The position numbers and the translations under genes are program-made. 64,000 bases of DNA, taken from Candidatus Bathyarchaeota archaeon. GTDB lineage: Archaea; Thermoproteota; Bathyarchaeia; Bathyarchaeales; Bathycorpusculaceae. Location of the stretch: contig CAWHXY010000004.1 in NCBI GenBank assembly GCA_963833575.1, positions 704,001 to 768,000 of the forward strand, written 5' to 3'. Below the pieces are notes generated by a model, which saw only the letters and a list, made by a program, of their open reading frames with translations, searched no databases and was not told the origin of the DNA. Below, one piece after another: positions 1 to 64,000 of this stretch (its first letter is position 1; each line of letters starts with the position of its first letter).

Positions 1-215
1 GCGGGGCAATGGTACCACGCGATAAGGCAAAGAGAAATACCCGACGTGTTTCGTTTGTTGAGCCTCAATTAGCTAAGGAGCTTAGGCAAAAAGGCACGTT
101 TCTAGCTTCGTGGGTGGACACGAAATACTATTGTATATCTTGTGCTGTTCACCGTGGAATTGTTAACGTTAGAGCAGAAGCCGAACGCCATTCACGGGCA
201 AAAAGAAGATACTAA
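1..215 (+). CDS. rps26e: 30S ribosomal protein S26e (5' partial)
   Basis: VPRDKAK and YYCISCAVH..IVNVR motifs of eS26; frame is open to the window edge. Confidence 0.92.
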   Translation, partial: GAMVPRDKAKRNTRRVSFVEPQLAKELRQKGTFLASWVDTKYYCISCAVHRGIVNVRAEAERHSRAKRRY

Positions 216-844
216 ATCGCTACAGCTTTTTTCTTTAATTCCGTGTAAACATGAAATGCTCTTTGTACAACGGTAAAGTTTGAAAGTACAGCCAACAGGA
301 ATATGCCGTAGCCTAAGGCGGGTAACCAGAAAAATGCGATTATGCTTACAGCAGCCAAAATAAGCATACGTTCTGCCCTTTCAGCCAAACCCACTGACTC
401 CATTTTTATACCTGCCGCTTCCGCCCTTGCACGACTGTAACTTACCAGCAAAGAGCCTGCTAAAGCGGCTAAGCCCCAAATTGGCCCCCAAGTTGATCCC
501 CAAACTGTATTGCACAATCCCGCGATAATTATAGCGGCGTAGACTGCTGCATCCGCGTACCTGTCAAGAATTGAATCAAAAAAGCCGCCGAAGACGGTTG
601 TTTGTTTGAAAGTTCTTGCGACAATACCATCAAGAGTGTCGCAGAAGCCCGAAGCTAAAAGAAGTACTGTTGCGAATAGAAGAAGCCACAATTGATTTTG
701 AGCTAAAGTGTATGCACCAGCTGATGCTAAGGCGAGGATAAATCCTACAATGCTTATTTTGTTTGGAGTCAAACCTATTTTGTGAGCTGCTATTGCTTGG
801 GAACTTAGCATTTGCTGAATTCTTTTCTTCAATTTAGTAAGCAA
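212..844 (-). CDS. CDP-alcohol phosphatidyltransferase (archaetidylinositol phosphate synthase-like)
   Basis: DTLDGIVAR..GGFFDSILDRYAD signature and SYSRARAE..GLAERAER; TTG at 844 chosen as start (ORF extends to 856). Confidence 0.9.
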   Translation of the reverse strand: MLTKLKKRIQQMLSSQAIAAHKIGLTPNKISIVGFILALASAGAYTLAQNQLWLLLFATVLLLASGFCDTLDGIVARTFKQTTVFGGFFDSILDRYADAAVYAAIIIAGLCNTVWGSTWGPIWGLAALAGSLLVSYSRARAEAAGIKMESVGLAERAERMLILAAVSIIAFFWLPALGYGIFLLAVLSNFTVVQRAFHVYTELKKKAVAI

Positions 845-1073
845 GTTAACTCTCAACCAGCTTAAATGTTAAAAGCTCATTATAAGTTGGCTGTAGAAAA
901 GGCTTTCCAGCGAATATAGAGCTTACATGCTTAACAATTCTGGCTACGAACTGCTTCTTTCAATGAAACTTATTAGGAAGAACAATTATTATTTTGAATT
1001 AACGTTTCCGTTGCAAGCCAAGTGCATGTAACAGCAACGTTATACAAAGCAAACAAAAAGGAGCATAAACAAA

Positions 1074-1361
1074 ATGACTGAAAATGCAGATGTTATCTTC
1101 GTGGGAAACAAACCTCCAATGAGCTATGTTCTGGCAATCATAACAAGCCTATCAGCAAGTAACCTAAAAGAAATCACTTTGAAAGCGCGAGGTCAGGCTA
1201 TTACTACTGCTGTTGACGTAGCTGAGATCACAAGAAACCGGTTCATTAAAGACCTCAAAGTAAGCAAGATTGCTATAGGGACAGCCGAGATGCCACCACG
1301 TGAGGGAGAAAGCAAGTCCAGAATGGTTTCCACGATGGAGATAACCCTAAGCAAAAAGTAA
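1074..1361 (+). CDS. albA: DNA/RNA-binding protein Alba
   Basis: IFVGNKPPMSYV..LKARGQAITTAVDVAE; AGGAG upstream. Confidence 0.95.
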   Translation: MTENADVIFVGNKPPMSYVLAIITSLSASNLKEITLKARGQAITTAVDVAEITRNRFIKDLKVSKIAIGTAEMPPREGESKSRMVSTMEITLSKK

Positions 1362-1584
1362 AAACTGGATACAGTAAACCAACAGAAATCAATTCCAAAA
1401 CTTTTCTTATTTTTTAATCCACCCTTAGCAATATTTCACATCAACTAAACGTTTTACCACTCATCAGGTTCTAACTTGATCATCCAAAGTGAAGCCCTTT
1501 ACAAAACTCTGAATCAAGACAATCCTACATCGCAAAGTTAAATAGCTGATTTTGTTAGTTAGAGAATTATTCCGTGTGAGTCCA

Positions 1585-2874
1585 ATGTTAGATATCAAGC
1601 TTATTCGTGAAAATCCAGACCTTATAAAGGATAACTTGGCTAAGCGAGGCAACCCTGAATGCGTTCAAATGTTAGCAGACTTAATCGCAATAGACAAAGA
1701 ATGGCGGATGAACCTAACAAAACTAAACGAATTTCGCCACGAAAGAAAACAAGTAACTATAGAAATTGCTAAACTAAAAAAGGCCCGCAAAGAAGCTGAC
1801 GACGAAGTTCGAAGCGCTCAAGACATTGACGAAAAAATAACAAGCCTTGAGAAATTAGTTGTTTCGCAAGAACAAAAAGAACATGATTACCTCATGCAAC
1901 TTCCAAATTTGCTGGATGATTCTGTTCCGCTTGGAAAAGACTCTAATGATAACGTCCAAATTAAAACGTGGGGAGTAATCCCGAAATTTAGTTTTCAAAT
2001 AAAAAATCACATTGACTTAGCCCTGGAGCTGGACCAAATTGATATGGAAAGGGCTGGGAAAATTTCAGGCGCCAGATTTTTCTATCTTAAAAACCAAGTT
2101 GCCCAGTTAGATATGGCTTTAATGTGTCTTGCGATTGAGGAGCTAGCAAAAAAAGGGTACACCCCAATTATTCCTCCGTATTTAATGACACGAAAAGCAT
2201 ACGAGGGAGTAACAGCTCTAGACGACTTCGCTGATGTGCTCTACAAAGTTGAAAACGAAGACCTGTACCTCATTGCCACTTCTGAGCATCCTATGGCTGC
2301 AATGTACATGAACGAAGTGTTAAAAGAACAAGAAATGCCTGTGAAGCTTGCTGGAATAAGCACCTGTTTTAGGAAAGAAGCAGGGGCTCATGGCAAAGAC
2401 ACAAGAGGAATATTTCGCACTCACCAATTCAACAAAATAGAACAATTCATCTTTTGTAAGCCAGAAGACTCGACTAAGCTACATGAAGAACTACTTCAGA
2501 ACGCAGAAGAGTTTCTTCAAAAACTTGAATTACCATACCGAGTTGTCAATGTTTGTACGGGCGACATTGGAACTGTAGCGGCTAAAAAATATGACATTGA
2601 AGCTTGGATGCCTGCCCAAAACGGTTACCGTGAAGTGGTCTCATGTAGCAACTGTACCGATTATCAAGGAAGACGGTTAGGTATTCGTTATAGAGAAAAA
2701 GAAGGCGCACCGACAAAAGGATTTGTTCATACTTTAAACTCTACGGCTGTTGCTACTGGGAGAACCATAGTAGCTCTATTGGAAAACAATCAGCAAGAGG
2801 ATGGTACAATAAAAGTACCTGAAGCTTTGAGGAAATACATGGGGAATACAGATAAAATCGTGAGAAAACTCTAA
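1585..2874 (+). CDS. serS: Serine--tRNA ligase (type 1)
   Basis: MLDIKLIREN start, LIATSEHP, FRKEAG..RGIFRTHQF, EVVSCSNCTDYQ, HTLNST. Confidence 0.97.
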   Translation: MLDIKLIRENPDLIKDNLAKRGNPECVQMLADLIAIDKEWRMNLTKLNEFRHERKQVTIEIAKLKKARKEADDEVRSAQDIDEKITSLEKLVVSQEQKEHDYLMQLPNLLDDSVPLGKDSNDNVQIKTWGVIPKFSFQIKNHIDLALELDQIDMERAGKISGARFFYLKNQVAQLDMALMCLAIEELAKKGYTPIIPPYLMTRKAYEGVTALDDFADVLYKVENEDLYLIATSEHPMAAMYMNEVLKEQEMPVKLAGISTCFRKEAGAHGKDTRGIFRTHQFNKIEQFIFCKPEDSTKLHEELLQNAEEFLQKLELPYRVVNVCTGDIGTVAAKKYDIEAWMPAQNGYREVVSCSNCTDYQGRRLGIRYREKEGAPTKGFVHTLNSTAVATGRTIVALLENNQQEDGTIKVPEALRKYMGNTDKIVRKL

Positions 2875-2924
2875 ACCTTTTAATATTTCTATGAGATTGT
2901 TGATGCACGTTTGGAGAAATTAAT

Positions 2925-3560
2925 TTGTCTTCAAAATCAAAACACATTAGAGATAAATGGCGTGGAAAAGGATGGTACATGGTTGTTGCCCCATCCTTCT
3001 TTGGGAACATTGAGTTAGGTGCAATACCGGCTCAAGAGCCAGAACAGCTTATCGGAAGAGTTGTTGAAGCGACTTTATATGATATAACAAGCGACTTTTC
3101 ACATCACTATTTGAAAATGTTCTTTCAAGTTAATGAGGTTGACCAAAAAAATGCCAAGACACTGTTTAAAGGTCATGAATACTCACGAGATTATCTTAGA
3201 AGCCTAGTTCGAAGAAGAACCACAAAAGTTGATTCACTGATTAATCTAACCACTAAAGATGGATACAAGCTCAGGATTGCAGTTTCCGCGTTGACACTAT
3301 CCAGGATAAAGACCTCTCAGGAGAAAATAATCCGCAAAATAATGGATGCCACAATCCATCAAAAAGCCGCCGCTTTATCGCTCGACCAGTTTGTTCAAGA
3401 GATGGTTCTTGGCAAAATCGCTTCAGACATCTATAATCAAGCAAAAGAAGTTGCTCCATTAAGACATGTAGGTATAAGAAAATCTAAGCTCTTAGCAGCA
3501 CCACAGATTGCACCAGTGAAAGAAGCCCAAGTTCTTCAAGCTCCCGAAGCTCAAGCATAA
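2925..3560 (+). CDS. rps3ae: 30S ribosomal protein S3Ae
   Basis: DKWRGKGWY, GRVVEATL, RDYLRSLVRRRTTKVD. Confidence 0.96.
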   Translation: MSSKSKHIRDKWRGKGWYMVVAPSFFGNIELGAIPAQEPEQLIGRVVEATLYDITSDFSHHYLKMFFQVNEVDQKNAKTLFKGHEYSRDYLRSLVRRRTTKVDSLINLTTKDGYKLRIAVSALTLSRIKTSQEKIIRKIMDATIHQKAAALSLDQFVQEMVLGKIASDIYNQAKEVAPLRHVGIRKSKLLAAPQIAPVKEAQVLQAPEAQA

Positions 3561-3657
3561 CCTAACTCTTTTTTATTTCTTGGTTTCTTAGAGCAAAATA
3601 CTTTAGAAACGACAGTCTAGACTAAAACGCTTCGGGTTGGAGCGGGAAGTGTGATAC

Positions 3658-4116
3658 TTGTCGGCAAATGCGGGAGTACATGAAAAAGGAACTTTCACGG
3701 TTCAAGATACAATTGATAACATTAAGAAAGACCCCAACTATCCTAAAGCTGGAGCGATAGGACTTTTTATCGGAGTAGTGAGGGGCGAAACTCTAAAAGG
3801 AGAAAAAGTCGAAAAGCTGGAGCTCGAAGCCTATGAAGAAAAAGCTAACCAAGTTTTGGCTAAAATCTGTGATGATTTAACCTTAAAACCAGGAATAACC
3901 AATGTTCAAATCCATCATTTGCTAGGCGAATTTAACGTTGGGGATGACTTAGTTTATGTCGCTGTTGCTGGTTCTCATCGAACAGATATCTTTCCAGTTC
4001 TTCGAGAAGCAGTAGAGAGATACAAAAGTGAGGCACCAGTTTTCAAAAAAGAACAAATAGTTGACACAGAAGGTTCAACATCTAAATATTGGGTTTCAGA
4101 AAAACACGAACACTAA
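3658..4116 (+). CDS. moaE: Molybdopterin synthase catalytic subunit
   Basis: GAIGLFIGVVR, LELEAY, AGSHR, APVFKKE. Confidence 0.92.
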   Translation: MSANAGVHEKGTFTVQDTIDNIKKDPNYPKAGAIGLFIGVVRGETLKGEKVEKLELEAYEEKANQVLAKICDDLTLKPGITNVQIHHLLGEFNVGDDLVYVAVAGSHRTDIFPVLREAVERYKSEAPVFKKEQIVDTEGSTSKYWVSEKHEH

Positions 4117-4143
4117 CCCCAAATTACCTACGAGGTAAATGCT

Positions 4144-5061
4144 ATGATTACAGCTTTAGCAGGCGGAGTTGGCGCAGCAAGATTTCTCACTGGTTTATTG
4201 AAGATTGTTAAAGAAGAAGACCTTTCTGTGATCGTAAATACCGGTGACGACATAGAAATGTTCGGCCTACATATTTCGCCTGACATCGACATCGTAGCTT
4301 ACACTTTAGCAGGAATTGTCGACGAAGAAAGAGGGTGGGGAATAAAAGGCGATACCTTTCAAGGTCTGGAAATGCTGAAAAAACTTGGCCTAGAAACATG
4401 GTTTGCATTAGGCGATAAGGATTTTGCTACACATATTTTTCGAACTGAATTGTTAAAAGCAGGTTTTACTCTTTCACAGGCAACTGACAAAATCTGTCAC
4501 GCCTTAGGCATTAGCGTTAAACTTTTGCCTATGACGAATGACAAGTTTGAGACGAGGATAAAAGTTGAGGATGGGTCAATTCATTTTGAAGAATATTTTG
4601 TCAAAAGGGGATCAAAAGAAAAAGTTTTAGGAGTAGAGTTCGCTGGCGCTCCCAGCGCGAAGCCTTCGCCTAAAGTGATAGACTCAATTATGGATGCAGA
4701 TACAGTCATCATTTGCCCTAGCAACCCGATAGTTAGCATTGGCACTATTTTATCAATAGATGGTATAAGAGACGCGTTAAGGAAAACAAGCGGTACAGTT
4801 ATTGGGATTAGCCCTATTGTTGCCGGTGCCCCGATTAAGGGTCCTGCAGATAAACTGTTGCGCGGTTTAGGGTTTGAAGTATCAGCTTTTGGTGTCGCTA
4901 AGCTTTACGCCGATTTTATAGATACTTTTGTCATCGATAATATTGATGAAGCTGAGAAGAATCGTATAGAGAGCCTTGGCATTCGAGTGAAAGTTACGAA
5001 CACAATTATGAAGAGTTTGGAAAATAAGAGTCAATTGGCCAAAGTTGTTTTAGAAGAATAA
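4144..5061 (+). CDS. cofD: 2-phospho-L-lactate transferase (F420 biosynthesis)
   Basis: LAGGVGAARF, VNTGDD..GLHISPDID, PSNPIVSI, KGPADK. Confidence 0.96.
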   Translation: MITALAGGVGAARFLTGLLKIVKEEDLSVIVNTGDDIEMFGLHISPDIDIVAYTLAGIVDEERGWGIKGDTFQGLEMLKKLGLETWFALGDKDFATHIFRTELLKAGFTLSQATDKICHALGISVKLLPMTNDKFETRIKVEDGSIHFEEYFVKRGSKEKVLGVEFAGAPSAKPSPKVIDSIMDADTVIICPSNPIVSIGTILSIDGIRDALRKTSGTVIGISPIVAGAPIKGPADKLLRGLGFEVSAFGVAKLYADFIDTFVIDNIDEAEKNRIESLGIRVKVTNTIMKSLENKSQLAKVVLEE

Positions 5062-5470
5062 AGAAAAAAGCAAATATATAGACTAAATAAGTGACTATAT
5101 ACTATCTGGACTGACTAAATAAGCTAGAAGAATGCTTTCTAAAGCAAGAGCGCCATGCAAAAGAAGAAAACCAAAAACCAATGTGCAAAAAACGAAACAC
5201 CATGGTACTTCAACCATGTCTAATGCATTGAAACATCAGTTTTAGAGAAGGGGGAAATTCTGAAGGGAAATAGTGGTGAAAAAAGAAAATAGAAGACGAA
5301 AAAGCCGATCTCTTGGACTGGCTATTAGCAATTGATGCATCATTAAAGTAATGTATGATTAAATGGTCCGCTGAGAGGAAGAGATAATGTGTCTAACACT
5401 AAATGGTATTGTGTTTTTTAGAAGAAGGGTTATATTTCAAATTAAGTCAATAGTAAGGCAGTGATGAGAA

Positions 5471-6139
5471 TTGGAAAGAAAAAGTTACGATTGGTTTGAG
5501 CAACGACGCAAAACTAGAGGATTAGAGCTAGCCCATGATCAGATAGCCAAAGCTTTCGACACCGTAACTTGGCTTCATAAAGCAACCAAAAGCTTTGCGG
5601 AGAAAAATTTTCAAGAAACTCAAAAATACATCGACAATTTGTACAAGACTGAAGAAGGTGTAGATTCACTTCGAACGGATGTATTCATGGAGTTATCCAA
5701 AGGCGCAGCTCTTGTGGCAGATTACCGAGAAGATCTCTTGCACCTCGTTAAACGGCTAGATACGTTAGCTGACCACACTAAAGACGCAGCAAGATGCCTT
5801 GAAATGCTCTCTGGAGCAGATATTCCACAGGAACTTAGCGACAAAACAGTTTTTATGACAGGAAAACTTGTCGATACAGCTCAAACATTACGAAGCAGTA
5901 TAGAAAAAATCTCCTCTAACCCAACGGAAGCAATTAAAGAAGCGAAACAAGTCGGCGACATAGAACACGCAATTGATGTCGAATACTTGAAAACTAAAAG
6001 CTTATTCGTGAAATATGGCGCAAACATAAACTGCGGAGCCATGGTGATTTTTGATGACCTCATAGAATTCATTGAGCAAGCAGCAGACATGTGCGCAGAC
6101 ACAGCAGACTACATCTTGATACTCTCAAGCAGAGAATAA
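5471..6139 (+). CDS. DUF47 / PhoU-like phosphate transport regulator
   Basis: Two helical repeats with E..D, REDLLHLVKRLDTLADH and IEQAADMCADTAD patterns. Confidence 0.8.
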   Translation: MERKSYDWFEQRRKTRGLELAHDQIAKAFDTVTWLHKATKSFAEKNFQETQKYIDNLYKTEEGVDSLRTDVFMELSKGAALVADYREDLLHLVKRLDTLADHTKDAARCLEMLSGADIPQELSDKTVFMTGKLVDTAQTLRSSIEKISSNPTEAIKEAKQVGDIEHAIDVEYLKTKSLFVKYGANINCGAMVIFDDLIEFIEQAADMCADTADYILILSSRE

Positions 6140-6286
6140 AACACTTAACATTTCTTTAATATTTCTTAATTATTAATTCCAGGTTGTAATTCATACATTT
6201 TTAATAGCTCTTTTTGGCCTATTCGTATTTGTAGGTTTGAAGGATTCCGTCTCTGATTTCAATTAATTTAATATACATAATTTTTA

Positions 6287-8698
6287 ATGTGGCTTCTTGT
6301 AAGGAAAACAATGAAAAAGTGTAAGCTCATTCTAATTTTCCTAATTTTTATCCTAGTCCAATCATATTGGCTATCAAAAGCTTCTTGTTCCATCAATTCT
6401 AGCACCGACGACTGGACGACGTTCCGCCATGATTCAGACCATAGTGGATGCCTAAATAGTAACAGTTCAATGGACTCCGCCAAACTATTGTGGACGTATG
6501 CTACAGGCAGAATGGTACAATCTTCGCCTGCAGTAGCTAACGGCTGCGTTTTTGGAGGTTGCAGGGATGGCCAAGTTTACTGCCTTAACGCCTCCAGCGG
6601 AGGAAGTATATGGAAATTTCAAATTGGAAGTGAAGTATGGTCGTCACCAACAATCTATAATGGGTGTATCTACATAGGCGTAGACGATGGCTGGATTTGC
6701 ACTCTAAACGTTACCACAGGAATGCCTATTTGGGCATCAAAAATAGGGGGCGCAGTGCGTTCTTCTCCTGTAATTGCTAATGGTAACGTCTACATAGGTT
6801 CAGGTGATCATGGAGTGTTCTGTCTTAATGCGTCCGACGGAACAACAATATGGGGTTGTCTTAATTCTTACCGAGTGCAATCGTCGCCTGCTGTCTCAAA
6901 TGGCGTAGTTTTCGTCACTGCTGACAACTATTGTACTTATGCTCTTAATGCAACTACTGGAAATGAAATATGGAGCTGCCACACTGGAAGCACTATCTCT
7001 TCGCCTAGCGTTTACAACGGTTATGTCTACCTAGGTGCATCATACGACGGTAATGTTTTTTGTTTAAATGCCTCTACTGGCGCTCAGATATGGAAATATC
7101 AAACGGATGGCGTTGTAACCTCTTCTCCCGCCGTTGGTTATGGATGCGTTTACATAGGATCTGATGACAATTACGTTTATTGTCTAAATGCTTCCAACGG
7201 CCAGAAAATATGGCGGAGCCCAACTAGTTACTCGGTTACTTCTTCACCCGCAGTTGCATACGGCAACGTGTACGTGGGTTCTAAAGATTACAATATTTAT
7301 TGTTTCAACGCCTTTACAGGATCAAAGGAATGGAGTTATCCTACTGGAAATTTTGTGGAATCTTCGCCAGCTGTTTCGAACGATACCCTCTATGTTGGTT
7401 CCGATGACAAAAATGTTTACGCTTTTTCGTTATACAATGCGACCGCTGAATCCTTGCCTTTGCAATCTAAAAACAATCTTGCGTGGACCACGATTGCTTT
7501 TGATGCAATTGCAGGTACTTTGGCGGCCATTTTTGTTTTTTCAATAGCCCGCTTTGTTCGCTCGAATAAACGAACCAAACCAAACGCACAACCAACGAAC
7601 ATTTCTAGCCAGAATGTCTCTTGGTTTTCAGCACACACCGATTTAGTTTGTATTTTAGCAATCTTAGCTTTTTCAACTATTTTCTTCATCAACTTGGGAA
7701 AAGGAGTTCTTTGGGTTGCCGACGAACAAACATATTCTCAATGGGCGTTCCACATGGTTAAAAATGGAGACTACCTTACTCCTTGGGCTTTTGGTGATGT
7801 AACATTATACATAGCTAAGCCACCACTCAATATGTGGCTAATGTCTCTCGCTTACCAAGTTTTCGGCGTAAGCAATTTTTCAACAAGAATTTGGAGTCCC
7901 ATATTTGGGTCTTTATCTCTGGTTCTAGTCTTCTACTTAGGAAAAAAACTATACAACCGATATGTAGGGTTTTTGTCGGCGTTAGTTTTAGGCACATTTA
8001 CAACCTTTTGCTCTTTTGCAAGACATGCTATGACCGACGTTCCTTTCGTCTTTTTCATAGTTGCCAGCTTATACTTTTTTATTCTGAGCGAGAAAAAAGA
8101 AAAAACCAGAAAATATGCGGCTCTAAGCGGCTTATTCTTTGGTTTGGCGTTAATGACAAAGCAAACCGAGGCCTTACTAATTCCATTAATCATTTTCATT
8201 TATCTCATCGCTACAAAGAGAAACATAAAGTTTCTTTTCACAAAACAGCTTAGTTATCTCTTAGGTGTTGGACTTCTGCTTTTTTCTCCTTGGTTAATCT
8301 TTATGAGCGTCCGTTTTGGATCAGATTTTTGGCAGAACTATTTTGTGTACAGCACCGTGACGCGTACAATTAGTCCTATTGAAGGTCATGCCGGGAGCTA
8401 CCTTTTCTATTTTAGCTACTTAGCCAATAATGAAATGTGGTGGGCGATTTTGCTACCTTTTGCGGTTGGGCTTTGTGTATTCAATTCGCTTATTAGGCGT
8501 TTAAAGGAGGATACCTTGATTCTTACTTGGATGCTTATTGTACTTGCAATTTTTACCTTCGCCCAAACAAAACTTTTCTGGTATATCCTGCCTGCGTTTC
8601 CAGCGTTCGCCATTGCCATCGCAAATTTACTATATCAACTATCAAAGACAATATTCCAACGCTACCCAAACCTAAACCATAAAAGGCGCTTGAAGTAG
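6287..8698 (+). CDS. Fusion of PQQ-like beta-propeller and ArnT/PMT-like (GT-C) membrane glycosyltransferase
   Basis: Signal-like N-terminus; eight SSP(A)VxxGxVYxGSxDxxVYCLNAxxGxxIW repeats; then DE..Y..M...GDYLTP, KPPLxxWL, ARHAMTD, GLALMTK and many TM segments; start may be the second Met (6311). Confidence 0.85.
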   Translation: MWLLVRKTMKKCKLILIFLIFILVQSYWLSKASCSINSSTDDWTTFRHDSDHSGCLNSNSSMDSAKLLWTYATGRMVQSSPAVANGCVFGGCRDGQVYCLNASSGGSIWKFQIGSEVWSSPTIYNGCIYIGVDDGWICTLNVTTGMPIWASKIGGAVRSSPVIANGNVYIGSGDHGVFCLNASDGTTIWGCLNSYRVQSSPAVSNGVVFVTADNYCTYALNATTGNEIWSCHTGSTISSPSVYNGYVYLGASYDGNVFCLNASTGAQIWKYQTDGVVTSSPAVGYGCVYIGSDDNYVYCLNASNGQKIWRSPTSYSVTSSPAVAYGNVYVGSKDYNIYCFNAFTGSKEWSYPTGNFVESSPAVSNDTLYVGSDDKNVYAFSLYNATAESLPLQSKNNLAWTTIAFDAIAGTLAAIFVFSIARFVRSNKRTKPNAQPTNISSQNVSWFSAHTDLVCILAILAFSTIFFINLGKGVLWVADEQTYSQWAFHMVKNGDYLTPWAFGDVTLYIAKPPLNMWLMSLAYQVFGVSNFSTRIWSPIFGSLSLVLVFYLGKKLYNRYVGFLSALVLGTFTTFCSFARHAMTDVPFVFFIVASLYFFILSEKKEKTRKYAALSGLFFGLALMTKQTEALLIPLIIFIYLIATKRNIKFLFTKQLSYLLGVGLLLFSPWLIFMSVRFGSDFWQNYFVYSTVTRTISPIEGHAGSYLFYFSYLANNEMWWAILLPFAVGLCVFNSLIRRLKEDTLILTWMLIVLAIFTFAQTKLFWYILPAFPAFAIAIANLLYQLSKTIFQRYPNLNHKRRLK

Positions 8699-8717
8699 CC
8701 TGAGCCTTAAATACAAT

Positions 8718-8796
8718 TGGCACGTCTACTGGGATTTGACCCCAGAACCTCCGGCTCCGCAGGCTGGTGTCATAATCCATACTAGACGACCGACAC
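8718..8796 (-). pseudogene. Degenerate tRNA-Arg(GCG) (pseudo-tRNA)
   Basis: Full-length cloverleaf ending in GCCA with CT-GCG-GA loop, but acceptor stem has three G.T pairs and one G-A mismatch, anticodon stem has A-C, and T loop reads GTCAAAT. Confidence 0.8.
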
Positions 8797-8873
8797 AAAA
8801 CTTCAACCCGTTTGAAGGAGGCGAGGGCTTTATAGCTGCTTTTAAAATATCTGTGCTACCCAATAGATAGCGT

Positions 8874-9437
8874 ATGTTAGAGTACTTGGTATTGGTTGCC
8901 GCCGCTGCGTCGTTGCTTGCCGTCTGTATTTATATACGTTCCATGTTTGAGGGTCAAACCAAACCCAACAGGATTACCTGGTTTATGTGGTCAGTTGCTC
9001 CTTCTATAGCGACCGCCGCTGCCCTGTCCAAAGGCGTAGGTTGGGCAGTCATACCAGTATTCATGTCCGGATTTTGTCCTTTTCTGGTGTTTACTTCTTC
9101 ATTTTTCAACAAAAAAGCATACTGGAAACTGTCATCCTTTGACTATCTCTGCGGAGCACTATCCGGTTTAGCCCTTGTTCTTTGGTTTACAACTAATGAT
9201 GCGAATTTAGCGATCATCTTTGCGATTGTTAGCGATGCATTCGCCGCAGTGCCAACTCTAACGAAGGCATGGCATAACCCAGAGACTGAATCTGCTTGGC
9301 CCTTCATTATTGGCGTATTTAGTCCATTGACAAGTTTTTTGGCAGCGACAACTTGGGCATTTTCTGAGTTGGCTTTCCCAACCTATCTCATAGCGATTAA
9401 TATTCTGCTTGTTTTTTCAATGTCAAGAAAAAGATAA
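8874..9437 (+). CDS. Hypothetical multi-pass membrane protein
   Basis: 187 aa, about 6 TM segments, two PQ-loop-like halves (KPNRITWFMW; PTLTKAWHNPETES..W). Confidence 0.75.
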   Translation: MLEYLVLVAAAASLLAVCIYIRSMFEGQTKPNRITWFMWSVAPSIATAAALSKGVGWAVIPVFMSGFCPFLVFTSSFFNKKAYWKLSSFDYLCGALSGLALVLWFTTNDANLAIIFAIVSDAFAAVPTLTKAWHNPETESAWPFIIGVFSPLTSFLAATTWAFSELAFPTYLIAINILLVFSMSRKR

Positions 9438-9482
9438 CAACATAAATTTCCTTGCTGTGGTGATAAAACCGTAGAAGATAAG

Positions 9483-9560
9483 TGGCGGGCCCGCTGGGAT
9501 TTGAACCCAGGATTCCCGGCTCCGCAGGCCGATGCCTTGTCCGTACTAGACTACGAGCCC
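9483..9560 (-). tRNA. tRNA-Arg(GCG)
   Basis: GGGCTCG/CGGGCCC acceptor stem, TCGGC-CTGCGGA-GCCGG anticodon arm, TTCAAAT T loop, encoded CCA. Confidence 0.96.
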
Positions 9561-9654
9561 TAAAGATTTACCCAGAAAGAAAAAGGGCAGAAGAGTAAAT
9601 ACTTTGCTTAAACTTAAAAATAGTGGTTGAGAATAGAGATGAAAAGCTTGTCCG

Positions 9655-11259
9655 CTAACTTTTGTTTATAGACCTTTTTAGAGCGGCAATGACGTTTTGT
9701 TTCCCCATTGCAAGTACATATGGACCTAAACGTGGACCTTGTGGTGCACCCATCAGAATCCGGTACAGAGTTTTGAAAAAGCCGCTGGGTTGTATATTGT
9801 TGCTTTTTGCAGCGTTGAAAATGGCGTTTTGGATTTGGTCAGGTTCGTTTTCAGTTTCCAATTTGATAATGAGTTCAGTTATTGCTTTTTTCTCGACATC
9901 TATCAAGGGTACTTCTGTTTCTTTGATTTCCTCAAAGTCTCTAGTCCAATTCGAGGCATATTCGATGCGCTGCTTCAAGTTAATGTCTAAGGCTTGATTT
10001 TTTTGCAGGTACCCGTAGCTCTGGAGTTTTTCTATTATATAGTCCTCTTGGCAATCTTTTGGAGCCATTTTAACCAGAAATGCCATCAAATTATAAGGCA
10101 CATGAGCATTGGGCTTCGCTGGTGGCTTCATAACGTAGCAGTACTCAAACAAACCCCTGAGTTTGGTGGCTTCTTTCTCGCCTGCCTGTTTCTTGCCAAA
10201 ATAAAGGTCCTCAAGATAATCCAGTTCATTCATGTAAGCTGGAATATCTGATACATCTAGGCTTCTCGTGCCAACAAACCGTTTGAGCATCAACAAAAGA
10301 AGCGATTGTGGAGAACCATACTGGAACCACACCTGCGGAGTGAAAACGTTGCCTGCGGACTTGGAAATTTTCTTTCCTCCTTTATCAAGAAACATCTCGT
10401 ATTTTGCGTGGGATGGAGGCTCGAAACATAGAACTTCCCGGCATATTCGGTCGTTGATTTTTACTGAGTCAGCAATGTCTTTTCCGTAAGCTTCAAATCG
10501 GATGTCAAGCGCTTTCCAGCGGGCGGCGAATTCACCTTTCCAAGTTAATTTTCCTTCACCTTTTTTGATGTCTGCTTGGCCTTCATGTCCACATCCTTGT
10601 ATCAGTTTGCCGCGGATTTCTAGCCCTTCACATTTATAGTGAACTTTATCGGTTTTTGGGTCAAACGAGTAAGCGCGTGTGGTGTAAATGCGTCCGCAAT
10701 TTTCGCAAACTGCAAAATAGGGCAAAACTTCAGTGTAAGTGTCTTGTCCAACTTCTTCTTTTACTATTTGGCCGACTTGTTTGGCGTTAGTGAGAATAGT
10801 TCTAACTTCGTTTAGTATGATTCCTTTTTCGTAGACTTCTTTGGCGGAATAATAACGGTATTCTATGCCGCATTTATCTAAAGACTCAAGTAAAAGTGAG
10901 CTCATGTGTTTGCCGTAGCTTTCATGGCAACCGAACGGGTCAGGAATACTAGAAACTGGAAATCCAAGGTATTTTTCTAAGCCCTCGTTTGAAAGACCTA
11001 CAGGGACTTTGCGTAAGCCATCTTTGTCATCACAGTAGGCAATTAGTTCCGAGTTGATTTTTTGATCGCGGAGGGCAAGGGTAACTGTGTATGAGCGCGC
11101 AGCATCGCCGAGGCTGCCGATATGTGGGAATCCTGAGGCGCCAAGACCCATTTCGGTTCTGATTTTATCTGTGGTTCTACCAAGTGATTGTTCTCTTTCA
11201 ATGACTTTTTTGGCCATCATGTCGTACCATGTGCCGCGTCCGATCGTTTCTTCACTCAT
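9655..11259 (-). CDS. lysS: Lysine--tRNA ligase, class I
   Basis: SGFPHIGS (HIGH), KKISKSAG (KMSKS), CENCG, FEAYGKD, QGPRLG. Confidence 0.96.
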   Translation of the reverse strand: MSEETIGRGTWYDMMAKKVIEREQSLGRTTDKIRTEMGLGASGFPHIGSLGDAARSYTVTLALRDQKINSELIAYCDDKDGLRKVPVGLSNEGLEKYLGFPVSSIPDPFGCHESYGKHMSSLLLESLDKCGIEYRYYSAKEVYEKGIILNEVRTILTNAKQVGQIVKEEVGQDTYTEVLPYFAVCENCGRIYTTRAYSFDPKTDKVHYKCEGLEIRGKLIQGCGHEGQADIKKGEGKLTWKGEFAARWKALDIRFEAYGKDIADSVKINDRICREVLCFEPPSHAKYEMFLDKGGKKISKSAGNVFTPQVWFQYGSPQSLLLLMLKRFVGTRSLDVSDIPAYMNELDYLEDLYFGKKQAGEKEATKLRGLFEYCYVMKPPAKPNAHVPYNLMAFLVKMAPKDCQEDYIIEKLQSYGYLQKNQALDINLKQRIEYASNWTRDFEEIKETEVPLIDVEKKAITELIIKLETENEPDQIQNAIFNAAKSNNIQPSGFFKTLYRILMGAPQGPRLGPYVLAMGKQNVIAALKRSINKS

Positions 11260-11324
11260 AGCTTTGAGCCTTCAGCCAATTGACTATACATTGGAATAGA
11301 AAAATGTTTAGAGCCAAAAAAAGC

Positions 11325-11669
11325 TCATGGTTTCTTTCTTAGGGCTGAAACGATGGCTATGATGCCAAGAGCAAGCAACAATAAGGCTAACGAGTAAATC
11401 CAGCTGTAGCCAAACAAGAACCATGCAGCACCTAAAGCCATGAGAAGCACCCCCATTTGAACGGTGCTGTATGGCGAGCGTTCGTTCTTATTAGGACCCG
11501 AAGCTCTGATGCCTGCAAGAACTATCATCCACACTCCGAACAGCACAATGATTAACTGTAGAATGTTCCACCAGTTATGAGTTACATTGGCTGGATAGAG
11601 CAGTATTGCTGCTACAATAATGATAAAGAAGACGCCAATAGTTAGCAGTTGTCGTCTACTTTCAGACAT
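11325..11669 (-). CDS. Small 4-TM membrane protein
   Basis: Hydrophobic 114-aa ORF directly downstream of the SPFH gene. Confidence 0.7.
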   Translation of the reverse strand: MSESRRQLLTIGVFFIIIVAAILLYPANVTHNWWNILQLIIVLFGVWMIVLAGIRASGPNKNERSPYSTVQMGVLLMALGAAWFLFGYSWIYSLALLLLALGIIAIVSALRKKP

Positions 11670-11681
11670 TATTATGTCAAC

Positions 11682-12668
11682 CTACGATATAGTTGCACCG
11701 CATTCAGGGCAGAACTTGGAACCGGCGGGGATTGAGTGTCCGCATTTGGGGCAGTTAATCGTTGCTTGTGAGGGAGGTGTTAGATTGGTTCCGCATTCAG
11801 GGCAGAACTTTGATGTGGCTGGAACGTGCGCGCCGCATTTGGGGCATATTACCAGGGCTGCTGTTGGGGCTTGTGCCTGAACTTGACCAGCTGAATTCAT
11901 AATTTGAGGTATGAGTACCATGCCTGTGCCTAAGCCTGCTCCGCCGCCACCGCCGCCCTGACCTAGAGATGCTGCTGCACTCTTCACCGTTTCCATGCGC
12001 AAGACTGTATCCGCGGGGGTGCTTCCGGTTTTAAGCCAAAATAGCCGTTCACGATACTCAGGCGTGGTGTCGATTCCTTCGAAACGTAAGTCTGTCAACT
12101 CGATACCTAATCGTTTGAAGTAGTCTAAGACTGAGTTTTTAACAATAATAGATGTCTCTTGGAGCCTAGTAAAGACAGTCACCAAGTCATAGTGGGAAAG
12201 TTCCGAAATTATTTTCTCATTCAGGAAACCACGTAGGAAATTGTTAACGTCTTCAGTCGTGTAAGCGTTTTGTCCACCGACGACTTCGTTCACGAACAGC
12301 GAAGCATCTTCGATTTTAAATAAGAATTGCCCAAACACTTTAAGTGGAGCCAACTCGGTGGTTTGTGCACTTGTTCCCCATTTTCCGTTGAAAACTTTAG
12401 TGGCTATGTATAGTACCATCGTTTTAAACGGTTTATTGCTGCCGAACCCTGCTATGCGAGTAAGCAAACTTGTGAGTAAAGGCAGATTCAATGTTGTCAA
12501 TGTGTGTCTGCCGGGACCAAAAACATCGTAGGCTTTGCCGTCCCTGAAGAAAACGGCCATTTCATACTCGTGCACGACGAGTTGGGCGCCCCATGTGATA
12601 TCTTCGTTTGGGTATTTGTAAATTATCGCGTCTGGACCCGCATTTACCCATTCTATTACTTGTGGCAT
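11682..12668 (-). CDS. SPFH/Band-7 domain protein with C-terminal double zinc ribbon (YdjI-like)
   Basis: GAQLVVHEYEMAVFFRDGK..GPGRHTLTTLNLP; Gly-rich linker; two CPKCG..KFCPECG repeats. Confidence 0.88.
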   Translation of the reverse strand: MPQVIEWVNAGPDAIIYKYPNEDITWGAQLVVHEYEMAVFFRDGKAYDVFGPGRHTLTTLNLPLLTSLLTRIAGFGSNKPFKTMVLYIATKVFNGKWGTSAQTTELAPLKVFGQFLFKIEDASLFVNEVVGGQNAYTTEDVNNFLRGFLNEKIISELSHYDLVTVFTRLQETSIIVKNSVLDYFKRLGIELTDLRFEGIDTTPEYRERLFWLKTGSTPADTVLRMETVKSAAASLGQGGGGGGAGLGTGMVLIPQIMNSAGQVQAQAPTAALVICPKCGAHVPATSKFCPECGTNLTPPSQATINCPKCGHSIPAGSKFCPECGATIS

Positions 12669-12669
12669 C

Positions 12670-13206
12670 TTAACTCACTCCCATGATAACTTCATTACGT
12701 TGATCAAATGTGTTTTCTAAACTTTCAAGCTTGTCCGTTACATTCTGAACTCTAGTCTTCAAATTTGCAGTTGCTCCGCTGGCTAAATCTGCTTTAAAAG
12801 CGTCAATTTCCGTAGTCAAGGCGTTGATGCCGTCTAAAAGCTTGTTATCGAAAGCAATCATGTTGTCAAGATTTTCCTCTCTGACCTTGACAGCGTCAAA
12901 GAACCCGCTGTACCCATAAGAGGCATGATTAATTTTTTCAACGACACGGTCTATCTTGGCTAACAGGCGATCCATATCTGTCAGAAGATCGAAGTAGCGG
13001 CGGTCAGCTAGCTTCTGCTCAATTTCCCGTAGATCTGTTTTTTCAATTGAAAGCTTGAGATATAGGTGATTCCTGATTAGTCTGTCGCTTTCGCGACGTA
13101 TTTCCTTTTCTTTGTAGCCGCGGAAACCTGGAATGAACGCGGCTATGCGCTCAGAAAGGCGCATTTGACCTTGAACGTTTGGAGTTACATCGTTTTTATC
13201 GCTCAT
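12670..13206 (-). CDS. Conserved hypothetical helical protein
   Basis: IPGFRGYKEKEIRRESD and ASYGYSGFFDAVKV motifs; ends 1 nt before the SPFH start. Confidence 0.8.
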   Translation of the reverse strand: MSDKNDVTPNVQGQMRLSERIAAFIPGFRGYKEKEIRRESDRLIRNHLYLKLSIEKTDLREIEQKLADRRYFDLLTDMDRLLAKIDRVVEKINHASYGYSGFFDAVKVREENLDNMIAFDNKLLDGINALTTEIDAFKADLASGATANLKTRVQNVTDKLESLENTFDQRNEVIMGVS

Positions 13207-13282
13207 TTTATCCTATCCGCCTATTTTTATTATCCGTTGATAATAAGAAGTCGCTTTTAAAGTTTGTTCAGGTAAATGAAGC

Positions 13283-14029
13283 TTAGAATCTTGTAGACGG
13301 TATGTCGCCTTTTAAGGCTGTTCCAGCAGTTCCTTCAATTATCAACTGGTATACTTTACCTTTGTATTCGTATTTTATAAACCAAATGGGCGCATGCAAA
13401 TAGACAATCTGCTTTTGGATTACTTCCGTTTTTATCTCGACTATTTTATCCACATCTTGCTGAAGGAGAAACCTATGATGATCTTCAATTTGTTGCTTAG
13501 CCATTTCTAAGGCAGCATCTCGATCGATTTCACTGTTTAAAAGTTTGGCAAACCCTTCAATTTTGCGAAAATCGAATGGAATTTTTCCTTCTAGTGGAAC
13601 GTCGTATTCATGTGTAGGGAACTCTGATGCTTCCCGTGCCAAAACTATCCAGTCATATTCCTTCGAGATTGTGCCCTCTTTAACTAGGGCAGGTGATATG
13701 CGTTCGAATATGCCCTTGTAAGTACTTTTAGCTTCAACGGAAACCACCCAAAACGGCAAATAAACCAATTCTTTTGAATTAACTTTTGACTTTTTAGCAA
13801 GGTCACCTGGTTTTAGAAAACCGCCACTCATCCAGCCATGAATTTGCTTATCGATGCTTGTTAAATCAAATGCGTTCAGGATTAGTGAGTGCTCAAATGT
13901 GAATGCTTGCCCAGTTTCGATTACGGTTGTGAAACCGCAGTATTTGCAGGTGGCAATAAGTTCTCCGGGTTTAAACTCTACTGGAGCGCCGCAATGGCTA
14001 CAACGGATTTCTTGGGCAACCGTGGTCAT
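13283..14029 (-). CDS. Zinc-ribbon protein (YdjG-like)
   Basis: N-terminal CSHCGA..CKYCG; LVYLPFW and YLHAPIW..Y.Y.G..Y motifs. Confidence 0.75.
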   Translation of the reverse strand: MTTVAQEIRCSHCGAPVEFKPGELIATCKYCGFTTVIETGQAFTFEHSLILNAFDLTSIDKQIHGWMSGGFLKPGDLAKKSKVNSKELVYLPFWVVSVEAKSTYKGIFERISPALVKEGTISKEYDWIVLAREASEFPTHEYDVPLEGKIPFDFRKIEGFAKLLNSEIDRDAALEMAKQQIEDHHRFLLQQDVDKIVEIKTEVIQKQIVYLHAPIWFIKYEYKGKVYQLIIEGTAGTALKGDIPSTRF

Positions 14030-14032
14030 AGT

Positions 14033-15415
14033 TTACTGCACCAAACGTTCACGCTTCAAAATTTCTCGAGCAACGATTACACCCGAAGCTGACGCTTGAA
14101 TCAAACCACGTGTAACACCTGCGCCGTCACCGATGGTGAACATGTTTTGGATTTTTGTCTCTAACGAGTTGGTTAGCTGCAAGTGTGAAGAATAAAATTT
14201 GACTTCAATACCATAAAGCAGGGTATCTCTTGAGTGGACTCCTGGCGCTATCACGTCTAAAGCTTGAAGCATTTCACGGATGTCAGCTAAATAGCGATAG
14301 GGCAAAACGAAACTTAAGTCGCCAGGCGTAGCATTCTTTAGAGTTGGTACAACTACGCTTCTTGCTATACGTTCAGGTGTTGAACGTCGTCCAGAAACCA
14401 AATCCCCTAATCTCTGAACCATTACTCCTCCACTTAAAAGGTTTGAAAGTCTGGCGACGTACTTACCGTAAGCAATAGGCTCTTTGAAAGGCTCTGTAAA
14501 GGAGGTGCTGACTAAAATGGCGAAGTTTGTGTTATCGGTTTTTGTTTCAGCATGACTTCCACCGTTAACTGTTAAAACTCCATCATAAGATTCCGTCGTG
14601 ACTTCCCCATAGGGCGACACACAGAAAGTACGAACTTGATCATCGAACAGACGTGAGAAATAGACAAGTTTTGGTTCATAAAGAACTTTCGTTAGGTTCT
14701 CCATCACTGAAGCTAAAACTTCAACCCTTACACCAATGTCAACCGGGTTGTTTATGGTTTTTAGTCCGCGAACTTGAGCTTCTGTTTGAAGCCATTCTGC
14801 TCCACTTCTGCCAGGTGCAATAATTACATATTTCCCCAGAAATTTTTCGCCGTTAACAGTCTCAATGCCTTGAACGGTATGATTTTCGGTGATAAGCCCT
14901 TTGACATCAGTTTTAGGCATAAATGTGATTTTGCCATTGAGTTCTTTGCGCATTCTTTGGAGAGTTTCTAGGCATTTGTCTGTACCCATATGGCGAACTT
15001 CTTGTTTGATTAGTTTTAAACCAGCAAGTGAAGCTTGACGTTCTATTTCATCTACTTGTTCGTTTTCTCCACCGTAAACCTTGTCGCTAGCCCCGAATTT
15101 GATATAGATGCCATCCACATATTTTACTAGGGCTTGGAGTTCTTTGGTTGAAACGTACTGGTTTAGCCAACCGCCAACTTCAGTTGAAAGGGTTAGTTTT
15201 CCGTCACTGTAAGCGCCTGCTCCACCCCAGCCTGAAAGAACCGAGCATGGTTCACAATGAACGCATTCGAATCCTCTGCTTGATGGGCATTTGCGTTTAT
15301 CAATATCTGGTCCTCTGTCTACAATGAGGACATTGAGGTTTGTTTTTTCTGTTAATTCTAACGCTGAGAAGATGCCTGCTGGACCTGCACCCACGATTAT
15401 GACGTCGTATTTCAT
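14033..15415 (-). CDS. FAD-dependent oxidoreductase (uncharacterized family)
   Basis: DVIIVGAGPAG, GWGGAGAYSDGKL, HMGTD, DIGVRVE, GDGAGVTRGLIQA. Confidence 0.88.
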   Translation of the reverse strand: MKYDVIIVGAGPAGIFSALELTEKTNLNVLIVDRGPDIDKRKCPSSRGFECVHCEPCSVLSGWGGAGAYSDGKLTLSTEVGGWLNQYVSTKELQALVKYVDGIYIKFGASDKVYGGENEQVDEIERQASLAGLKLIKQEVRHMGTDKCLETLQRMRKELNGKITFMPKTDVKGLITENHTVQGIETVNGEKFLGKYVIIAPGRSGAEWLQTEAQVRGLKTINNPVDIGVRVEVLASVMENLTKVLYEPKLVYFSRLFDDQVRTFCVSPYGEVTTESYDGVLTVNGGSHAETKTDNTNFAILVSTSFTEPFKEPIAYGKYVARLSNLLSGGVMVQRLGDLVSGRRSTPERIARSVVVPTLKNATPGDLSFVLPYRYLADIREMLQALDVIAPGVHSRDTLLYGIEVKFYSSHLQLTNSLETKIQNMFTIGDGAGVTRGLIQASASGVIVAREILKRERLVQ

Positions 15416-15577
15416 AGGTACTGCCTTCTTTGGAACCCAGAGTTAGATGCATCAGGTAACATATATTTGTTGGTGCAGGGAAGAAAATTCTGGTTTTCAG
15501 CATTAGCATATGTATTCTTAGGATATATCTAAAGAACATTTATAATCGTAAATTTGTAGATAGGAACGAAGAAGAGC

Positions 15578-16057
15578 ATGTCGAAAAAAGAACCTGAAAA
15601 CATTGATGAATTTATTTCGGATTTTTCACGGTTTTACATACTTACCATACTTTATGAAGGACCAACGCATGGTTACAGCATTATTAGCAGGTTCAAAAAA
15701 AGAGTCAAAAAAGAAGTGAGCCCAAGCTTAGTTTATCCGTTCCTGCAGCAACTGGAGGAAAAAGGCTTAGTTACACATACCGAGGAGCCGGTGGGCGAAA
15801 AAGAAAGAAAAGTTTTTGAATTAACGCTTCCTGGAAGAGAATTATGCACTGATCTGTTCAAACGCTTCGCTGAACTGGTGTCAATCGCTATTGAACCAAG
15901 CCTCTACATCTGTGCCCATTGTGGATGTAAAGTCTTTGAAGGCGCTTACAGAGAAACCATCGACGGTAAAGAGACAGCCTTCTGCTGCATACATTGTGCT
16001 AACTCTTACAAGGAATCAAAGAAGACAACAAAAAAACTAAGCGACACGACAAAATAA
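15578..16057 (+). CDS. PadR-family regulator with C-terminal TRASH-like Cys domain
   Basis: PTHGYSII..SLVYPFLQQLEEKGLV..RKVFELT; CAHCG..FCCIHCA. Confidence 0.85.
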   Translation: MSKKEPENIDEFISDFSRFYILTILYEGPTHGYSIISRFKKRVKKEVSPSLVYPFLQQLEEKGLVTHTEEPVGEKERKVFELTLPGRELCTDLFKRFAELVSIAIEPSLYICAHCGCKVFEGAYRETIDGKETAFCCIHCANSYKESKKTTKKLSDTTK

Positions 16058-16116
16058 GGTGAATGAGCTAATATTTTCAAAAAGTAAGTGAAAACAAAAA
16101 GTTTGTTAGATATTAA

Positions 16117-16395
16117 CTAGTCTTTTATGGCTTCTATAAAACTCATGACATTCCAAAGTTTAACTCGCGTGTAAGCGGGCATATTTGGGTCTTGAAGAAT
16201 TTCGTCAAGAAGCGAAACTGCGTTTGAGGCACGTACTGCTGGCGTGAACTCGCCGCTTTGTAGAGTATTCATGGCGTCTTTTGCAGAGCGTCTAATATTT
16301 CGTGGTGTTGTACTGTCCTCAGAAACCTCTGCAAGCACCACTAACGCTTGCTGAATTTTGGCTTCATATTCTTCAGCTTTTTTCTTTCGAACCAT
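16117..16395 (-). CDS. UPF0147 family protein
   Basis: DSTTPRNIRR, DEILQDPNMP..TRVKLW. Confidence 0.9.
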   Translation of the reverse strand: MVRKKKAEEYEAKIQQALVVLAEVSEDSTTPRNIRRSAKDAMNTLQSGEFTPAVRASNAVSLLDEILQDPNMPAYTRVKLWNVMSFIEAIKD

Positions 16396-16459
16396 AAATT
16401 CACAACCTCACTGCCTTCACGCAGTAACCAAGTTATATAAGTATTGATACGTATTTACT

Positions 16460-16837
16460 TTGGGGTTCTTATTGCAGCAAAAAAAAGATAACACATCAAT
16501 TAAGCGAATGGCTGATTTGCTAATGCAAGGCGCCACTTTAACCGACATATCATGCCCAGCGTGCAATTCGCCGCTTTTCAGACTGCAAGATGGCACGTTG
16601 TGGTGTGCAAATGATGAAAAGAAAGTTGTGATAGTTAAAGAAGGGGAAGAACCAATTAAACCCTCAGCCACCGGCTCAGCATATGATAAACTTGAAGCAA
16701 CTTTGATGAATAAAGTTCAAGATTTGCAAGATAAAATCGAAAAAACAGAAAATGTGGATGAGTTACAAAAGCTTACCAATGCACTTTCGGAATTGCTGAA
16801 TAGTCTTGACAAAATACAGAAAATGAAAAAGTCCTGA
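16460..16837 (+). CDS. UPF0148 / Sjogren autoantigen-1 family zinc-finger protein
   Basis: MADLLMQGATLTDISCPACNSPLF; start uncertain. Confidence 0.85.
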   Translation: MGFLLQQKKDNTSIKRMADLLMQGATLTDISCPACNSPLFRLQDGTLWCANDEKKVVIVKEGEEPIKPSATGSAYDKLEATLMNKVQDLQDKIEKTENVDELQKLTNALSELLNSLDKIQKMKKS

Positions 16838-16848
16838 GCAGAAATAGT

Positions 16849-17358
16849 TTGCCTTTTGGATTTTACGAAAATTTTCCTTCGCACATTCACAGAGTTGAGA
16901 GTTTCGCTTCAGGTTTTTCTAACGTGCAACTTCAACAAAAACTAATTCAAATTTTTTATGAAATAAATCGAAAAGAATTCAGTTTTGAAGAAGTCACTAA
17001 CCCAACAATTCCAGAATGCAAAGTAATCTTTGAGTTTGGATTGGCTGACGCTGAAGGTTTCAATTATATTGACGATGAAGAAGCAAAAATAGCACTTAAT
17101 TCAATAGTAAACGAACATTTGCATATTATCGATTTCTTCTGCGGAATACGATATTATAAAGTCAATACGGAAAAGAAAACAGCGTTAAAGTTTGATTATT
17201 ATCTTCTTCGATTCGTGTTCAGCAGAGGAACCATTCAAATTCAAATTCATCACGAAAGAGGCCCAAGATACATTTCCCCAGAAGATCTAACACAGTTCAT
17301 TTTTACCCAAACAAACCAAGGATCAAACAAAAAAGCCTTAAGAAAAACAAACCCTTAG
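16849..17358 (+). CDS. Hypothetical protein
   Basis: 169-aa ORF co-oriented 11 nt after the previous gene; motifs FEFGLAD, LKFDYY, HERGPR. Confidence 0.75.
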   Translation: MPFGFYENFPSHIHRVESFASGFSNVQLQQKLIQIFYEINRKEFSFEEVTNPTIPECKVIFEFGLADAEGFNYIDDEEAKIALNSIVNEHLHIIDFFCGIRYYKVNTEKKTALKFDYYLLRFVFSRGTIQIQIHHERGPRYISPEDLTQFIFTQTNQGSNKKALRKTNP

Positions 17359-17478
17359 TTAAGAGAACTAAATAGAAGAGGATAATGCTATAGCCGAAAG
17401 TTATATTTTCAACAAGCGATAATCCGTAAAGATAATTAAAAAGAAAGATTCCTAAAATAGCCAGAAAGCAGGAGTAAA

Positions 17479-18441
17479 ATGCAATTGATTCCAATCGAAG
17501 TTTCTAATCTCAAAAAGTGCTATGGTAGTTTAAAAGCTGTGGATGACGTGTCATTCCAAGTTAATAATGGTGAAGTCTTTGGTCTTTTAGGTCCAAACGG
17601 GGCAGGCAAAACTACAACCATAGAAATTCTAGAAGGTTTGCGGGAGAGAGACGGAGGAGACGTTAAAGTTTTAGGTTTTGACCCGTGGAAAAATGGTTAT
17701 GAAGTTCACAAGAAAATCGGAGTCATACCTCAAGAATTCACTTTTTTTGAAAAAACAACTCCACGAGAAGCGATAATCTATTATGCTGATCTCTTCAATG
17801 TCAAAGTTAACCCAGACGAAATATTAAAAGAAGTCTTACTTCAAGAATCGGCTAAAGTAAATTTCGATAGCCTTTCGGGTGGACAAAAACAGAAAACAGG
17901 ACTTGCATTATCGCTTGTTAATTCGCCTGAACTGCTCTTTCTTGACGAGCCTACTACAGGATTGGATCCTAACGCTCGAAGGGCAATCTGGGAAGTCATA
18001 AGGGGATTGAAGTCCAAGGGTAAAACAATCATTTTAACAACTCATTACTTAGACGAAGCTCAGCAATTATGCGACAGAGTTGCGATTATGGATCATGGAC
18101 ACATAGTTGCTATGGGAACGTCTGAAGAAATCATCAAGGAACATGGGTCAGGTGAAAGGTTGGAAATCCATGGAAGCCAAAAGGTGGCTGACTACATTAA
18201 AGCAAATACTGACTTAGAAGTAGTTTACGATACAGCGAAGGGGGAAATCTTCATACCGCTAAGAAAGAAAATTGATGCATTGGCGGCTTTGGCTGCTGCA
18301 GAACAGTCAGGCATGGAATGGGGAGAAATTCAAACACGCCAGGATAGTTTAGACGATGTTTTCATTAAGTTAGTCAACGAGCAAGGTGAAATCTCACCTG
18401 AAGAAGTCGACACTACGACCAGCAAAAAGAAGGGGCGCTAA
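17479..18441 (+). CDS. ABC transporter ATP-binding protein
   Basis: GPNGAGKTT, LSGGQKQ, LFLDEPTTGLD, TTHY. Confidence 0.95.
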   Translation: MQLIPIEVSNLKKCYGSLKAVDDVSFQVNNGEVFGLLGPNGAGKTTTIEILEGLRERDGGDVKVLGFDPWKNGYEVHKKIGVIPQEFTFFEKTTPREAIIYYADLFNVKVNPDEILKEVLLQESAKVNFDSLSGGQKQKTGLALSLVNSPELLFLDEPTTGLDPNARRAIWEVIRGLKSKGKTIILTTHYLDEAQQLCDRVAIMDHGHIVAMGTSEEIIKEHGSGERLEIHGSQKVADYIKANTDLEVVYDTAKGEIFIPLRKKIDALAALAAAEQSGMEWGEIQTRQDSLDDVFIKLVNEQGEISPEEVDTTTSKKKGR

Positions 18442-18445
18442 GAAA

Positions 18446-19561
18446 ATGGTAAGTGGAAAAAGAATCCTGTCAGACTTCAAAGTTTTCAGTCGTGGCTACC
18501 TAAGAAATAAATTTGGCTTATTTTTTGGGTTAATTTTCCCAGTAATTTTGATCTTGATTTTCGGCGCCATCTTTTCAGCAGGATCGTCTGGAACCCTGAA
18601 TATTTATGTGCAAAACCAAGATACTAACGCTCCTCCACAAGCAGATATTGCTTCACAGTTTCTAACTGCGCTCAACAGTTCCACCATAATAAGAGTAATA
18701 ACGGTGAATGCAACCGAGGACTTTTCAAAGTATCTAGCAGCGCATTCAGCTTCGGACGGAATAGTAATTCCAGAAAACTTTTCAGCGAATTATTTGGCAG
18801 GTCACCAGGTGAATGTAACAGTCTACGGTAATCCTTCCTCAGCTTCAAGCGGCATCGTTAGTGGAACCGTTAATGGCTATGCAAACTATTTTAACCTTAA
18901 TTATTATAAACAAAATGCCAGTTCAATCATAGGCATAAAATCAGCAACAGTAAATACGCAGCAAACAAAATATATAGACTTCCTAATACCAGGCCTAATC
19001 GGGTTCTCAATACTCACAAGCCCAATGTTCTCATTAGTCAACATTTCTTCAGAATACAAAAAGACAAAGCTCTTCAAGCAACTATCACTTACGCCACTAA
19101 CAAAAATGGAGTGGTTAACCTCTAAAGTACTATGGTACATCGTTTTAACAATCGCCGGCTTCCTGCTTATGGTTGGAGTCGGAATCTTCGCTTTCGGCGC
19201 ACATGTTACATTAACTTTTGGGCTAATTCCATTCCTGGTCTTAGGTCCAATGCTCTTCGCAGCACTAGGGATGCTTGTCGGCACCGTAACAAAGAGTCCT
19301 GAAACTGCAGGCGTAATAGGCAACATAGTAACGTTCCCAATGATGTTTCTCTCAGGCACGTTCTTCCCCATCAGCACCATGCCACAATATTTACAAACAC
19401 TTGCTCACGTACTACCACTATTCTACGTAATTGAAGGCTTAAACAATGTCATGGTTTATGGAAACTTAACAGGAGCACTGATTGACTTTGCAGTCATCGC
19501 GGTCATAACAGCCGTAATTTTTGGGTTGGCAGTAAAGCTGTTTAAATGGAGAGAAGACTAA
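18446..19561 (+). CDS. ABC-2 type transporter permease
   Basis: N-terminal TM, extracellular domain, YIDFLIPGLIG, FPMMFLSGTFFP; ATG at 18446 follows the ATPase stop. Confidence 0.92.
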   Translation: MVSGKRILSDFKVFSRGYLRNKFGLFFGLIFPVILILIFGAIFSAGSSGTLNIYVQNQDTNAPPQADIASQFLTALNSSTIIRVITVNATEDFSKYLAAHSASDGIVIPENFSANYLAGHQVNVTVYGNPSSASSGIVSGTVNGYANYFNLNYYKQNASSIIGIKSATVNTQQTKYIDFLIPGLIGFSILTSPMFSLVNISSEYKKTKLFKQLSLTPLTKMEWLTSKVLWYIVLTIAGFLLMVGVGIFAFGAHVTLTFGLIPFLVLGPMLFAALGMLVGTVTKSPETAGVIGNIVTFPMMFLSGTFFPISTMPQYLQTLAHVLPLFYVIEGLNNVMVYGNLTGALIDFAVIAVITAVIFGLAVKLFKWRED

Positions 19562-19588
19562 CCCAAATCTTTTCTTTTTTATTGATAA

Positions 19589-20185
19589 CTATTTTTTTTT
19601 CAGTAACCTTAAAACCTCAGAATACAACGTGTAGGCAACGTCATCTTTTGGTTTATCGCCATCTATTAGAATAAGCTCGCCTTTCTCAACAAATTTAAGG
19701 TAGACTTCCCGAACTTTCTGCTGTGTTTCTAACGTTTCCATAACCGACTTCTTCCTCTGCAAACGCGCAAGCACTTGTTCTGGAGACACGTCAATAAAAA
19801 TGCTGAAATCCGGTTGCAAAGCACGAGCATTAATAGTTTTAATCCAATCTAAGCTGAGACCAGTGCTACCTTGGTAGGCTAAAGATGAGCAAATGTAGCG
19901 ATCACAGATTACTATTTTGTCTTCGGCTAAAGCTGGAGCTATTTCATTTTGCATATGCTCAATTCGGTCTGCCGCAAACAGTAGTGCTTCAGCTTCTTTT
20001 GGAAGACGTTTTTCTTCATAAAGACAGCCATTTCGTATAAAACTGCCTATTTTACCTTGACTAGGTTCAGCTGTACAAAACACTTTGTAGTTTTCTGAGA
20101 GTTTTTTTGACAGAATGTCTGCTTGTGTGGTTTTCCCACTTCCATCTAAGCCTTCGATGACAATGAAAATGCCTTTTTTGACCAT
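19589..20185 (-). CDS. tmk: Thymidylate kinase
   Basis: FIVIEGLDGSGKTTQ, LLFAADR, DRY..SSLAYQ. Confidence 0.95.
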   Translation of the reverse strand: MVKKGIFIVIEGLDGSGKTTQADILSKKLSENYKVFCTAEPSQGKIGSFIRNGCLYEEKRLPKEAEALLFAADRIEHMQNEIAPALAEDKIVICDRYICSSLAYQGSTGLSLDWIKTINARALQPDFSIFIDVSPEQVLARLQRKKSVMETLETQQKVREVYLKFVEKGELILIDGDKPKDDVAYTLYSEVLRLLKKK

Positions 20186-20261
20186 TTTTTCAACTCAGCA
20201 AATTAGCGTTACACATTATAGGGAGACGTATAAATATAACTTACAATTGCGAGGGTTGCTT

Positions 20262-21542
20262 TTGCCCAAGACATACTGGGGAGAAATAAAGGATCCAGTA
20301 CACGGATACGTGTACATTACCGAGCCAGAAAAAAACATCATCGACTCTTACCCAATGCAGCGTCTAAGACGCCTGCGTCAGCTTGCAGGATCAGAATACG
20401 TTTACCCAGGCGCCAACCATACACGTTTTGAACATTGTTTAGGCGTGATGTTTCTATCAGGCGAAGTCTTAGAAAACCCCAACGTTTCTCGATGCGTAAT
20501 TGATGAAGAAGTTGATATGTGCCGAATTTCAGCTCTGCTCCATGATGCAGGACATGGACCTTTCTCTCATGTGTTTGAACATTTACTCATAAAAGATTTG
20601 GAAAAGACACATGAAGATATGACTTCGTGGATTATTGAAAAAAGTGAAGTTTCGGATAAACTATCAAAGATGGGTTTTAATCCTAAAGATGTGTCACAGC
20701 TTGCCGTTGGAAAACTTCATAAGCCTAACAAAGCGTTTCTTGACCAAATAATAAGCAGCGCCGTTGACGTTGACAAGCAAGATTTCATCGTACGAGACAC
20801 CTACCACACTGGGGCTGAATACGGCTTCATCGATGTTTACCGTTTGATCCATGCACTTGATGTTTTAGGAGAAAATCTAGCTGTGGAACTTGGTGCTCTT
20901 TCAGCTTTGGAAGCATTTATGATTGCGAGGATTGAATCGTTCAAAAGCATCTATTTCCACCGCGTTGGTCGGGCAGCCCAAATCATGCTCGCTTCTGCCA
21001 TGGAAAAAGCAAACAGCGAGTTAGGCTTAACAGCATTTAAGACTCCTGAAGAATACCTAGCGCTTGACGACTACACCGTCTGGTCAGCCCTCAAAAAATG
21101 CAAAGCATCCAAAGGAATCATCAACGACCTAGAAACCCGCAAAATGCTAAAGTGCGCTTATGAACGAACTTTTTATGAGAAAGACACAATGATCTCGAAC
21201 ATTTTTGGTCGGGAATCATACAGGCGCCAGATGCAAAGTGAAATAGCCAAAGAAGCTGGTGTGGATCTCGAATCGGTAATAATTGATGTTCCTACTGTGC
21301 CGTCGGTACCTTATCATCATGCAGTATTAATGGAATCCATGGAAATCCCAGTCTTCACAAGAAATCAGGCAGGAGACAGGAAGCTACAGCGACTAAGCGA
21401 AAGCTCAAAAATCTTTGAAACGCTTAAGGGTTTTATGAACATACTTCGGGTTTATACGGTAGCAGCTGATCGTGAGAAAGTGGAGAAAGCCACAGCTAAA
21501 ATCTTAGGCAAGGTGCCATCCGCCGCTAAAATCTCGTTTTAG
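20262..21542 (+). CDS. HD-domain phosphohydrolase (dNTP triphosphohydrolase, SAMHD1/YwfO-like)
   Basis: IKDPVHG, QRLRRLRQL, YPGANHTRFEH, LLHDAGHGPFSH, DVDKQDFIVRD; TTG start at 20262 inferred. Confidence 0.9.
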   Translation: MPKTYWGEIKDPVHGYVYITEPEKNIIDSYPMQRLRRLRQLAGSEYVYPGANHTRFEHCLGVMFLSGEVLENPNVSRCVIDEEVDMCRISALLHDAGHGPFSHVFEHLLIKDLEKTHEDMTSWIIEKSEVSDKLSKMGFNPKDVSQLAVGKLHKPNKAFLDQIISSAVDVDKQDFIVRDTYHTGAEYGFIDVYRLIHALDVLGENLAVELGALSALEAFMIARIESFKSIYFHRVGRAAQIMLASAMEKANSELGLTAFKTPEEYLALDDYTVWSALKKCKASKGIINDLETRKMLKCAYERTFYEKDTMISNIFGRESYRRQMQSEIAKEAGVDLESVIIDVPTVPSVPYHHAVLMESMEIPVFTRNQAGDRKLQRLSESSKIFETLKGFMNILRVYTVAADREKVEKATAKILGKVPSAAKISF

Positions 21543-21615
21543 CGGTTTTTTCTTAAATACTAGTCCTGCTTAAGAAGAAAAGTGGAGCACCTGAAAGTCT
21601 GCGGAGGAAAATGCT

Positions 21616-22131
21616 ATGGAGAATGACTCAGATGACAAGAAAATCATCAGTGTAAGAATCAAAAAGAAAACTGAAACAAAAACAGAACCTACGGTACTTT
21701 TTAATCAAAGCGACATACGAAAATTCGTGTCCGAATTTATCTCATCATGGATAAGAGGAGACCTCATAATCCGATTTCCAACAGCAGCCGAACTAGCCAA
21801 AAAAACACCTCTAAGCATTGCTTTTCCAACCGACCCATCGGTAAACGCAGAACTGAAAATTAAAGAACATTATGTAGACTTGTTATCTGTAATAACAGGA
21901 ATAAAATCAGGATCCATCGACGAGCAAGAGAAGGCTATTTCCGAAGTTTTCAAAATGCTGATGATGTTTCGATCCGCAAACCGAATCGAAGGAAAACTCC
22001 TCTCAAATGACCTAGAAAAAAGAGTTGAAGAACTAGAAAAAACAGTAAAAGACCAAAGTAAACTTGTTGATCAGATAACTGGATTTTTATTTAAACCAAA
22101 AAACTCAACTAAGAAAGCTCAAGCTAGCTAA
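21616..22131 (+). CDS. Hypothetical protein with C-terminal coiled coil
   Basis: GGAGG RBS upstream; LEKRVEELEKTV heptads. Confidence 0.65.
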   Translation: MENDSDDKKIISVRIKKKTETKTEPTVLFNQSDIRKFVSEFISSWIRGDLIIRFPTAAELAKKTPLSIAFPTDPSVNAELKIKEHYVDLLSVITGIKSGSIDEQEKAISEVFKMLMMFRSANRIEGKLLSNDLEKRVEELEKTVKDQSKLVDQITGFLFKPKNSTKKAQAS

Positions 22132-22201
22132 AAGCTTGATTCTTTAAGGGTAAGGTTTATTCGAAAGAAAAAGCATTCTGCTTGATGCTTTTGTCAAAAG
22201 C

Positions 22202-22276
22202 GCTCCGGTAGTATAGTCCGGTCAAGTATGCCGGCCTTTCGAGTCGGCGACCCGGGTCCAAATCCCGGCCGGAGCA
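22202..22276 (+). tRNA. tRNA-Glu(TTC)
   Basis: GCTCCGG/CCGGAGC acceptor stem, CCGGC-CTTTCGA-GTCGG anticodon arm; T loop TCCAAAT; CCA not encoded. Confidence 0.92.
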
Positions 22277-22514
22277 CTAACTTGCTTACAAATTTGGCTT
22301 TATTTATACCAGTCCATTTTTGAATTATCTCGGTATGCATGGTCTTAATTTGCTTAAAGGATTGTTTAATGGTCTGATTTTTTCGCTATAGCAGAGAGGT
22401 AAAAGTCGAAAACGGATACGTCATCAATACTACTTCGAAAACAGAAAGAATAGGATTGTCATCGAGATTTCAAAAGAAAAGATCAAATGAATTAGACGGT
22501 TTACGATCTACATA

Positions 22515-22736
22515 CTAATCATGCATAGTATGTGGTTTGATATGTGTTTTTTCTGGATTTCCATGTTCGTTTTCCATATGTCTGTCAAGTTGGGTGTGAG
22601 TCTTGAAAGTTTTTCCACATATTTTGCATACTTCTTTTTCTGAATGCAGCCCTTGTATGGGTTCTTCATGCAATGCAGTGGCTTTGGGAAGAGTAGTGGG
22701 CATCTTGTTTGGTTTACCACTCGGTTTTTTGCTCAT
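22515..22736 (-). CDS. Small C2H2 zinc-finger protein
   Basis: CKICGKTFKTHTQLDRHMENEH. Confidence 0.8.
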   Translation of the reverse strand: MSKKPSGKPNKMPTTLPKATALHEEPIQGLHSEKEVCKICGKTFKTHTQLDRHMENEHGNPEKTHIKPHTMHD

Positions 22737-22806
22737 AAAAACAGCACTCGGTTATAATAATTATTCATTGTTTCACTTTAAGTTTAGTCTAAATCATAAA
22801 GTTCAA

Positions 22807-23409
22807 TTAAATATTAGATTGTTTTGAAGCTATTCCTAAAATAAGTACCATTGATTTGATCCATTGATCGCGCACAACTTCATTGGGGAACCCCATCACG
22901 AGTTTAGCCAGCGTTCCAACATAGAGAGATGTGAAAAGTTCTGCCAAAACCCTAGCATTCACATCCATGCGAATTACGCCTTGTTTCTTTTTTTCATTGA
23001 CAAAAGCTTCTATTGCATCTATGTCTTTTTGATAATCCTTAAACACGATTTTTCTGATGTTGGCGTCATGTGATGCAAGTGCGACTATTTCAAAGTGGGT
23101 ATGTAAGTTAGTTTTGTATTTCCCAGTAATGGTTGCATAAACCTGTTCTAGTGCAACTTCAAGATTTTTGCATGCGCCTGTTTCGCCGAGGATGGTTCGC
23201 AATGTTTGGTGACCTTGATGGCTGATTTCTTTGAGGAGGTCCTCTTTGCTCTTAAAGTATGAGTAGAGAGCTCCTTTGCTTACTCCTACTTCTTTAGCGA
23301 CATCATCCATGGTGGCGTCATGGTAGCCTTTTTTGCCGAAAACTACACGGGCAGCTTCTACAATTTTGGATTTAGCTGCTTCTTTATATTCTGGAACTAC
23401 TTTGGGCAT
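22807..23409 (-). CDS. TetR/AcrR family regulator
   Basis: MPKVVPEYK..KGYHDATMDDVAKEVGVSKGALYSYFKSKEDL; divergent from the MFS gene. Confidence 0.93.
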   Translation of the reverse strand: MPKVVPEYKEAAKSKIVEAARVVFGKKGYHDATMDDVAKEVGVSKGALYSYFKSKEDLLKEISHQGHQTLRTILGETGACKNLEVALEQVYATITGKYKTNLHTHFEIVALASHDANIRKIVFKDYQKDIDAIEAFVNEKKKQGVIRMDVNARVLAELFTSLYVGTLAKLVMGFPNEVVRDQWIKSMVLILGIASKQSNI

Positions 23410-23519
23410 TTCTAACCGCGTAATATTGATGTGTATTACTTTAAAACTATTGCTATTGACGACGATAAGTATATTAATTGACTGATAGTCGCTATTTTGA
23501 ATCACGAAGTGAAAACATC

Positions 23520-25001
23520 ATGGGCGCAAGCAATCCAGCTAAAGCAAACGCGGCTACTCTAAAAGGTGGCTCCGGCTCAAGTTACGCAACCAGAGTTCTC
23601 TTAACAGTAACAGCAGTCTCGCTACTGATGAATTATGTTGAAACAATGGTTATTCCCGGCATATACAATATCCAAAAGGACTTATCAACTACATCCACAA
23701 TCGCATCATGGATTACCTCAGCCTTCTTAATTGTTGGAGCTGCGGTCTCACCACTATTTGGAAAACTCGGGGATATTTACGGAAAAAAAAGGGTCTTTCT
23801 TACTGTACTGCTTTTCTATATTGCTGGAGTAGGTTTAGCCGGATTTGCCACAAACATATATATGCTTATAGGCGCCAGAGCTGTCCAAGGCATCGGCTTC
23901 GCCATAGTTCCATTGGGATTAGCTATAATTACAGATGTCTTCCCAAGGGAGCGAGTAGCCACCGCCCAGGGTATAATCAGCGGAACCTTCGCCATCGGAG
24001 CCGCCGCAGGCCTAATCATAGGTGCGTACATAGTACAAGATTTAAGCTGGCAATGGGCTTTCCACACAGCCTTCATACTAAGCATAGTTCTATTCTTTGT
24101 AGCTTTAGTTGCACTTAAGAAAGACGTGCCTGGCGAAAAGAGTAAAGTAGACGTCACGGGGGCAGCTATGTTAATGTCAGGTATAGTTCTTGTATTGTTG
24201 TACTTGACGGAAGGCCCAACTTTAGGTTGGTTATCGCTTGAAAACATCGCGCTCCTAATACCAGGAATAATCTTAACGGTTGGCTTCTTTGCTTTCGAAA
24301 ACAAACAAACCAGCCCACTTATCCACTTGAGTTTGCTTAGAATCAGAAATGTCCTGATTTCAAACTTAGTTGGCATACTGTCCAGCATGTCCATGTTTTT
24401 AGTGTTCTTTGCAGTCATTTACTACGCTCAATACCCTACATTTGGACATTATGGACTGGGTCTAAGCGTCATCAATACTGGATTGACACTAGCACCTGCA
24501 ACCATAGTTATGCTTATCGTTGGACCATTGATGGGCAGGCTTGTAACCAGGATAGGGCCAAAACCCATACTCACTTTGGGGGCATCAATCAGTATTGTAG
24601 GTTTGTTACTGTTTATCTTCTCAAGAGGAAACACAACGGAACTAACTATAGACGTAGCTGTAGCACTAGTGGGAGTCGTATCCCTGATTATACCAATAGT
24701 GAACATGATTTCTGTGTCGGTGCCTAAAGAAAACACAGCAGTAGGCTTAGGGATGAACACTATGTTGCGAAACCTCGGAGGCGCAGTAGGTCCAGTCCTA
24801 GCTACAACCATAATTTCTACATATTACGACAAAGTTGGACCGCCAATATTGCCAACGGTCATGGAGTTCGGGAACAAAACTGCCTTTAACACAATATTCG
24901 CAATAGGCATCGGCTTAATGATAATGATAATCGCACTGAGTTTAACAGCCAAAAACTACACCTTCACCAAAAACAACGCAAAAAAACAAGAAAAACAATA
25001 G
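23520..25001 (+). CDS. MFS transporter (DHA2-like, about 14 TM)
   Basis: GKLGDIYGKKRV, ARAVQGIG, WQWAF, GMNTMLRNLGGAVG. Confidence 0.92.
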   Translation: MGASNPAKANAATLKGGSGSSYATRVLLTVTAVSLLMNYVETMVIPGIYNIQKDLSTTSTIASWITSAFLIVGAAVSPLFGKLGDIYGKKRVFLTVLLFYIAGVGLAGFATNIYMLIGARAVQGIGFAIVPLGLAIITDVFPRERVATAQGIISGTFAIGAAAGLIIGAYIVQDLSWQWAFHTAFILSIVLFFVALVALKKDVPGEKSKVDVTGAAMLMSGIVLVLLYLTEGPTLGWLSLENIALLIPGIILTVGFFAFENKQTSPLIHLSLLRIRNVLISNLVGILSSMSMFLVFFAVIYYAQYPTFGHYGLGLSVINTGLTLAPATIVMLIVGPLMGRLVTRIGPKPILTLGASISIVGLLLFIFSRGNTTELTIDVAVALVGVVSLIIPIVNMISVSVPKENTAVGLGMNTMLRNLGGAVGPVLATTIISTYYDKVGPPILPTVMEFGNKTAFNTIFAIGIGLMIMIIALSLTAKNYTFTKNNAKKQEKQ

Positions 25002-25130
25002 CAAACGTCGGGAAGCAGCCTTTCTTTATCCCAGTCCATGCTACAGATTCCAACCATATTAGCGCTTGATAAATTCAAACGCAACAGATTTAAAAGGAGT
25101 TAACCTAGAAAAGAGAAAGAGGAATAGGAT

Positions 25131-26663
25131 TTGACCACAAACATTCGTTCAGCTTACAACGAGCTCCTTTCAAAAAACAAAGATTCAACTGTGCTTGCCA
25201 CAGCTGGAGGAATAATTCATTGGGATATGGAAACTATGATGCCTCCCGGAGCTGTGGAGCAACGCAGTGAACAACTTGCTTTGTTGAGCCTCATTCAACA
25301 CAAGCTAGCCACTGATCCAGAAAAAGAGAAACTCTTAAACACCATACAAAAAAGCCCAGAATACGAAGCGCTTGGTCAAGTGGAAAAACGAAATCTTTAC
25401 CTGATCAGAAAAAGCTACTTAGAACAAACCAGCCTGCCAGAAAAACTGGTAGCTGACCTTGCCAAACAGGAGGCTTTGACTGTAAATGTTTGGAAAAAAG
25501 CCAAAGCCCAAAAGAACTTTAGCCTCTTCAAAACCGACTTGCAGAAACTCTTAGACTTAAGCAAACAAGCGGCAGAAATCCTCATGAAAGTTAAGGAAAC
25601 CAAAACACCGTACGAAGCGCTGATTGATAATTTTGAACCTAAAATGACTGCGGCTCAGATTACTGCGACTTTTAATGAACTCCAAAAGGGCTTAAAGAAG
25701 CTAATAAAAAGTATTCAAGCCAATGCAGAAAAGCCAGATATGACGATGCTTGATCTGCCTGTTCCAATTGAGAGCCAACGTCAAATTGCCCAGCTTCTAA
25801 CTCAAACATTAGGTTACGATACTTCTTCGTCCGAAGCTCGCGGCAGAATTGATGAGACGGAACATCCATTTACCACTGGCTATTATGACGATGTACGCAT
25901 AACCACCCATTATCACCTAAACAATTTTGCAAGTTCAATCTTTTCGGTGCTTCATGAGACTGGCCATGCAATTTATGAGCAAAACCTGAACCCAAAATGG
26001 AAGTACCAACCCGTAGGTTCAACCTGCTCTTACGGAATACATGAATCACAATCCCGCTTCTACGAAAACGTAATTGGCCGCTCACAAGAGTTCTGGACAT
26101 ACTTTATGCCAAAACTAAAGAAAGCCGCTCCCAACCTCGCCAACATTGAATTAAGCAAATTTATCAAAGCCATCAACAAAGTTGAGCAATCAAAAATCCG
26201 GATAGAAGCCGACGAAGTAACATACAACCTACATATAATCATACGCTTTGAAATTGAAAGAGATCTATTCGCCGACAAAATTACAATCAACGAACTTCCC
26301 CAAATATGGAATGAGAAGTATGAAGAATACCTAGGAGTGAAAGTCGAAAATGACTCTGAAGGAGTAATGCAAGATACACATTGGGCAAGCGGATTATACG
26401 GTTATTTCCCAAGCTACGCACTTGGCAACATTTACAGTGGACAAATAACTGCCGCAATCACTAAGGACATTCCAGACTGGCGCAAACAGTTGACAGAGGG
26501 AAAAATAAATCATCTTAACGATTGGCTGAAAAGAAACATTCACAGTCAAGGTGACCTGTATTACCCTGAAGAGCTAATAAAGAAGGCAACGGAAAAAAAA
26601 TTGGATATTCAATTTTACTTGCAATATCTAAATGAAAAATACGGTAATCTTTATGGTTTTTGA
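25131..26663 (+). CDS. Carboxypeptidase, M32 family
   Basis: HPF, DVRITT, HETGHAIYEQ, HESQSRF, IRIEADE, GYFPSYALG. Confidence 0.95.
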   Translation: MTTNIRSAYNELLSKNKDSTVLATAGGIIHWDMETMMPPGAVEQRSEQLALLSLIQHKLATDPEKEKLLNTIQKSPEYEALGQVEKRNLYLIRKSYLEQTSLPEKLVADLAKQEALTVNVWKKAKAQKNFSLFKTDLQKLLDLSKQAAEILMKVKETKTPYEALIDNFEPKMTAAQITATFNELQKGLKKLIKSIQANAEKPDMTMLDLPVPIESQRQIAQLLTQTLGYDTSSSEARGRIDETEHPFTTGYYDDVRITTHYHLNNFASSIFSVLHETGHAIYEQNLNPKWKYQPVGSTCSYGIHESQSRFYENVIGRSQEFWTYFMPKLKKAAPNLANIELSKFIKAINKVEQSKIRIEADEVTYNLHIIIRFEIERDLFADKITINELPQIWNEKYEEYLGVKVENDSEGVMQDTHWASGLYGYFPSYALGNIYSGQITAAITKDIPDWRKQLTEGKINHLNDWLKRNIHSQGDLYYPEELIKKATEKKLDIQFYLQYLNEKYGNLYGF

Positions 26664-26842
26664 GTGGACGGAGTCTTGTTCAATTCTTTGTACACATATA
26701 TAATTAGATAAGCAGCAATTGCACCGATGAAAAGGTAAATGCCTGAGTAACCAACCACTGCATTATAAATGTTAGCGCTAACTAAGAAGAGCAAAAAACC
26801 CAATATGAATATGCCCAAGCAAGCCCAGTCAGTCCAAGACAC
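26651..26842 (-). CDS. Small 2-TM membrane protein
   Basis: 63-aa hydrophobic ORF with GTGAGG RBS upstream of a GTG start. Confidence 0.6.
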   Translation of the reverse strand: MSWTDWACLGIFILGFLLFLVSANIYNAVVGYSGIYLFIGAIAAYLIIYVYKELNKTPSTQKP

Positions 26843-27045
26843 TGCATTTCCTCACGATGACAAAACAATAAAACTTCAGGATATATAGATTTACCCATAG
26901 CTTTTTCATAAAAACCGCCAACCCAATAGTAAAATATTATATCTCAATTGTCTGCTAAATTTATCATAAACTTCCTAAATATTTTTCAATGGTTCCGACA
27001 TTTTTATATATGTGAAAAACTAAGAGAGCGCTGAGGCTAAAACAG

Positions 27046-28485
27046 ATGTCGGGATCAGAAGTTAAAAAGCCAGAAACAAAAGAAGAATTCATCAAAATGC
27101 TCACAGAAGCATCAAAAAAGGAAATAGATGTTAAGAATAAGCCATCAAAACCGACAGTTATTGGAACTGCAAAAGAAATGGAAATACATAGAGACACACT
27201 TTACACTTGGTTGAAGGAGTTCAATGTCGATTTCAAAGATATTGCTGACAGGGTACCGACAGTAGCTAACGACGTTGAAGAAGATTCAGGACCTACATAC
27301 CTAATCGGTGAATCCTTATTGGGAGAGGGTAACGAGGTTGCACACATTGATCTGATGATCGGTGACAAAAACGGCCCTATTGGACAAGCCTTCGCAAATG
27401 GAATGACACAACTATCAGCCGGACACACACCAGTACTAGCAGTCATCAGACCCAACCTGCCACCAAAACCACACACCCTAATCGTGCCAAAAGTCACCAT
27501 AAAAAACATGGAAGACACAGGCAAGATTTTTGGTCCAGCACAAGCAGCAGTCGCAAAAGCCATCGCTGACTCAGCTGAAGAAGGAATCATCCCAGCAAAC
27601 AAGCTAGATGAATGGGTTATCATCTGCAGCGTGTTCATTCATCCAAAAGCAACAGATTACCGCAAAATATACCAATACAACTATGGCGCAACAAAAATGG
27701 CGTTACAACGAGCCTTAAAGAAGTATCCATCGTTAGAGAAAATAATCTACGACAAAGATCGCGCAAAACACCCAATCATGGGTTTCAAAGTAGCACGTTT
27801 GTGGAGACCACCATATCTACAAATTTCGCTCGATGCACCCTCGATTGAAAATGCCAAGAAAATCATTTCTCAACTTCCAGGAAGCGACAGAATCATCATT
27901 GAAGTAGGTACACCCTTAATCAAACGCTACGGAACAAGAGTAATTAGCGAACTTAGACAATCAGCCAAAGAAGTTTTCATGGTTGCGGACCTAAAAACAC
28001 TTGATGTTGGAAAAGTCGAAGCAGACATAGCATATGAAGACACAGCTGACGCAGTAGTTGCAGCTGGATTAGCGCCGCCAGAAACACTCGACGCATTCGT
28101 ACATGAAGCAAAACGACTTGGAATCTACGGGGTCATCGACATGTTAAACGTTGAAGATGTACTTGGAAAACTTAAATCACTTAAGGAATTCCCAGACATT
28201 GTCATATTGCACAGAGGTATCGATCAAGAAAGCGGCAGAACTTGCGGACTAGAACGTATAAAAATCATACGCCAAACATTCGCAGGTAAAAAGTTCCTAA
28301 TCGCAGTTGCAGGTGGAATCGTGCCAGAGACAGCCAAAGAAGCTTTAGAACAAGGTGCTGATATCCTAATTGTTGGAAGATATGTCACACAGTCAAAAGA
28401 CATTGAACGTGCAGTTAGAGACTTCCTTGAACTTACCCCAGCCATGCGCGAAGACATAGACTTATTCAGAGTACATACAGAATAA
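27046..28485 (+). CDS. fae-hps: Bifunctional formaldehyde-activating enzyme / 3-hexulose-6-phosphate synthase with N-terminal HTH
   Basis: Fae: [41 protein letters not shown]; Hps: [35 protein letters not shown]. Confidence 0.93.
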
Positions 28486-28533
28486 TTTGAACTTGAGCCC
28501 AAAAGGCTCGCTCAATTTTTTTTCTTTTTAGTT

Positions 28534-29748
28534 TTAATGAAATAATTTTAGAGTTAAGAATGCAACCAAGAAGAGGACAGCTGCAATTAAGAAAGTTGGC
28601 AGATAGTTCAAGTTGGTGGCTAGGAAAGGTCCGAGAAAAGCACCTATTGCTGCGCCTAAGCCGACCATTCCGTCGAATAGACCAGCTTTTCCTTCAGGTA
28701 TGAGTTCCATTGAGAGAGATATCATCATAATGTAATACATTGCATATGTGAAGCCTAGGCAAACGAGAATAAGGCAAGTTATAAAAGTAGGTGCAAAAGC
28801 AAGCGAAATCAAAGCGACTAGTATAAAAACAAGAATACTTCGCGAAAAAACAAAGCGAGGCATTTGTTTTTTAATATTAATTGAATCTGCGCGTCCACGT
28901 ATTAGGAAGTAACCTGCAGTTGCGCCTATGGAATTCAGGATATACGCTAGATAAACGTACTGTTGTTGTTCCCCAAATATGTATTTGAGATAAATCGGTA
29001 GAGGCGTGAAAAAGATGCTTGTTGCAAGAGAAAACAAGACTATTGCCAAAGCGAAACCTCGAAAACTGTCTTTTTTCATCGAGCCGTGCCAGGGTAATCC
29101 ATCCATTAGCCTTGATGAGGCTTCAATTCCACGATTAGTATAATCGAGTTTTCTTTCTATGTTTACTAAGCGTCTTTCAAAAATCATCATTGGGTCAGCA
29201 ATTAGCGCTAATGCCAAAATTAATGAAACCAAGCTTAAACCACTACAGAAATACAAAGCATATATTGACAAAACAGAAAAGCTCAGAGTAGAAACAAAAA
29301 TGAACATTCCAACAGCTAAGCCAATAATAAATCCAATTTCAGTGATAGCTTCATAAAAACCGAAGGATTTCTCCCAATCTTTGCGACTGTAATGCTCGGT
29401 AATAAGCACATTTTTTGGTGATTCATGTGCAACATGAAGCATCTGCATGAAAACGTATAAGATAACAAAAACGATCAAAGTCTTGGCGAATGGAAGCGTC
29501 ATTACGAAAAGAATTACAGCGATCGAAGAGAAAGAAAGAAGAATAAATGCTTTGTAATGTCGCGTTTTGTCACAGAGGTATCCCCAGAGAAATGAAGCAG
29601 GTATCGAGGAGAAAATAGCTATTGAAGTCATTACGCCAAGAGCAATCAGCGTTCCATGCAGGAAAACTACTACATACAGGGGTATGAAAACCGTAAGTAA
29701 CCCAAACGCCATGTCATGGAAGAAGAACCCCAACCGCCACATAGCCAA
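28534..29748 (-). CDS. MFS transporter
   Basis: About 12 TM segments; WGYLCDKTRHYK motif-A-like loop. Confidence 0.85.
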   Translation of the reverse strand: MAMWRLGFFFHDMAFGLLTVFIPLYVVVFLHGTLIALGVMTSIAIFSSIPASFLWGYLCDKTRHYKAFILLSFSSIAVILFVMTLPFAKTLIVFVILYVFMQMLHVAHESPKNVLITEHYSRKDWEKSFGFYEAITEIGFIIGLAVGMFIFVSTLSFSVLSIYALYFCSGLSLVSLILALALIADPMMIFERRLVNIERKLDYTNRGIEASSRLMDGLPWHGSMKKDSFRGFALAIVLFSLATSIFFTPLPIYLKYIFGEQQQYVYLAYILNSIGATAGYFLIRGRADSINIKKQMPRFVFSRSILVFILVALISLAFAPTFITCLILVCLGFTYAMYYIMMISLSMELIPEGKAGLFDGMVGLGAAIGAFLGPFLATNLNYLPTFLIAAVLFLVAFLTLKLFH

Positions 29749-29888
29749 AAGACGACATGAAAGTTAAATTAAAACATTTACCTAAATAAATTTTAATTCG
29801 TCTAAAAGTAGAGAATAGCCAATATTTTTTCATAAATCCTTAATAGAGAGTTGCCCAACTTCATACTCCGCTGGAGATAATCAGCAAA

Positions 29889-30281
29889 ATGACAAAGTTT
29901 AAGATAATAGTATCGGATCCTGAGACAGGAACTTCAAAAGTTGTAGAGCTTGAAGAAGCACGCGCAGCTTCATTCATCGGTAGAAGACTGGGAGAAATAA
30001 TCGACGGCGCAGTAGTAGACCTGCCAGCGCATAAAATACAAATAATGGGCGGATCCGACAAAGACGGCTTTCCTATGATAGGAAACGTTCACGGTGGTGT
30101 TCGCCGAAAAATTGTGCTCAGCGGTGGAGCAGGATTTAAAGCCAAGAAAAGCGGCGAAAGAAAACGCAAAACTGTTCGAGGAAGCACAATAACAGATGAA
30201 ATTGCGCAAATCAACATGAAAATCATTGAAAAACCAGTCGCAAAAGCCACCGAAGCGAAACTTCAACAAGTCACAAAATAA
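29889..30281 (+). CDS. rps6e: 30S ribosomal protein S6e
   Basis: FKIIVSDP, GGSDKDGFPM, GERKRKTVRG. Confidence 0.96.
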   Translation: MTKFKIIVSDPETGTSKVVELEEARAASFIGRRLGEIIDGAVVDLPAHKIQIMGGSDKDGFPMIGNVHGGVRRKIVLSGGAGFKAKKSGERKRKTVRGSTITDEIAQINMKIIEKPVAKATEAKLQQVTK

Positions 30282-30370
30282 GCAAAGTTTGACAAAATAA
30301 AATCCTTAAAACTTATAAACAGCCAATAATTTATTCATAATTCACCAGACTTATCTAAGAAGAGAATAAA

Positions 30371-31624
30371 ATGAGCAACAATAGTAAAGCCTTACCCAAA
30401 CAACCCGAAGCCAACGTTGGTACTATTGGTCACGTCGATCATGGAAAAACAACCTTAGTACAAGCTTTAACTGGTGTATGGGCGTCTAGGCACAGTGAAG
30501 AATTAAAAAGAGGCATTACCATAAAATTGGGCTATGCTGACATGCCAATTTACAAATGTCCAAAATGTGAGCCACCAAGAAACTATACAATCAAACCTTA
30601 TTGTGAAGCTTGCAAGTCTGAAGCAGAGTTTGTTCGAGCAATAAGTTTTGTTGATGCACCCGGACATGAAGCTTTAATGGCCACGATGCTTTCCGGCGCA
30701 GCCATTATGGATGGCGCGATTCTTGTCATTGCAGCTGATGAACCATGTCCTCAACCGCAAACACGGGAACATCTTGCAGCTGCAGAAGTATCCGGCATAA
30801 AGAATCTGATAATTGTTCAAAACAAGATTGATATTGTAGATGAGAAAAGAGCGCTGGAAAGTTATAAAGAAATCAAGAACTTTGTAAAAGGCACAGTTGC
30901 TGAGAAAGCACCAATCATTCCAATTTCCGCACAGCGCGGAATAAACATTGATGTGCTACTTAACGCTATTGAAACAATTATTCCAACTCCAAAAAGAGAT
31001 GAAACTAAACCTCCGCTAATGTATATTATTCGTTCTTTCGACATAAACAAGCCAGGAACCACCATCGAATGTCTAGAAGGGGGAATCATCGGAGGAACCA
31101 TAGCCCAAGGAAAATTCGTTGTTGGAGAAGAAATTGAAATTCGTCCAGGAATCAGCGTTGAAAGAGAAGGAAAAACAATTTACGATCCCTTAATGAGCGA
31201 AATAGTGACGCTAAACGCTGGTGAAAAAAGCGTTAAAGAAGCAGCCAGTGGTGGATTAGTTGCTGTAGGAACTTGTCTTGATCCATCTTATTCAAAAGCA
31301 GACGGTTTAACAGGCAGCATCGCTGGAAAAGTTGGAGGACTTCCCCCGACCTTAACGGAGCTTACGTTGGAAACTCACGTTTTAGAGCGAGCCGTAGGGA
31401 CAAAAGAATTATTGAAAGTTGAAAAATTTAATCCTGACGAAGTTCTGTTACTTCACATTGGAGCCGCAGTAAATGTTGGTAAAATTCTCTCAATAAAGCA
31501 AAACATCATTAAAGTAAAGTTAACTAGACCAATTTGTGCTCTGCCGGGCTCCAGAGTCGCCATCAGCAGAAAAATTACTGCCCGCTGGAGATTAATTGGA
31601 TACGGACTCATAATAACAAAGTAA
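30371..31624 (+). CDS. eif2g: Translation initiation factor 2 subunit gamma
   Basis: GHVDHGKTT, RGITIKLGYA, DAPGHE, PQPQTREH, NKID, WRLIGYG. Confidence 0.97.
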   Translation: MSNNSKALPKQPEANVGTIGHVDHGKTTLVQALTGVWASRHSEELKRGITIKLGYADMPIYKCPKCEPPRNYTIKPYCEACKSEAEFVRAISFVDAPGHEALMATMLSGAAIMDGAILVIAADEPCPQPQTREHLAAAEVSGIKNLIIVQNKIDIVDEKRALESYKEIKNFVKGTVAEKAPIIPISAQRGINIDVLLNAIETIIPTPKRDETKPPLMYIIRSFDINKPGTTIECLEGGIIGGTIAQGKFVVGEEIEIRPGISVEREGKTIYDPLMSEIVTLNAGEKSVKEAASGGLVAVGTCLDPSYSKADGLTGSIAGKVGGLPPTLTELTLETHVLERAVGTKELLKVEKFNPDEVLLLHIGAAVNVGKILSIKQNIIKVKLTRPICALPGSRVAISRKITARWRLIGYGLIITK

Positions 31625-31636
31625 ATAGTTAATTAC

Positions 31637-32074
31637 TTATTCAATAGGCTTTATTAAACCGTTTTTCTTCAAAAAATCATGAGCTTTTTGCAATACGTCT
31701 TTGGAGTTTTTGAAAGTTAATTTTTCCATCGCATGCTGATAATCCAACCAAGAGTAGCCCACATGCTCGAAAGACAACTGCACCTTGTCGGTGTACGCTT
31801 CCATCACAAAAAAAACTACTTCTTTATGAACTGTTAAGCCTTGTCTTCTGTAAAAATAAACAATTGGTTCTCTAAAGTCTTCTATGAATTGGGCGTTGGT
31901 AATGCTCGTTTCCTCTTGCAGTTCGCGGACAACGGTTTGTTTTTCGTTTTCATTTGGTTCAACATTGCCCTTAACAAAATCCCAGTGGCCTGCGGCGTAA
32001 TTGAGTAGAAGATATTTTGTTGACTCATCTTTTTTTGTGAAAATGACTGCACCGCAAGATTTCTCTCGAAGCAT
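31637..32074 (-). CDS. Nudix hydrolase (Ap4A hydrolase-like)
   Basis: EKSCGAV, HWDFVKG..E..RELQEET Nudix box, SFEH. Confidence 0.88.
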   Translation of the reverse strand: MLREKSCGAVIFTKKDESTKYLLLNYAAGHWDFVKGNVEPNENEKQTVVRELQEETSITNAQFIEDFREPIVYFYRRQGLTVHKEVVFFVMEAYTDKVQLSFEHVGYSWLDYQHAMEKLTFKNSKDVLQKAHDFLKKNGLIKPIE

Positions 32075-32218
32075 ACATTCACCTGACTGTTGCTCAAATC
32101 ATTTACTTAAGGTATTTAAACTGATAGCAAGTTTAAGACTATCTGCAACTCAGTGAAACATAAAGACGATTAAAAATTTTTAAGCGCGCAAAGTTTTCAA
32201 TGATTAGGAGCCATTAAA

Positions 32219-32641
32219 GTGACAGGGTTACCAAAAAAAAATGATACATTAAAAATTATTTTAGATTCAAATTCATTGTTTGTTCCTCTCCACTTTAAAA
32301 TAGATATTTTTTCAGAAGCGGAACGCTTACTAAATCGCCGGGTTAATTTTGTTTTAATTTCGCCAATTAAGCATGAACTTGAACTTCTAGCTACCAAGGA
32401 ATCACCTAAAACTCGCAGGGAAGCTCTTTTTGCGATAAAGCTAGCTGAAAAATGCACATACGTTTCAGTTGACTTTGACGGAAAATTAACGACAGACGAC
32501 ATCATAGTTAAGGTTGCAAAAGCTTGGAATTCGCCAGTATTTACCAACGATAGTCAACTACGAAGGAGGCTAAGAGATATAAGTGTGCCAGTGATTTATG
32601 TGAGACAAAAATCTCGCCTAGAGATTGACGGATTGATATAA
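32219..32641 (+). CDS. PIN-domain protein (Fcf1/Utp24-like)
   Basis: IILDSNSL, EL, TDDII, VFTND..LRRRL; usual position between eif2g and rpo7. Confidence 0.88.
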   Translation: MTGLPKKNDTLKIILDSNSLFVPLHFKIDIFSEAERLLNRRVNFVLISPIKHELELLATKESPKTRREALFAIKLAEKCTYVSVDFDGKLTTDDIIVKVAKAWNSPVFTNDSQLRRRLRDISVPVIYVRQKSRLEIDGLI

Positions 32642-32643
32642 CC

Positions 32644-33228
32644 ATGTTTAAGCTAATAACACTGCAGGACACTATCCGCATTCCACCTGAAACCTTCGGT
32701 AACCCTCTGGAAAAAGTTGGACGGGAACAAGTAAAACAGAAGTACGAGGGAGTTGTAGATGAGGAGCTAGGGTACGTAATTGCAGTTACAAGCATAGAAG
32801 TAAGTCCTATCGGCAAAATAATTCCAGGCGACGGAGCAACCTTCCACAAAGTAACTTTTTCATTGTTAACATTCTACCCAGTAATTCAAGAAGTAGTCGA
32901 AGGAGACGTAGTAGAAATAGCGGATTTCGGCGCTTTTGTCCGAATCGGACCAGTAGACGCATTACTTCACGTTTCACAACTTATGGATGACTACATCTCT
33001 TATGATGAAAAACAAGGTGTTCTGCTTGGGAAAGAAAGTAAAAGAAAAGTAACAACAGGCGATCAAGTACGTGTTAGAATAACTGCCGTTTCGCTTGGCA
33101 GAGCTGGAAGCTCAGGAAAAATTGGGGTTACCGCTAGGCAACCATTCTTAGGTAAACTCGACTGGTTAAAGGAGACTCCTCCATCGCCAGAAAAGAAACA
33201 GGTCGAAGGCAAAGAAAAAGCGGAATAA
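32644..33228 (+). CDS. rpo7: RNA polymerase subunit Rpo7 (E')
   Basis: IRIPP..FG, IIPGDG, FGAFVRIGPVDALLHVSQ, RQPFLGK. Confidence 0.96.
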   Translation: MFKLITLQDTIRIPPETFGNPLEKVGREQVKQKYEGVVDEELGYVIAVTSIEVSPIGKIIPGDGATFHKVTFSLLTFYPVIQEVVEGDVVEIADFGAFVRIGPVDALLHVSQLMDDYISYDEKQGVLLGKESKRKVTTGDQVRVRITAVSLGRAGSSGKIGVTARQPFLGKLDWLKETPPSPEKKQVEGKEKAE

Positions 33229-33242
33229 AGGAGTGAAATTGA

Positions 33243-33428
33243 ATGAGTGAAAAAGCCTGCGCTAACTGCCATTTCATAACAAAAGAAAACGTTTGTGGTA
33301 AATGCAAATCCTCAAATTTCAGTGAAGATTTCAGCGGCTTGTTGGTAATGTTTGACCCGGACAACTCAGCAATCGCAAAAGCCATGAACATAAAAGAAAA
33401 AGGCAGATACGCACTCAAAGTCCGCTAA
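33243..33428 (+). CDS. spt4: Transcription elongation factor Spt4
   Basis: ACANC..CGKC, DPDNSAIAK, GRYALKVR. Confidence 0.95.
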   Translation: MSEKACANCHFITKENVCGKCKSSNFSEDFSGLLVMFDPDNSAIAKAMNIKEKGRYALKVR

Positions 33429-33480
33429 GTTTTTCAAACATACAGGGTAATTTCGACCATAAATACTTGGGTCCCAAAGG

Positions 33481-34023
33481 TTGAAAGTCATGACTGTAGC
33501 GTATACTTTAACGCCAAAACTGCGCACTAAATTCAAAGAACCCTTCGGCATCTTGATCGAAGGTTCATTCAATGAAACCATGACTAAAATGAAAGAGTTA
33601 GTAGAAAAGGAAAAACCACTCAAGATAATCTCGGTCGGAGACATAGTATCTCATAATTTACATGAATACAACATTAACCCCCAACTGACAATTATTGACA
33701 ATAAGTTTCTGAGAACTCAAAGCATACCTAGAACAGCCTCCGTGGAAAAAACAGTTAACGTAAATAATCCCAAAGGAACAATCACCGAGGAAGCGATTCT
33801 AGCGATTAAGGAAGCCTTAGAAAAAAGACAGCATACCCACATCGTTGTTGAAGGCGAAGAAGATCTACTTACCCTCATCGCAGTAACATATGCTCCCGAA
33901 AACGCTTATGTTGTTTATGGACAACCACATGCAGGCATTGTCATAGTCAAAGTCACCACCGAAAAGAAGCTTCAAGCTCAAGAATTCTTAAATGCCATGA
34001 AACCCTTTAGAAAAGCTAAATAA
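33481..34023 (+). CDS. GTP-dependent dephospho-CoA kinase (DUF359)
   Basis: LRTKFKEPFG, SVGDIV, NPKGTI, VEGEEDLL, YGQP. Confidence 0.92.
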   Translation: MKVMTVAYTLTPKLRTKFKEPFGILIEGSFNETMTKMKELVEKEKPLKIISVGDIVSHNLHEYNINPQLTIIDNKFLRTQSIPRTASVEKTVNVNNPKGTITEEAILAIKEALEKRQHTHIVVEGEEDLLTLIAVTYAPENAYVVYGQPHAGIVIVKVTTEKKLQAQEFLNAMKPFRKAK

Positions 34024-34062
34024 GAAGAAAACTGTATGAATTTACGCCTTAAGTGAATATTA

Positions 34063-34374
34063 ATGCAAATCAAAATTGAATCAACCAAAGATAACCCGCT
34101 TCTGAAACGGAAAGAAGTAGTCTTTACTATTATTCAAGGTCCAAAAGAGAAAACACCTCCAAGGCTTGAAGTAAAAAGAGCCGTAGCCATTGAAATGAAA
34201 ATCGGTGATGATGTAGTTTTTATTAAGAGGATGCACACAAAAACGGGAACGAGCATCACAACAGGAGATGCAAACGTTTACCAAAATGTTGCTCAATCTC
34301 AAATTGTGGAACCTGAATATATTAGAAAACGTAACAGTCCTCCTGAAAAACCTAAAGAAGAGGCTAAAGCATAA
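34063..34374 (+). CDS. rps24e: 30S ribosomal protein S24e
   Basis: NPLLKRKEV, TPPR, EPEYIRKRN. Confidence 0.93.
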   Translation: MQIKIESTKDNPLLKRKEVVFTIIQGPKEKTPPRLEVKRAVAIEMKIGDDVVFIKRMHTKTGTSITTGDANVYQNVAQSQIVEPEYIRKRNSPPEKPKEEAKA

Positions 34375-34649
34375 TGTCCAAGAAAGCACCAGTAAAGAAA
34401 GAAGAAACGCCTCCAACTGCAGCAGCACCCGCAGCGACAGAAGCAGCAAAACCTCAAAAAGCTGAGAAAAAAAGAGAGAAGAAGCATAAAGAGGAGAAGG
34501 GAGTTCACGCAATGTACAAAGTGGAAGGAGATAAATGTAATCGAGCTCATCCAACCTGCGAGCGGTGTGGCCCCGGATACTTCATGGCAGATCACCATGA
34601 CAGGTACACTTGCGGACATTGTGGCTTTACGCGTTACAAGCAGAAATAA
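34374..34649 (+). CDS. rps27ae: 30S ribosomal protein S27ae with N-terminal extension
   Basis: CERCGPGYFMADHHDRYTCGHCG. Confidence 0.95.
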   Translation: MSKKAPVKKEETPPTAAAPAATEAAKPQKAEKKREKKHKEEKGVHAMYKVEGDKCNRAHPTCERCGPGYFMADHHDRYTCGHCGFTRYKQK

Positions 34650-34695
34650 GCAGTCTTAAATTCGCCATAGCACGATTAGGTTCTGATGACCGGTA

Positions 34696-35124
34696 ATGCT
34701 TAGAGTTAACGTGGTTATTACCAGCATTTCTGCTGAACGATTTTGGGATATAAGAAAACCGATCCCGCCAATTCAAATAAATACTAACATTAATGTTGTT
34801 GGGATGGAAAAAAGTCAAGATGGATCTTTAGAAGTGCCATTTGTTTTATCAATTGGTTTCAATCCGTCTATTGCCCAGATGAACATTAAAGGAAATGCTT
34901 TTGTCACTGGCGAAAAAAACGAGATTGAAAAGACTCTTAAAGATTATGAGCAAAAAAAGCCGCCGCCGCAAATAATAATTCAGTCAGTATCCAATGTTGT
35001 CTTTATTGAATCTGTGCTTATCTCAAGAATACTGAATCTTCCACCTCCAATTCCTCTACCTCAGATTCCTGAAACTGGAAAACCCCCAAGCTCTAAGCCC
35101 GAAGGCAGAGACTACAGCGCATAA
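34696..35124 (+). CDS. Conserved archaeal hypothetical protein
   Basis: 142 aa, beta-rich N-half, C-terminal LNLPPPIPLP. Confidence 0.8.
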   Translation: MLRVNVVITSISAERFWDIRKPIPPIQINTNINVVGMEKSQDGSLEVPFVLSIGFNPSIAQMNIKGNAFVTGEKNEIEKTLKDYEQKKPPPQIIIQSVSNVVFIESVLISRILNLPPPIPLPQIPETGKPPSSKPEGRDYSA

Positions 35125-35132
35125 CATGCTGT

Positions 35133-36632
35133 TTACAAGAACCCTTTAAATTTCCTAGCAATTGCATCCACAATTCTTAGTTCAATTGGAAATGAAAAGT
35201 TTCTGTGTTTCCACCTGTATTTTGCCATGCGGTTCATTATAGTGTAGGCAAACTTGTATGCTAAGTCACGTTCGTTTATTCTTGCCTCAGGATAAAATGC
35301 GAGCCGTGTAACGGCTGAAATCGTGTGTAGTTTTTCCATTTGAGCCTTGCTGTGCCAAGGTGGGTCAAAATGAAAAACATGAATGCTTCCCCATTCTTCA
35401 AGGGACCTTGGAGCTTTAAATTGGTCAGGCAAAAAAGCCATGACGGGACTTGGAAACGGCGTGTAAACGAATATGCCATAATGCTGCGTTTTAGGGTTCA
35501 CTTCAGACATTTTATCCATTAAATCAAAAGTTTGATCCAAATCTTGGTCTGTTTCGCCTGGAAGACCACTCATCCATGAAACATAAGGCTCAATAGAGGG
35601 CGCCCAACTTCGAAGATTCTTAACCGATTGCAAAATCTGCTCCGCTGTGACATCTTTGCAAATGAACTGCTGTATACGTTCAGAGCCTGATTCCCCTCCA
35701 AAATCCAGTTCAACACACCCAGACTTTTCTAGAAGCTCAAGAAAATCTTTTTCATAAGTTGATAGGTAATCGAATCTGCAGTTTGCTCGCCATTGAATAT
35801 GGAGCTTGCGATCTAAAAGTCCATGGCATATTTCTTCAACACGTTTTTTATCAACAAAAACGTTGTCGTCAATTGGATCAATTATTTTGACATGTGGAAA
35901 CTTTTTTAGTATGTACTCGACTTCGTCAAGCACTCGGTTGGCGCTTTTGCCTCTCCATTTATTTTTGTTAAAATAGCTGTTGTAGCAGAACCCGCATCTG
36001 TGAGGGCAGCCTCGGCTAGTTTGAATATGAAAACGGCCTGATTTCTCTGAAGGATACCTATCCATTTTAAGCAGGTCGTATGGCAAAGCGATTGGTGCAG
36101 AATCTAAATCTAACACTTTGCCGTCTGGGTTATTTTTGATTAATCCGTTACAGTAATAAGTTATTCCTGAAACGTCATCGAGCGGTTCATTTAATGCAAG
36201 AGCATTCGCTAAGTCTTTGATGATTAATTCGCCCTCGCCCCGAACGACAATGTCCACAAAATCGTTACTTGCCGTTTGTTCAGGCAGCAATGTCGGGTGA
36301 ACACCCCCCCAGACGATGGAGGAAGAGGGAGCCATAACTCTTACATAATGAGCGAATTCCAAGGCATACTTAATTTGTAAACCGCTCATGCAGCTAATAC
36401 CTACAAAAACAGGATTTCCTATCTCAAAATGACGGTAATCTTCAAGCCTCATGTCAAGAATACGAACAGCAAAACCCTCTTCTTGGAGTGAAGCAGCTAA
36501 ATACAAAAGAGAAAGGGGAACCTGTGGATCAGGGGCTTTGAATTTTCCAGGAAAAACAAGTAAAACATCTTTCCGATTGTTGCCCGAATAAATGTTGCAA
36601 TAATGAGATAAACATGTTTGAGGACTAAACAA
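35133..36632 (-). CDS. B12-binding domain radical SAM protein
   Basis: PLSLLYLAA, VWGGVHPT, VRGEGE, TSRGCPHRCGFC, GGESGS; start uncertain. Confidence 0.9.
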   Translation of the reverse strand: MFSPQTCLSHYCNIYSGNNRKDVLLVFPGKFKAPDPQVPLSLLYLAASLQEEGFAVRILDMRLEDYRHFEIGNPVFVGISCMSGLQIKYALEFAHYVRVMAPSSSIVWGGVHPTLLPEQTASNDFVDIVVRGEGELIIKDLANALALNEPLDDVSGITYYCNGLIKNNPDGKVLDLDSAPIALPYDLLKMDRYPSEKSGRFHIQTSRGCPHRCGFCYNSYFNKNKWRGKSANRVLDEVEYILKKFPHVKIIDPIDDNVFVDKKRVEEICHGLLDRKLHIQWRANCRFDYLSTYEKDFLELLEKSGCVELDFGGESGSERIQQFICKDVTAEQILQSVKNLRSWAPSIEPYVSWMSGLPGETDQDLDQTFDLMDKMSEVNPKTQHYGIFVYTPFPSPVMAFLPDQFKAPRSLEEWGSIHVFHFDPPWHSKAQMEKLHTISAVTRLAFYPEARINERDLAYKFAYTIMNRMAKYRWKHRNFSFPIELRIVDAIARKFKGFL

Positions 36633-36776
36633 TCCTGAAAAACCTCAATAAATGACTAGTTATTAAAGGCTTTTAATCTTTCCTAATTGTGAGCAACTTT
36701 AGCGCAACATAATGTGCGCTCAGATTTGTGGATACCGAAGCATCAACAAAAACAAAGTAAAATTGGGAAAACAGGT

Positions 36777-37181
36777 CTATTTTAGCGGCACGTACATTGA
36801 TGAACGTGAGGCGCCGATACCTGGAGTTCCATGTCTAACAGGCTTATTAGTTATCGCGAATTCGCCAAGGTAGTGTCCGATCATTTCTGGTTTTATTTCC
36901 ATAGCAACGAATTCTTTGCCGTTATGCACTTGAATTTTTATGCCAACCATTTCAGGAAGGATAATTAGGTCTCGGACATGAGTTTTTATGCTGGCTTCTT
37001 TGCCTTGTTTTTGGGCTTCTTTAGCTTCTCGCAACTTTTCTAGAAGTATGCGTTGTTCAGGAGTTAATCCTCGCTGTAGACTTCTTCTTTGGCGTGACGG
37101 AAGCAGATTTATGAATTCGTCCATAGACATTCCTGTCAAACTGACTAAGCTGTGTCCGCGGTAACTAAATTCTTTGGGCAT
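36777..37181 (-). CDS. rps19p: 30S ribosomal protein S19
   Basis: [36 protein letters not shown]. Confidence 0.97.
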
Positions 37182-37234
37182 TTTTCATCTTCACCTTAAA
37201 CTTATTTTAAACACTATAAACCTTCTGCCAATTC

Positions 37235-37975
37235 TTAGCGGATTGCTCGCTTCTTCTTTTGTCCTGGACCTCTTGCTGCGATTAGACCAACTTTCTGTCC
37301 CGGTGGTGCACCATGCGATGTTGTTGTGCATCTGCGTGAGCTTCGTTTGCTGCTACCGTATGGGTGGACTGCTGGAACCATTTTGCGTCCGCTTGTTCTT
37401 GGATATTTGTGACCTTTAGCTTTCATTAAGTGGAATTTTTCGCCTGCTTTAAGGAAAGGCTTATCAATTCTTCCAGCAGCGGAAACTACGCCTACAGTTG
37501 CCAAGCAATAGTCATTGACATATCTTGTTCTTCCTGATGGTAAGCGAATCATCGTACCTTGCGGAGTGTGACCGACAACAGTTGCGTAAGCGCCTGAAGA
37601 CTTTGCCATTTTGCCTCCATCGCCTGGGTTGAGTTCTAAATCACAAACTAGCGTTCCCTCAGGTACTTTTCCTAATGGAATAATGTTGCCTATTTCGGCT
37701 GGAGCCTTTCCGCCGTAGCATATTTGTTGACCGGTGAAAACGCCTTCGGGGGTAACTGTGTAACAGGTTAAGCCATTTTCAAATTTAACCAGTGCTAGTG
37801 GCGAACCGCTTCCAGGATTATGCATGAGGGCTTCGATCTTACCTAATAATGAGGCGTCAAAAGATATTTTGGGCGCCATAATTGGGTATTTTGCTGGAGC
37901 TACACGTTTGTGAGTGGAAGCGCGCCAGTTTTGGCCACCTCGACCACGTCTTTGAACTCGAATTCGTTTTCCCAT
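37235..37975 (-). CDS. rpl2p: 50S ribosomal protein L2
   Basis: MGKRIRVQRRG, PGDGGKMAKSSG, PPGQKVGLIAAR. Confidence 0.97.
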   Translation of the reverse strand: MGKRIRVQRRGRGGQNWRASTHKRVAPAKYPIMAPKISFDASLLGKIEALMHNPGSGSPLALVKFENGLTCYTVTPEGVFTGQQICYGGKAPAEIGNIIPLGKVPEGTLVCDLELNPGDGGKMAKSSGAYATVVGHTPQGTMIRLPSGRTRYVNDYCLATVGVVSAAGRIDKPFLKAGEKFHLMKAKGHKYPRTSGRKMVPAVHPYGSSKRSSRRCTTTSHGAPPGQKVGLIAARGPGQKKKRAIR

Positions 37976-37996
37976 AAGTCATGCCTTCTAAATATT

Positions 37997-38257
37997 TTAC
38001 AGTATTCCAAGTTTAATTGCGACATCTGAAGCTCTGAATTCTGGCTTTAGCTTCACAAAAGCTTTTTTTACGCCTTGAGGGGTAACAAGAAGGTTCACTC
38101 TGCTTACTTTGACTTCGTAGAGTTCCTCAACGGCTTTTTTGATGTCACTTTTTCCTGCTTTTAAGTTAACAATGAATATGAGTTTGTTGTCTCGTTCAAC
38201 CATTAAACTGGCAGATTCAGTCATTAATGGGTAAGAAATTACTTCGTTGGAGTCCAT
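37997..38257 (-). CDS. rpl23p: 50S ribosomal protein L23
   Basis: NKLIFIV, KKAFVKL. Confidence 0.96.
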   Translation of the reverse strand: MDSNEVISYPLMTESASLMVERDNKLIFIVNLKAGKSDIKKAVEELYEVKVSRVNLLVTPQGVKKAFVKLKPEFRASDVAIKLGIL

Positions 38258-39051
38258 TATGCTTTTTCTCCTTTGTTGTACATTTTATTCAGGGTTTCAA
38301 TAGCGCTATTGGTCCATAATGTCAATCTACCCGGATGAGTCCCTGGGGCTAACATTTCAGTATTAAGATTGGCAACTGTGGTAACTTGTACGCCTGGAAT
38401 GTTACTTGCGGCGTTGGCTAAGTCTTTGCTATCAACCACAACAATTAGGGGTCCAACGGCTTGCTTCATTTTTCTGCCTCTGCGCTTGCCTTTGCCTGCT
38501 CGGACTTTCCGACTGTTTCGCACTCGAGTAATATCGGCCATGACTCCTAAACTTGTAAGGGTTTCTTCAACCTCTTTAACCCTTGTTAATCCTTCAATAG
38601 CATCCTCAACTATCAAGGGTATTTGTAGAGCATCATTAATTTTGTGACCGCGTGAAGCGACTGTGTCTTTTTGTGCAGTCGCCGCAATCGCTGAGAATAA
38701 TGCTAATTTTGCTTCTTTCTTTGGGATGTTCTTTACGATTTTCTTTTCGGCTCGTGGCGGGTGAGGTTGTCTTCCTTTAACTGTGCTTGGTGCAAAAGCT
38801 GCTCTTCCACTGCCGCCTTTTATACGGGGAACTCTTGCGGTTGCGCTACCTGTTCCGCGTGATTCTGCGGTTGTTCTTTTTCCAGCCATAGGGTCTCTGC
38901 CTTGTGGTTGTATCCTGTTGGATTGTATTGCGAGTACCGCGCGTTTTATCACGTCTGGTCTTAGCGGTGTTGAGAAAATGTTTGGAAGCTTGGTTTTTCC
39001 AGCTGATTTTCCTTGTAAATCAAAGATTTCAACGTTGTTTTGTTCGGGCAT
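38257..39051 (-). CDS. rpl4p: 50S ribosomal protein L4
   Basis: RPDVIKRAV, AESRGTG..ARVPR, RAGKGK.RGR, LAPGTHPGRLTLW. Confidence 0.97.
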   Translation of the reverse strand: MPEQNNVEIFDLQGKSAGKTKLPNIFSTPLRPDVIKRAVLAIQSNRIQPQGRDPMAGKRTTAESRGTGSATARVPRIKGGSGRAAFAPSTVKGRQPHPPRAEKKIVKNIPKKEAKLALFSAIAATAQKDTVASRGHKINDALQIPLIVEDAIEGLTRVKEVEETLTSLGVMADITRVRNSRKVRAGKGKRRGRKMKQAVGPLIVVVDSKDLANAASNIPGVQVTTVANLNTEMLAPGTHPGRLTLWTNSAIETLNKMYNKGEKA

Positions 39052-39062
39052 AGCTTTTCAAC

Positions 39063-40076
39063 CTATTTTCCTTGTGGAGACTCCAGAGATACATAAGTAA
39101 CTTGTGGTGCTGCCTCTGGGACTTCTGTGGGTGGACGTGCTGGAACACGCAAGCGGATTTGGCGTTTTTCTGTTCCCGGAATACTTCCTTCCATTAGTAT
39201 GTATGGTCCTTTTACTTCGCCATAGCGTATGTATCCGCCTTTGACGGTTACTTCTTTGCCGTCTTTGCCGATTTTTAATATGCGTTTATTGAATTCTATT
39301 CGTTGGTGATAACCCATTTGTCCTGCTCTTGGAATTGAGTACATAAGGTGGTGCGGATTCCATGGTCCCAAGGTGGCGATGCCACGTTTTGTTTTTCTTC
39401 CCTTATGCTGCAGGCAGGTTACTCCCCAACGTTTTACTGGTCCCTGCCAACCTTTTCCAACTGTAATTCCAGCAATGTCAACGTATTGACCATCTTTGAA
39501 TACTTCTTCGGGCGCTACAGTTTTGCCTAAAAGTTGTTTTCCGTATTCAAATTGTTGCTGAATTGTGCCTCCGCCAATTTGTATTTCGCAAACTTCGGGT
39601 TTTTTCTTTGAGAGGCTGGTTTGAGATGGTTGTGTTGCTGTAATTATTCGGATTATTGATGTTTGGTCTAGGTTTTGCTGGATTTTTTCAAGCATTGCTT
39701 CAGTATTAAAGTTTTCTGGAAGAACCAACAGTCGGTCTAAGATTGCTGGGGGGTCTTTCATCCAGGCTTCTCCTATGTTTTGGAGCCCATATGGTGTTTT
39801 TGTGTAAGTTCGAATGCCACATGCAAGAATTGGTGGCGTTTCTAGTATGGTTGCAGCTCGCACAACTTCTTTACCAAAGTTAGGTGAACGTTTACGATCT
39901 TCGATGGTAAAAACGTACGTCATGCCTGCTTTGTAAGCTGTAAAGCCTAAAAGACGAGGAGAATCAGATTTGATTTTTGGCCAATATCGGATTCGTGCAG
40001 TTGGTTTCTTGGCACGTTTCCTAGGTAAATATGCAAGTGAACCATGTTTAGGAGCGTGAGTTTTACGATGTCCCAT
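39063..40076 (-). CDS. rpl3p: 50S ribosomal protein L3
   Basis: HGSLAYLPRKRA, YKAGMT, GKGWQGPVKRWG, RAGQMGYHQR. Confidence 0.97.
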   Translation of the reverse strand: MGHRKTHAPKHGSLAYLPRKRAKKPTARIRYWPKIKSDSPRLLGFTAYKAGMTYVFTIEDRKRSPNFGKEVVRAATILETPPILACGIRTYTKTPYGLQNIGEAWMKDPPAILDRLLVLPENFNTEAMLEKIQQNLDQTSIIRIITATQPSQTSLSKKKPEVCEIQIGGGTIQQQFEYGKQLLGKTVAPEEVFKDGQYVDIAGITVGKGWQGPVKRWGVTCLQHKGRKTKRGIATLGPWNPHHLMYSIPRAGQMGYHQRIEFNKRILKIGKDGKEVTVKGGYIRYGEVKGPYILMEGSIPGTEKRQIRLRVPARPPTEVPEAAPQVTYVSLESPQGK

Positions 40077-40362
40077 AGTACTTCCGCTTCGCGCCTTCAG
40101 CTAATAGTAAATTAAGTTATAAACGTTACCATTTAAAATGAGAAAGCAAAAAACATTCTATTGTTTACCTAAAATTTTAAGCTGTTTCTAATCAATTAAA
40201 ACATCGTTTATTTTTTAGTTGAGGTTTAACTTAGATCTCGGGTTGCAAGTATAAAATGGCAATAAATACTATGTATTTTCTCACACAGCCCAATCTTTTG
40301 GTTTATGATACCGGCAAAGCGATAATGCGTTTATCAAAGTTTTTGGATTGGGGGTTATTGTT

Positions 40363-40505
40363 TGAAAGAACAACAACAGTTTGTGGTAGCACCGGGTGTT
40401 GTTCTTTTCGTGAAAGAAGAAGGAGGACAATCGCAGAGTGCACCGTCCTCCTTCTTCTAAACTGTGAAAGAAGAAGAAACTGTGTGGGTGCACACTTCTT
40501 CTTCT
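40363..40505. repeat. Three tandem hairpin units (candidate structured ncRNA)
   Basis: Units start TGAAAGAA(C/G)AA(C/G) at 40363, 40411 and 40465; perfect stems of 11, 14 and 10 bp; GCAC in each loop. Confidence 0.75.
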
Positions 40506-40700
40506 ACCTGTTTGGAGTTAACTGATTAGCTTTTGAGTGTTGAGGGTTTGTTTAAAACTTTGCCGACTCTGCAAAGAAGATTTTGATATTCCTTGGCTCA
40601 AAAAAGAAATAGATGGCTCTACAAGATAATTAGTGGTTTACAGAATAAATTCAGCCTGTTGGAAACATTTTTACATCGCAGACGCAATCGTTGTATCTAA

Positions 40701-40822
40701 GCCGGGGTGGCGGAGTGGTTATCGCGCCAGCCTCGAGATCTAACAAAAGAGGGCTAAGCCAAAAGGCAAGTTAGCTGGTGGGCTTCGCGCCCGCAGGGGT
40801 TCGAATCCCTTCCCCGGCGCCA
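40701..40822 (+). tRNA. tRNA-Ser(CGA) with 35-nt intron at 37/38 (40738-40772)
   Basis: GCCGGGG/CCCCGGC acceptor stem, CCAGC-CTCGAG|A-GCTGG anticodon arm, long variable arm GGGCTTCGCGCCC, TTCGAAT, encoded CCA. Confidence 0.93.
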
Positions 40823-41038
40823 ATTATAGAAATAGCCATCAAATGCAAACGCGCTTAAGCGTTGGTGTTGACTGGCGTTAATTCGTTTTTAATAAGAAAA
40901 CAATCAGGTGAATAAACATTCTTTTGATTCAAGTAAGTAATTACCTATTTTGCAAGTTTTCTTTCATTGCGGTTATTCTTGCATGTATTGACAGCCTTAA
41001 CTTGCTATTTTTTCATACAAATTCGTTTTGTAAAATAA

Positions 41039-41158
41039 GGGTTTGCTGAGGCTCCGGAAAAAATCTTTTCTTTTAGGAGAAAAAGAAAAAATGCAAATTT
41101 CTTTTTTCACGATCCTATGTCACGCATCGTGAATTTTAACCCGAGCCCACTCAGCCCC
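41039..41158. repeat. ~120-bp structured element, copy A
   Basis: GGGTTTGCTGAGGCTC...GAGCCCACTCAGCCCC with inner TTCACGAT-N12-ATCGTGAA; differs from copy D at 2 positions. Confidence 0.95.
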
Positions 41159-41300
41159 AATTTACTACTAAAATAGTTAGAAACTAAAAGGGGAAATGAG
41201 TTTTTTTCAGCATTCTAATGGTCGTTACTGTAGCAAATTTCATGGTATTCTTTCCCCTTTTTCTCTTTTGCAAGGTTAGCGATATCTCTTTATAAGATTT
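41159..41300 (-). pseudogene. Internally deleted remnant of a beta-propeller surface-protein gene
   Basis: TATA-like TTATAAAG, purine-rich RBS and ATG AAA TTT GCT ACA G joined directly to AACGACCAT and a 3' trailer matching that of the 56252 gene. Confidence 0.6.
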
Positions 41301-41413
41301 TGCAAAGACTTGCCCTATTTAGCTATTTCATTAATCAGATAAAGCAAAACAATTAAAATAAGAGCAATTTATCACGGATCATTTTATTAACTCAAAAGTG
41401 TAAGCTTCTGGGT

Positions 41414-42118
41414 ATGGCACTCCACAAAAAGGGTCAGACTCAGAGAAAAGAAAATAATTCAATAACAAATAAACAGCAGAGAGTCTGCGAGCGGGTAATC
41501 TCTAATTTCTTAATGATGAGTGCATCAACTTTAGAAGTGCCAGTGCAAAAAGACCAGCTTACTATTGCAGCAGCACAATTTACTGAAGCTCGTGACAGCT
41601 TAAATGCGCACATAAGAATCTCTATAAAAGAAAAAAGTATAGTTTTGGAAAAAGATAACGCGCAAACAACAGTTGATAGCAAGAATGGGAAACATTCACG
41701 AAGCACAAAAACAGTCTCAAAAGAAAAGAAAACGGTTGCCAAACCCAAAATACTAAAAGAAAAGAGCAAAAAAGAAGCTACGATTCAACTCTCAGAGGCA
41801 CCTTCACAAAGTCAGTGTGAAGAAATCATAACTAAATTCTTAGCAACAAAAAGTACAGAAACGCGAACAGCAATAATTCAGCAATTTACTGCTGCAGGAA
41901 TACCGATTGCAAACACAAACACCCAAACACAAACCAATAAAAACTGCATCGTACAAAGCGTAGAACTACATTTTAGCGAAGACAGCAAAAGGTCAGCCGT
42001 ACTTGAATTCATTAAAGCACGAGACAATATGAATGCGCAGATAAAAGTTCGCTTCTCCAAGCAAGGAGTAATCTTAATCAAAGTTGAAAACTCAACAAAA
42101 ACAGTGAAAGAAAACTGA
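41414..42118 (+). CDS. Hypothetical protein with an internally duplicated ~35-aa motif
   Basis: AAQFTEARDSLNAHIRI..IVLEKDN and AVLEFIKARDNMNAQIKV..VILIKVEN; true start possibly the MMSAS codon. Confidence 0.7.
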   Translation: MALHKKGQTQRKENNSITNKQQRVCERVISNFLMMSASTLEVPVQKDQLTIAAAQFTEARDSLNAHIRISIKEKSIVLEKDNAQTTVDSKNGKHSRSTKTVSKEKKTVAKPKILKEKSKKEATIQLSEAPSQSQCEEIITKFLATKSTETRTAIIQQFTAAGIPIANTNTQTQTNKNCIVQSVELHFSEDSKRSAVLEFIKARDNMNAQIKVRFSKQGVILIKVENSTKTVKEN

Positions 42119-42241
42119 CTTTAACAACATACAGTGGATTAACTAAATTTTTAAGTTTCTTGTAACACAACTTACTCTTTGAATAATAGAAGAGTAATCA
42201 TAAACTTGATATGCAGGTAATTAGTTTCTTAAACAGTTAAG

Positions 42242-42363
42242 GGGTTTGCTGAGGCTCCGGAAAAAAAATTTTTTCTTTTAGGAGAAAAAGAAAAATGCAA
42301 ATTTCTTTCTTCACGATCCTATGTCACGTATCGTGAATTTTTAACCCGAGCCCACTCAGCCCC
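42242..42363. repeat. ~120-bp structured element, copy B
   Basis: Same element, 70 bp past the stop of the 42434 gene; a few substitutions and homopolymer indels. Confidence 0.95.
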
Positions 42364-42433
42364 AATTTTTGCTTAAACTGTTTTTAAAGACTAAAAAAAG
42401 AAAAGGGAAAGTTGTTTCCATTTTTGCTTCACT

Positions 42434-45073
42434 TTATTGTCGTTTTCTGAGCAGTAGCATCGCGAGAACAGCGCCGATAATGATTATGATAATTATCGTT
42501 GCTATTCCTAAGCTCATGATGTATGACTGGGTTGATGCCAAGCTTATCGGTGTAGCTGTTGGTGCTGCTGTTGCTGCGGTGGTTGCGGTGAGATGTGTTT
42601 CAGAGTATGATGGATAGTACCCGTTTGTGCCTGCGAAAGTAGCATAAATTGTGTAGCTGCCTGGAATTGTGGGTGCCCATGTTAAGCTGTAGCTGCCGCT
42701 TGCGTCGGTTGTTGCGCTTCCGATGGCATAGTGGTTGCCGTTAGAGTCTAAGACTGCGAGCTGCACTGGAACTCCTGTGAAGTTTGTTGGTTCAGGTTGT
42801 TGTTGGTAAACATAGCCCATCCATTCACGCATGCTAGCGTCAGATGATACTGGAACTCCGTTTGGAAAATTACCAGCTACCTGTGTTTGCTTTGAGCCTG
42901 CGGCGATGTCTGTTACTGTGCCTTGTATGACTACGTTGGTTCCTGTATTCACGGTTGTAAGTGGTGCTTGGACTGTGGTTTGACTTGGGCCTCTGCCTAC
43001 AACGTAGATTTGGTTGTCATAGCCGTTGAACCACGTGTTGTAGCCGTCTGCCATAGCGTAGCTGAAGACCAAGAATTCACCCGTGTATCCTGAGATTGTC
43101 CAGATTTCTGCTCCGGTTGTAGCGTTGATTGCGCGGTGCAATCCTCCTTTGAATAGTGGTGATTCAGGTGTGTGTTCTGTTGTAACGAGGTAGACTACTC
43201 CGCTGCCGATAGCGTTAACGAATGTTGGATAGTGAGCGAAAGGTGTTTCTAGTCCTGAATTTGTGCTGTTGCCTTCGCCGCCGTTACCGTATGTCCATAG
43301 AAGAGTGCCAGTCTTTGTATCATAGCAGTAGACTATTCCAGCGTAAGCGCTGACGTACATGTTGCCATAACCGAATCCGTTAGCTAAACTGCCTGATGCT
43401 GGGCTGCCATAGTAGTCAAGGTATGCTTGAGCTGCAGTTGGACCCCAAAGCTTTGCACCTGTATCCAAGCTATATCCTACGTACTGCGAAGTTTCCCTAT
43501 AGTTTTCGGTGAAGACGCGGTTTACTGGGTCAATCCCTGCTGCTAGGACAGTGATATTTCCTGCTGGTGGGTTAAGGGTTTCATGCCATATTATCGAACC
43601 GAGACTGCCGCTGCTTTGGGCAATGTTGATTGTGAAGTATGTGTATGGAGTCCAGCTTGCTGTCCCCATGAAGGTAGTGCCTATTGATGGTAGAGAGCCA
43701 GTGTAACCAAGCAGTATATCATTGGTTGCTCCGAGTTCAGTTACAGGGGCTGCAGTGTTCAGGTATGGTATGGAAACGTTAAAGTCGAACATTCTTGGAT
43801 CTGCTCCGTTAGTGATAGGTGGAATGACAGCAGGTGATGTTGATGCACCATTGTATTGACCAGTCCACAGTCGGGATGAGTTCCATTCTTGCAGATAGTA
43901 TTTTGGAGCGGTTGGAGTGCCAAGGTTGTTCAAGGTTAGTATTATGTGTTCACCGTTTGGACCGAGTATAGTTGTGCCTGAAGGAACGTTAGATACGTTG
44001 AACATTGGGTCGCCTGTGTAAGCATCAAAAGCTTGCCAAGATGACGTGAAAAGAATTGGTGGGTAAACTCCGTGTTGGTTAGAGTCTTGGACATCATAAA
44101 TGTAGGCGAATGACAGTGCAGGTACGTCGGTTCGAGACCAAATGAGTTGTCCTGTTTGCAAATTCACGCAGTCAGTTGGTCCGGTGCTGGCGCCGTTGAA
44201 TGATATTGGTTCAGTGTAGTACAAATATCCGTCAACAATTATTGGATTTTGGTATCTTTGATTGTACGCGGACCCCTCGAAGTATGAGTCTGCCACGATT
44301 GCAGTTTGGTTTCCTCCAACAATACCGCCCATTTGCAGGGGCTTGGTCCACATAACGTGGCTGGTAAGAGAGCCTACTAGGTCTCCTGCTCCGGCATATT
44401 GTTCACCGTTTCCTCCCATGTTAAAAGTATTAGCAAAGCCATAGTATCCTGGCGCACCGGTACCTAGCCAGTTTGATGAAATTGAGTACCAGTTGGTGTT
44501 ATATTGGTATATTGGTCGTGTCCAGTAGTTTGTTGGAAGAGGAGCTAATGGGTAATTGGAAATTGGTGAATTTTGAACGTTGAGAGTTGTCGAAGCACTG
44601 CTGGCTAAATAAGTGTCATTAGTGTATGCGCTTGGTCCAAAAGAGAAGGTGATAAATGACATAACGGGCTCAGTCCATGTGTATACCATTCCTGGGAAAC
44701 TGAAGGTAAGAGTGTACGTGCCAGTTTGGGTAGGCGTGAAGAAATAGTCCTGTGCTGATGTTGAATCCTGTACAATAGGCCAAGTTTGTGTTGTATTTGT
44801 ACCGTCAGGCGCAGTAATGATGAGTTTGTAGTTCTGGAATCGAATATCATTAGCTATTACTGCTCCATCTGGAACCAAGTTAAGCCACATGATAACTTCC
44901 ACTGATTGACCTGTGCCGACTGGGTTTGGTGAAGCATTAATGTAAGCGTAAGTTGGAATCTGCCAAGCAGGTGTGTGTGCGCTGGTAGATGGTAATAGCA
45001 TGACTGATGCCATCATTGAGATTGTTAAGAAGATAGCGATCGCAATAGATTTGGTTTTTAAATTTCTAGACAT
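42434..45073 (-). CDS. Secreted, C-terminally anchored PQQ-like beta-propeller surface protein (intact paralog)
   Basis: Signal peptide MSRNLKTK..SAHTP; repeats ending TG(Q/A/T)x(I/L)W; Ig-like C-terminal region; Thr/Ala linker, TM and RKRQ tail; AGGAG RBS before ATG at 45073. Confidence 0.88.
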   Translation of the reverse strand: MSRNLKTKSIAIAIFLTISMMASVMLLPSTSAHTPAWQIPTYAYINASPNPVGTGQSVEVIMWLNLVPDGAVIANDIRFQNYKLIITAPDGTNTTQTWPIVQDSTSAQDYFFTPTQTGTYTLTFSFPGMVYTWTEPVMSFITFSFGPSAYTNDTYLASSASTTLNVQNSPISNYPLAPLPTNYWTRPIYQYNTNWYSISSNWLGTGAPGYYGFANTFNMGGNGEQYAGAGDLVGSLTSHVMWTKPLQMGGIVGGNQTAIVADSYFEGSAYNQRYQNPIIVDGYLYYTEPISFNGASTGPTDCVNLQTGQLIWSRTDVPALSFAYIYDVQDSNQHGVYPPILFTSSWQAFDAYTGDPMFNVSNVPSGTTILGPNGEHIILTLNNLGTPTAPKYYLQEWNSSRLWTGQYNGASTSPAVIPPITNGADPRMFDFNVSIPYLNTAAPVTELGATNDILLGYTGSLPSIGTTFMGTASWTPYTYFTINIAQSSGSLGSIIWHETLNPPAGNITVLAAGIDPVNRVFTENYRETSQYVGYSLDTGAKLWGPTAAQAYLDYYGSPASGSLANGFGYGNMYVSAYAGIVYCYDTKTGTLLWTYGNGGEGNSTNSGLETPFAHYPTFVNAIGSGVVYLVTTEHTPESPLFKGGLHRAINATTGAEIWTISGYTGEFLVFSYAMADGYNTWFNGYDNQIYVVGRGPSQTTVQAPLTTVNTGTNVVIQGTVTDIAAGSKQTQVAGNFPNGVPVSSDASMREWMGYVYQQQPEPTNFTGVPVQLAVLDSNGNHYAIGSATTDASGSYSLTWAPTIPGSYTIYATFAGTNGYYPSYSETHLTATTAATAAPTATPISLASTQSYIMSLGIATIIIIIIIGAVLAMLLLRKRQ

Positions 45074-45252
45074 TTTTTTGTTTTCTCCTTTTTTCGATGC
45101 AAAGAGATTCAGGGTGTACATATTTAAAACTTTATAAAAACTTAGAATTTCCTCAAAAAGAATGCAAATCTAATAGTTAAAATGCATTTTTATAAGTTAT
45201 TGTAAAAAAACCATAACAAAAATCCGTAACACCAATTATGTGACAATACACG

Positions 45253-46296
45253 ATGAATTTAAATATAATGAAAAAGTACCATGAACTCAAACGAGGGATA
45301 ATAGTCCTAAACGAACCTGTTAGCGCAGTTCAGGCAAAAATTCTCAAAGAGTTGCTAGCAGATGGCCGCAAAACTGAAAACGAAATAGCCAAAAAAATCA
45401 GCCAAAAAAAAGAAGATGTTAAAAAGAATTTTGCTAAAATGCAAGAAAATGGAATAATCACGGGTGCAACAATACACATTAACTACAAAAAATTTGGCTA
45501 TAAGGCTGTTGCTCACATTCTAATCAATGTTGATCCGAAACAAGAAGATCAGCTAATTGAATGCCTGAAAAAAATGCCAGAGATCTATTCCTTCTATAGC
45601 AGAGGGATCAAAGGAAACATAGACGTTGTTACAACCCTCAAAACTCTTGAACAATTAAACGAAATTAAGGACAATATCAAAAGAGATTTTTCAATTTTAG
45701 AAATGAAAACCGCAATCTGGACAGACGTAAAAGAAATGAACGAAAACTTGGCAATAATTCCAGAGAATAGGAAAAACAAAATTCAAACAGATTATCTTCA
45801 AAGCAAGTCGCAAATAACCAGTAATTCTCAGAATATCGTTTTGGATAAGATCGACCAGAAAATTGCGGATAAATTGTCCGAGAATGGCCGATTGTCAATG
45901 GAGATCTTGGGCAAAGAATTAGATATTGCCCCTGAAATGGCCAAGAGAAGATATGAAAAACTCAAGAAGAATGGCCTCCTAAAGGTGACAATTCAAGTTA
46001 ACCCTACCAAAATAGGATACCAAGCCTTATGCGTCTTTTTCATCACAACTTCGAACGAAAACACATTTTTAATCATTAACAGAATCGGCAGAATACATGA
46101 CATAATAAGCATAATGAAAACGACAGGGGACTATGATCTTCAAATATACGCAATGATACAGGATCTCGATCAATTACTTTCTATTCGAGAAGAACTAGGC
46201 AAAATTCCTGGTATAATGAGAATGGACACAGAAATATTGCGGTTAGACAGATTGCAGAAATGGCCAAGCCCACGCCAGTACACATCAACTTTTTGA
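45253..46296 (+). CDS. Tandem double-unit Lrp/AsnC regulator
   Basis: Two wHTH+RAM units (KILKELLADGR; LDKIDQKI..NPTKIGY..TTGDYDL); ends WPSPRQYTSTF; start uncertain. Confidence 0.88.
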   Translation: MNLNIMKKYHELKRGIIVLNEPVSAVQAKILKELLADGRKTENEIAKKISQKKEDVKKNFAKMQENGIITGATIHINYKKFGYKAVAHILINVDPKQEDQLIECLKKMPEIYSFYSRGIKGNIDVVTTLKTLEQLNEIKDNIKRDFSILEMKTAIWTDVKEMNENLAIIPENRKNKIQTDYLQSKSQITSNSQNIVLDKIDQKIADKLSENGRLSMEILGKELDIAPEMAKRRYEKLKKNGLLKVTIQVNPTKIGYQALCVFFITTSNENTFLIINRIGRIHDIISIMKTTGDYDLQIYAMIQDLDQLLSIREELGKIPGIMRMDTEILRLDRLQKWPSPRQYTSTF

Positions 46297-46420
46297 TTAA
46301 ATCAACCAAAATAGCTAAGAATTTTGAAAAATAGTAATTTCATCTGAAAAAACAAGTAAAACAATAAGAAATCTTAAATTTCATGAATTATCAAAAGTTA
46401 GACAAAAGGGTAAAATTCGC

Positions 46421-47404
46421 GTGCATAAAATCAACGAACTTGATTCACAAATACTAAAAAAACTACTACAAGACGGGCGACGGGGCTATAACGAAATAGC
46501 TGAAGAACACAGAATTTCAGAAAACAAAGTTTGGAAGCGCTGCAGAGCAATGGAGCAAAAAGGCATAATTACTGGAGCAAGCGTTCAGATGAATTTTGGT
46601 CATTTTGGATTCGATGCACTTGTAACTTTGTTAATAAGTGTTGAAGCACAACAAATAGAAAAAGCTATGGAAACCATAAGTCAAGTAACTGACGTAAGAG
46701 CTTATCGGCAGTATAACAGCGTTTATAATATTCGAGCAGTAGCAACTCTCAAGGACCTAAACGAGTTAGATCATTTTAAGCAATTAATCAAACGAAAACT
46801 TCCCACGTTAGGTTTAAAATCTTATATTTGGACAGGGGTCAGAAATATTCCTGAAAACTTAAACCTGACCAATTCTTCCAATGCTTATGACGAAAACATT
46901 GAGCGAAATCAAAGCAACACAATCTCTATGCAAAATGAAGGATACCTAATTGATGAGTTGGACAAACTAATAGTTAACAAACTCACATCAGACGGGGAAA
47001 TGTCTTTTACCCGAATTGCCCAAGAAATGAAATTGTCAACGGACACAGTTTTGAAAAGATACTATAAGCTTAGAAAAAGCGGATCAATAAAAGTTTCAAT
47101 CCAAATTAATCCAAACAAAATTGGTTATAAATCGATCTTGGATTTTAATGTGGCTTTTACAACGCCCGGTAATTTCTCAGATGCGGTGATTGAATCATTG
47201 GCAAGAATACCAGACGTAATCATCATCACAAAAACTAGCGGCGACTTCGATTTGCAAGTGACAGCCATGATAAGAGATATTCCGCAATCTTTCACTATTC
47301 AAGATCAGATATCGAGAATTTACGGAATCACGAAAATTGAAACTAGCGCTAGAAAAATCCCCGACAAATGGCCGACGCCACAACAGTATATATCAACATT
47401 CTAA
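46421..47404 (+). CDS. Tandem double-unit Lrp/AsnC regulator
   Basis: Same architecture; ends WPTPQQYISTF. Confidence 0.88.
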   Translation: MHKINELDSQILKKLLQDGRRGYNEIAEEHRISENKVWKRCRAMEQKGIITGASVQMNFGHFGFDALVTLLISVEAQQIEKAMETISQVTDVRAYRQYNSVYNIRAVATLKDLNELDHFKQLIKRKLPTLGLKSYIWTGVRNIPENLNLTNSSNAYDENIERNQSNTISMQNEGYLIDELDKLIVNKLTSDGEMSFTRIAQEMKLSTDTVLKRYYKLRKSGSIKVSIQINPNKIGYKSILDFNVAFTTPGNFSDAVIESLARIPDVIIITKTSGDFDLQVTAMIRDIPQSFTIQDQISRIYGITKIETSARKIPDKWPTPQQYISTF

Positions 47405-47549
47405 ATAAGCATTTTTTCCAAAATAATTACTTTATTTACAGAGACAAATCATTTTGCTCCTAGGTTGTTGAGAAAATATTTTACCTTTTTTAGAAGCCCA
47501 TTAAGAATATTCTCGAAATAAAGCCACATAAAAATCTTAAGCGTAGTAG

Positions 47550-47655
47550 TGGTTTGCTTAGGCTCTTGAGTTGTTCCTTAGGAGAAAACGAGCAAAGGCA
47601 AATGTTCTATCATGATTGCAAACTATTATGATTAAGTCAAAGCCAACTGAGCCTC
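47550..47655. repeat. Diverged copy C of the structured element
   Basis: GGTTTGCTTAGGCTC..TTAGGAGAAAA..GCAAATGTTCT..TCATGAT-N8-ATTATGA..AGCCAACTGAGCCTCAATT is colinear with copies A/B/D and shows compensatory changes. Confidence 0.75.
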
Positions 47656-47936
47656 AATTCGTCCCTATTATGCGTTTAAGAACTGAAAAAAAGCGAAATA
47701 TTGGTTCTTGTTTAGAGTCAATACTCGGAAAATTTTTTCAGAATAATAGTAAAGAAACTAACCAGGGCCTACTTTTTAAGCAGACGTGTTTCCAATAATT
47801 GGGAACATCAAAAAAGAGAAATCGCAAGTTCATCGGGCATTATTATTAATTAAGATTTTTTTAGTCCAGTCGGTAAATTTGGGCAAGCGGCTGAGAAGCT
47901 TATTATTTAAGAATAGAATTAAATTCCGTGAGCTAA

Positions 47937-48413
47937 ATGGATGGTATCGTAGAAATAGATGATACTGATGAAAAGATTTTACATATATTGATCGAAGATG
48001 CGCATACAAGTTTAAAGGATATTGCGAAGGAATGCAATGTATCGTCCGTGTCTGTTTTAAATAGAATTAAGCGTTTGAAAAACCTTGGAGTGATTACGGG
48101 GGCAACACTCTTCACTGACCTTAGCTTAGTAGGGTTTCACATCGTTGCTACAATTGGAATGGAAACAGACTCAAATTCAGATGAAATCATTAGCTACTTC
48201 AAGCAAAATACATACTTGATCGAGCCAGCGACAAGTGTTGGTGAATATGACTTATGCGCTCTAATCTACGCCGAAAACATTTCGAACTTAAATGAAAAAA
48301 CTGAAGCAGTTAGAAAGCGATTTGGTATAAGAAAAGTAATAGTTAATGTTTGGTCAGGTATACCGCACATCACTTTTGAGAATATTGATCTGAACCCATT
48401 AAAAAAAGGTTGA
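47937..48413 (+). CDS. Lrp/AsnC regulator (N-half type)
   Basis: IDDTDEKIL..SLKDIAKECNVS..RIKRL..GVITGATL; ends VWSG..ENI like the N-halves of the tandem proteins. Confidence 0.88.
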   Translation: MDGIVEIDDTDEKILHILIEDAHTSLKDIAKECNVSSVSVLNRIKRLKNLGVITGATLFTDLSLVGFHIVATIGMETDSNSDEIISYFKQNTYLIEPATSVGEYDLCALIYAENISNLNEKTEAVRKRFGIRKVIVNVWSGIPHITFENIDLNPLKKG

Positions 48414-48416
48414 ATC

Positions 48417-48899
48417 ATGGATAAGATAGATTACCTAATATTTAGTGAACTGTTGAAAGACGCTTCTCTTTCATATGTTAAGATTTCACATAAATTAGGC
48501 ATCTCATCGTACACAGTCAGGAGACACTATGAAAAAATGAAAAAAGAAGGAGCAATCCAAAAATGCATCGTGTCTATTGACCTTTCAAAATTAGGCTATC
48601 AGGGAAAAGCATTATTATTAATCACTGTAGCTCCGAACAGCAATAAATCTGACACATTAGCTTACCTTAAGAAAATTAGAAATATTATGGTTATTACAGA
48701 AATAATTGGACCGTATGATATTATTGCAATTGCCCCCATTACGGACCTAAAAAATATTCAAACACTGGTTAAAGAGGTAAGAGAGGCCCCTTGTTTGCAA
48801 AGAGTTGAAATAGCATGTATAGATGACACGCATTTCCCAATAGGACCGAATTTTAACACTATACTTAGTCAAAGATGTTGCGCACTAGCAACAAAATGA
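48417..48899 (+). CDS. Lrp/AsnC regulator (C-half type)
   Basis: MDKIDYLI..TVRRHYEKMKKEG..KLGYQ..GPYDI; starts 3 nt after the previous stop. Confidence 0.88.
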   Translation: MDKIDYLIFSELLKDASLSYVKISHKLGISSYTVRRHYEKMKKEGAIQKCIVSIDLSKLGYQGKALLLITVAPNSNKSDTLAYLKKIRNIMVITEIIGPYDIIAIAPITDLKNIQTLVKEVREAPCLQRVEIACIDDTHFPIGPNFNTILSQRCCALATK

Positions 48900-49192
48900 G
48901 GCAAACTTGATATAGCAGTCAAAAGAAAAAACAAAAAACAATTTCTCTGGATTACGTCAGGTCTTTGATAAATATTCTTAGAGTTTGCTAAGAGAAAAAA
49001 ACGCAATTCTTGAAGGTAAGTATCTAAAAGTTGGGAAAAGATCCGGAAAATTTTGCAGGATAGGTTATTCCTCTTCGAAAAGCAGCTAAAATATGTTAGA
49101 GCGTACCATATTTTTAACTCAGTTTTCCTAACTTAATACTTTTAAATCAAAATGAGTCTCAAGCTGTGTATTTAGGTTAATTTTATATCTAA

Positions 49193-49417
49193 ATGAAGAA
49201 TAGTCTATTTATGAGTGGATTTAGCGAAATGGAGAAGATTGCTGAAGGCATCAGTGACTTTGGTGATTTTAGAGCGATTTTGTTCAAAACGTCAGATGGT
49301 CGTCATTTTGTGCGGTTTCTGCCCTTTGAGAACTCGGAAAAACCTCACACGCAGTGGCTTCCTGGTGATGACTATTTGGAATGGCTCAGATGTTGTGATA
49401 AATGTTCTGCAACGTGA
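49193..49417 (+). CDS. Small hypothetical protein
   Basis: Protein-like 74-aa ORF behind a TTTTATAT box; start may be a later Met; C-terminal CCDKC. Confidence 0.45.
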   Translation: MKNSLFMSGFSEMEKIAEGISDFGDFRAILFKTSDGRHFVRFLPFENSEKPHTQWLPGDDYLEWLRCCDKCSAT

Positions 49418-49487
49418 ATTACTCTAATCCAGGGTTAAGTGAGGATATGTAAGAAAGAGTTGTGGACATAACCCCTTTTGCGGATGT

Positions 49488-51341
49488 CTATTCTGTCATG
49501 TAAGTGATGTCATCCCATGGGTGCCTATAGAGGCCCTGCTTTAGCCGTTTTTGGTCCAAAAAGTGGGCTGTCATTCCTATGGTTCTGCCCACAACAAACA
49601 ACCCGTTTAATGCACCCATTTTAATATACTCGTCGGCTTCCTGCTTGGTCATCTCGGTTCTTAGCATGTCAACGAAGCAAATGCCAATGCACCCATCAAC
49701 ATTGAGGATGAGATTGTCTTTCTTGGCTGTTGTCAGCTTTTCAACTTCAAGTGCATAGTCCAAAAGCGGGGTAGCTTTGAAGTGTTTCTTGGCGTATTCT
49801 TTCAGTATAGTTACTCTCTTGTCAGGGTTGTTTACGCTCTTTACCAAGTGCCCGATGCCTTGGATGTTTTCACCCTTTTTCTTCATTTCCTCGACGAACT
49901 CTGCTGGCGTTAAGCCTCTGTCAAAAGCGTCAGAAAAACTCTGAGCAGCTCCGTCGATTGCGCCTCCGAACCGTGGACCGATAGTTAGCATACCGCTTGC
50001 CACTGAGGACATCAAGTCTTTTCCTGCTCTTGCTGCGACTATAGCGTTGTGGGCACCTGACACTGCAGGTCCATGGTCAGCCGTCACCATGATGGTCATC
50101 TCTATAAACTTTGAGGCATATGAGGGGAACTGACGTTTGAACCACAGTATGCTCAATACGCCACCAATTCCTATGTCCTGCTTGAAAACCTCGGAAATTG
50201 GCATCTTACCGTAAAGCAGTTCTTCTCCTCTGTCGTCAGAAATTGTGCATATAAAGTTAGAGGGCTTTCTGATAATCCCTGCTTTCAATGCCTTGGCATA
50301 ATCCATCGGAATCTTCGGTACTGGTGGTTCTGGCTTTGGCTTGATGATGCCCTTTTGAACCAAGTTTTCGTATGTCTCCCTTATTTTTTCGTCGTAATCG
50401 TCGTAGGAGTTTGGAACAATTGCTCCAGCTGCTTTTAGAGCCAAGTTCTTTGCATCTGCAGTTTCCACTTCTGAACCTGCTTTTGCGCCTGCGTGGCCGA
50501 ACTGAACCTCAGTTTTGAATGCCTTGGAACAAGTGCCGGTTACCCAAATAACCAGTGGCTTTGTTATCTTCTTTTTCTTTATAGCTTCAGCGATTTCGTA
50601 TTCTCCCCTGCCCCCTACTTCGCCCAAGCACACCAGCATCTTAATTTCTGGAATAGACTCGAACCTAAGAAGATGATCTAAAAGTGTTGATCCAGGGTGT
50701 GTATCTCCGCCAATTGCAATGCCCTCGTACAGTCCATCAGTGTTTCTAGCAATAATGTTATACGCCTCATTGCTTAGACCACCTGATTTAGAAACAAAAC
50801 CAACAGACCCTGGTCTATGAAGCTTCGACTCTATTATGTTTTCGATTGTACCGCCTGCATTTCCAATTTTAAAGCACCCAGCTTTTATTCCTCCAACAGT
50901 CGCTGGACCGATGATGACCTTTCCAAGTGCTTTCGATTTGGCTGTGAGCAACTTCATTCGCCGCTCCGGCACTCCCTCGGCTATTATCACAATAGTGCGA
51001 AGTTGCGGTATAGCCAACGCTTCATCGGTTGAAGGTGCGGCTGACCTGAAAGAAGCAAAATTAATCATCACATCAGCATTAGGATGCATCATCGCCGCTT
51101 TTTCAATCGTTTTGTAAATGGGGATTAAAATTTCGCGCGTGCCAAAGAAGCACTTTGAGAAGCTATCTGAACCTGTTGGGTTGATGATTGCTGCTACAGA
51201 CGGGGTCTCTCGACCTGAGGCATAGTCAAAATCTAGCATCCGTTGTGTTGCTGCCACTTGGTTGTTATAAATGAATGATTGGGTTTTTTTGGTGAACAAC
51301 TCACTTGAGGGAGTTTGCGCGATTGATTCTTTGTTTGACAT
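49488..51341 (-). CDS. aclA: ATP-citrate lyase subunit with CoA-binding, phospho-His and citryl-CoA lyase domains
   Basis: [63 protein letters not shown]. Confidence 0.96.
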
Positions 51342-52655
51342 TTACTTTGCTCCCTTCAACGCCATTGAAACAATCTTGGTCATATGAGTTTCTGGTCCGA
51401 AAACTTCAATTGGCACACCTATTTTTTCGCCAAGCGCTCTCATCTGACACAAGCCCTCCAGATAGTTGGGTCCGCCCCTTCGGACGTATATCTTGACCTT
51501 ATTCTCTTGGAGATTCTTTTGGTGTTCTTTAAGGGCTTTGATTATGCCTTTGAAGGTACTTGCGACATCAGTAAAGTTTGCTATGCCACCACCTATTATC
51601 AGGAATTTGCCTTTCGGGTTTACCTTTCTGGTCATGAGGTCTAGTATTGTATTGGCGTAGAGATAGGTGAACTCCTCGCTTGGGTCACCTGAATATTCCC
51701 CGTAATTAGCCAGTTCGGTTATGTAGCCTAGATCAGTAATCGTATCAGCATAGATGACAGAGGCACCACCGCCTGCAACCATGGTCCATACTCTTCCTTC
51801 CGGATTGAGGATGGTTAGTTTCAATGAGGCCCCAGTTTTTGAGTCTAAGTCTTCGATGTAAGCTTCTTCTTCAGTCGGAGTTCTCCCAAAAGGAACCGGA
51901 AACTCTATTTTGCCCCACTTCTCGCCGCTCTCAAATTCGGCACAGCTGTCCAGCTTGGATGCCAAATCTAGTGGGATAACCGAATCCTCTGTTACTACAA
52001 TCGGGTTCATTTCCAAATAGGTGAAGTTTAGATCAGCATAAAATTTGAATAATGCTTCTGTGAATCCTGAAAGGCACTTACTGTGGGTAGCTGCAACTTT
52101 TTCTAGTAGTTTTTTCTCGATTTCTGCAATGCTTGGAAACTTGCCGATGGGCACCTCCAAACGCAATGCTTTAGCGTCAACGTCCCCGACGTCTACACCG
52201 CCTTCAGGGTAGAACAGGATAGTATCTCCATCTCTAGTCGACATTATAGCGAGGTAATATTCATCCTGATTTTTGTGCGGTACCAGTGGCTCGATAATAA
52301 AATGTGTCAGTTGACCAATTGTCCCCTTGTCCGCGGGATTTCCGTTGGCATCAAATTTACCGTAGATAGTTATCGGTCCTTTTGACTTCTCTTCTATCCA
52401 TGCTTTGGCTTGGTTGTAGTTTGCGCCTGCAAGAATTAGGTTATTCTTTCCTCTACGCTTTATCAATTGGTCGGGTTTTACAACCAACTTCTCTGTTGTT
52501 AGCCACTTATTTTCATTCAGCAGCTTTGTCATATCGGTTTGTGGTCCAACCGTGACAATCTTATCAGAAATATTGTACTCTCCGTGTGAGTAATCTTTCA
52601 AGAGACGGGCTAGCATGCGCTTACCGTCTGCTTCTCTGATTGCTTTATGCGCCAT
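51342..52655 (-). CDS. aclB: ATP-citrate lyase ATP-grasp / citrate-binding subunit
   Basis: LVVKPDQLIKRRGK, GRVWTMVAGGGASVIYAD, ELANYGEYSG, IGGGIANFT, VRRGGPNY. Confidence 0.96.
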   Translation of the reverse strand: MAHKAIREADGKRMLARLLKDYSHGEYNISDKIVTVGPQTDMTKLLNENKWLTTEKLVVKPDQLIKRRGKNNLILAGANYNQAKAWIEEKSKGPITIYGKFDANGNPADKGTIGQLTHFIIEPLVPHKNQDEYYLAIMSTRDGDTILFYPEGGVDVGDVDAKALRLEVPIGKFPSIAEIEKKLLEKVAATHSKCLSGFTEALFKFYADLNFTYLEMNPIVVTEDSVIPLDLASKLDSCAEFESGEKWGKIEFPVPFGRTPTEEEAYIEDLDSKTGASLKLTILNPEGRVWTMVAGGGASVIYADTITDLGYITELANYGEYSGDPSEEFTYLYANTILDLMTRKVNPKGKFLIIGGGIANFTDVASTFKGIIKALKEHQKNLQENKVKIYVRRGGPNYLEGLCQMRALGEKIGVPIEVFGPETHMTKIVSMALKGAK

Positions 52656-52667
52656 TATATTCTCCCA

Positions 52668-53891
52668 CTATTCAAGCTTCTGTTTGAGCCTTTTGGCAAC
52701 CTCAGCAATAAACTCCTCGGTGTAAACTTGTCTATTGTTTGGGTCCGACGTTGCAACAATCATCAAGTCACCGGTCATAATACCGCTTTCAACAGTCTCA
52801 AGAGCCGCATCCTCCAACTTTTTCGCGAAATCCACAACTTCCGGCGTCTTATCCAACTCACCTCTCTTTCGCAAGCAGCCAGTCCAAGCAAATATTAAAG
52901 CCATGGAGTTACTTGAGGTCTTTTCACCTTTCAAGTATTTGTAATAGTGTTTCTGAACCGTGCCATGAGAAGCTTCGAACTCATAAAATCCTTGAGGGCT
53001 AACAAGCACAGAAGTCATCATTGCCAAACTACCATAAGCTGAGCCCAACATATCGCTCATAACATCGCCATCATAGTTTTTGCAAGCCCAAAGCATACCG
53101 CCTTCCGTCTTCATTATTCGTGCAACAGCATCATCAATTAAAGTAAAGAAATACTCGAGTCCTGCTTCTTTGAATTTGGATTTCCAGTTTTTCTGGTATT
53201 CTTCTTCGAATATCTTACGAAAATCCGCATCATATGTCTTAGAAATTGTATCCTTAGCGCCAAACCAAACATGAAGTTTCTGGTCATATGCATAGGTGAA
53301 GCAGGCTTTGGCAAAGCTGGAAATTGATTTATCAGTATTATGAATGCCTTGAATGACTCCTGGACCTTTGAAATCTTGAATTGTTCCTCGCCAAAGTTCC
53401 TTGCCCGCAGCGTTTGTGAATACCATCTCGGCCTTTCCTTCTTCTGGAACCCTGTACTCACAGTTCTTGTAAACATCTCCATAGGCGTGTCTTCCTATGT
53501 GGATTGGTTTCTTCCAAGATCTAACTGCCGGAGGAATATTTTTCACAAGGATCGGTGCCCTGAAAACCGTGCCATCTAAAGCTGCTCTAATGGTGCCGTT
53601 TGGGCTACTCCATTCCTTCTTCAAATTATATTCTTTAACGCGGTCTTTGTTTGGAGTGATAGTGGCGCATTTTACTCCGACACCGTATTTCTTTATGGCG
53701 TCTGCTGCTTCTAAGGTTATTTTGTCGTCAGTTTCGTCTCTCTTTTTGAGTTGAAGGTCATAATATGCCGTGTTCATGTCGAGAAAGGGTAAAAGGAGCT
53801 GATCTTTAACCATCTTCCACATTATTCTCGTCATTTCGTCTCCGTCTATTTCGACGATCGGTGTCTTCACATTTATTTTGCTCAATCTCAT
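52668..53891 (-). CDS. icd: Isocitrate dehydrogenase, NADP-dependent type-II-like
   Basis: [48 protein letters not shown]. Confidence 0.95.
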
Positions 53892-53902
53892 TCCTCAATC
53901 AT

Positions 53903-55834
53903 TTATTTTACTGTATAGGAGAGCAGTCCGCCCTCATAGAGAATGTCTTTTTGTCTCTGGGAAAGGTTGTAGGTAAGCTCTATTTGGAGATTCTTGGTCT
54001 TGTTTACAAGGATGACTGGTTCATTATTCTGCAGTTTCTTCTTGATGCCTGGAATTTCAATCTCATCTCCTTGAGCTATTTTGTCGTAGTCAGCCATATT
54101 CTTGAAGGATAGCGAGATTATTCCGAAGTTAACAAGGTTGGCTGCATGGATTCGCTCTACCGACTTGGCTATGATCGCTTTGACGCCTAAGTACATTGGG
54201 CACAATGCAGCGTGCTCTCTAGAACTTCCTTGACCATATGATTCGCCAGCAACTATTACGATGTGCAATCCTTTCTTTTTTGCTTCCATTGCTCTCTTGG
54301 GGAATGCTGGGTCAATCGGCTCGAAAACAAATTCTGAATATTTGGGCACGTTGGATCTGTATTTTAGCCTTGCTCCAGCCGGCATTATATGGTCTGTAGT
54401 AATTTTGTCTCCGACTTTTATTCCGACAATGCCCTTTATTTGCTCGGGCATTTTGTCGTTTACTGGTGGAGTGCCTATGTTTGGTCCCCTAGCGATTTCA
54501 ATGTTTTTGTCAGATTCTTTGGGGAATATGAACATTGAATCATCAATTAGAAATTTCGTTGGCATGTTAACATTTGGGTATTCGAAGCCTGCATTTCTTG
54601 GATCAGTAAGTTTACCTGTGATTGCAGCTATAGCTGCGACTTCAGGGCTTACGAGGTAGACCTGAGCGTCTGAGGTTCCGCTTCTTCCTTCGAAGTTTCT
54701 GTTGCTTGTTCTGAGCGATACGCCGGTAGTCTTGGGACTTTGGCTGTTGCCGATACAGAATCCGCATGCTGCCTCTAGAAGCCTGGCGCCAGAATCTAGT
54801 AGGTCAAGGATGTAACCGTCTCTTGTCGCCATCTGCAGAACTTGTCTCGAGCCGGGTGCAACTCCAAATGATACGTCAGGATGGACTTTTTTACCCTTTA
54901 TTATCTTTGCTACTGTGGCTATTTCTTTGTAGGAGGAATTTGTGCAGGAACCGACCATTATTTGATCCACTTTAACATCTTTCAGTTCGCTTACTTTGAC
55001 AATGTTGCCTGGGCTGTGAGGTGCTGCAGCAAGTGGTTCAAGCGTACTAAGATCAAGATCGATTACTTTGTCGTACTCAGCGTCGTCGTCAGCCTTTAGC
55101 TCAATCCAATCTGCTTCTCGACCCTGTGCTTTAAGAAACCTCTTTGTCTCCTCATCTGAGGGAAATATAGAAGTGGTAACACCCATTTCGGCGCCCATGT
55201 TTGTGATTGTTGCTCTTTCTGGAACCGTAAGGTTCTGCACTCCAGGTCCAGTGTACTCTATTATGACACCGACATTGCCTTTTACTGTGAATATGTCCAG
55301 CATCTTCAAGACAACGTCTTTGGCGCTGACCCAGGGCTGAAGACTTCCCCTTAGATTTATCTTGTAAACTTTTGGGCATGTTATGTAGAATTCTCCGCCG
55401 CCCATTGCAACAGCTACATCCAGACCTCCTGCTCCAATAGCTACCATACCGATGCCTCCGCCGGTGGTCGTGTGACTGTCAGATCCAAGGAGCGTCTTTC
55501 CAGGCTTACCAAATCTCTCCAGATGGACTTGATGGCATATTCCGTTACCTGCCTTTGAATAAATTACGCCATATTTGGCCGCTACTGTCTGAAGGTACTT
55601 ATGATCATCAGCGTTTTCGTAACCCACTTGGATGGTGTTGTGGTCAACATAGCTAACAGAAAGCTCTGTTTTCACCTGTTTGAGTCCCATTGCTTCAAAC
55701 TGCAGGTATGCCATGGTTCCTGTGGCGTCCTGAGTGAGAGTTTGATCAATCTTTATGCCTATCTCGTTTCCAGGTATGTATTCTCCGACCACCAGATGTT
55801 TTTCTATTATTTTTCGAGTAAGGGACTTTCCCAT
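53903..55834 (-). CDS. acn: Aconitate hydratase
   Basis: TQDATGT, DHN, GICHQ, GSDSHT, GSCTN, ACGFCIG, SNRNFEGR, TTDHIMP, YGQGSSREHA. Confidence 0.93.
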   Translation of the reverse strand: MGKSLTRKIIEKHLVVGEYIPGNEIGIKIDQTLTQDATGTMAYLQFEAMGLKQVKTELSVSYVDHNTIQVGYENADDHKYLQTVAAKYGVIYSKAGNGICHQVHLERFGKPGKTLLGSDSHTTTGGGIGMVAIGAGGLDVAVAMGGGEFYITCPKVYKINLRGSLQPWVSAKDVVLKMLDIFTVKGNVGVIIEYTGPGVQNLTVPERATITNMGAEMGVTTSIFPSDEETKRFLKAQGREADWIELKADDDAEYDKVIDLDLSTLEPLAAAPHSPGNIVKVSELKDVKVDQIMVGSCTNSSYKEIATVAKIIKGKKVHPDVSFGVAPGSRQVLQMATRDGYILDLLDSGARLLEAACGFCIGNSQSPKTTGVSLRTSNRNFEGRSGTSDAQVYLVSPEVAAIAAITGKLTDPRNAGFEYPNVNMPTKFLIDDSMFIFPKESDKNIEIARGPNIGTPPVNDKMPEQIKGIVGIKVGDKITTDHIMPAGARLKYRSNVPKYSEFVFEPIDPAFPKRAMEAKKKGLHIVIVAGESYGQGSSREHAALCPMYLGVKAIIAKSVERIHAANLVNFGIISLSFKNMADYDKIAQGDEIEIPGIKKKLQNNEPVILVNKTKNLQIELTYNLSQRQKDILYEGGLLSYTVK

Positions 55835-55875
55835 AAATGTCTCATCCTATGGAAAGACTTGTTTTTCTTATGTGC

Positions 55876-55905
55876 ATATAAAGGTTGTCAATTTATGCGA
55901 CAACC
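55876..55905 (-). promoter_or_regulatory. TATA box and palindromic operator candidate for the acn-icd-aclBA operon
   Basis: TTTATAT on the minus strand (55876-55882) abutting GGTTGTC-N9-GACAACC (55883-55905). Confidence 0.5.
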
Positions 55906-56068
55906 AGCAATCTATGTTTACGTAAACAGTCTTAATTTAGAATAGTGTCTAAACAACAATACAAAAAGAAACTAAATTTCAAACCAAACTATTTTTGACT
56001 TCGCCCACTTAAGAATATAGTAGCGATCATGATAAAACGCTGCTAGGATGATCGATCTTTGAGCAGTA

Positions 56069-56188
56069 GGGTTTGCTGAGGCTCTGGCAAAAATCTTTTC
56101 TTTTAGGAGAAAAAGAAAAAATGCAAATTTCTTTTTTCACGATCCTATGTCACGCATCGTGAATTTTAACCCGAGCCCACTCAGCCCC
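56069..56188. repeat. ~120-bp structured element, copy D
   Basis: 118 of 120 positions match copy A by eye; 63 bp past the stop of the 56252 gene. Confidence 0.95.
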
Positions 56189-56251
56189 AATTTGCTCCTA
56201 AAATAGTTTGAGACTAAAAAAGGGGAAATGCTAGTTTAGTTTAGCATTTTT

Positions 56252-58905
56252 TTATGGTCGTTTCCTAAGCATTAGTACCATTACGACAGCTAAGACAATA
56301 ATGATTAAGACGAATAGTCCAGCGATTGCGGGAACAAAGTATGCGTCAGCGACAGATGTTGGAGTTGCCGTAGGTGCAGTTGTAGCTTGAGGTGCTGATT
56401 GTACTACAAGGTTGGTTTCTGCGTTTGATTGATAGTAGCCATTGGTTCCGGCGAATATAGCGTAGACTGAGTAGCCTCCTGGGACATTTGGAATAGTCCA
56501 AACGTAATGGAATAAGCCGTTTGCATCAGTTGTGGCGCTGCCGATTGTTATGTAGTTCCCATTAGGGTCATATGCCGTTATGCTTACTTGAACACCTGTG
56601 AAATTGGTTGGCATTGCTTGTTGCTGGTATACGTAGCCCATCCATTCTCTCATGCTTGCATCAGAAGAGACTGGAACGCCGTTTGGAAAATTAGCTGCAA
56701 CCTGTGTTTGCTTTGTGCCAGCAGAAACGTCTGTTACCGTGCCTTGTATTACAACCTTTTCGCCTGCTGTAATTTGGGTCATTGGCGCCTGTACTGTGGT
56801 AGCGCTTGGTCCTCTGCCAACACTATAGACTTGGTTGTCATAGCCGTTGAAGAATGTTGCATAGCCGTCTGCCATGGCAAAACTCATCGCTGCGAACTCA
56901 CCAGTATAATCTGAGAGAGTCCAGATTTCAGCGCCAGTTGTTGCGTTAATAGCGCGTGCCAATGCACCTTTGAAAATGGGTGTTTCGACAGTGTGCTCAG
57001 TTGTAATTAAGTATACTACTCCGTTGCCAATAGCTTGTATGAAGGTGGGATATTCGCCGAAAGCAGTTTCAAGGCCTGCATAAGTGCTGTTGCCTTCGCC
57101 GCCGTTACCATATGTCCACAGTAGAGTTCCATGTGCAATGTCATAAGCGTAGCATATTCCTCCGAATCCACTGCTGTAGAGAATACCGTTAGCAGCTATG
57201 CCATTAACGTTGGGGGTAGCTGGGTTGCCATAGTAGTCAAAAGCTGTTTGACCTGCGGTTGGACCCCAAAGTTTAGCGCCTGTTGCCATGCTGTATCCTA
57301 CCCACTGCATAGTTTCTGCATATGCTTCAGTGAAGACGCCAGTTTTTGCGTCTGCCGGACCTGGTAAGACAGTGACGTTGCCTGCGGGTGCATTAAGTGT
57401 GTTTGTCCATGATGGAGTGATAGTTGTGGTAGTCTTGCTAATTCCATTGAGACTTATACCGAGGTATGTGTATGGGGTGCTGCTTACTGTTCGGAATATG
57501 AGTGTTGACGAGGAGGGCAACGTGCCAACTTCCACAATCAGCATGTTGTTGTAGAAAGCATCTTCAATTGTAGGTGTTCCGGAGAGTGTGTTGAGCGCTG
57601 GTACTGAAACGTTGAAGTCATATAAGCTCTTAGTAGCTCCGTTAGTTGTTACCGGAATTATTGGTGGCGATGTTGACGAGCCCGAGTAGTCAGGTTCCCA
57701 AAGTTTTGATGAGTTCCATTCCTGCAAATAATATTGTGTAGGACCTGCGGGAACCGCAACTGGGCCATAGATTGTGTTTATTGTCGTCGTTGGCCCACAG
57801 TTTACAATGGATAATATTAGGTGTTCACCGTTTGGACCTAGTATAGTTGTGCCTGATGGAACGTTGGTTATGTTGAACATTGGGTCTCCTGTGTATGCAT
57901 CAAAAGCACGCCATGAGCTTGTGAACAGTATTGGCGGGTAAACTCCGTGTTGGTTGGGGTCTTGAACGTCATAAATGTAGCCGAAGGACAGGGCAGGTAC
58001 GTCAGTGCGAGACCAAATAGTTTTTCCTGTTTGCAGGTCTACGGCAACTGTTGGTCCATTGCTAGGTCCTGAGAATGATACTGGTTGTGTGTAGAAGAGC
58101 ATTCCATCAAGAATTATTGGATTGGTAAATCTTTGCTGATAGGCTGAACCTTCAAAGTATGTGTCTCCTGCAATGGCAAAGTTGTTTCCTCCTACGACTC
58201 CTCCGCCTTGAATTGGTGTTGTCCACATTACGTGGCTAGTAAGTGGTCCCACAGCGTCACCTGGAAAACTTGATTGGGCTGATCCCCCAAAAGAGTAACC
58301 AGAGTAGCCTGGTGCACCTGAGCCTAGCCAGTTTGAAGAAATTGTGTACCAGTTACTGTTTGTGCCGTAAATTGGGCGTGTCCAATAACTTGTTGGTAGA
58401 GGAGTAGTTGGGTAATTGGATATTGCTTGCTGCTGAACAGTTAGTGTTGTAGAGGCAGTGCTAGGCAAATAAGTATCATTAACCAATGCTGAGGTTGGAC
58501 TATCGTTGTTTACAGTTACTAATTGTCCTGGGAATGTAAAGTTGAAACTGTATGTGCCTATTTGGCTAGGAGTAAATGGATAGTCCTGTGCTGATGTTGG
58601 ATCTGTTACGGTCGCAAAATTCTCATGTGTTATTGTACCGTCAGGTGCAGTAATGGTGAGTTGGTAGTTTAGGAATCTGTAATTGTTTGACAAGGCACTT
58701 GATAAGTCATATGTGTCGTCAAGCCACATGATTACGTAGGCTTTTTGGCCGACACCTACAGGGTTAGGTGCTGCATTTATGAAAGCAAAAGTTGGAATGT
58801 TCCATGCTGGTGTGTGTGTGCATTAACGTTTGGTACTAACATAATTGAAGTAGCAATTGAAAGAGTTAATAATATCGCGATAGCTATTGTTTTAAGGTTT
58901 TTCAT
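56252..58905 (-). pseudogene. Beta-propeller surface-protein paralog, frameshifted (+2) in a (CA)5 tract (phase-OFF or pseudogene)
   Basis: ATG at 58905 gives signal peptide MKNLKTIAIA..NAHT then a stop at 58777; removing one CA restores AHTPAWNIPTFAFINAAPNPVGVGQ..MWLDD and joins the 825-aa ORF, homologous to 42434-45073. Confidence 0.85.
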
Positions 58906-59112
58906 ATTTTTTCTTCCTATATTTCTGTGAGAGTCTCATTAGCAACCAAGGTGTATTTAGATTTTTCGTGTTTTAGAAAAAAAGCCCTAAAAAAGGAGAA
59001 AATATACGACATAAAAGTATACTTTCAAGATTATTTGCTACCACTAATGCTTAGTTTATATTTTCTTGATTTTGAGAATACTTAATTAGGCAGTTTAAAA
59101 AGAAAAGGACTA

Positions 59113-60090
59113 ATGAGAACAGAGATTGACGCAATAAACGCCAAAATTCTAAGGGAGTTACTCAAAGATGGACGCAAGAGTTTCGCAGAAATTGCGAAGG
59201 AGAGCAATACTTCAAAAGATGTTATCGCAAAACGTTACAGACAAATGAAAGATAAAGGAATCATAGTTGGGGCTACGATACAGAATAGCCCTGCTTGTTA
59301 TGGGGGTAACTTTGTTGCGGGTTTCTACGTCTTCACTCAACCAAACAAGGCGGAGTTTGTACTGCAACTAGCCAAAAAAATACCTCAAGCAATTGACGTT
59401 TTTCGTTTGAGTATTAACCCAAGTTTGGCAGTCATGGCAATTATGAAAAGCATAAGTGAATTGGACCAGATCAAACAAGTAATAAAGACTATGCCTTATG
59501 TTGTGGATGTAGATACAAGACTGTATACAGAAATAAAAAATAATCCAGACAATTTATCGATATTAATGGAAGAGAGCGGCAAAAAAAATGATAACGAAAT
59601 TGTGAAAAAGAAAACGCTGAAAATAGTTGATATTAAAATTGACAAAATTGACTCTCAAATAATTGAAAAACTTGCAACAAACTCTCGTTCGCCCTTTAAA
59701 CAAATCGCTTTAGAGCTGAAGGTCTCAACTGACACAGTTATAAGAAGGTATGAAAGACTAAAGAAAAATGGAGAAATTAGAGCGATAATACAGATAAACC
59801 CCACAAAAATAGGCTATTATGCGTTCGCTGTTTTCAATTTGTCCTTCATTTCCCAAGATAATTGGCCTGAAAAGATGGAGGCTCTTGCCAAGATTCCAGA
59901 TATCAATTTCATATTTAAGACAACTGGCCAATTTGACTATCTAGCAAGTTTATGGGTAAAAGACATCAATCAATTAGTGGACGTCAAAGAAGAAATTGCC
60001 AGCATGCCGGGCCTATCAAAAATGGAAATAGCTGTAGAAAGAGCACTTAGTGTTTGGCCAATTCCCAGAGAAGTTATATCAACATTTTAG
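59113..60090 (+). CDS. Tandem double-unit Lrp/AsnC regulator
   Basis: Same architecture as 45253 and 46421; ends WPIPREVISTF; divergent from the beta-propeller gene. Confidence 0.88.
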   Translation: MRTEIDAINAKILRELLKDGRKSFAEIAKESNTSKDVIAKRYRQMKDKGIIVGATIQNSPACYGGNFVAGFYVFTQPNKAEFVLQLAKKIPQAIDVFRLSINPSLAVMAIMKSISELDQIKQVIKTMPYVVDVDTRLYTEIKNNPDNLSILMEESGKKNDNEIVKKKTLKIVDIKIDKIDSQIIEKLATNSRSPFKQIALELKVSTDTVIRRYERLKKNGEIRAIIQINPTKIGYYAFAVFNLSFISQDNWPEKMEALAKIPDINFIFKTTGQFDYLASLWVKDINQLVDVKEEIASMPGLSKMEIAVERALSVWPIPREVISTF

Positions 60091-60321
60091 TTTATGAACA
60101 AGCTTGACAAATCTTGAAGTAGAGCCAAAACAACTCAGTAGCTTCAGTTTAGGCTAAAGCAAATACCAAAGACCAAATCATCATGTTTTTTTACCATGGG
60201 TATCTTCAAATTAATCAAAATTGAGTAATAAAATCTGCAAAGTGTAAGCTCAGAATACGAATTGCGACTTTAAGAAGAAAGAAAACACTTTAGAAAAACG
60301 AGTAATGAATTATTATCATTA

Positions 60322-60618
60322 TTAACCCATAATAGTTGGGTTAACATTTTCTTCATTGATATGATGCATAACATGGATCGCCAAACCCGTCGCTGCACCA
60401 GCAGAAAGCCCAATTAGCAGATTGTTAAGCCATCCGAGTTGTCCAACCAGACCTAATACAACTAGCGCATCAAAAACTAGTGCAACTGCCAAATAACCCA
60501 CGCACCACATCTTAACGCTCATTCCCCGCGGCTTTTCAATGCCAATACCGCCCAAGACACCGATCATTATTATAAAGCCAATTAATGCAAAAATCCAATC
60601 GTAACTCAAGCTTTTCAC
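60322..60618 (-). CDS. Small 3-TM membrane protein
   Basis: Hydrophobic 98-aa ORF with GTG start. Confidence 0.6.
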   Translation of the reverse strand: MKSLSYDWIFALIGFIIMIGVLGGIGIEKPRGMSVKMWCVGYLAVALVFDALVVLGLVGQLGWLNNLLIGLSAGAATGLAIHVMHHINEENVNPTIMG

Positions 60619-60759
60619 CTGTTTGTCTGGCTAAGTTGATTTAGAGCTTAATTAGTTTATCGAATACAAGTGCCAATTAAAGATGGATTGTAATTTACAC
60701 AGGCACATATAGTTAACCTTTTTTACCTTCAACTATGTCTCTTAACCATCTCCTAGGAT

Positions 60760-62853
60760 GTGGATACGTTAACAAAATTCGACGCAAGACATTGTCACAA
60801 ATGGGCTCAACTTTTACTTGCAAGACAACAAAAACTCAATCAAGCCTTAACGGCCATAACAGAAAATGACTTTGATTTGGCAAAGCGTTTGTTTTCTCAA
60901 ATCTTTAATGGAGTTAGCGGCGGCAAACAAGCCGACCCAGGTATGGCTGGATCGCTTTTATATCATATGGCTATGGTTACAAAAATGGAGTCTGAAACAC
61001 GCACGCTACTTGAAGAGTTGCAAGTAGACTTACCTGACATTGCCACCAAAGTTAACAACATTTATAGCGACTTTGAATCTGATGCCAAAGAACTAACCAA
61101 AGAAATTATTCCTTTTAGCTTTTTCCCTAAAGAAATAAGCTCAAGTCCACACCTTGGAACAAGCGAAAAAATTAATCTTTTCAAAAACCTAAGTAAAGAA
61201 AACAAAAAAGTTCAAAGCCTTTTAACTGCAAAGAACCCAGAGGCATCTGAAGAATTAAGAAAACTATTTCGTGATTGGTCTGAACAAATCGTGCGGATGC
61301 GTTTAATTCAGGAATACGAGACAATCAAGGGTTTGCTAGTAATGACGGAACTTGCGAAACACATAGACTTGGCAACTCTTGAGAATGCAATGCAAAGGGT
61401 GCAGGACAAATTCGGCCAAGAAACAGTGAATATCGCTCTTGATGTAACATTAAAGGTTGGAATGCGAAGAGAAAAACTGCAGTCAATTATGTTAAGCGAT
61501 CACTTCATCAACTACACCATGTCTACCGACACGTTAGATGGACACATGGAGTTCTTGAATTGTCCAATCTTTGGAAGCCACAAATACGTCAATGAAAAAT
61601 ATGATTTAAGCCCTCAAGTGTCTTCTTTGTTTTGTACCCATTTTTGTTTTGCTCATGCCAAAGCAATGCTGTACACTGTGCTTCCGTTCCCATTTACACT
61701 TTGGCAACCTAAACTAATAGCGACACATGGGAACTGCGAATATTACCTAAAACTCGCCCACTCACCAGCGGCAAAGACTTCTGAACGGTTTGTTCCCCTT
61801 GTCATGTCATGGAACGTTACTCGCGAATGCAACATGAAATGCTCACACTGCTACATTAATGCTACAGAGAAAAAACTTAATAATGAATTGACAACTCAAG
61901 AAGCAAAAAGCCTTATGGATCAAATTCACCAAGTTAGCACCCCGCTTCTCATACTTAGTGGGGGTGAACCTCTTTTGCGCCCAGACATTTTTGAACTAAT
62001 AAGTTACGGTGCAAAGATAGGTTTAAAGATGGGACTAGGAAGCAACGGAAGTCTCATCGATGAGTCAGTGGCAAGAAAACTTAAGAAAGCAGGTATTGCG
62101 ACTGTTTCCATCAGCTTGGATTCTAATATTGCAGCCCAGCATGATGAGTTTAGAGGAGTAACTGGAGCTTGGGAAAAAGCGGTCCAAGCCTGTAAAGCTT
62201 TGAGAAAAAACAATGTCCTTGTTCAAGTCAACACCACATTAACACAGCATAACTACAATCAGATAGACGACATCATGTCACTTGCTGAAGATATAGGCGT
62301 TGAGAACTTCCACCTGTTTTTCCTTGTTCCAACAGGGCGAGGAACCAAATTAACAGATATTTCGCCAGAAAAATACGAAGAAATGATTACAAAAACCTTC
62401 GCAAAAACTGCCAATCATAAGCTAAACGTTAGACCTTCTTGTGCTCCCCAGTTTATGAGGATCGCTAAAGGTATGGGTTTAGATATGAGACAGTGGATTC
62501 GTGGCTGTATAGCGGGACTGTATTATTGCCGCATTTACCCAAATGGAGACGTGACACCCTGTCCCTACCTACCGATTAAGCTGGGAAATATTCGGGAAAA
62601 AAGCTTCAAAGAAATTTGGTTTAACTCAAAAGTTTTCAAAGATCTAAGGGAGCCAAATTCGCTTAAAGGGAAATGCGGCATCTGCGATTATCGCTCTTTA
62701 TGTGGTGGCTGCCGAGCTCGCGCTTATGGTCTTTCAAACGACTTCATAGATTACTGCGGAGACTTGCACGAACCTGAAGAGTTAAAAAGCGATTATCTGA
62801 CAGAGGACCCTTGGTGTGTGTATAAACCAAAAAATGCCTCTGAAAAACCATAA
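60760..62853 (+). CDS. Radical SAM/SPASM protein (AhbC/AhbD/NirJ-like) with ~340-aa N-terminal extension
   Basis: WNVTRECNMKCSHCY, LSGGEPLLRPD, SISLD, GCIAG..PCPYL, KGKCGICDY..CGGCRARAY, EDPWC. Confidence 0.88.
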   Translation: MDTLTKFDARHCHKWAQLLLARQQKLNQALTAITENDFDLAKRLFSQIFNGVSGGKQADPGMAGSLLYHMAMVTKMESETRTLLEELQVDLPDIATKVNNIYSDFESDAKELTKEIIPFSFFPKEISSSPHLGTSEKINLFKNLSKENKKVQSLLTAKNPEASEELRKLFRDWSEQIVRMRLIQEYETIKGLLVMTELAKHIDLATLENAMQRVQDKFGQETVNIALDVTLKVGMRREKLQSIMLSDHFINYTMSTDTLDGHMEFLNCPIFGSHKYVNEKYDLSPQVSSLFCTHFCFAHAKAMLYTVLPFPFTLWQPKLIATHGNCEYYLKLAHSPAAKTSERFVPLVMSWNVTRECNMKCSHCYINATEKKLNNELTTQEAKSLMDQIHQVSTPLLILSGGEPLLRPDIFELISYGAKIGLKMGLGSNGSLIDESVARKLKKAGIATVSISLDSNIAAQHDEFRGVTGAWEKAVQACKALRKNNVLVQVNTTLTQHNYNQIDDIMSLAEDIGVENFHLFFLVPTGRGTKLTDISPEKYEEMITKTFAKTANHKLNVRPSCAPQFMRIAKGMGLDMRQWIRGCIAGLYYCRIYPNGDVTPCPYLPIKLGNIREKSFKEIWFNSKVFKDLREPNSLKGKCGICDYRSLCGGCRARAYGLSNDFIDYCGDLHEPEELKSDYLTEDPWCVYKPKNASEKP

Positions 62854-63189
62854 GTTTTGAGATACTAATGAAAAAAAGAGTCAATTAACTAAAGTGTAAT
62901 GACAGAAACTATTTAAGACATGGGTGTCTTTCAAAAACTTTAATTGGCAGTGAAAATGGGTTTGGCAGCCCTTAACGCAGCTATTCAATAACTGTGGACC
63001 GCCAACCAAGAAAATCGATGGCGACGAAAATGATAAGAGTCCACATACTAAAAAACTCAAAAAAGGCTCTTAAGAGAATACCTTTAATTGATCCGTTAAT
63101 AAGAGTTATTCAAACCTTAATTGTTAATTTTCCGGGACTATTTGGACATAATAATTCACTCTTTTCTAAAAGTTAAGGAGGCAACCTGA

Positions 63190-64000
63190 ATCTCAAATGG
63201 GCGCCTTTCAAGAAATTTCTGGGGACTGTTCAAAGAAACATCATTTGCTTATTTTTTTGATATAGCGGGTTTGTTGGCTGGTTTTCTTATTGCGTATCAG
63301 CTTAATGTTTTTAGGCTTTCACCATGGGCTTTAGCTCTTTATCCAACATTGATAAGTACAAGAGTAATTAGCGGTTTACTTACCGGTCGCTTAAGCACTG
63401 GTTTACATCTTGGCACAATTTATCCCAGATTTTCTGGAAACACGAAAAGTTTCCATAAATTAATGCATGCCATAATCGTATTAACCCTAGTCACAAGCCT
63501 GATGGTTAGCGTTATCTCATTACTTTTCGGTTACTTACTTTGGGGGATAACCATAGCTGATTTCTCAGCCATCGTGTCGGTAATGGTTTCGACATTAGCC
63601 ATAGGTTTGCTTTTTTCTTTATTTACTATCAAAGTTGCATTCATTTCTTTCAAGCGAGGATTGGATCCAGACATCGTAGTTTATCCTGTAGTATCTACAG
63701 CAGCAAGCATATTCATTACGCTCTGCTATGTTGGAGTACTAAATCTATTCTTCTTTTTGCCCTATTTCGGTAGGTTAGCTATTCTTGCCATCGGTTTTAC
63801 GCACGTGTTTCTCGTTCTATATTTATTATCAAAAAACAAACAAGATAGTGAATTCCTAAAAACTATTCGCGAATCCTTCATTATGTTAATGGTTGTGGCC
63901 GTATTGGTAACTTTAACCGGAACGATTTTCAAAGGAATAAGCAAATTTGCCTTAGACCGTAAAGAAATTTACACCATTTATCCTGCATTAATTAATTTAG
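63190..64000 (+). CDS. MgtE/SLC41-type divalent cation transporter (3' partial, start unclear)
   Basis: Open frame absent from the ORF track: ALYP..GRLSTGLHLG..GLDPDIVVYP; runs off the window. Confidence 0.85.
   Translation, partial: MSNGRLSRNFWGLFKETSFAYFFDIAGLLAGFLIAYQLNVFRLSPWALALYPTLISTRVISGLLTGRLSTGLHLGTIYPRFSGNTKSFHKLMHAIIVLTLVTSLMVSVISLLFGYLLWGITIADFSAIVSVMVSTLAIGLLFSLFTIKVAFISFKRGLDPDIVVYPVVSTAASIFITLCYVGVLNLFFFLPYFGRLAILAIGFTHVFLVLYLLSKNKQDSEFLKTIRESFIMLMVVAVLVTLTGTIFKGISKFALDRKEIYTIYPALINL

Follow-up and report, generated by a model that had tools for sequence, protein, structure and literature searches.

The four gene slots beside a tRNA gene in the window (C4:704001-768000, the whole 64-kb stretch of DNA analysed) are probably local members of a unit that occurs throughout the genome and the genus, and their different states would reflect the ordinary birth and death of an expanded paralog family, not programmed switching, a reading to which we assign a probability of about 75%. 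In order, the unit consists of an optional divergent Lrp/AsnC- or TrmB-type regulator, a secreted, C-terminally anchored propeller/Ig gene with its own promoter and RBS, a T-run and an element of about 120 nt. One unit in the window is intact, one is frameshifted and 2 are deletion relics. For the element itself, we tentatively suggest from comparison of its copies that it is under selection and would act as a gene-sense RNA on paralog mRNAs in trans; both layers taken together are our best explanation, held at somewhat below even odds. The original prediction, which had read the array as a surface-protein repertoire switched by slippage, deletion or recombination between shared 3' elements, was partly supported.

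Its structural basis was recovered: the window contains 4 copies of the element in the same orientation beside an intron-bearing tRNA (Table 1), confirming that a module of element, propeller gene and divergent regulator recurs four times in one orientation, and the four predicted states match those found (A internally deleted, B intact, C geneless and D frameshifted). A repeat finder returned the 3 near-identical copies A, B and D with identities of 64-96%; these are pairwise 92-96% identical, and each 19-nt arm was found 3 times against a chance expectation of 0. The diverged fourth copy, C, was detected by nhmmer (E=1.7e-18) as well as by the covariance model, and its position is conserved in the relatives L085 and L087. 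The tRNA was not called by ARAGORN, which is consistent with its intron; judged by eye from the long variable arm and the CGA anticodon, it appears to be a type II, Ser-like tRNA.

Table 1. Features of the array in window coordinates. For element copies, the strand is that of the family-gene sense and does not imply the transcribed strand.
Feature	Position	Strand	Evidence or content
tRNA bordering the array, intron-bearing	40701..40819	+	Rfam RF00005, 47.7 bits
Element copy A	41038..41160	-	Covariance model, 124.8 bits
Slot A relic	41161..41300	-	TATA-like box near 41288-41296, RBS, ATG at 41243, stop at 41184-41186, then T-run
Divergent 234-aa ORF beside slot A	41414..42118	+	ORF call
Element copy B	42242..42365	-	Covariance model, 115.9 bits
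Gene B 3' spacer with pyrimidine/T-run, ahead of element	42366..42433	-	
Intact secreted propeller gene B	42434..45073	-	Signal peptide, PQQ_2 propeller, Ig-like region, C-terminal TM anchor
Tandem Lrp/AsnC-type gene, 347 aa, divergent from gene B	45253..46296	+	
Second tandem Lrp/AsnC-type gene, 327 aa	46421..47404	+	
Element copy C, diverged; arms, hairpin and CUCC core retained	47550..47657	-	Covariance model, 74.4 bits
Slot C degenerate relic: last codons of family gene and T-run	47658..47780	-	Alignment to filled slot of L085
Split Lrp/AsnC pair, 158 and 160 aa	47937..48899	+	
Element copy D	56068..56190	-	Covariance model, 124.2 bits
Gene D, frameshifted	56252..58905	-	+2 shift, one extra CA in (CA)5 run at 58811-58820
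Tandem Lrp/AsnC-type gene, 325 aa, divergent from gene D	59113..60090	+	

Slot B shows the complete unit. The ORF of gene B as called spans 42434-45121, its most likely start being the SD-preceded ATG at 45073, and its product matches PQQ_2 with 33 bits (cut-off 27.6). The T-run in its 3' spacer is a likely archaeal terminator, and by eye the stop-proximal AGAAAACGACCATAA and the TTTCC..TTTTTTAG pattern also occur behind other listed family genes. RNA-library contigs from a related strain cover gene B at 42442-45079, and none of them was seen to continue past the gene into the element. Pfam and NCBIfam confirm the tandem and split Lrp/AsnC genes named in the prediction; for the product of the first gene divergent from gene B, Pfam HTH_AsnC-type and AsnC_trans_reg scored above cut-off, and the NCBIfam Lrp/AsnC models outscored AhbA/B, all of them below cut-off.

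In slot A, the ATG opens about 5 codons fused to the last codons of the gene. Read in gene sense (41340 to 41161), the slot is 82.5% identical over 80 nt to the 5' region (-66..+13) of the paralog C7_597251, and its downstream part is 78.9% identical over 71 nt to slot D, where the match covers the final ~10 nt of coding sequence and the 3' flank. By these alignments slot A is an internal-deletion relic, left with its putative promoter, ~5 codons, the stop, the T-run and the element. The 234-aa ORF beside it had no match in Pfam or NCBIfam and no family match. Slot C, aligned with its counterparts in relatives, is a near-total deletion relic that has lost its family gene: at this position the gene is present in L085, where its C-terminus is 53% identical to gene B residues 748-894, and the slot is empty in L087, whose ortholog of the split Lrp/AsnC pair is 93% identical. 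Filled and empty versions of this slot thus exist between species, a point in favour of the prediction.

In slot D, the CA run lies directly after the signal-peptide AHT(P) site, and the remainder of the gene is a single open frame of 825 codons. The extra CA may be an assembly error. The ortholog of gene D in L129 is 71.5% identical, open over 885 aa and without the CA run, and a 324-aa divergent ORF occupies the place of the Lrp gene.

Genome-wide, BLASTP identified 30 paralogs of 842-1074 aa, which together with a divergent 918-aa ORF carrying the same 3' tail define the family set of 31 secreted, ~900-aa 'PQQ-like' beta-propeller genes. All but one of the 31 are open, full-length frames (842-1074 codons), and the family 5' regions inspected each have their own RBS, start and signal peptide. 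Searches of the genome and its relatives found the element genome-wide, in 29 copies, linked to the propeller family and not confined to the array: it lies 51-64 nt past the stop, behind the T-run, in 18 of the 31 genes and is absent from the other 13. The claim that each slot has its own Lrp control was too narrow. A divergent regulator accompanies 13 of the 31 genes, Lrp-type in 7 and TrmB-type in 6, leaving 18 without either type. Every one of the 7 tandem-Lrp genes in the genome is found within 132-1300 nt of a family gene's 5' end.

The family is present in 24 of 24 same-genus genomes and in 1 of 16 others, and the element in 20 of the 24 and in that same one of the 16; the two share one common phyletic range, which covers peat and soil Bathyarchaeia. 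At 80 gene-centred loci of other species, all 53 element matches are on the strand of the gene, and in our tally the element is just 3' of the gene at 43 loci. Conversely, when loci in relatives were centred on the element, 18 of 25 showed the C-terminus of a family member upstream of it on its own strand.

The proteins themselves have already been described. An expanded secreted 'PQQ-domain' (PF13360) family of Bathy-6 Bathyarchaeia has been reported with tens of copies in each genome, averaging 24 in one clade, and with 46 PQQ-domain genes in the closed genome; its members have Sec signal peptides and Ig-like domains, have duplicated recently within genomes, and several were detected in proteomes (ISME Commun 2024, PMC11697101). 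It is the same protein family in the same lineage. The interpretation as PQQ-dependent dehydrogenases given there is a hypothesis; here the sole match is the BamB-like propeller model PF13360. The words 'repeat' and 'Lrp' are absent from the text searched, and therefore neither the 3' element nor the regulator pairing nor the decay states appear to be described in it. Our literature search found no description of the 3' element or of the regulator pairing.

These data bear directly on programmed switching, which we consider very improbable. It would fit the inactivity of 3 of the 4 local slots, the position of the slot D frameshift in a dinucleotide run, the slot C position filled in one species and empty in two, and the close similarity of elements A, B and D. 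However, a CA run of at least 4 units occurs in just 4 of the 31 family genes, is not conserved among paralogs and is missing from the intact ortholog of gene D, which speaks against programmed slippage. The slot A deletion lies within the gene and is not bounded by elements, contrary to recombination between them. The paralogs have their own promoters, starts and often regulators, and hence are not silent cassettes, and the near-complete set of open genes, together with the genome- and genus-wide occurrence of the element, is at odds with local programmed variation. Nor is a recombinase linked to the element: as predicted, the 5 tyrosine-recombinase matches and both parts of the one Y1 transposase match, which is broken, all lie outside the window, and for the element itself neither a matching IS end nor a target duplication nor an adjacent recombinase turned up.

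The element has a conserved structure. Its stems are paired in 90.0% of cells in an alignment of 28 copies and in 87.8% in one of 53, with 14 and 17 pairs, respectively, changed on both sides; 0 of 500 shuffles reached the stem values, and the stems covary. The arms hardly vary between species with 33-77% protein identity. The exposed core repeats the family RBS and start in inverted orientation (AGGAGAAAA...ATGCAAAT), and one paralog start matches the element core at 25 of 25 nt. The pattern GGAGAA-N4-14-ATGCAA occurs 36 times in the genome: elements account for 17 of these and family starts for 7, and of the remaining 12, 3 open long ORFs. When the element is folded in gene sense, CUCC remains single-stranded in 61 of 68 copies, as does UGCAU in 43 of 57.

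From this complementarity we infer a candidate mechanism. A gene-sense RNA would arise as a read-through 3' UTR or as a 3'-end-derived small RNA, in which the long two-bulged outer stem and the variable hairpin would hold out UUUGCAU and CUUUUCUCCU, the reverse complement of the family translation-initiation region (AGGAGAAAAG..AAAAUGCAAAU). This anti-Shine-Dalgarno/anti-start RNA could then reduce the translation of paralog mRNAs by pairing in trans with their RBS and start. Predicted duplex energies of family starts with element cores are -18.0 to -19.2 kcal/mol, compared with -12.5 to -15.0 kcal/mol for 284 SD-bearing control starts; against the RNA reading, for 3 of 4 representative elements the family median is equalled by 13-27% of control starts. 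The best complementarity is found in the 'MQ-start' subfamily, mostly without an element: ATGCAA starts occur in 1 of 18 genes with the element versus 6 of 13 without in this genome, and in 3 of 25 versus 8 of 26 in other species, a contrast drawn from related, non-independent genes. The element does not covary with the start of its own gene (own -15.0, other -15.8 kcal/mol, p=0.95), so cis pairing is not supported. A T5-T6 run lies inside the element in gene sense and another T-run between stop and element, and thus many gene-sense transcripts may stop before or inside it.

A fixed position behind the stop, an orientation that is always that of the gene, a strong outer stem with T-rich runs and the lack of cis covariation would also suit a passive 3'-end structure, namely a second terminator, an exonuclease block or an insulator between packed units, with the RBS-like core as a relic of an inverted 5' end. 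In archaea, alternative 3' UTR isoforms do arise from successive T-runs, which would favour it. We nevertheless regard it as unlikely: a relic should decay, yet across species few parts are as well conserved or as exposed as CUUUUCUCCU and UUUGCAU, and a T-run already precedes the element, being all that the 13 element-less paralogs have.

Other features raise the possibility of an element acting at the DNA level, a non-autonomous mobile or gene-conversion-prone palindrome (MITE-, REP- or ERIC-like) kept by spread and homogenisation. The arms form 19-nt terminal inverted repeats, and 11 of the 29 copies are solo or partial, some without any gene trace, which also counts against the RNA reading; one tandem pair lies 300 nt apart. 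Similarity among elements is uncoupled from that among their proteins (Mantel r=0.02), the 4 most similar element pairs are all neighbours, one of them combining proteins 23% identical with elements 90% identical, and the difference in folding energy between sense and antisense is no larger than in shuffled sequence, leaving no strand preference. Against this stand the lack of target-site duplications, the absence of the arms from every IS end examined, no TnpB match, and a single Y1 transposase that is broken and has unrelated flanks. Near and far copies are alike overall (0.733 vs 0.715), the spacing behind one family is fixed, always on the same strand, and cross-species copies at matching positions retain the arms while the hairpin varies with compensatory changes. 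This explanation, too, seems rather doubtful.

The strand evidence is weak: G-U cells outnumber A-C cells by 25 to 13, and by 74 to 56 in a second alignment, itself fitted to the sense model. A transcript of the opposite strand (window +) could be a small RNA or mini-mRNA with a functional RBS in its exposed AGGAG...AUG, serving as a decoy or for a very short ORF, or an antisense RNA into the 3' end of the gene. On that strand, SD and AUG are conserved with the family's own spacing, no T-run is internal, and the flank that is purine-rich in gene sense reads as a T-rich tract immediately behind the outer stem. In our reading this stem also has the topology of the archaeal bulge-helix-bulge motif, with a helix, a 3-nt bulge, a short helix, a 3-nt bulge on the other strand and a helix, each bulge lying 5' of the central helix; it differs from the canonical motif in a central helix of 5-6 bp instead of 4 bp. 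The short ORFs (1-25 codons), however, are not conserved in frame, length or sequence, no conserved promoter-like box was seen upstream, and the slight excess of G-U favours gene sense, making an opposite-strand role quite unlikely.

The proposed gene-sense RNA resembles anti-Shine-Dalgarno 3' UTRs and C-rich-loop small RNAs of Staphylococcus (icaR 3' UTR, RNAIII and RsaE) in exposing, downstream of a coding region, a pyrimidine-rich CUCC-type motif able to pair with an RBS. The icaR 3' UTR acts on its own mRNA, whereas the element lacks covariation with its own gene's start; moreover, its complement extends over the start codon and the second codon, and it is common to many paralogs of an archaeon. 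Integron attC sites, too, are imperfect inverted repeats that contain unpaired bases and lie 3' of each gene unit. Here, however, no integrase gene lies next to the units, which are dispersed over the genome and carry promoters and regulators of their own, conservation extends beyond structure to the arm sequence, and by eye no GTTRRRY-type core was seen in the element. ERIC, REP/BIME and Correia sequences are dispersed intergenic palindromic repeats or MITEs, and the element shares with them its length of ~120 nt, multiple copies, terminal inverted repeats, an intergenic position after genes and the ability to fold in transcripts. Unlike them, it has no target duplication or parent IS, is tied to one gene family at a fixed distance and strand, and is kept at matching positions across species with compensatory changes.

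The window contains four copies of a structured element of ~120 nt, all in one shared orientation, which were located by repeat finding and by pattern and profile searches on the minus strand, here called the gene sense. Versions of one gene lie behind three of them on that same strand, and we refer to the four sites as slots A to D. The array begins 220 nt past a tRNA called by Rfam, for which ARAGORN reports nothing at 40.7 kb, presumably because of an intron. It is interrupted by core metabolism, since the genes for the two subunits of ATP-citrate lyase, isocitrate dehydrogenase and aconitase follow one another between slots C and D (49488-55834, minus strand), forming a TCA block, reductive or oxidative, within the array. 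Between rpl3 and the tRNA there are two adjacent and very stable GA-rich hairpins, GAAGAAGGAGGAC... and GAAGAAGAAAC... (40385-40510; MFE -48.4 kcal/mol; z -4.7 on the plus and -5.7 on the minus strand), which match nothing in Rfam above threshold and are overlapped by a weak 89-aa ORF. Over 38000-62000, Rfam 15 returned only the tRNA above its gathering threshold, and a sensitive Rfam scan of element B gave a best match of 22.5 bits against a threshold of 60.

Coordinates of the element copies, the slots and the neighbouring tRNA in the window
Feature	Position	Strand	Evidence or state
tRNA	40701-40819		Rfam, 47.7 bits
Element A	41038-41160	minus (gene sense)	repeat, pattern and profile searches
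Slot A relic	41161-41340	minus	internal deletion of a family gene
Element B	42242-42365	minus (gene sense)	repeat, pattern and profile searches
Slot B gene	42434-45073	minus	intact: signal peptide, PQQ_2-type beta-propeller, C-terminal membrane anchor
Element C	about 47550-47657	minus (gene sense)	diverged copy, profile search
Slot C	upstream (gene sense) of element C	minus	element, T-run, degenerate remnant of the last codons
Element D	56068-56190	minus (gene sense)	repeat, pattern and profile searches
Slot D gene	56252-58905	minus	825-codon open frame behind a separate signal-peptide frame

Searches of the window and of the whole genome (2.75 Mb) confirmed the observation of the original prediction that element, gene and divergent regulator recur in four different slot states. 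The wider search that it had proposed showed that the element is not local, with 29 copies on four contigs by iterated nhmmer and 27 by a covariance model used as a second search, and that it is tied to the propeller family. BLASTP with the slot B gene (gene B) recovered 30 paralogs of 842-1074 aa and one fragment of 93 aa; these 30, together with an additional ORF of 918 aa that is only ~20% identical to gene B and has the same 3' tail, make up the family set of 31 genes. The element stands 51-64 nt past the stop codon in 18 of the 31 and is lacking in 13, and the remaining 11 of the 29 either stand alone, are partial or form the second member of a tandem. By eye, the listed family genes share their final codons (..RKRP, AGAAAACGACCATAA) and carry a pyrimidine/T-run 20-45 nt past the stop, ahead of the element. 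Behind one family gene there is a tandem pair of elements, 300 nt apart and 64% identical to each other (949038-949449 of the window's contig).

The same arrangement was found among relatives, which were scored in 40 genomes, 24 of the same genus and 16 others. The propeller family is present in 24/24 genus genomes and in one of the others, and the element in 20/24 and in that same outlier; the queries used found neither in the other 15. The related loci derive from Bathyarchaeia of peat, bog and soil, 'Bathy6' isolates among them. Of the loci from other species, 80 were centred on the gene; every one of their 53 element matches was on the strand of the gene, and by our own tally the element directly follows the gene in 43 of the 80. 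When loci were centred on the element, the C-terminus of a family gene lay just upstream on the same strand in 18 of 25.

The claim that each gene is under its own Lrp control stood only in part. A divergent regulator gene lies within ~540 nt of 13 of the 31 family genes; seven of these are Lrp-type, six are TrmB-type instead, and the rest of the family lacks a divergent regulator of either type. All seven tandem-Lrp genes of the genome adjoin a family gene. The divergent genes in the window are three tandem-domain genes (325-347 aa) and one split pair; the three score above the Pfam cut-offs for HTH_AsnC-type, HTH_24 and AsnC_trans_reg and thus belong to the Lrp/AsnC family, and the split pair passes the HTH models, with AsnC_trans_reg under cut-off (160 aa) or missing (158 aa). 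An assignment to siroheme decarboxylase AhbA/AhbB (NirDL-like) was rejected at 24-45 bits against 125-140 bits for the NCBIfam equivalogs, and the divergent genes score higher on Lrp/AsnC regulator models than on AhbA/B, all under the curated NCBIfam cut-offs. At 413361-414485 of the same contig a solo element has a TrmB-like gene ~190 nt away that appears to be divided between two overlapping ORFs (178 and 144 aa); this looks like a further unit minus its propeller gene. Adjoining a tandem Lrp/AsnC-like gene of the window is a radical SAM/SPASM protein of 697 aa (60760-62853, plus strand), whose C-terminal half resembles NirJ2 and the heme b synthase AhbD (378 and 365 bits, short of the cut-off of 500) and more weakly PqqE, and whose N-terminal extension of ~340 aa has no assignment; for Bathy-6, PMC11697101 mentions a 'possible PQQ synthase' that is broadly of this kind.

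Only one slot of the array holds an intact gene. The PQQ_2 match of gene B reaches 33 bits over a cut-off of 27.6, and this BamB-like repeat (PF13360) is the sole domain bearing on the PQQ-dependent dehydrogenase class; Ig-like Pfam matches fell under cut-off, NCBIfam gave nothing, and a PDB sequence search was empty at E up to 1. In slot D the two frames are split by a +2 shift within a (CA)5 run (58811-58820), at an AHTP site where gene B carries (CA)4; this single frameshift may be an assembly error, given a metagenome-type assembly of 8 contigs. The closest ortholog of gene D, at a related-species locus (L129), is 71.5% identical, open over 885 aa and without the CA run, and keeps a divergent 324-aa gene. 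The 5' part of slot A matches the promoter, RBS and first codons of a paralog (82.5% over 80 nt), and from there the match is to slot D (78.9% over 71 nt), covering its final ~10 coding bases and its 3' flank. By eye, the upstream flank of a solo element on another contig (C7:64056-64187) resembles the slot A promoter region. A family promoter appears to run almost straight into the element, a TATA-like box standing ~31 nt upstream. Slot C is filled at one related-species locus (L085), where a C-terminus of 151 aa that shares 53% identity with gene B ends 67 nt before the element, and is empty at another (L087), whose next gene has 93% identity to the 158-aa Lrp gene of the window; both loci have the element. 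Part of the window was present in five of seven listed public runs, all of them contigs and not raw reads, with word shares of at most 0.30. Uncovered stretches, joints at the A/D repeat and peat runs of low share were kept out of the evidence on habitat, absence or heterogeneity. A DNA contig from a related peat strain joins 47403 to 49150 with undetermined letters between, and there element C and the split Lrp pair are possibly missing or replaced; it carries no weight in our reading.

We consider that these slot states most probably represent the birth and death of paralogs. The original prediction had read them as programmed switching of a surface-protein repertoire by slippage, deletion or recombination between elements. 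Its remark that no recombinase is encoded here holds, as no PF00589 match falls within the window or adjoins the element clusters. The idea of a local variation system otherwise goes mostly unsupported: the endpoints of the slot A and C7:64056 deletions do not coincide with element borders, and a (CA) run of at least 4 units occurs at the signal-peptide site of only 4 of the 31 genes and is absent at L129, which leaves switching highly improbable. The apparent retention of the element is partly an ascertainment effect, because the copies were found by searching for the element and deletions that remove it would be invisible.

In the gene sense the element opens with an A-rich lead, followed by GGGGCUGAG, a bulge of 2-3 nt and GGCUCUGG, then by a sequence-variable hairpin (consensus UCACGAU...AUCGUGA), a short stem with the loop UUUGCAUU, the segment CUUUUCUCCUAAA, which in some copies lies within the loop of an extra hairpin, and finally CCAGAGCC, UCAGC, an AAA bulge and CCC. 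RNAalifold on a MAFFT alignment gave only 9 pairs, so the structure was drawn by hand and then tested. Across 28 copies of the host genome, 90.0% of the cells agree with the proposed pairs and 14 pairs have changes on both sides; across 53 copies from other species the agreement is 87.8%, with 17 double-changed pairs, in an alignment fitted to the model and biased towards it. None of 500 shuffles reached the observed values, and slid controls paired at 31-52%. The arms and the CUCC core are near-invariant across species whose proteins are 33-77% identical. Together with the retention of copies at matching positions, this conservation points to selection and argues against recent spread alone. 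A passive 3'-end structure with a relic core would agree with the position of the element, but conservation of that core does not fit it, and we regard this explanation as rather unlikely.

The core itself relates the element to its gene family, as on the opposite strand it reads UUUAGGAGAAAAAGAAAAAAUGCAAAU, corresponding to the family RBS, spacer, start codon and second codon, and one paralog start is identical to it over 25/25 nt. The pattern GGAGAA-N4-14-ATGCAA occurs 36 times in the genome; elements account for 17 of these and family starts for 7, and of the other 12 only three open long ORFs. Predicted duplexes of element cores with family starts average -18.0 to -19.2 kcal/mol, against -12.5 to -15.0 kcal/mol with 284 other starts bearing a Shine-Dalgarno (SD) sequence, although for three of four test elements 13-27% of the control starts equal the family median. 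Folding the copies in the gene sense leaves CUCC mostly unpaired in 61 of 68 cases, and UGCAU in 43 of 57. An element matches the start of its own gene no better than the starts of others (-15.0 vs -15.8, p=0.95). Exact ATGCAA starts are found in 6/13 element-less paralogs of the host genome vs 1/18 with an element, and in other species in 8/26 vs 3/25, the genes in both comparisons being related and non-independent.

Our preferred reading, to which we give a probability of roughly 0.35 from sequence comparison, is that the element may act as a gene-sense RNA pairing in trans with paralog initiation regions. It would be produced as a read-through 3' UTR or as a 3'-end-derived small RNA, and would then pair with the initiation regions of paralog mRNAs. 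This rests on the fixed strand and distance behind the gene, on the conserved and exposed anti-SD and anti-start motifs, and on the lack of matching in cis. It is weakened by the T-run ahead of the element and the T5-T6 runs inside it in the gene sense, by a merely mild lean of G-U over A-C counts towards that strand (25 to 13 and 74 to 56), and by folding energies that carry no strand signal beyond base composition (sense 1.4 kcal/mol more stable vs 1.15 in shuffled sequences). RNA-library contigs from a related peat strain cover gene B (42442-45079) and carry no RNA-end or strand information; a DNA contig of another sample extends into element-like sequence. A small RNA or mini-mRNA from the opposite strand would make direct use of the SD-AUG, and the outer stem has a bulge-helix-bulge topology in that orientation; the central helix is nevertheless 5-6 bp and not 4 bp, and we find such an RNA distinctly unlikely. 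A small ORF within the element on the plus strand of the window was rejected as a coding gene, its frames and lengths (1-25 codons) not being conserved.

A mobile or conversion-prone DNA palindrome was also weighed. Solo copies exist, element similarity is uncoupled from protein similarity (Mantel r=0.02, and thus no co-phylogeny), and each of the four element pairs with the highest similarity consists of neighbours. One of these pairs, 90% identical in its elements, follows neighbouring genes (206420-213635 of the window's contig) with a protein identity of only 23%, which suggests from sequence that the element alone may have been copied or converted locally. Against this explanation, no target duplication, parent IS or linked transposase was found, and near and far copies do not differ significantly overall, so that its probability appears low.

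If trans-pairing does take place, the element could even be the hub of an RNA circuit choosing among paralogs, in which each expressed gene would release a 3'-end RNA silencing other members, although we see this as a long shot. The exposed anti-SD and anti-start loops would block translation, above all of the element-less MQ-start subfamily with its ATGCAA starts, and the choice among ~30 secreted propeller proteins would be partly post-transcriptional, atop individual Lrp- or TrmB-type sensors. Such a circuit would give an uncultured archaeal lineage an anti-RBS network that is self-encoded and spans the whole family. An RNA regulator of this sort would be a rare archaeal case of 3'-end-encoded cross-talk inside a gene family and would offer a direct readout in metatranscriptomes of the paralogs in use; if only a repeat, the element is still a useful marker of family turnover, and its covariance model can annotate other genomes.

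Bathy-6 Bathyarchaeia are abundant in peat and soil, and the secreted propeller proteins are their most expanded gene family, with a proposed action on lignin or humic matter. The interest of the present case lies in a conserved structured 3' element, carried by more than half of the paralogs and holding the reverse complement of the family's ribosome-binding start, and in the many of the ~30 paralogs that come as units with their own small-molecule-type regulator (Lrp- or TrmB-type). As far as our searches reach, the protein family is known and the element and regulator pairing are undescribed: the element has no Rfam family, the words 'repeat' and 'Lrp' are absent from the main text of PMC11697101, and the literature searched is otherwise silent on both.

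Compared with known systems, the element shares with MITEs its terminal inverted repeats, here arms of 19 nt that are imperfectly complementary. No consistent direct repeat was seen in the flanks of the 25 copies inspected, no arms were found at IS ends in the genome, and when up to 4 mismatches were allowed, one arm matched at 15 and the other at 2 isolated sites beyond the elements, nowhere as paired ends flanking a transposase; the Y1 transposase is a broken copy whose flanks are unrelated to the element, and TnpB gave no match. Phase-variable contingency genes have a switch-site tract that is conserved across alleles or paralogs and differs in length within a population; the sporadic (CA) run is not conserved in this way. 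Integron cassettes form a promoterless array beside an integrase and attI, whereas these units bring an RBS and a start of their own and, in many cases, a regulator, with no integrase (PF00589) match nearby. The archaeal bulge-helix-bulge motif has two 3-nt bulges with exactly 4 bp between them, from which the consensus central helix departs in our own reading. The closest likeness is that of the genes themselves to the secreted PF13360 'PQQ-domain' proteins expanded in Bathy-6 (ISME Commun 2024, PMC11697101), for which that paper describes Sec signals, Ig-like domains and copy numbers in the tens for each genome, together with recent duplication and proteome detection, and proposes a redox role on lignin, and with which our family agrees in lineage, copy number, signal peptide, PF13360 and Ig-like domains.
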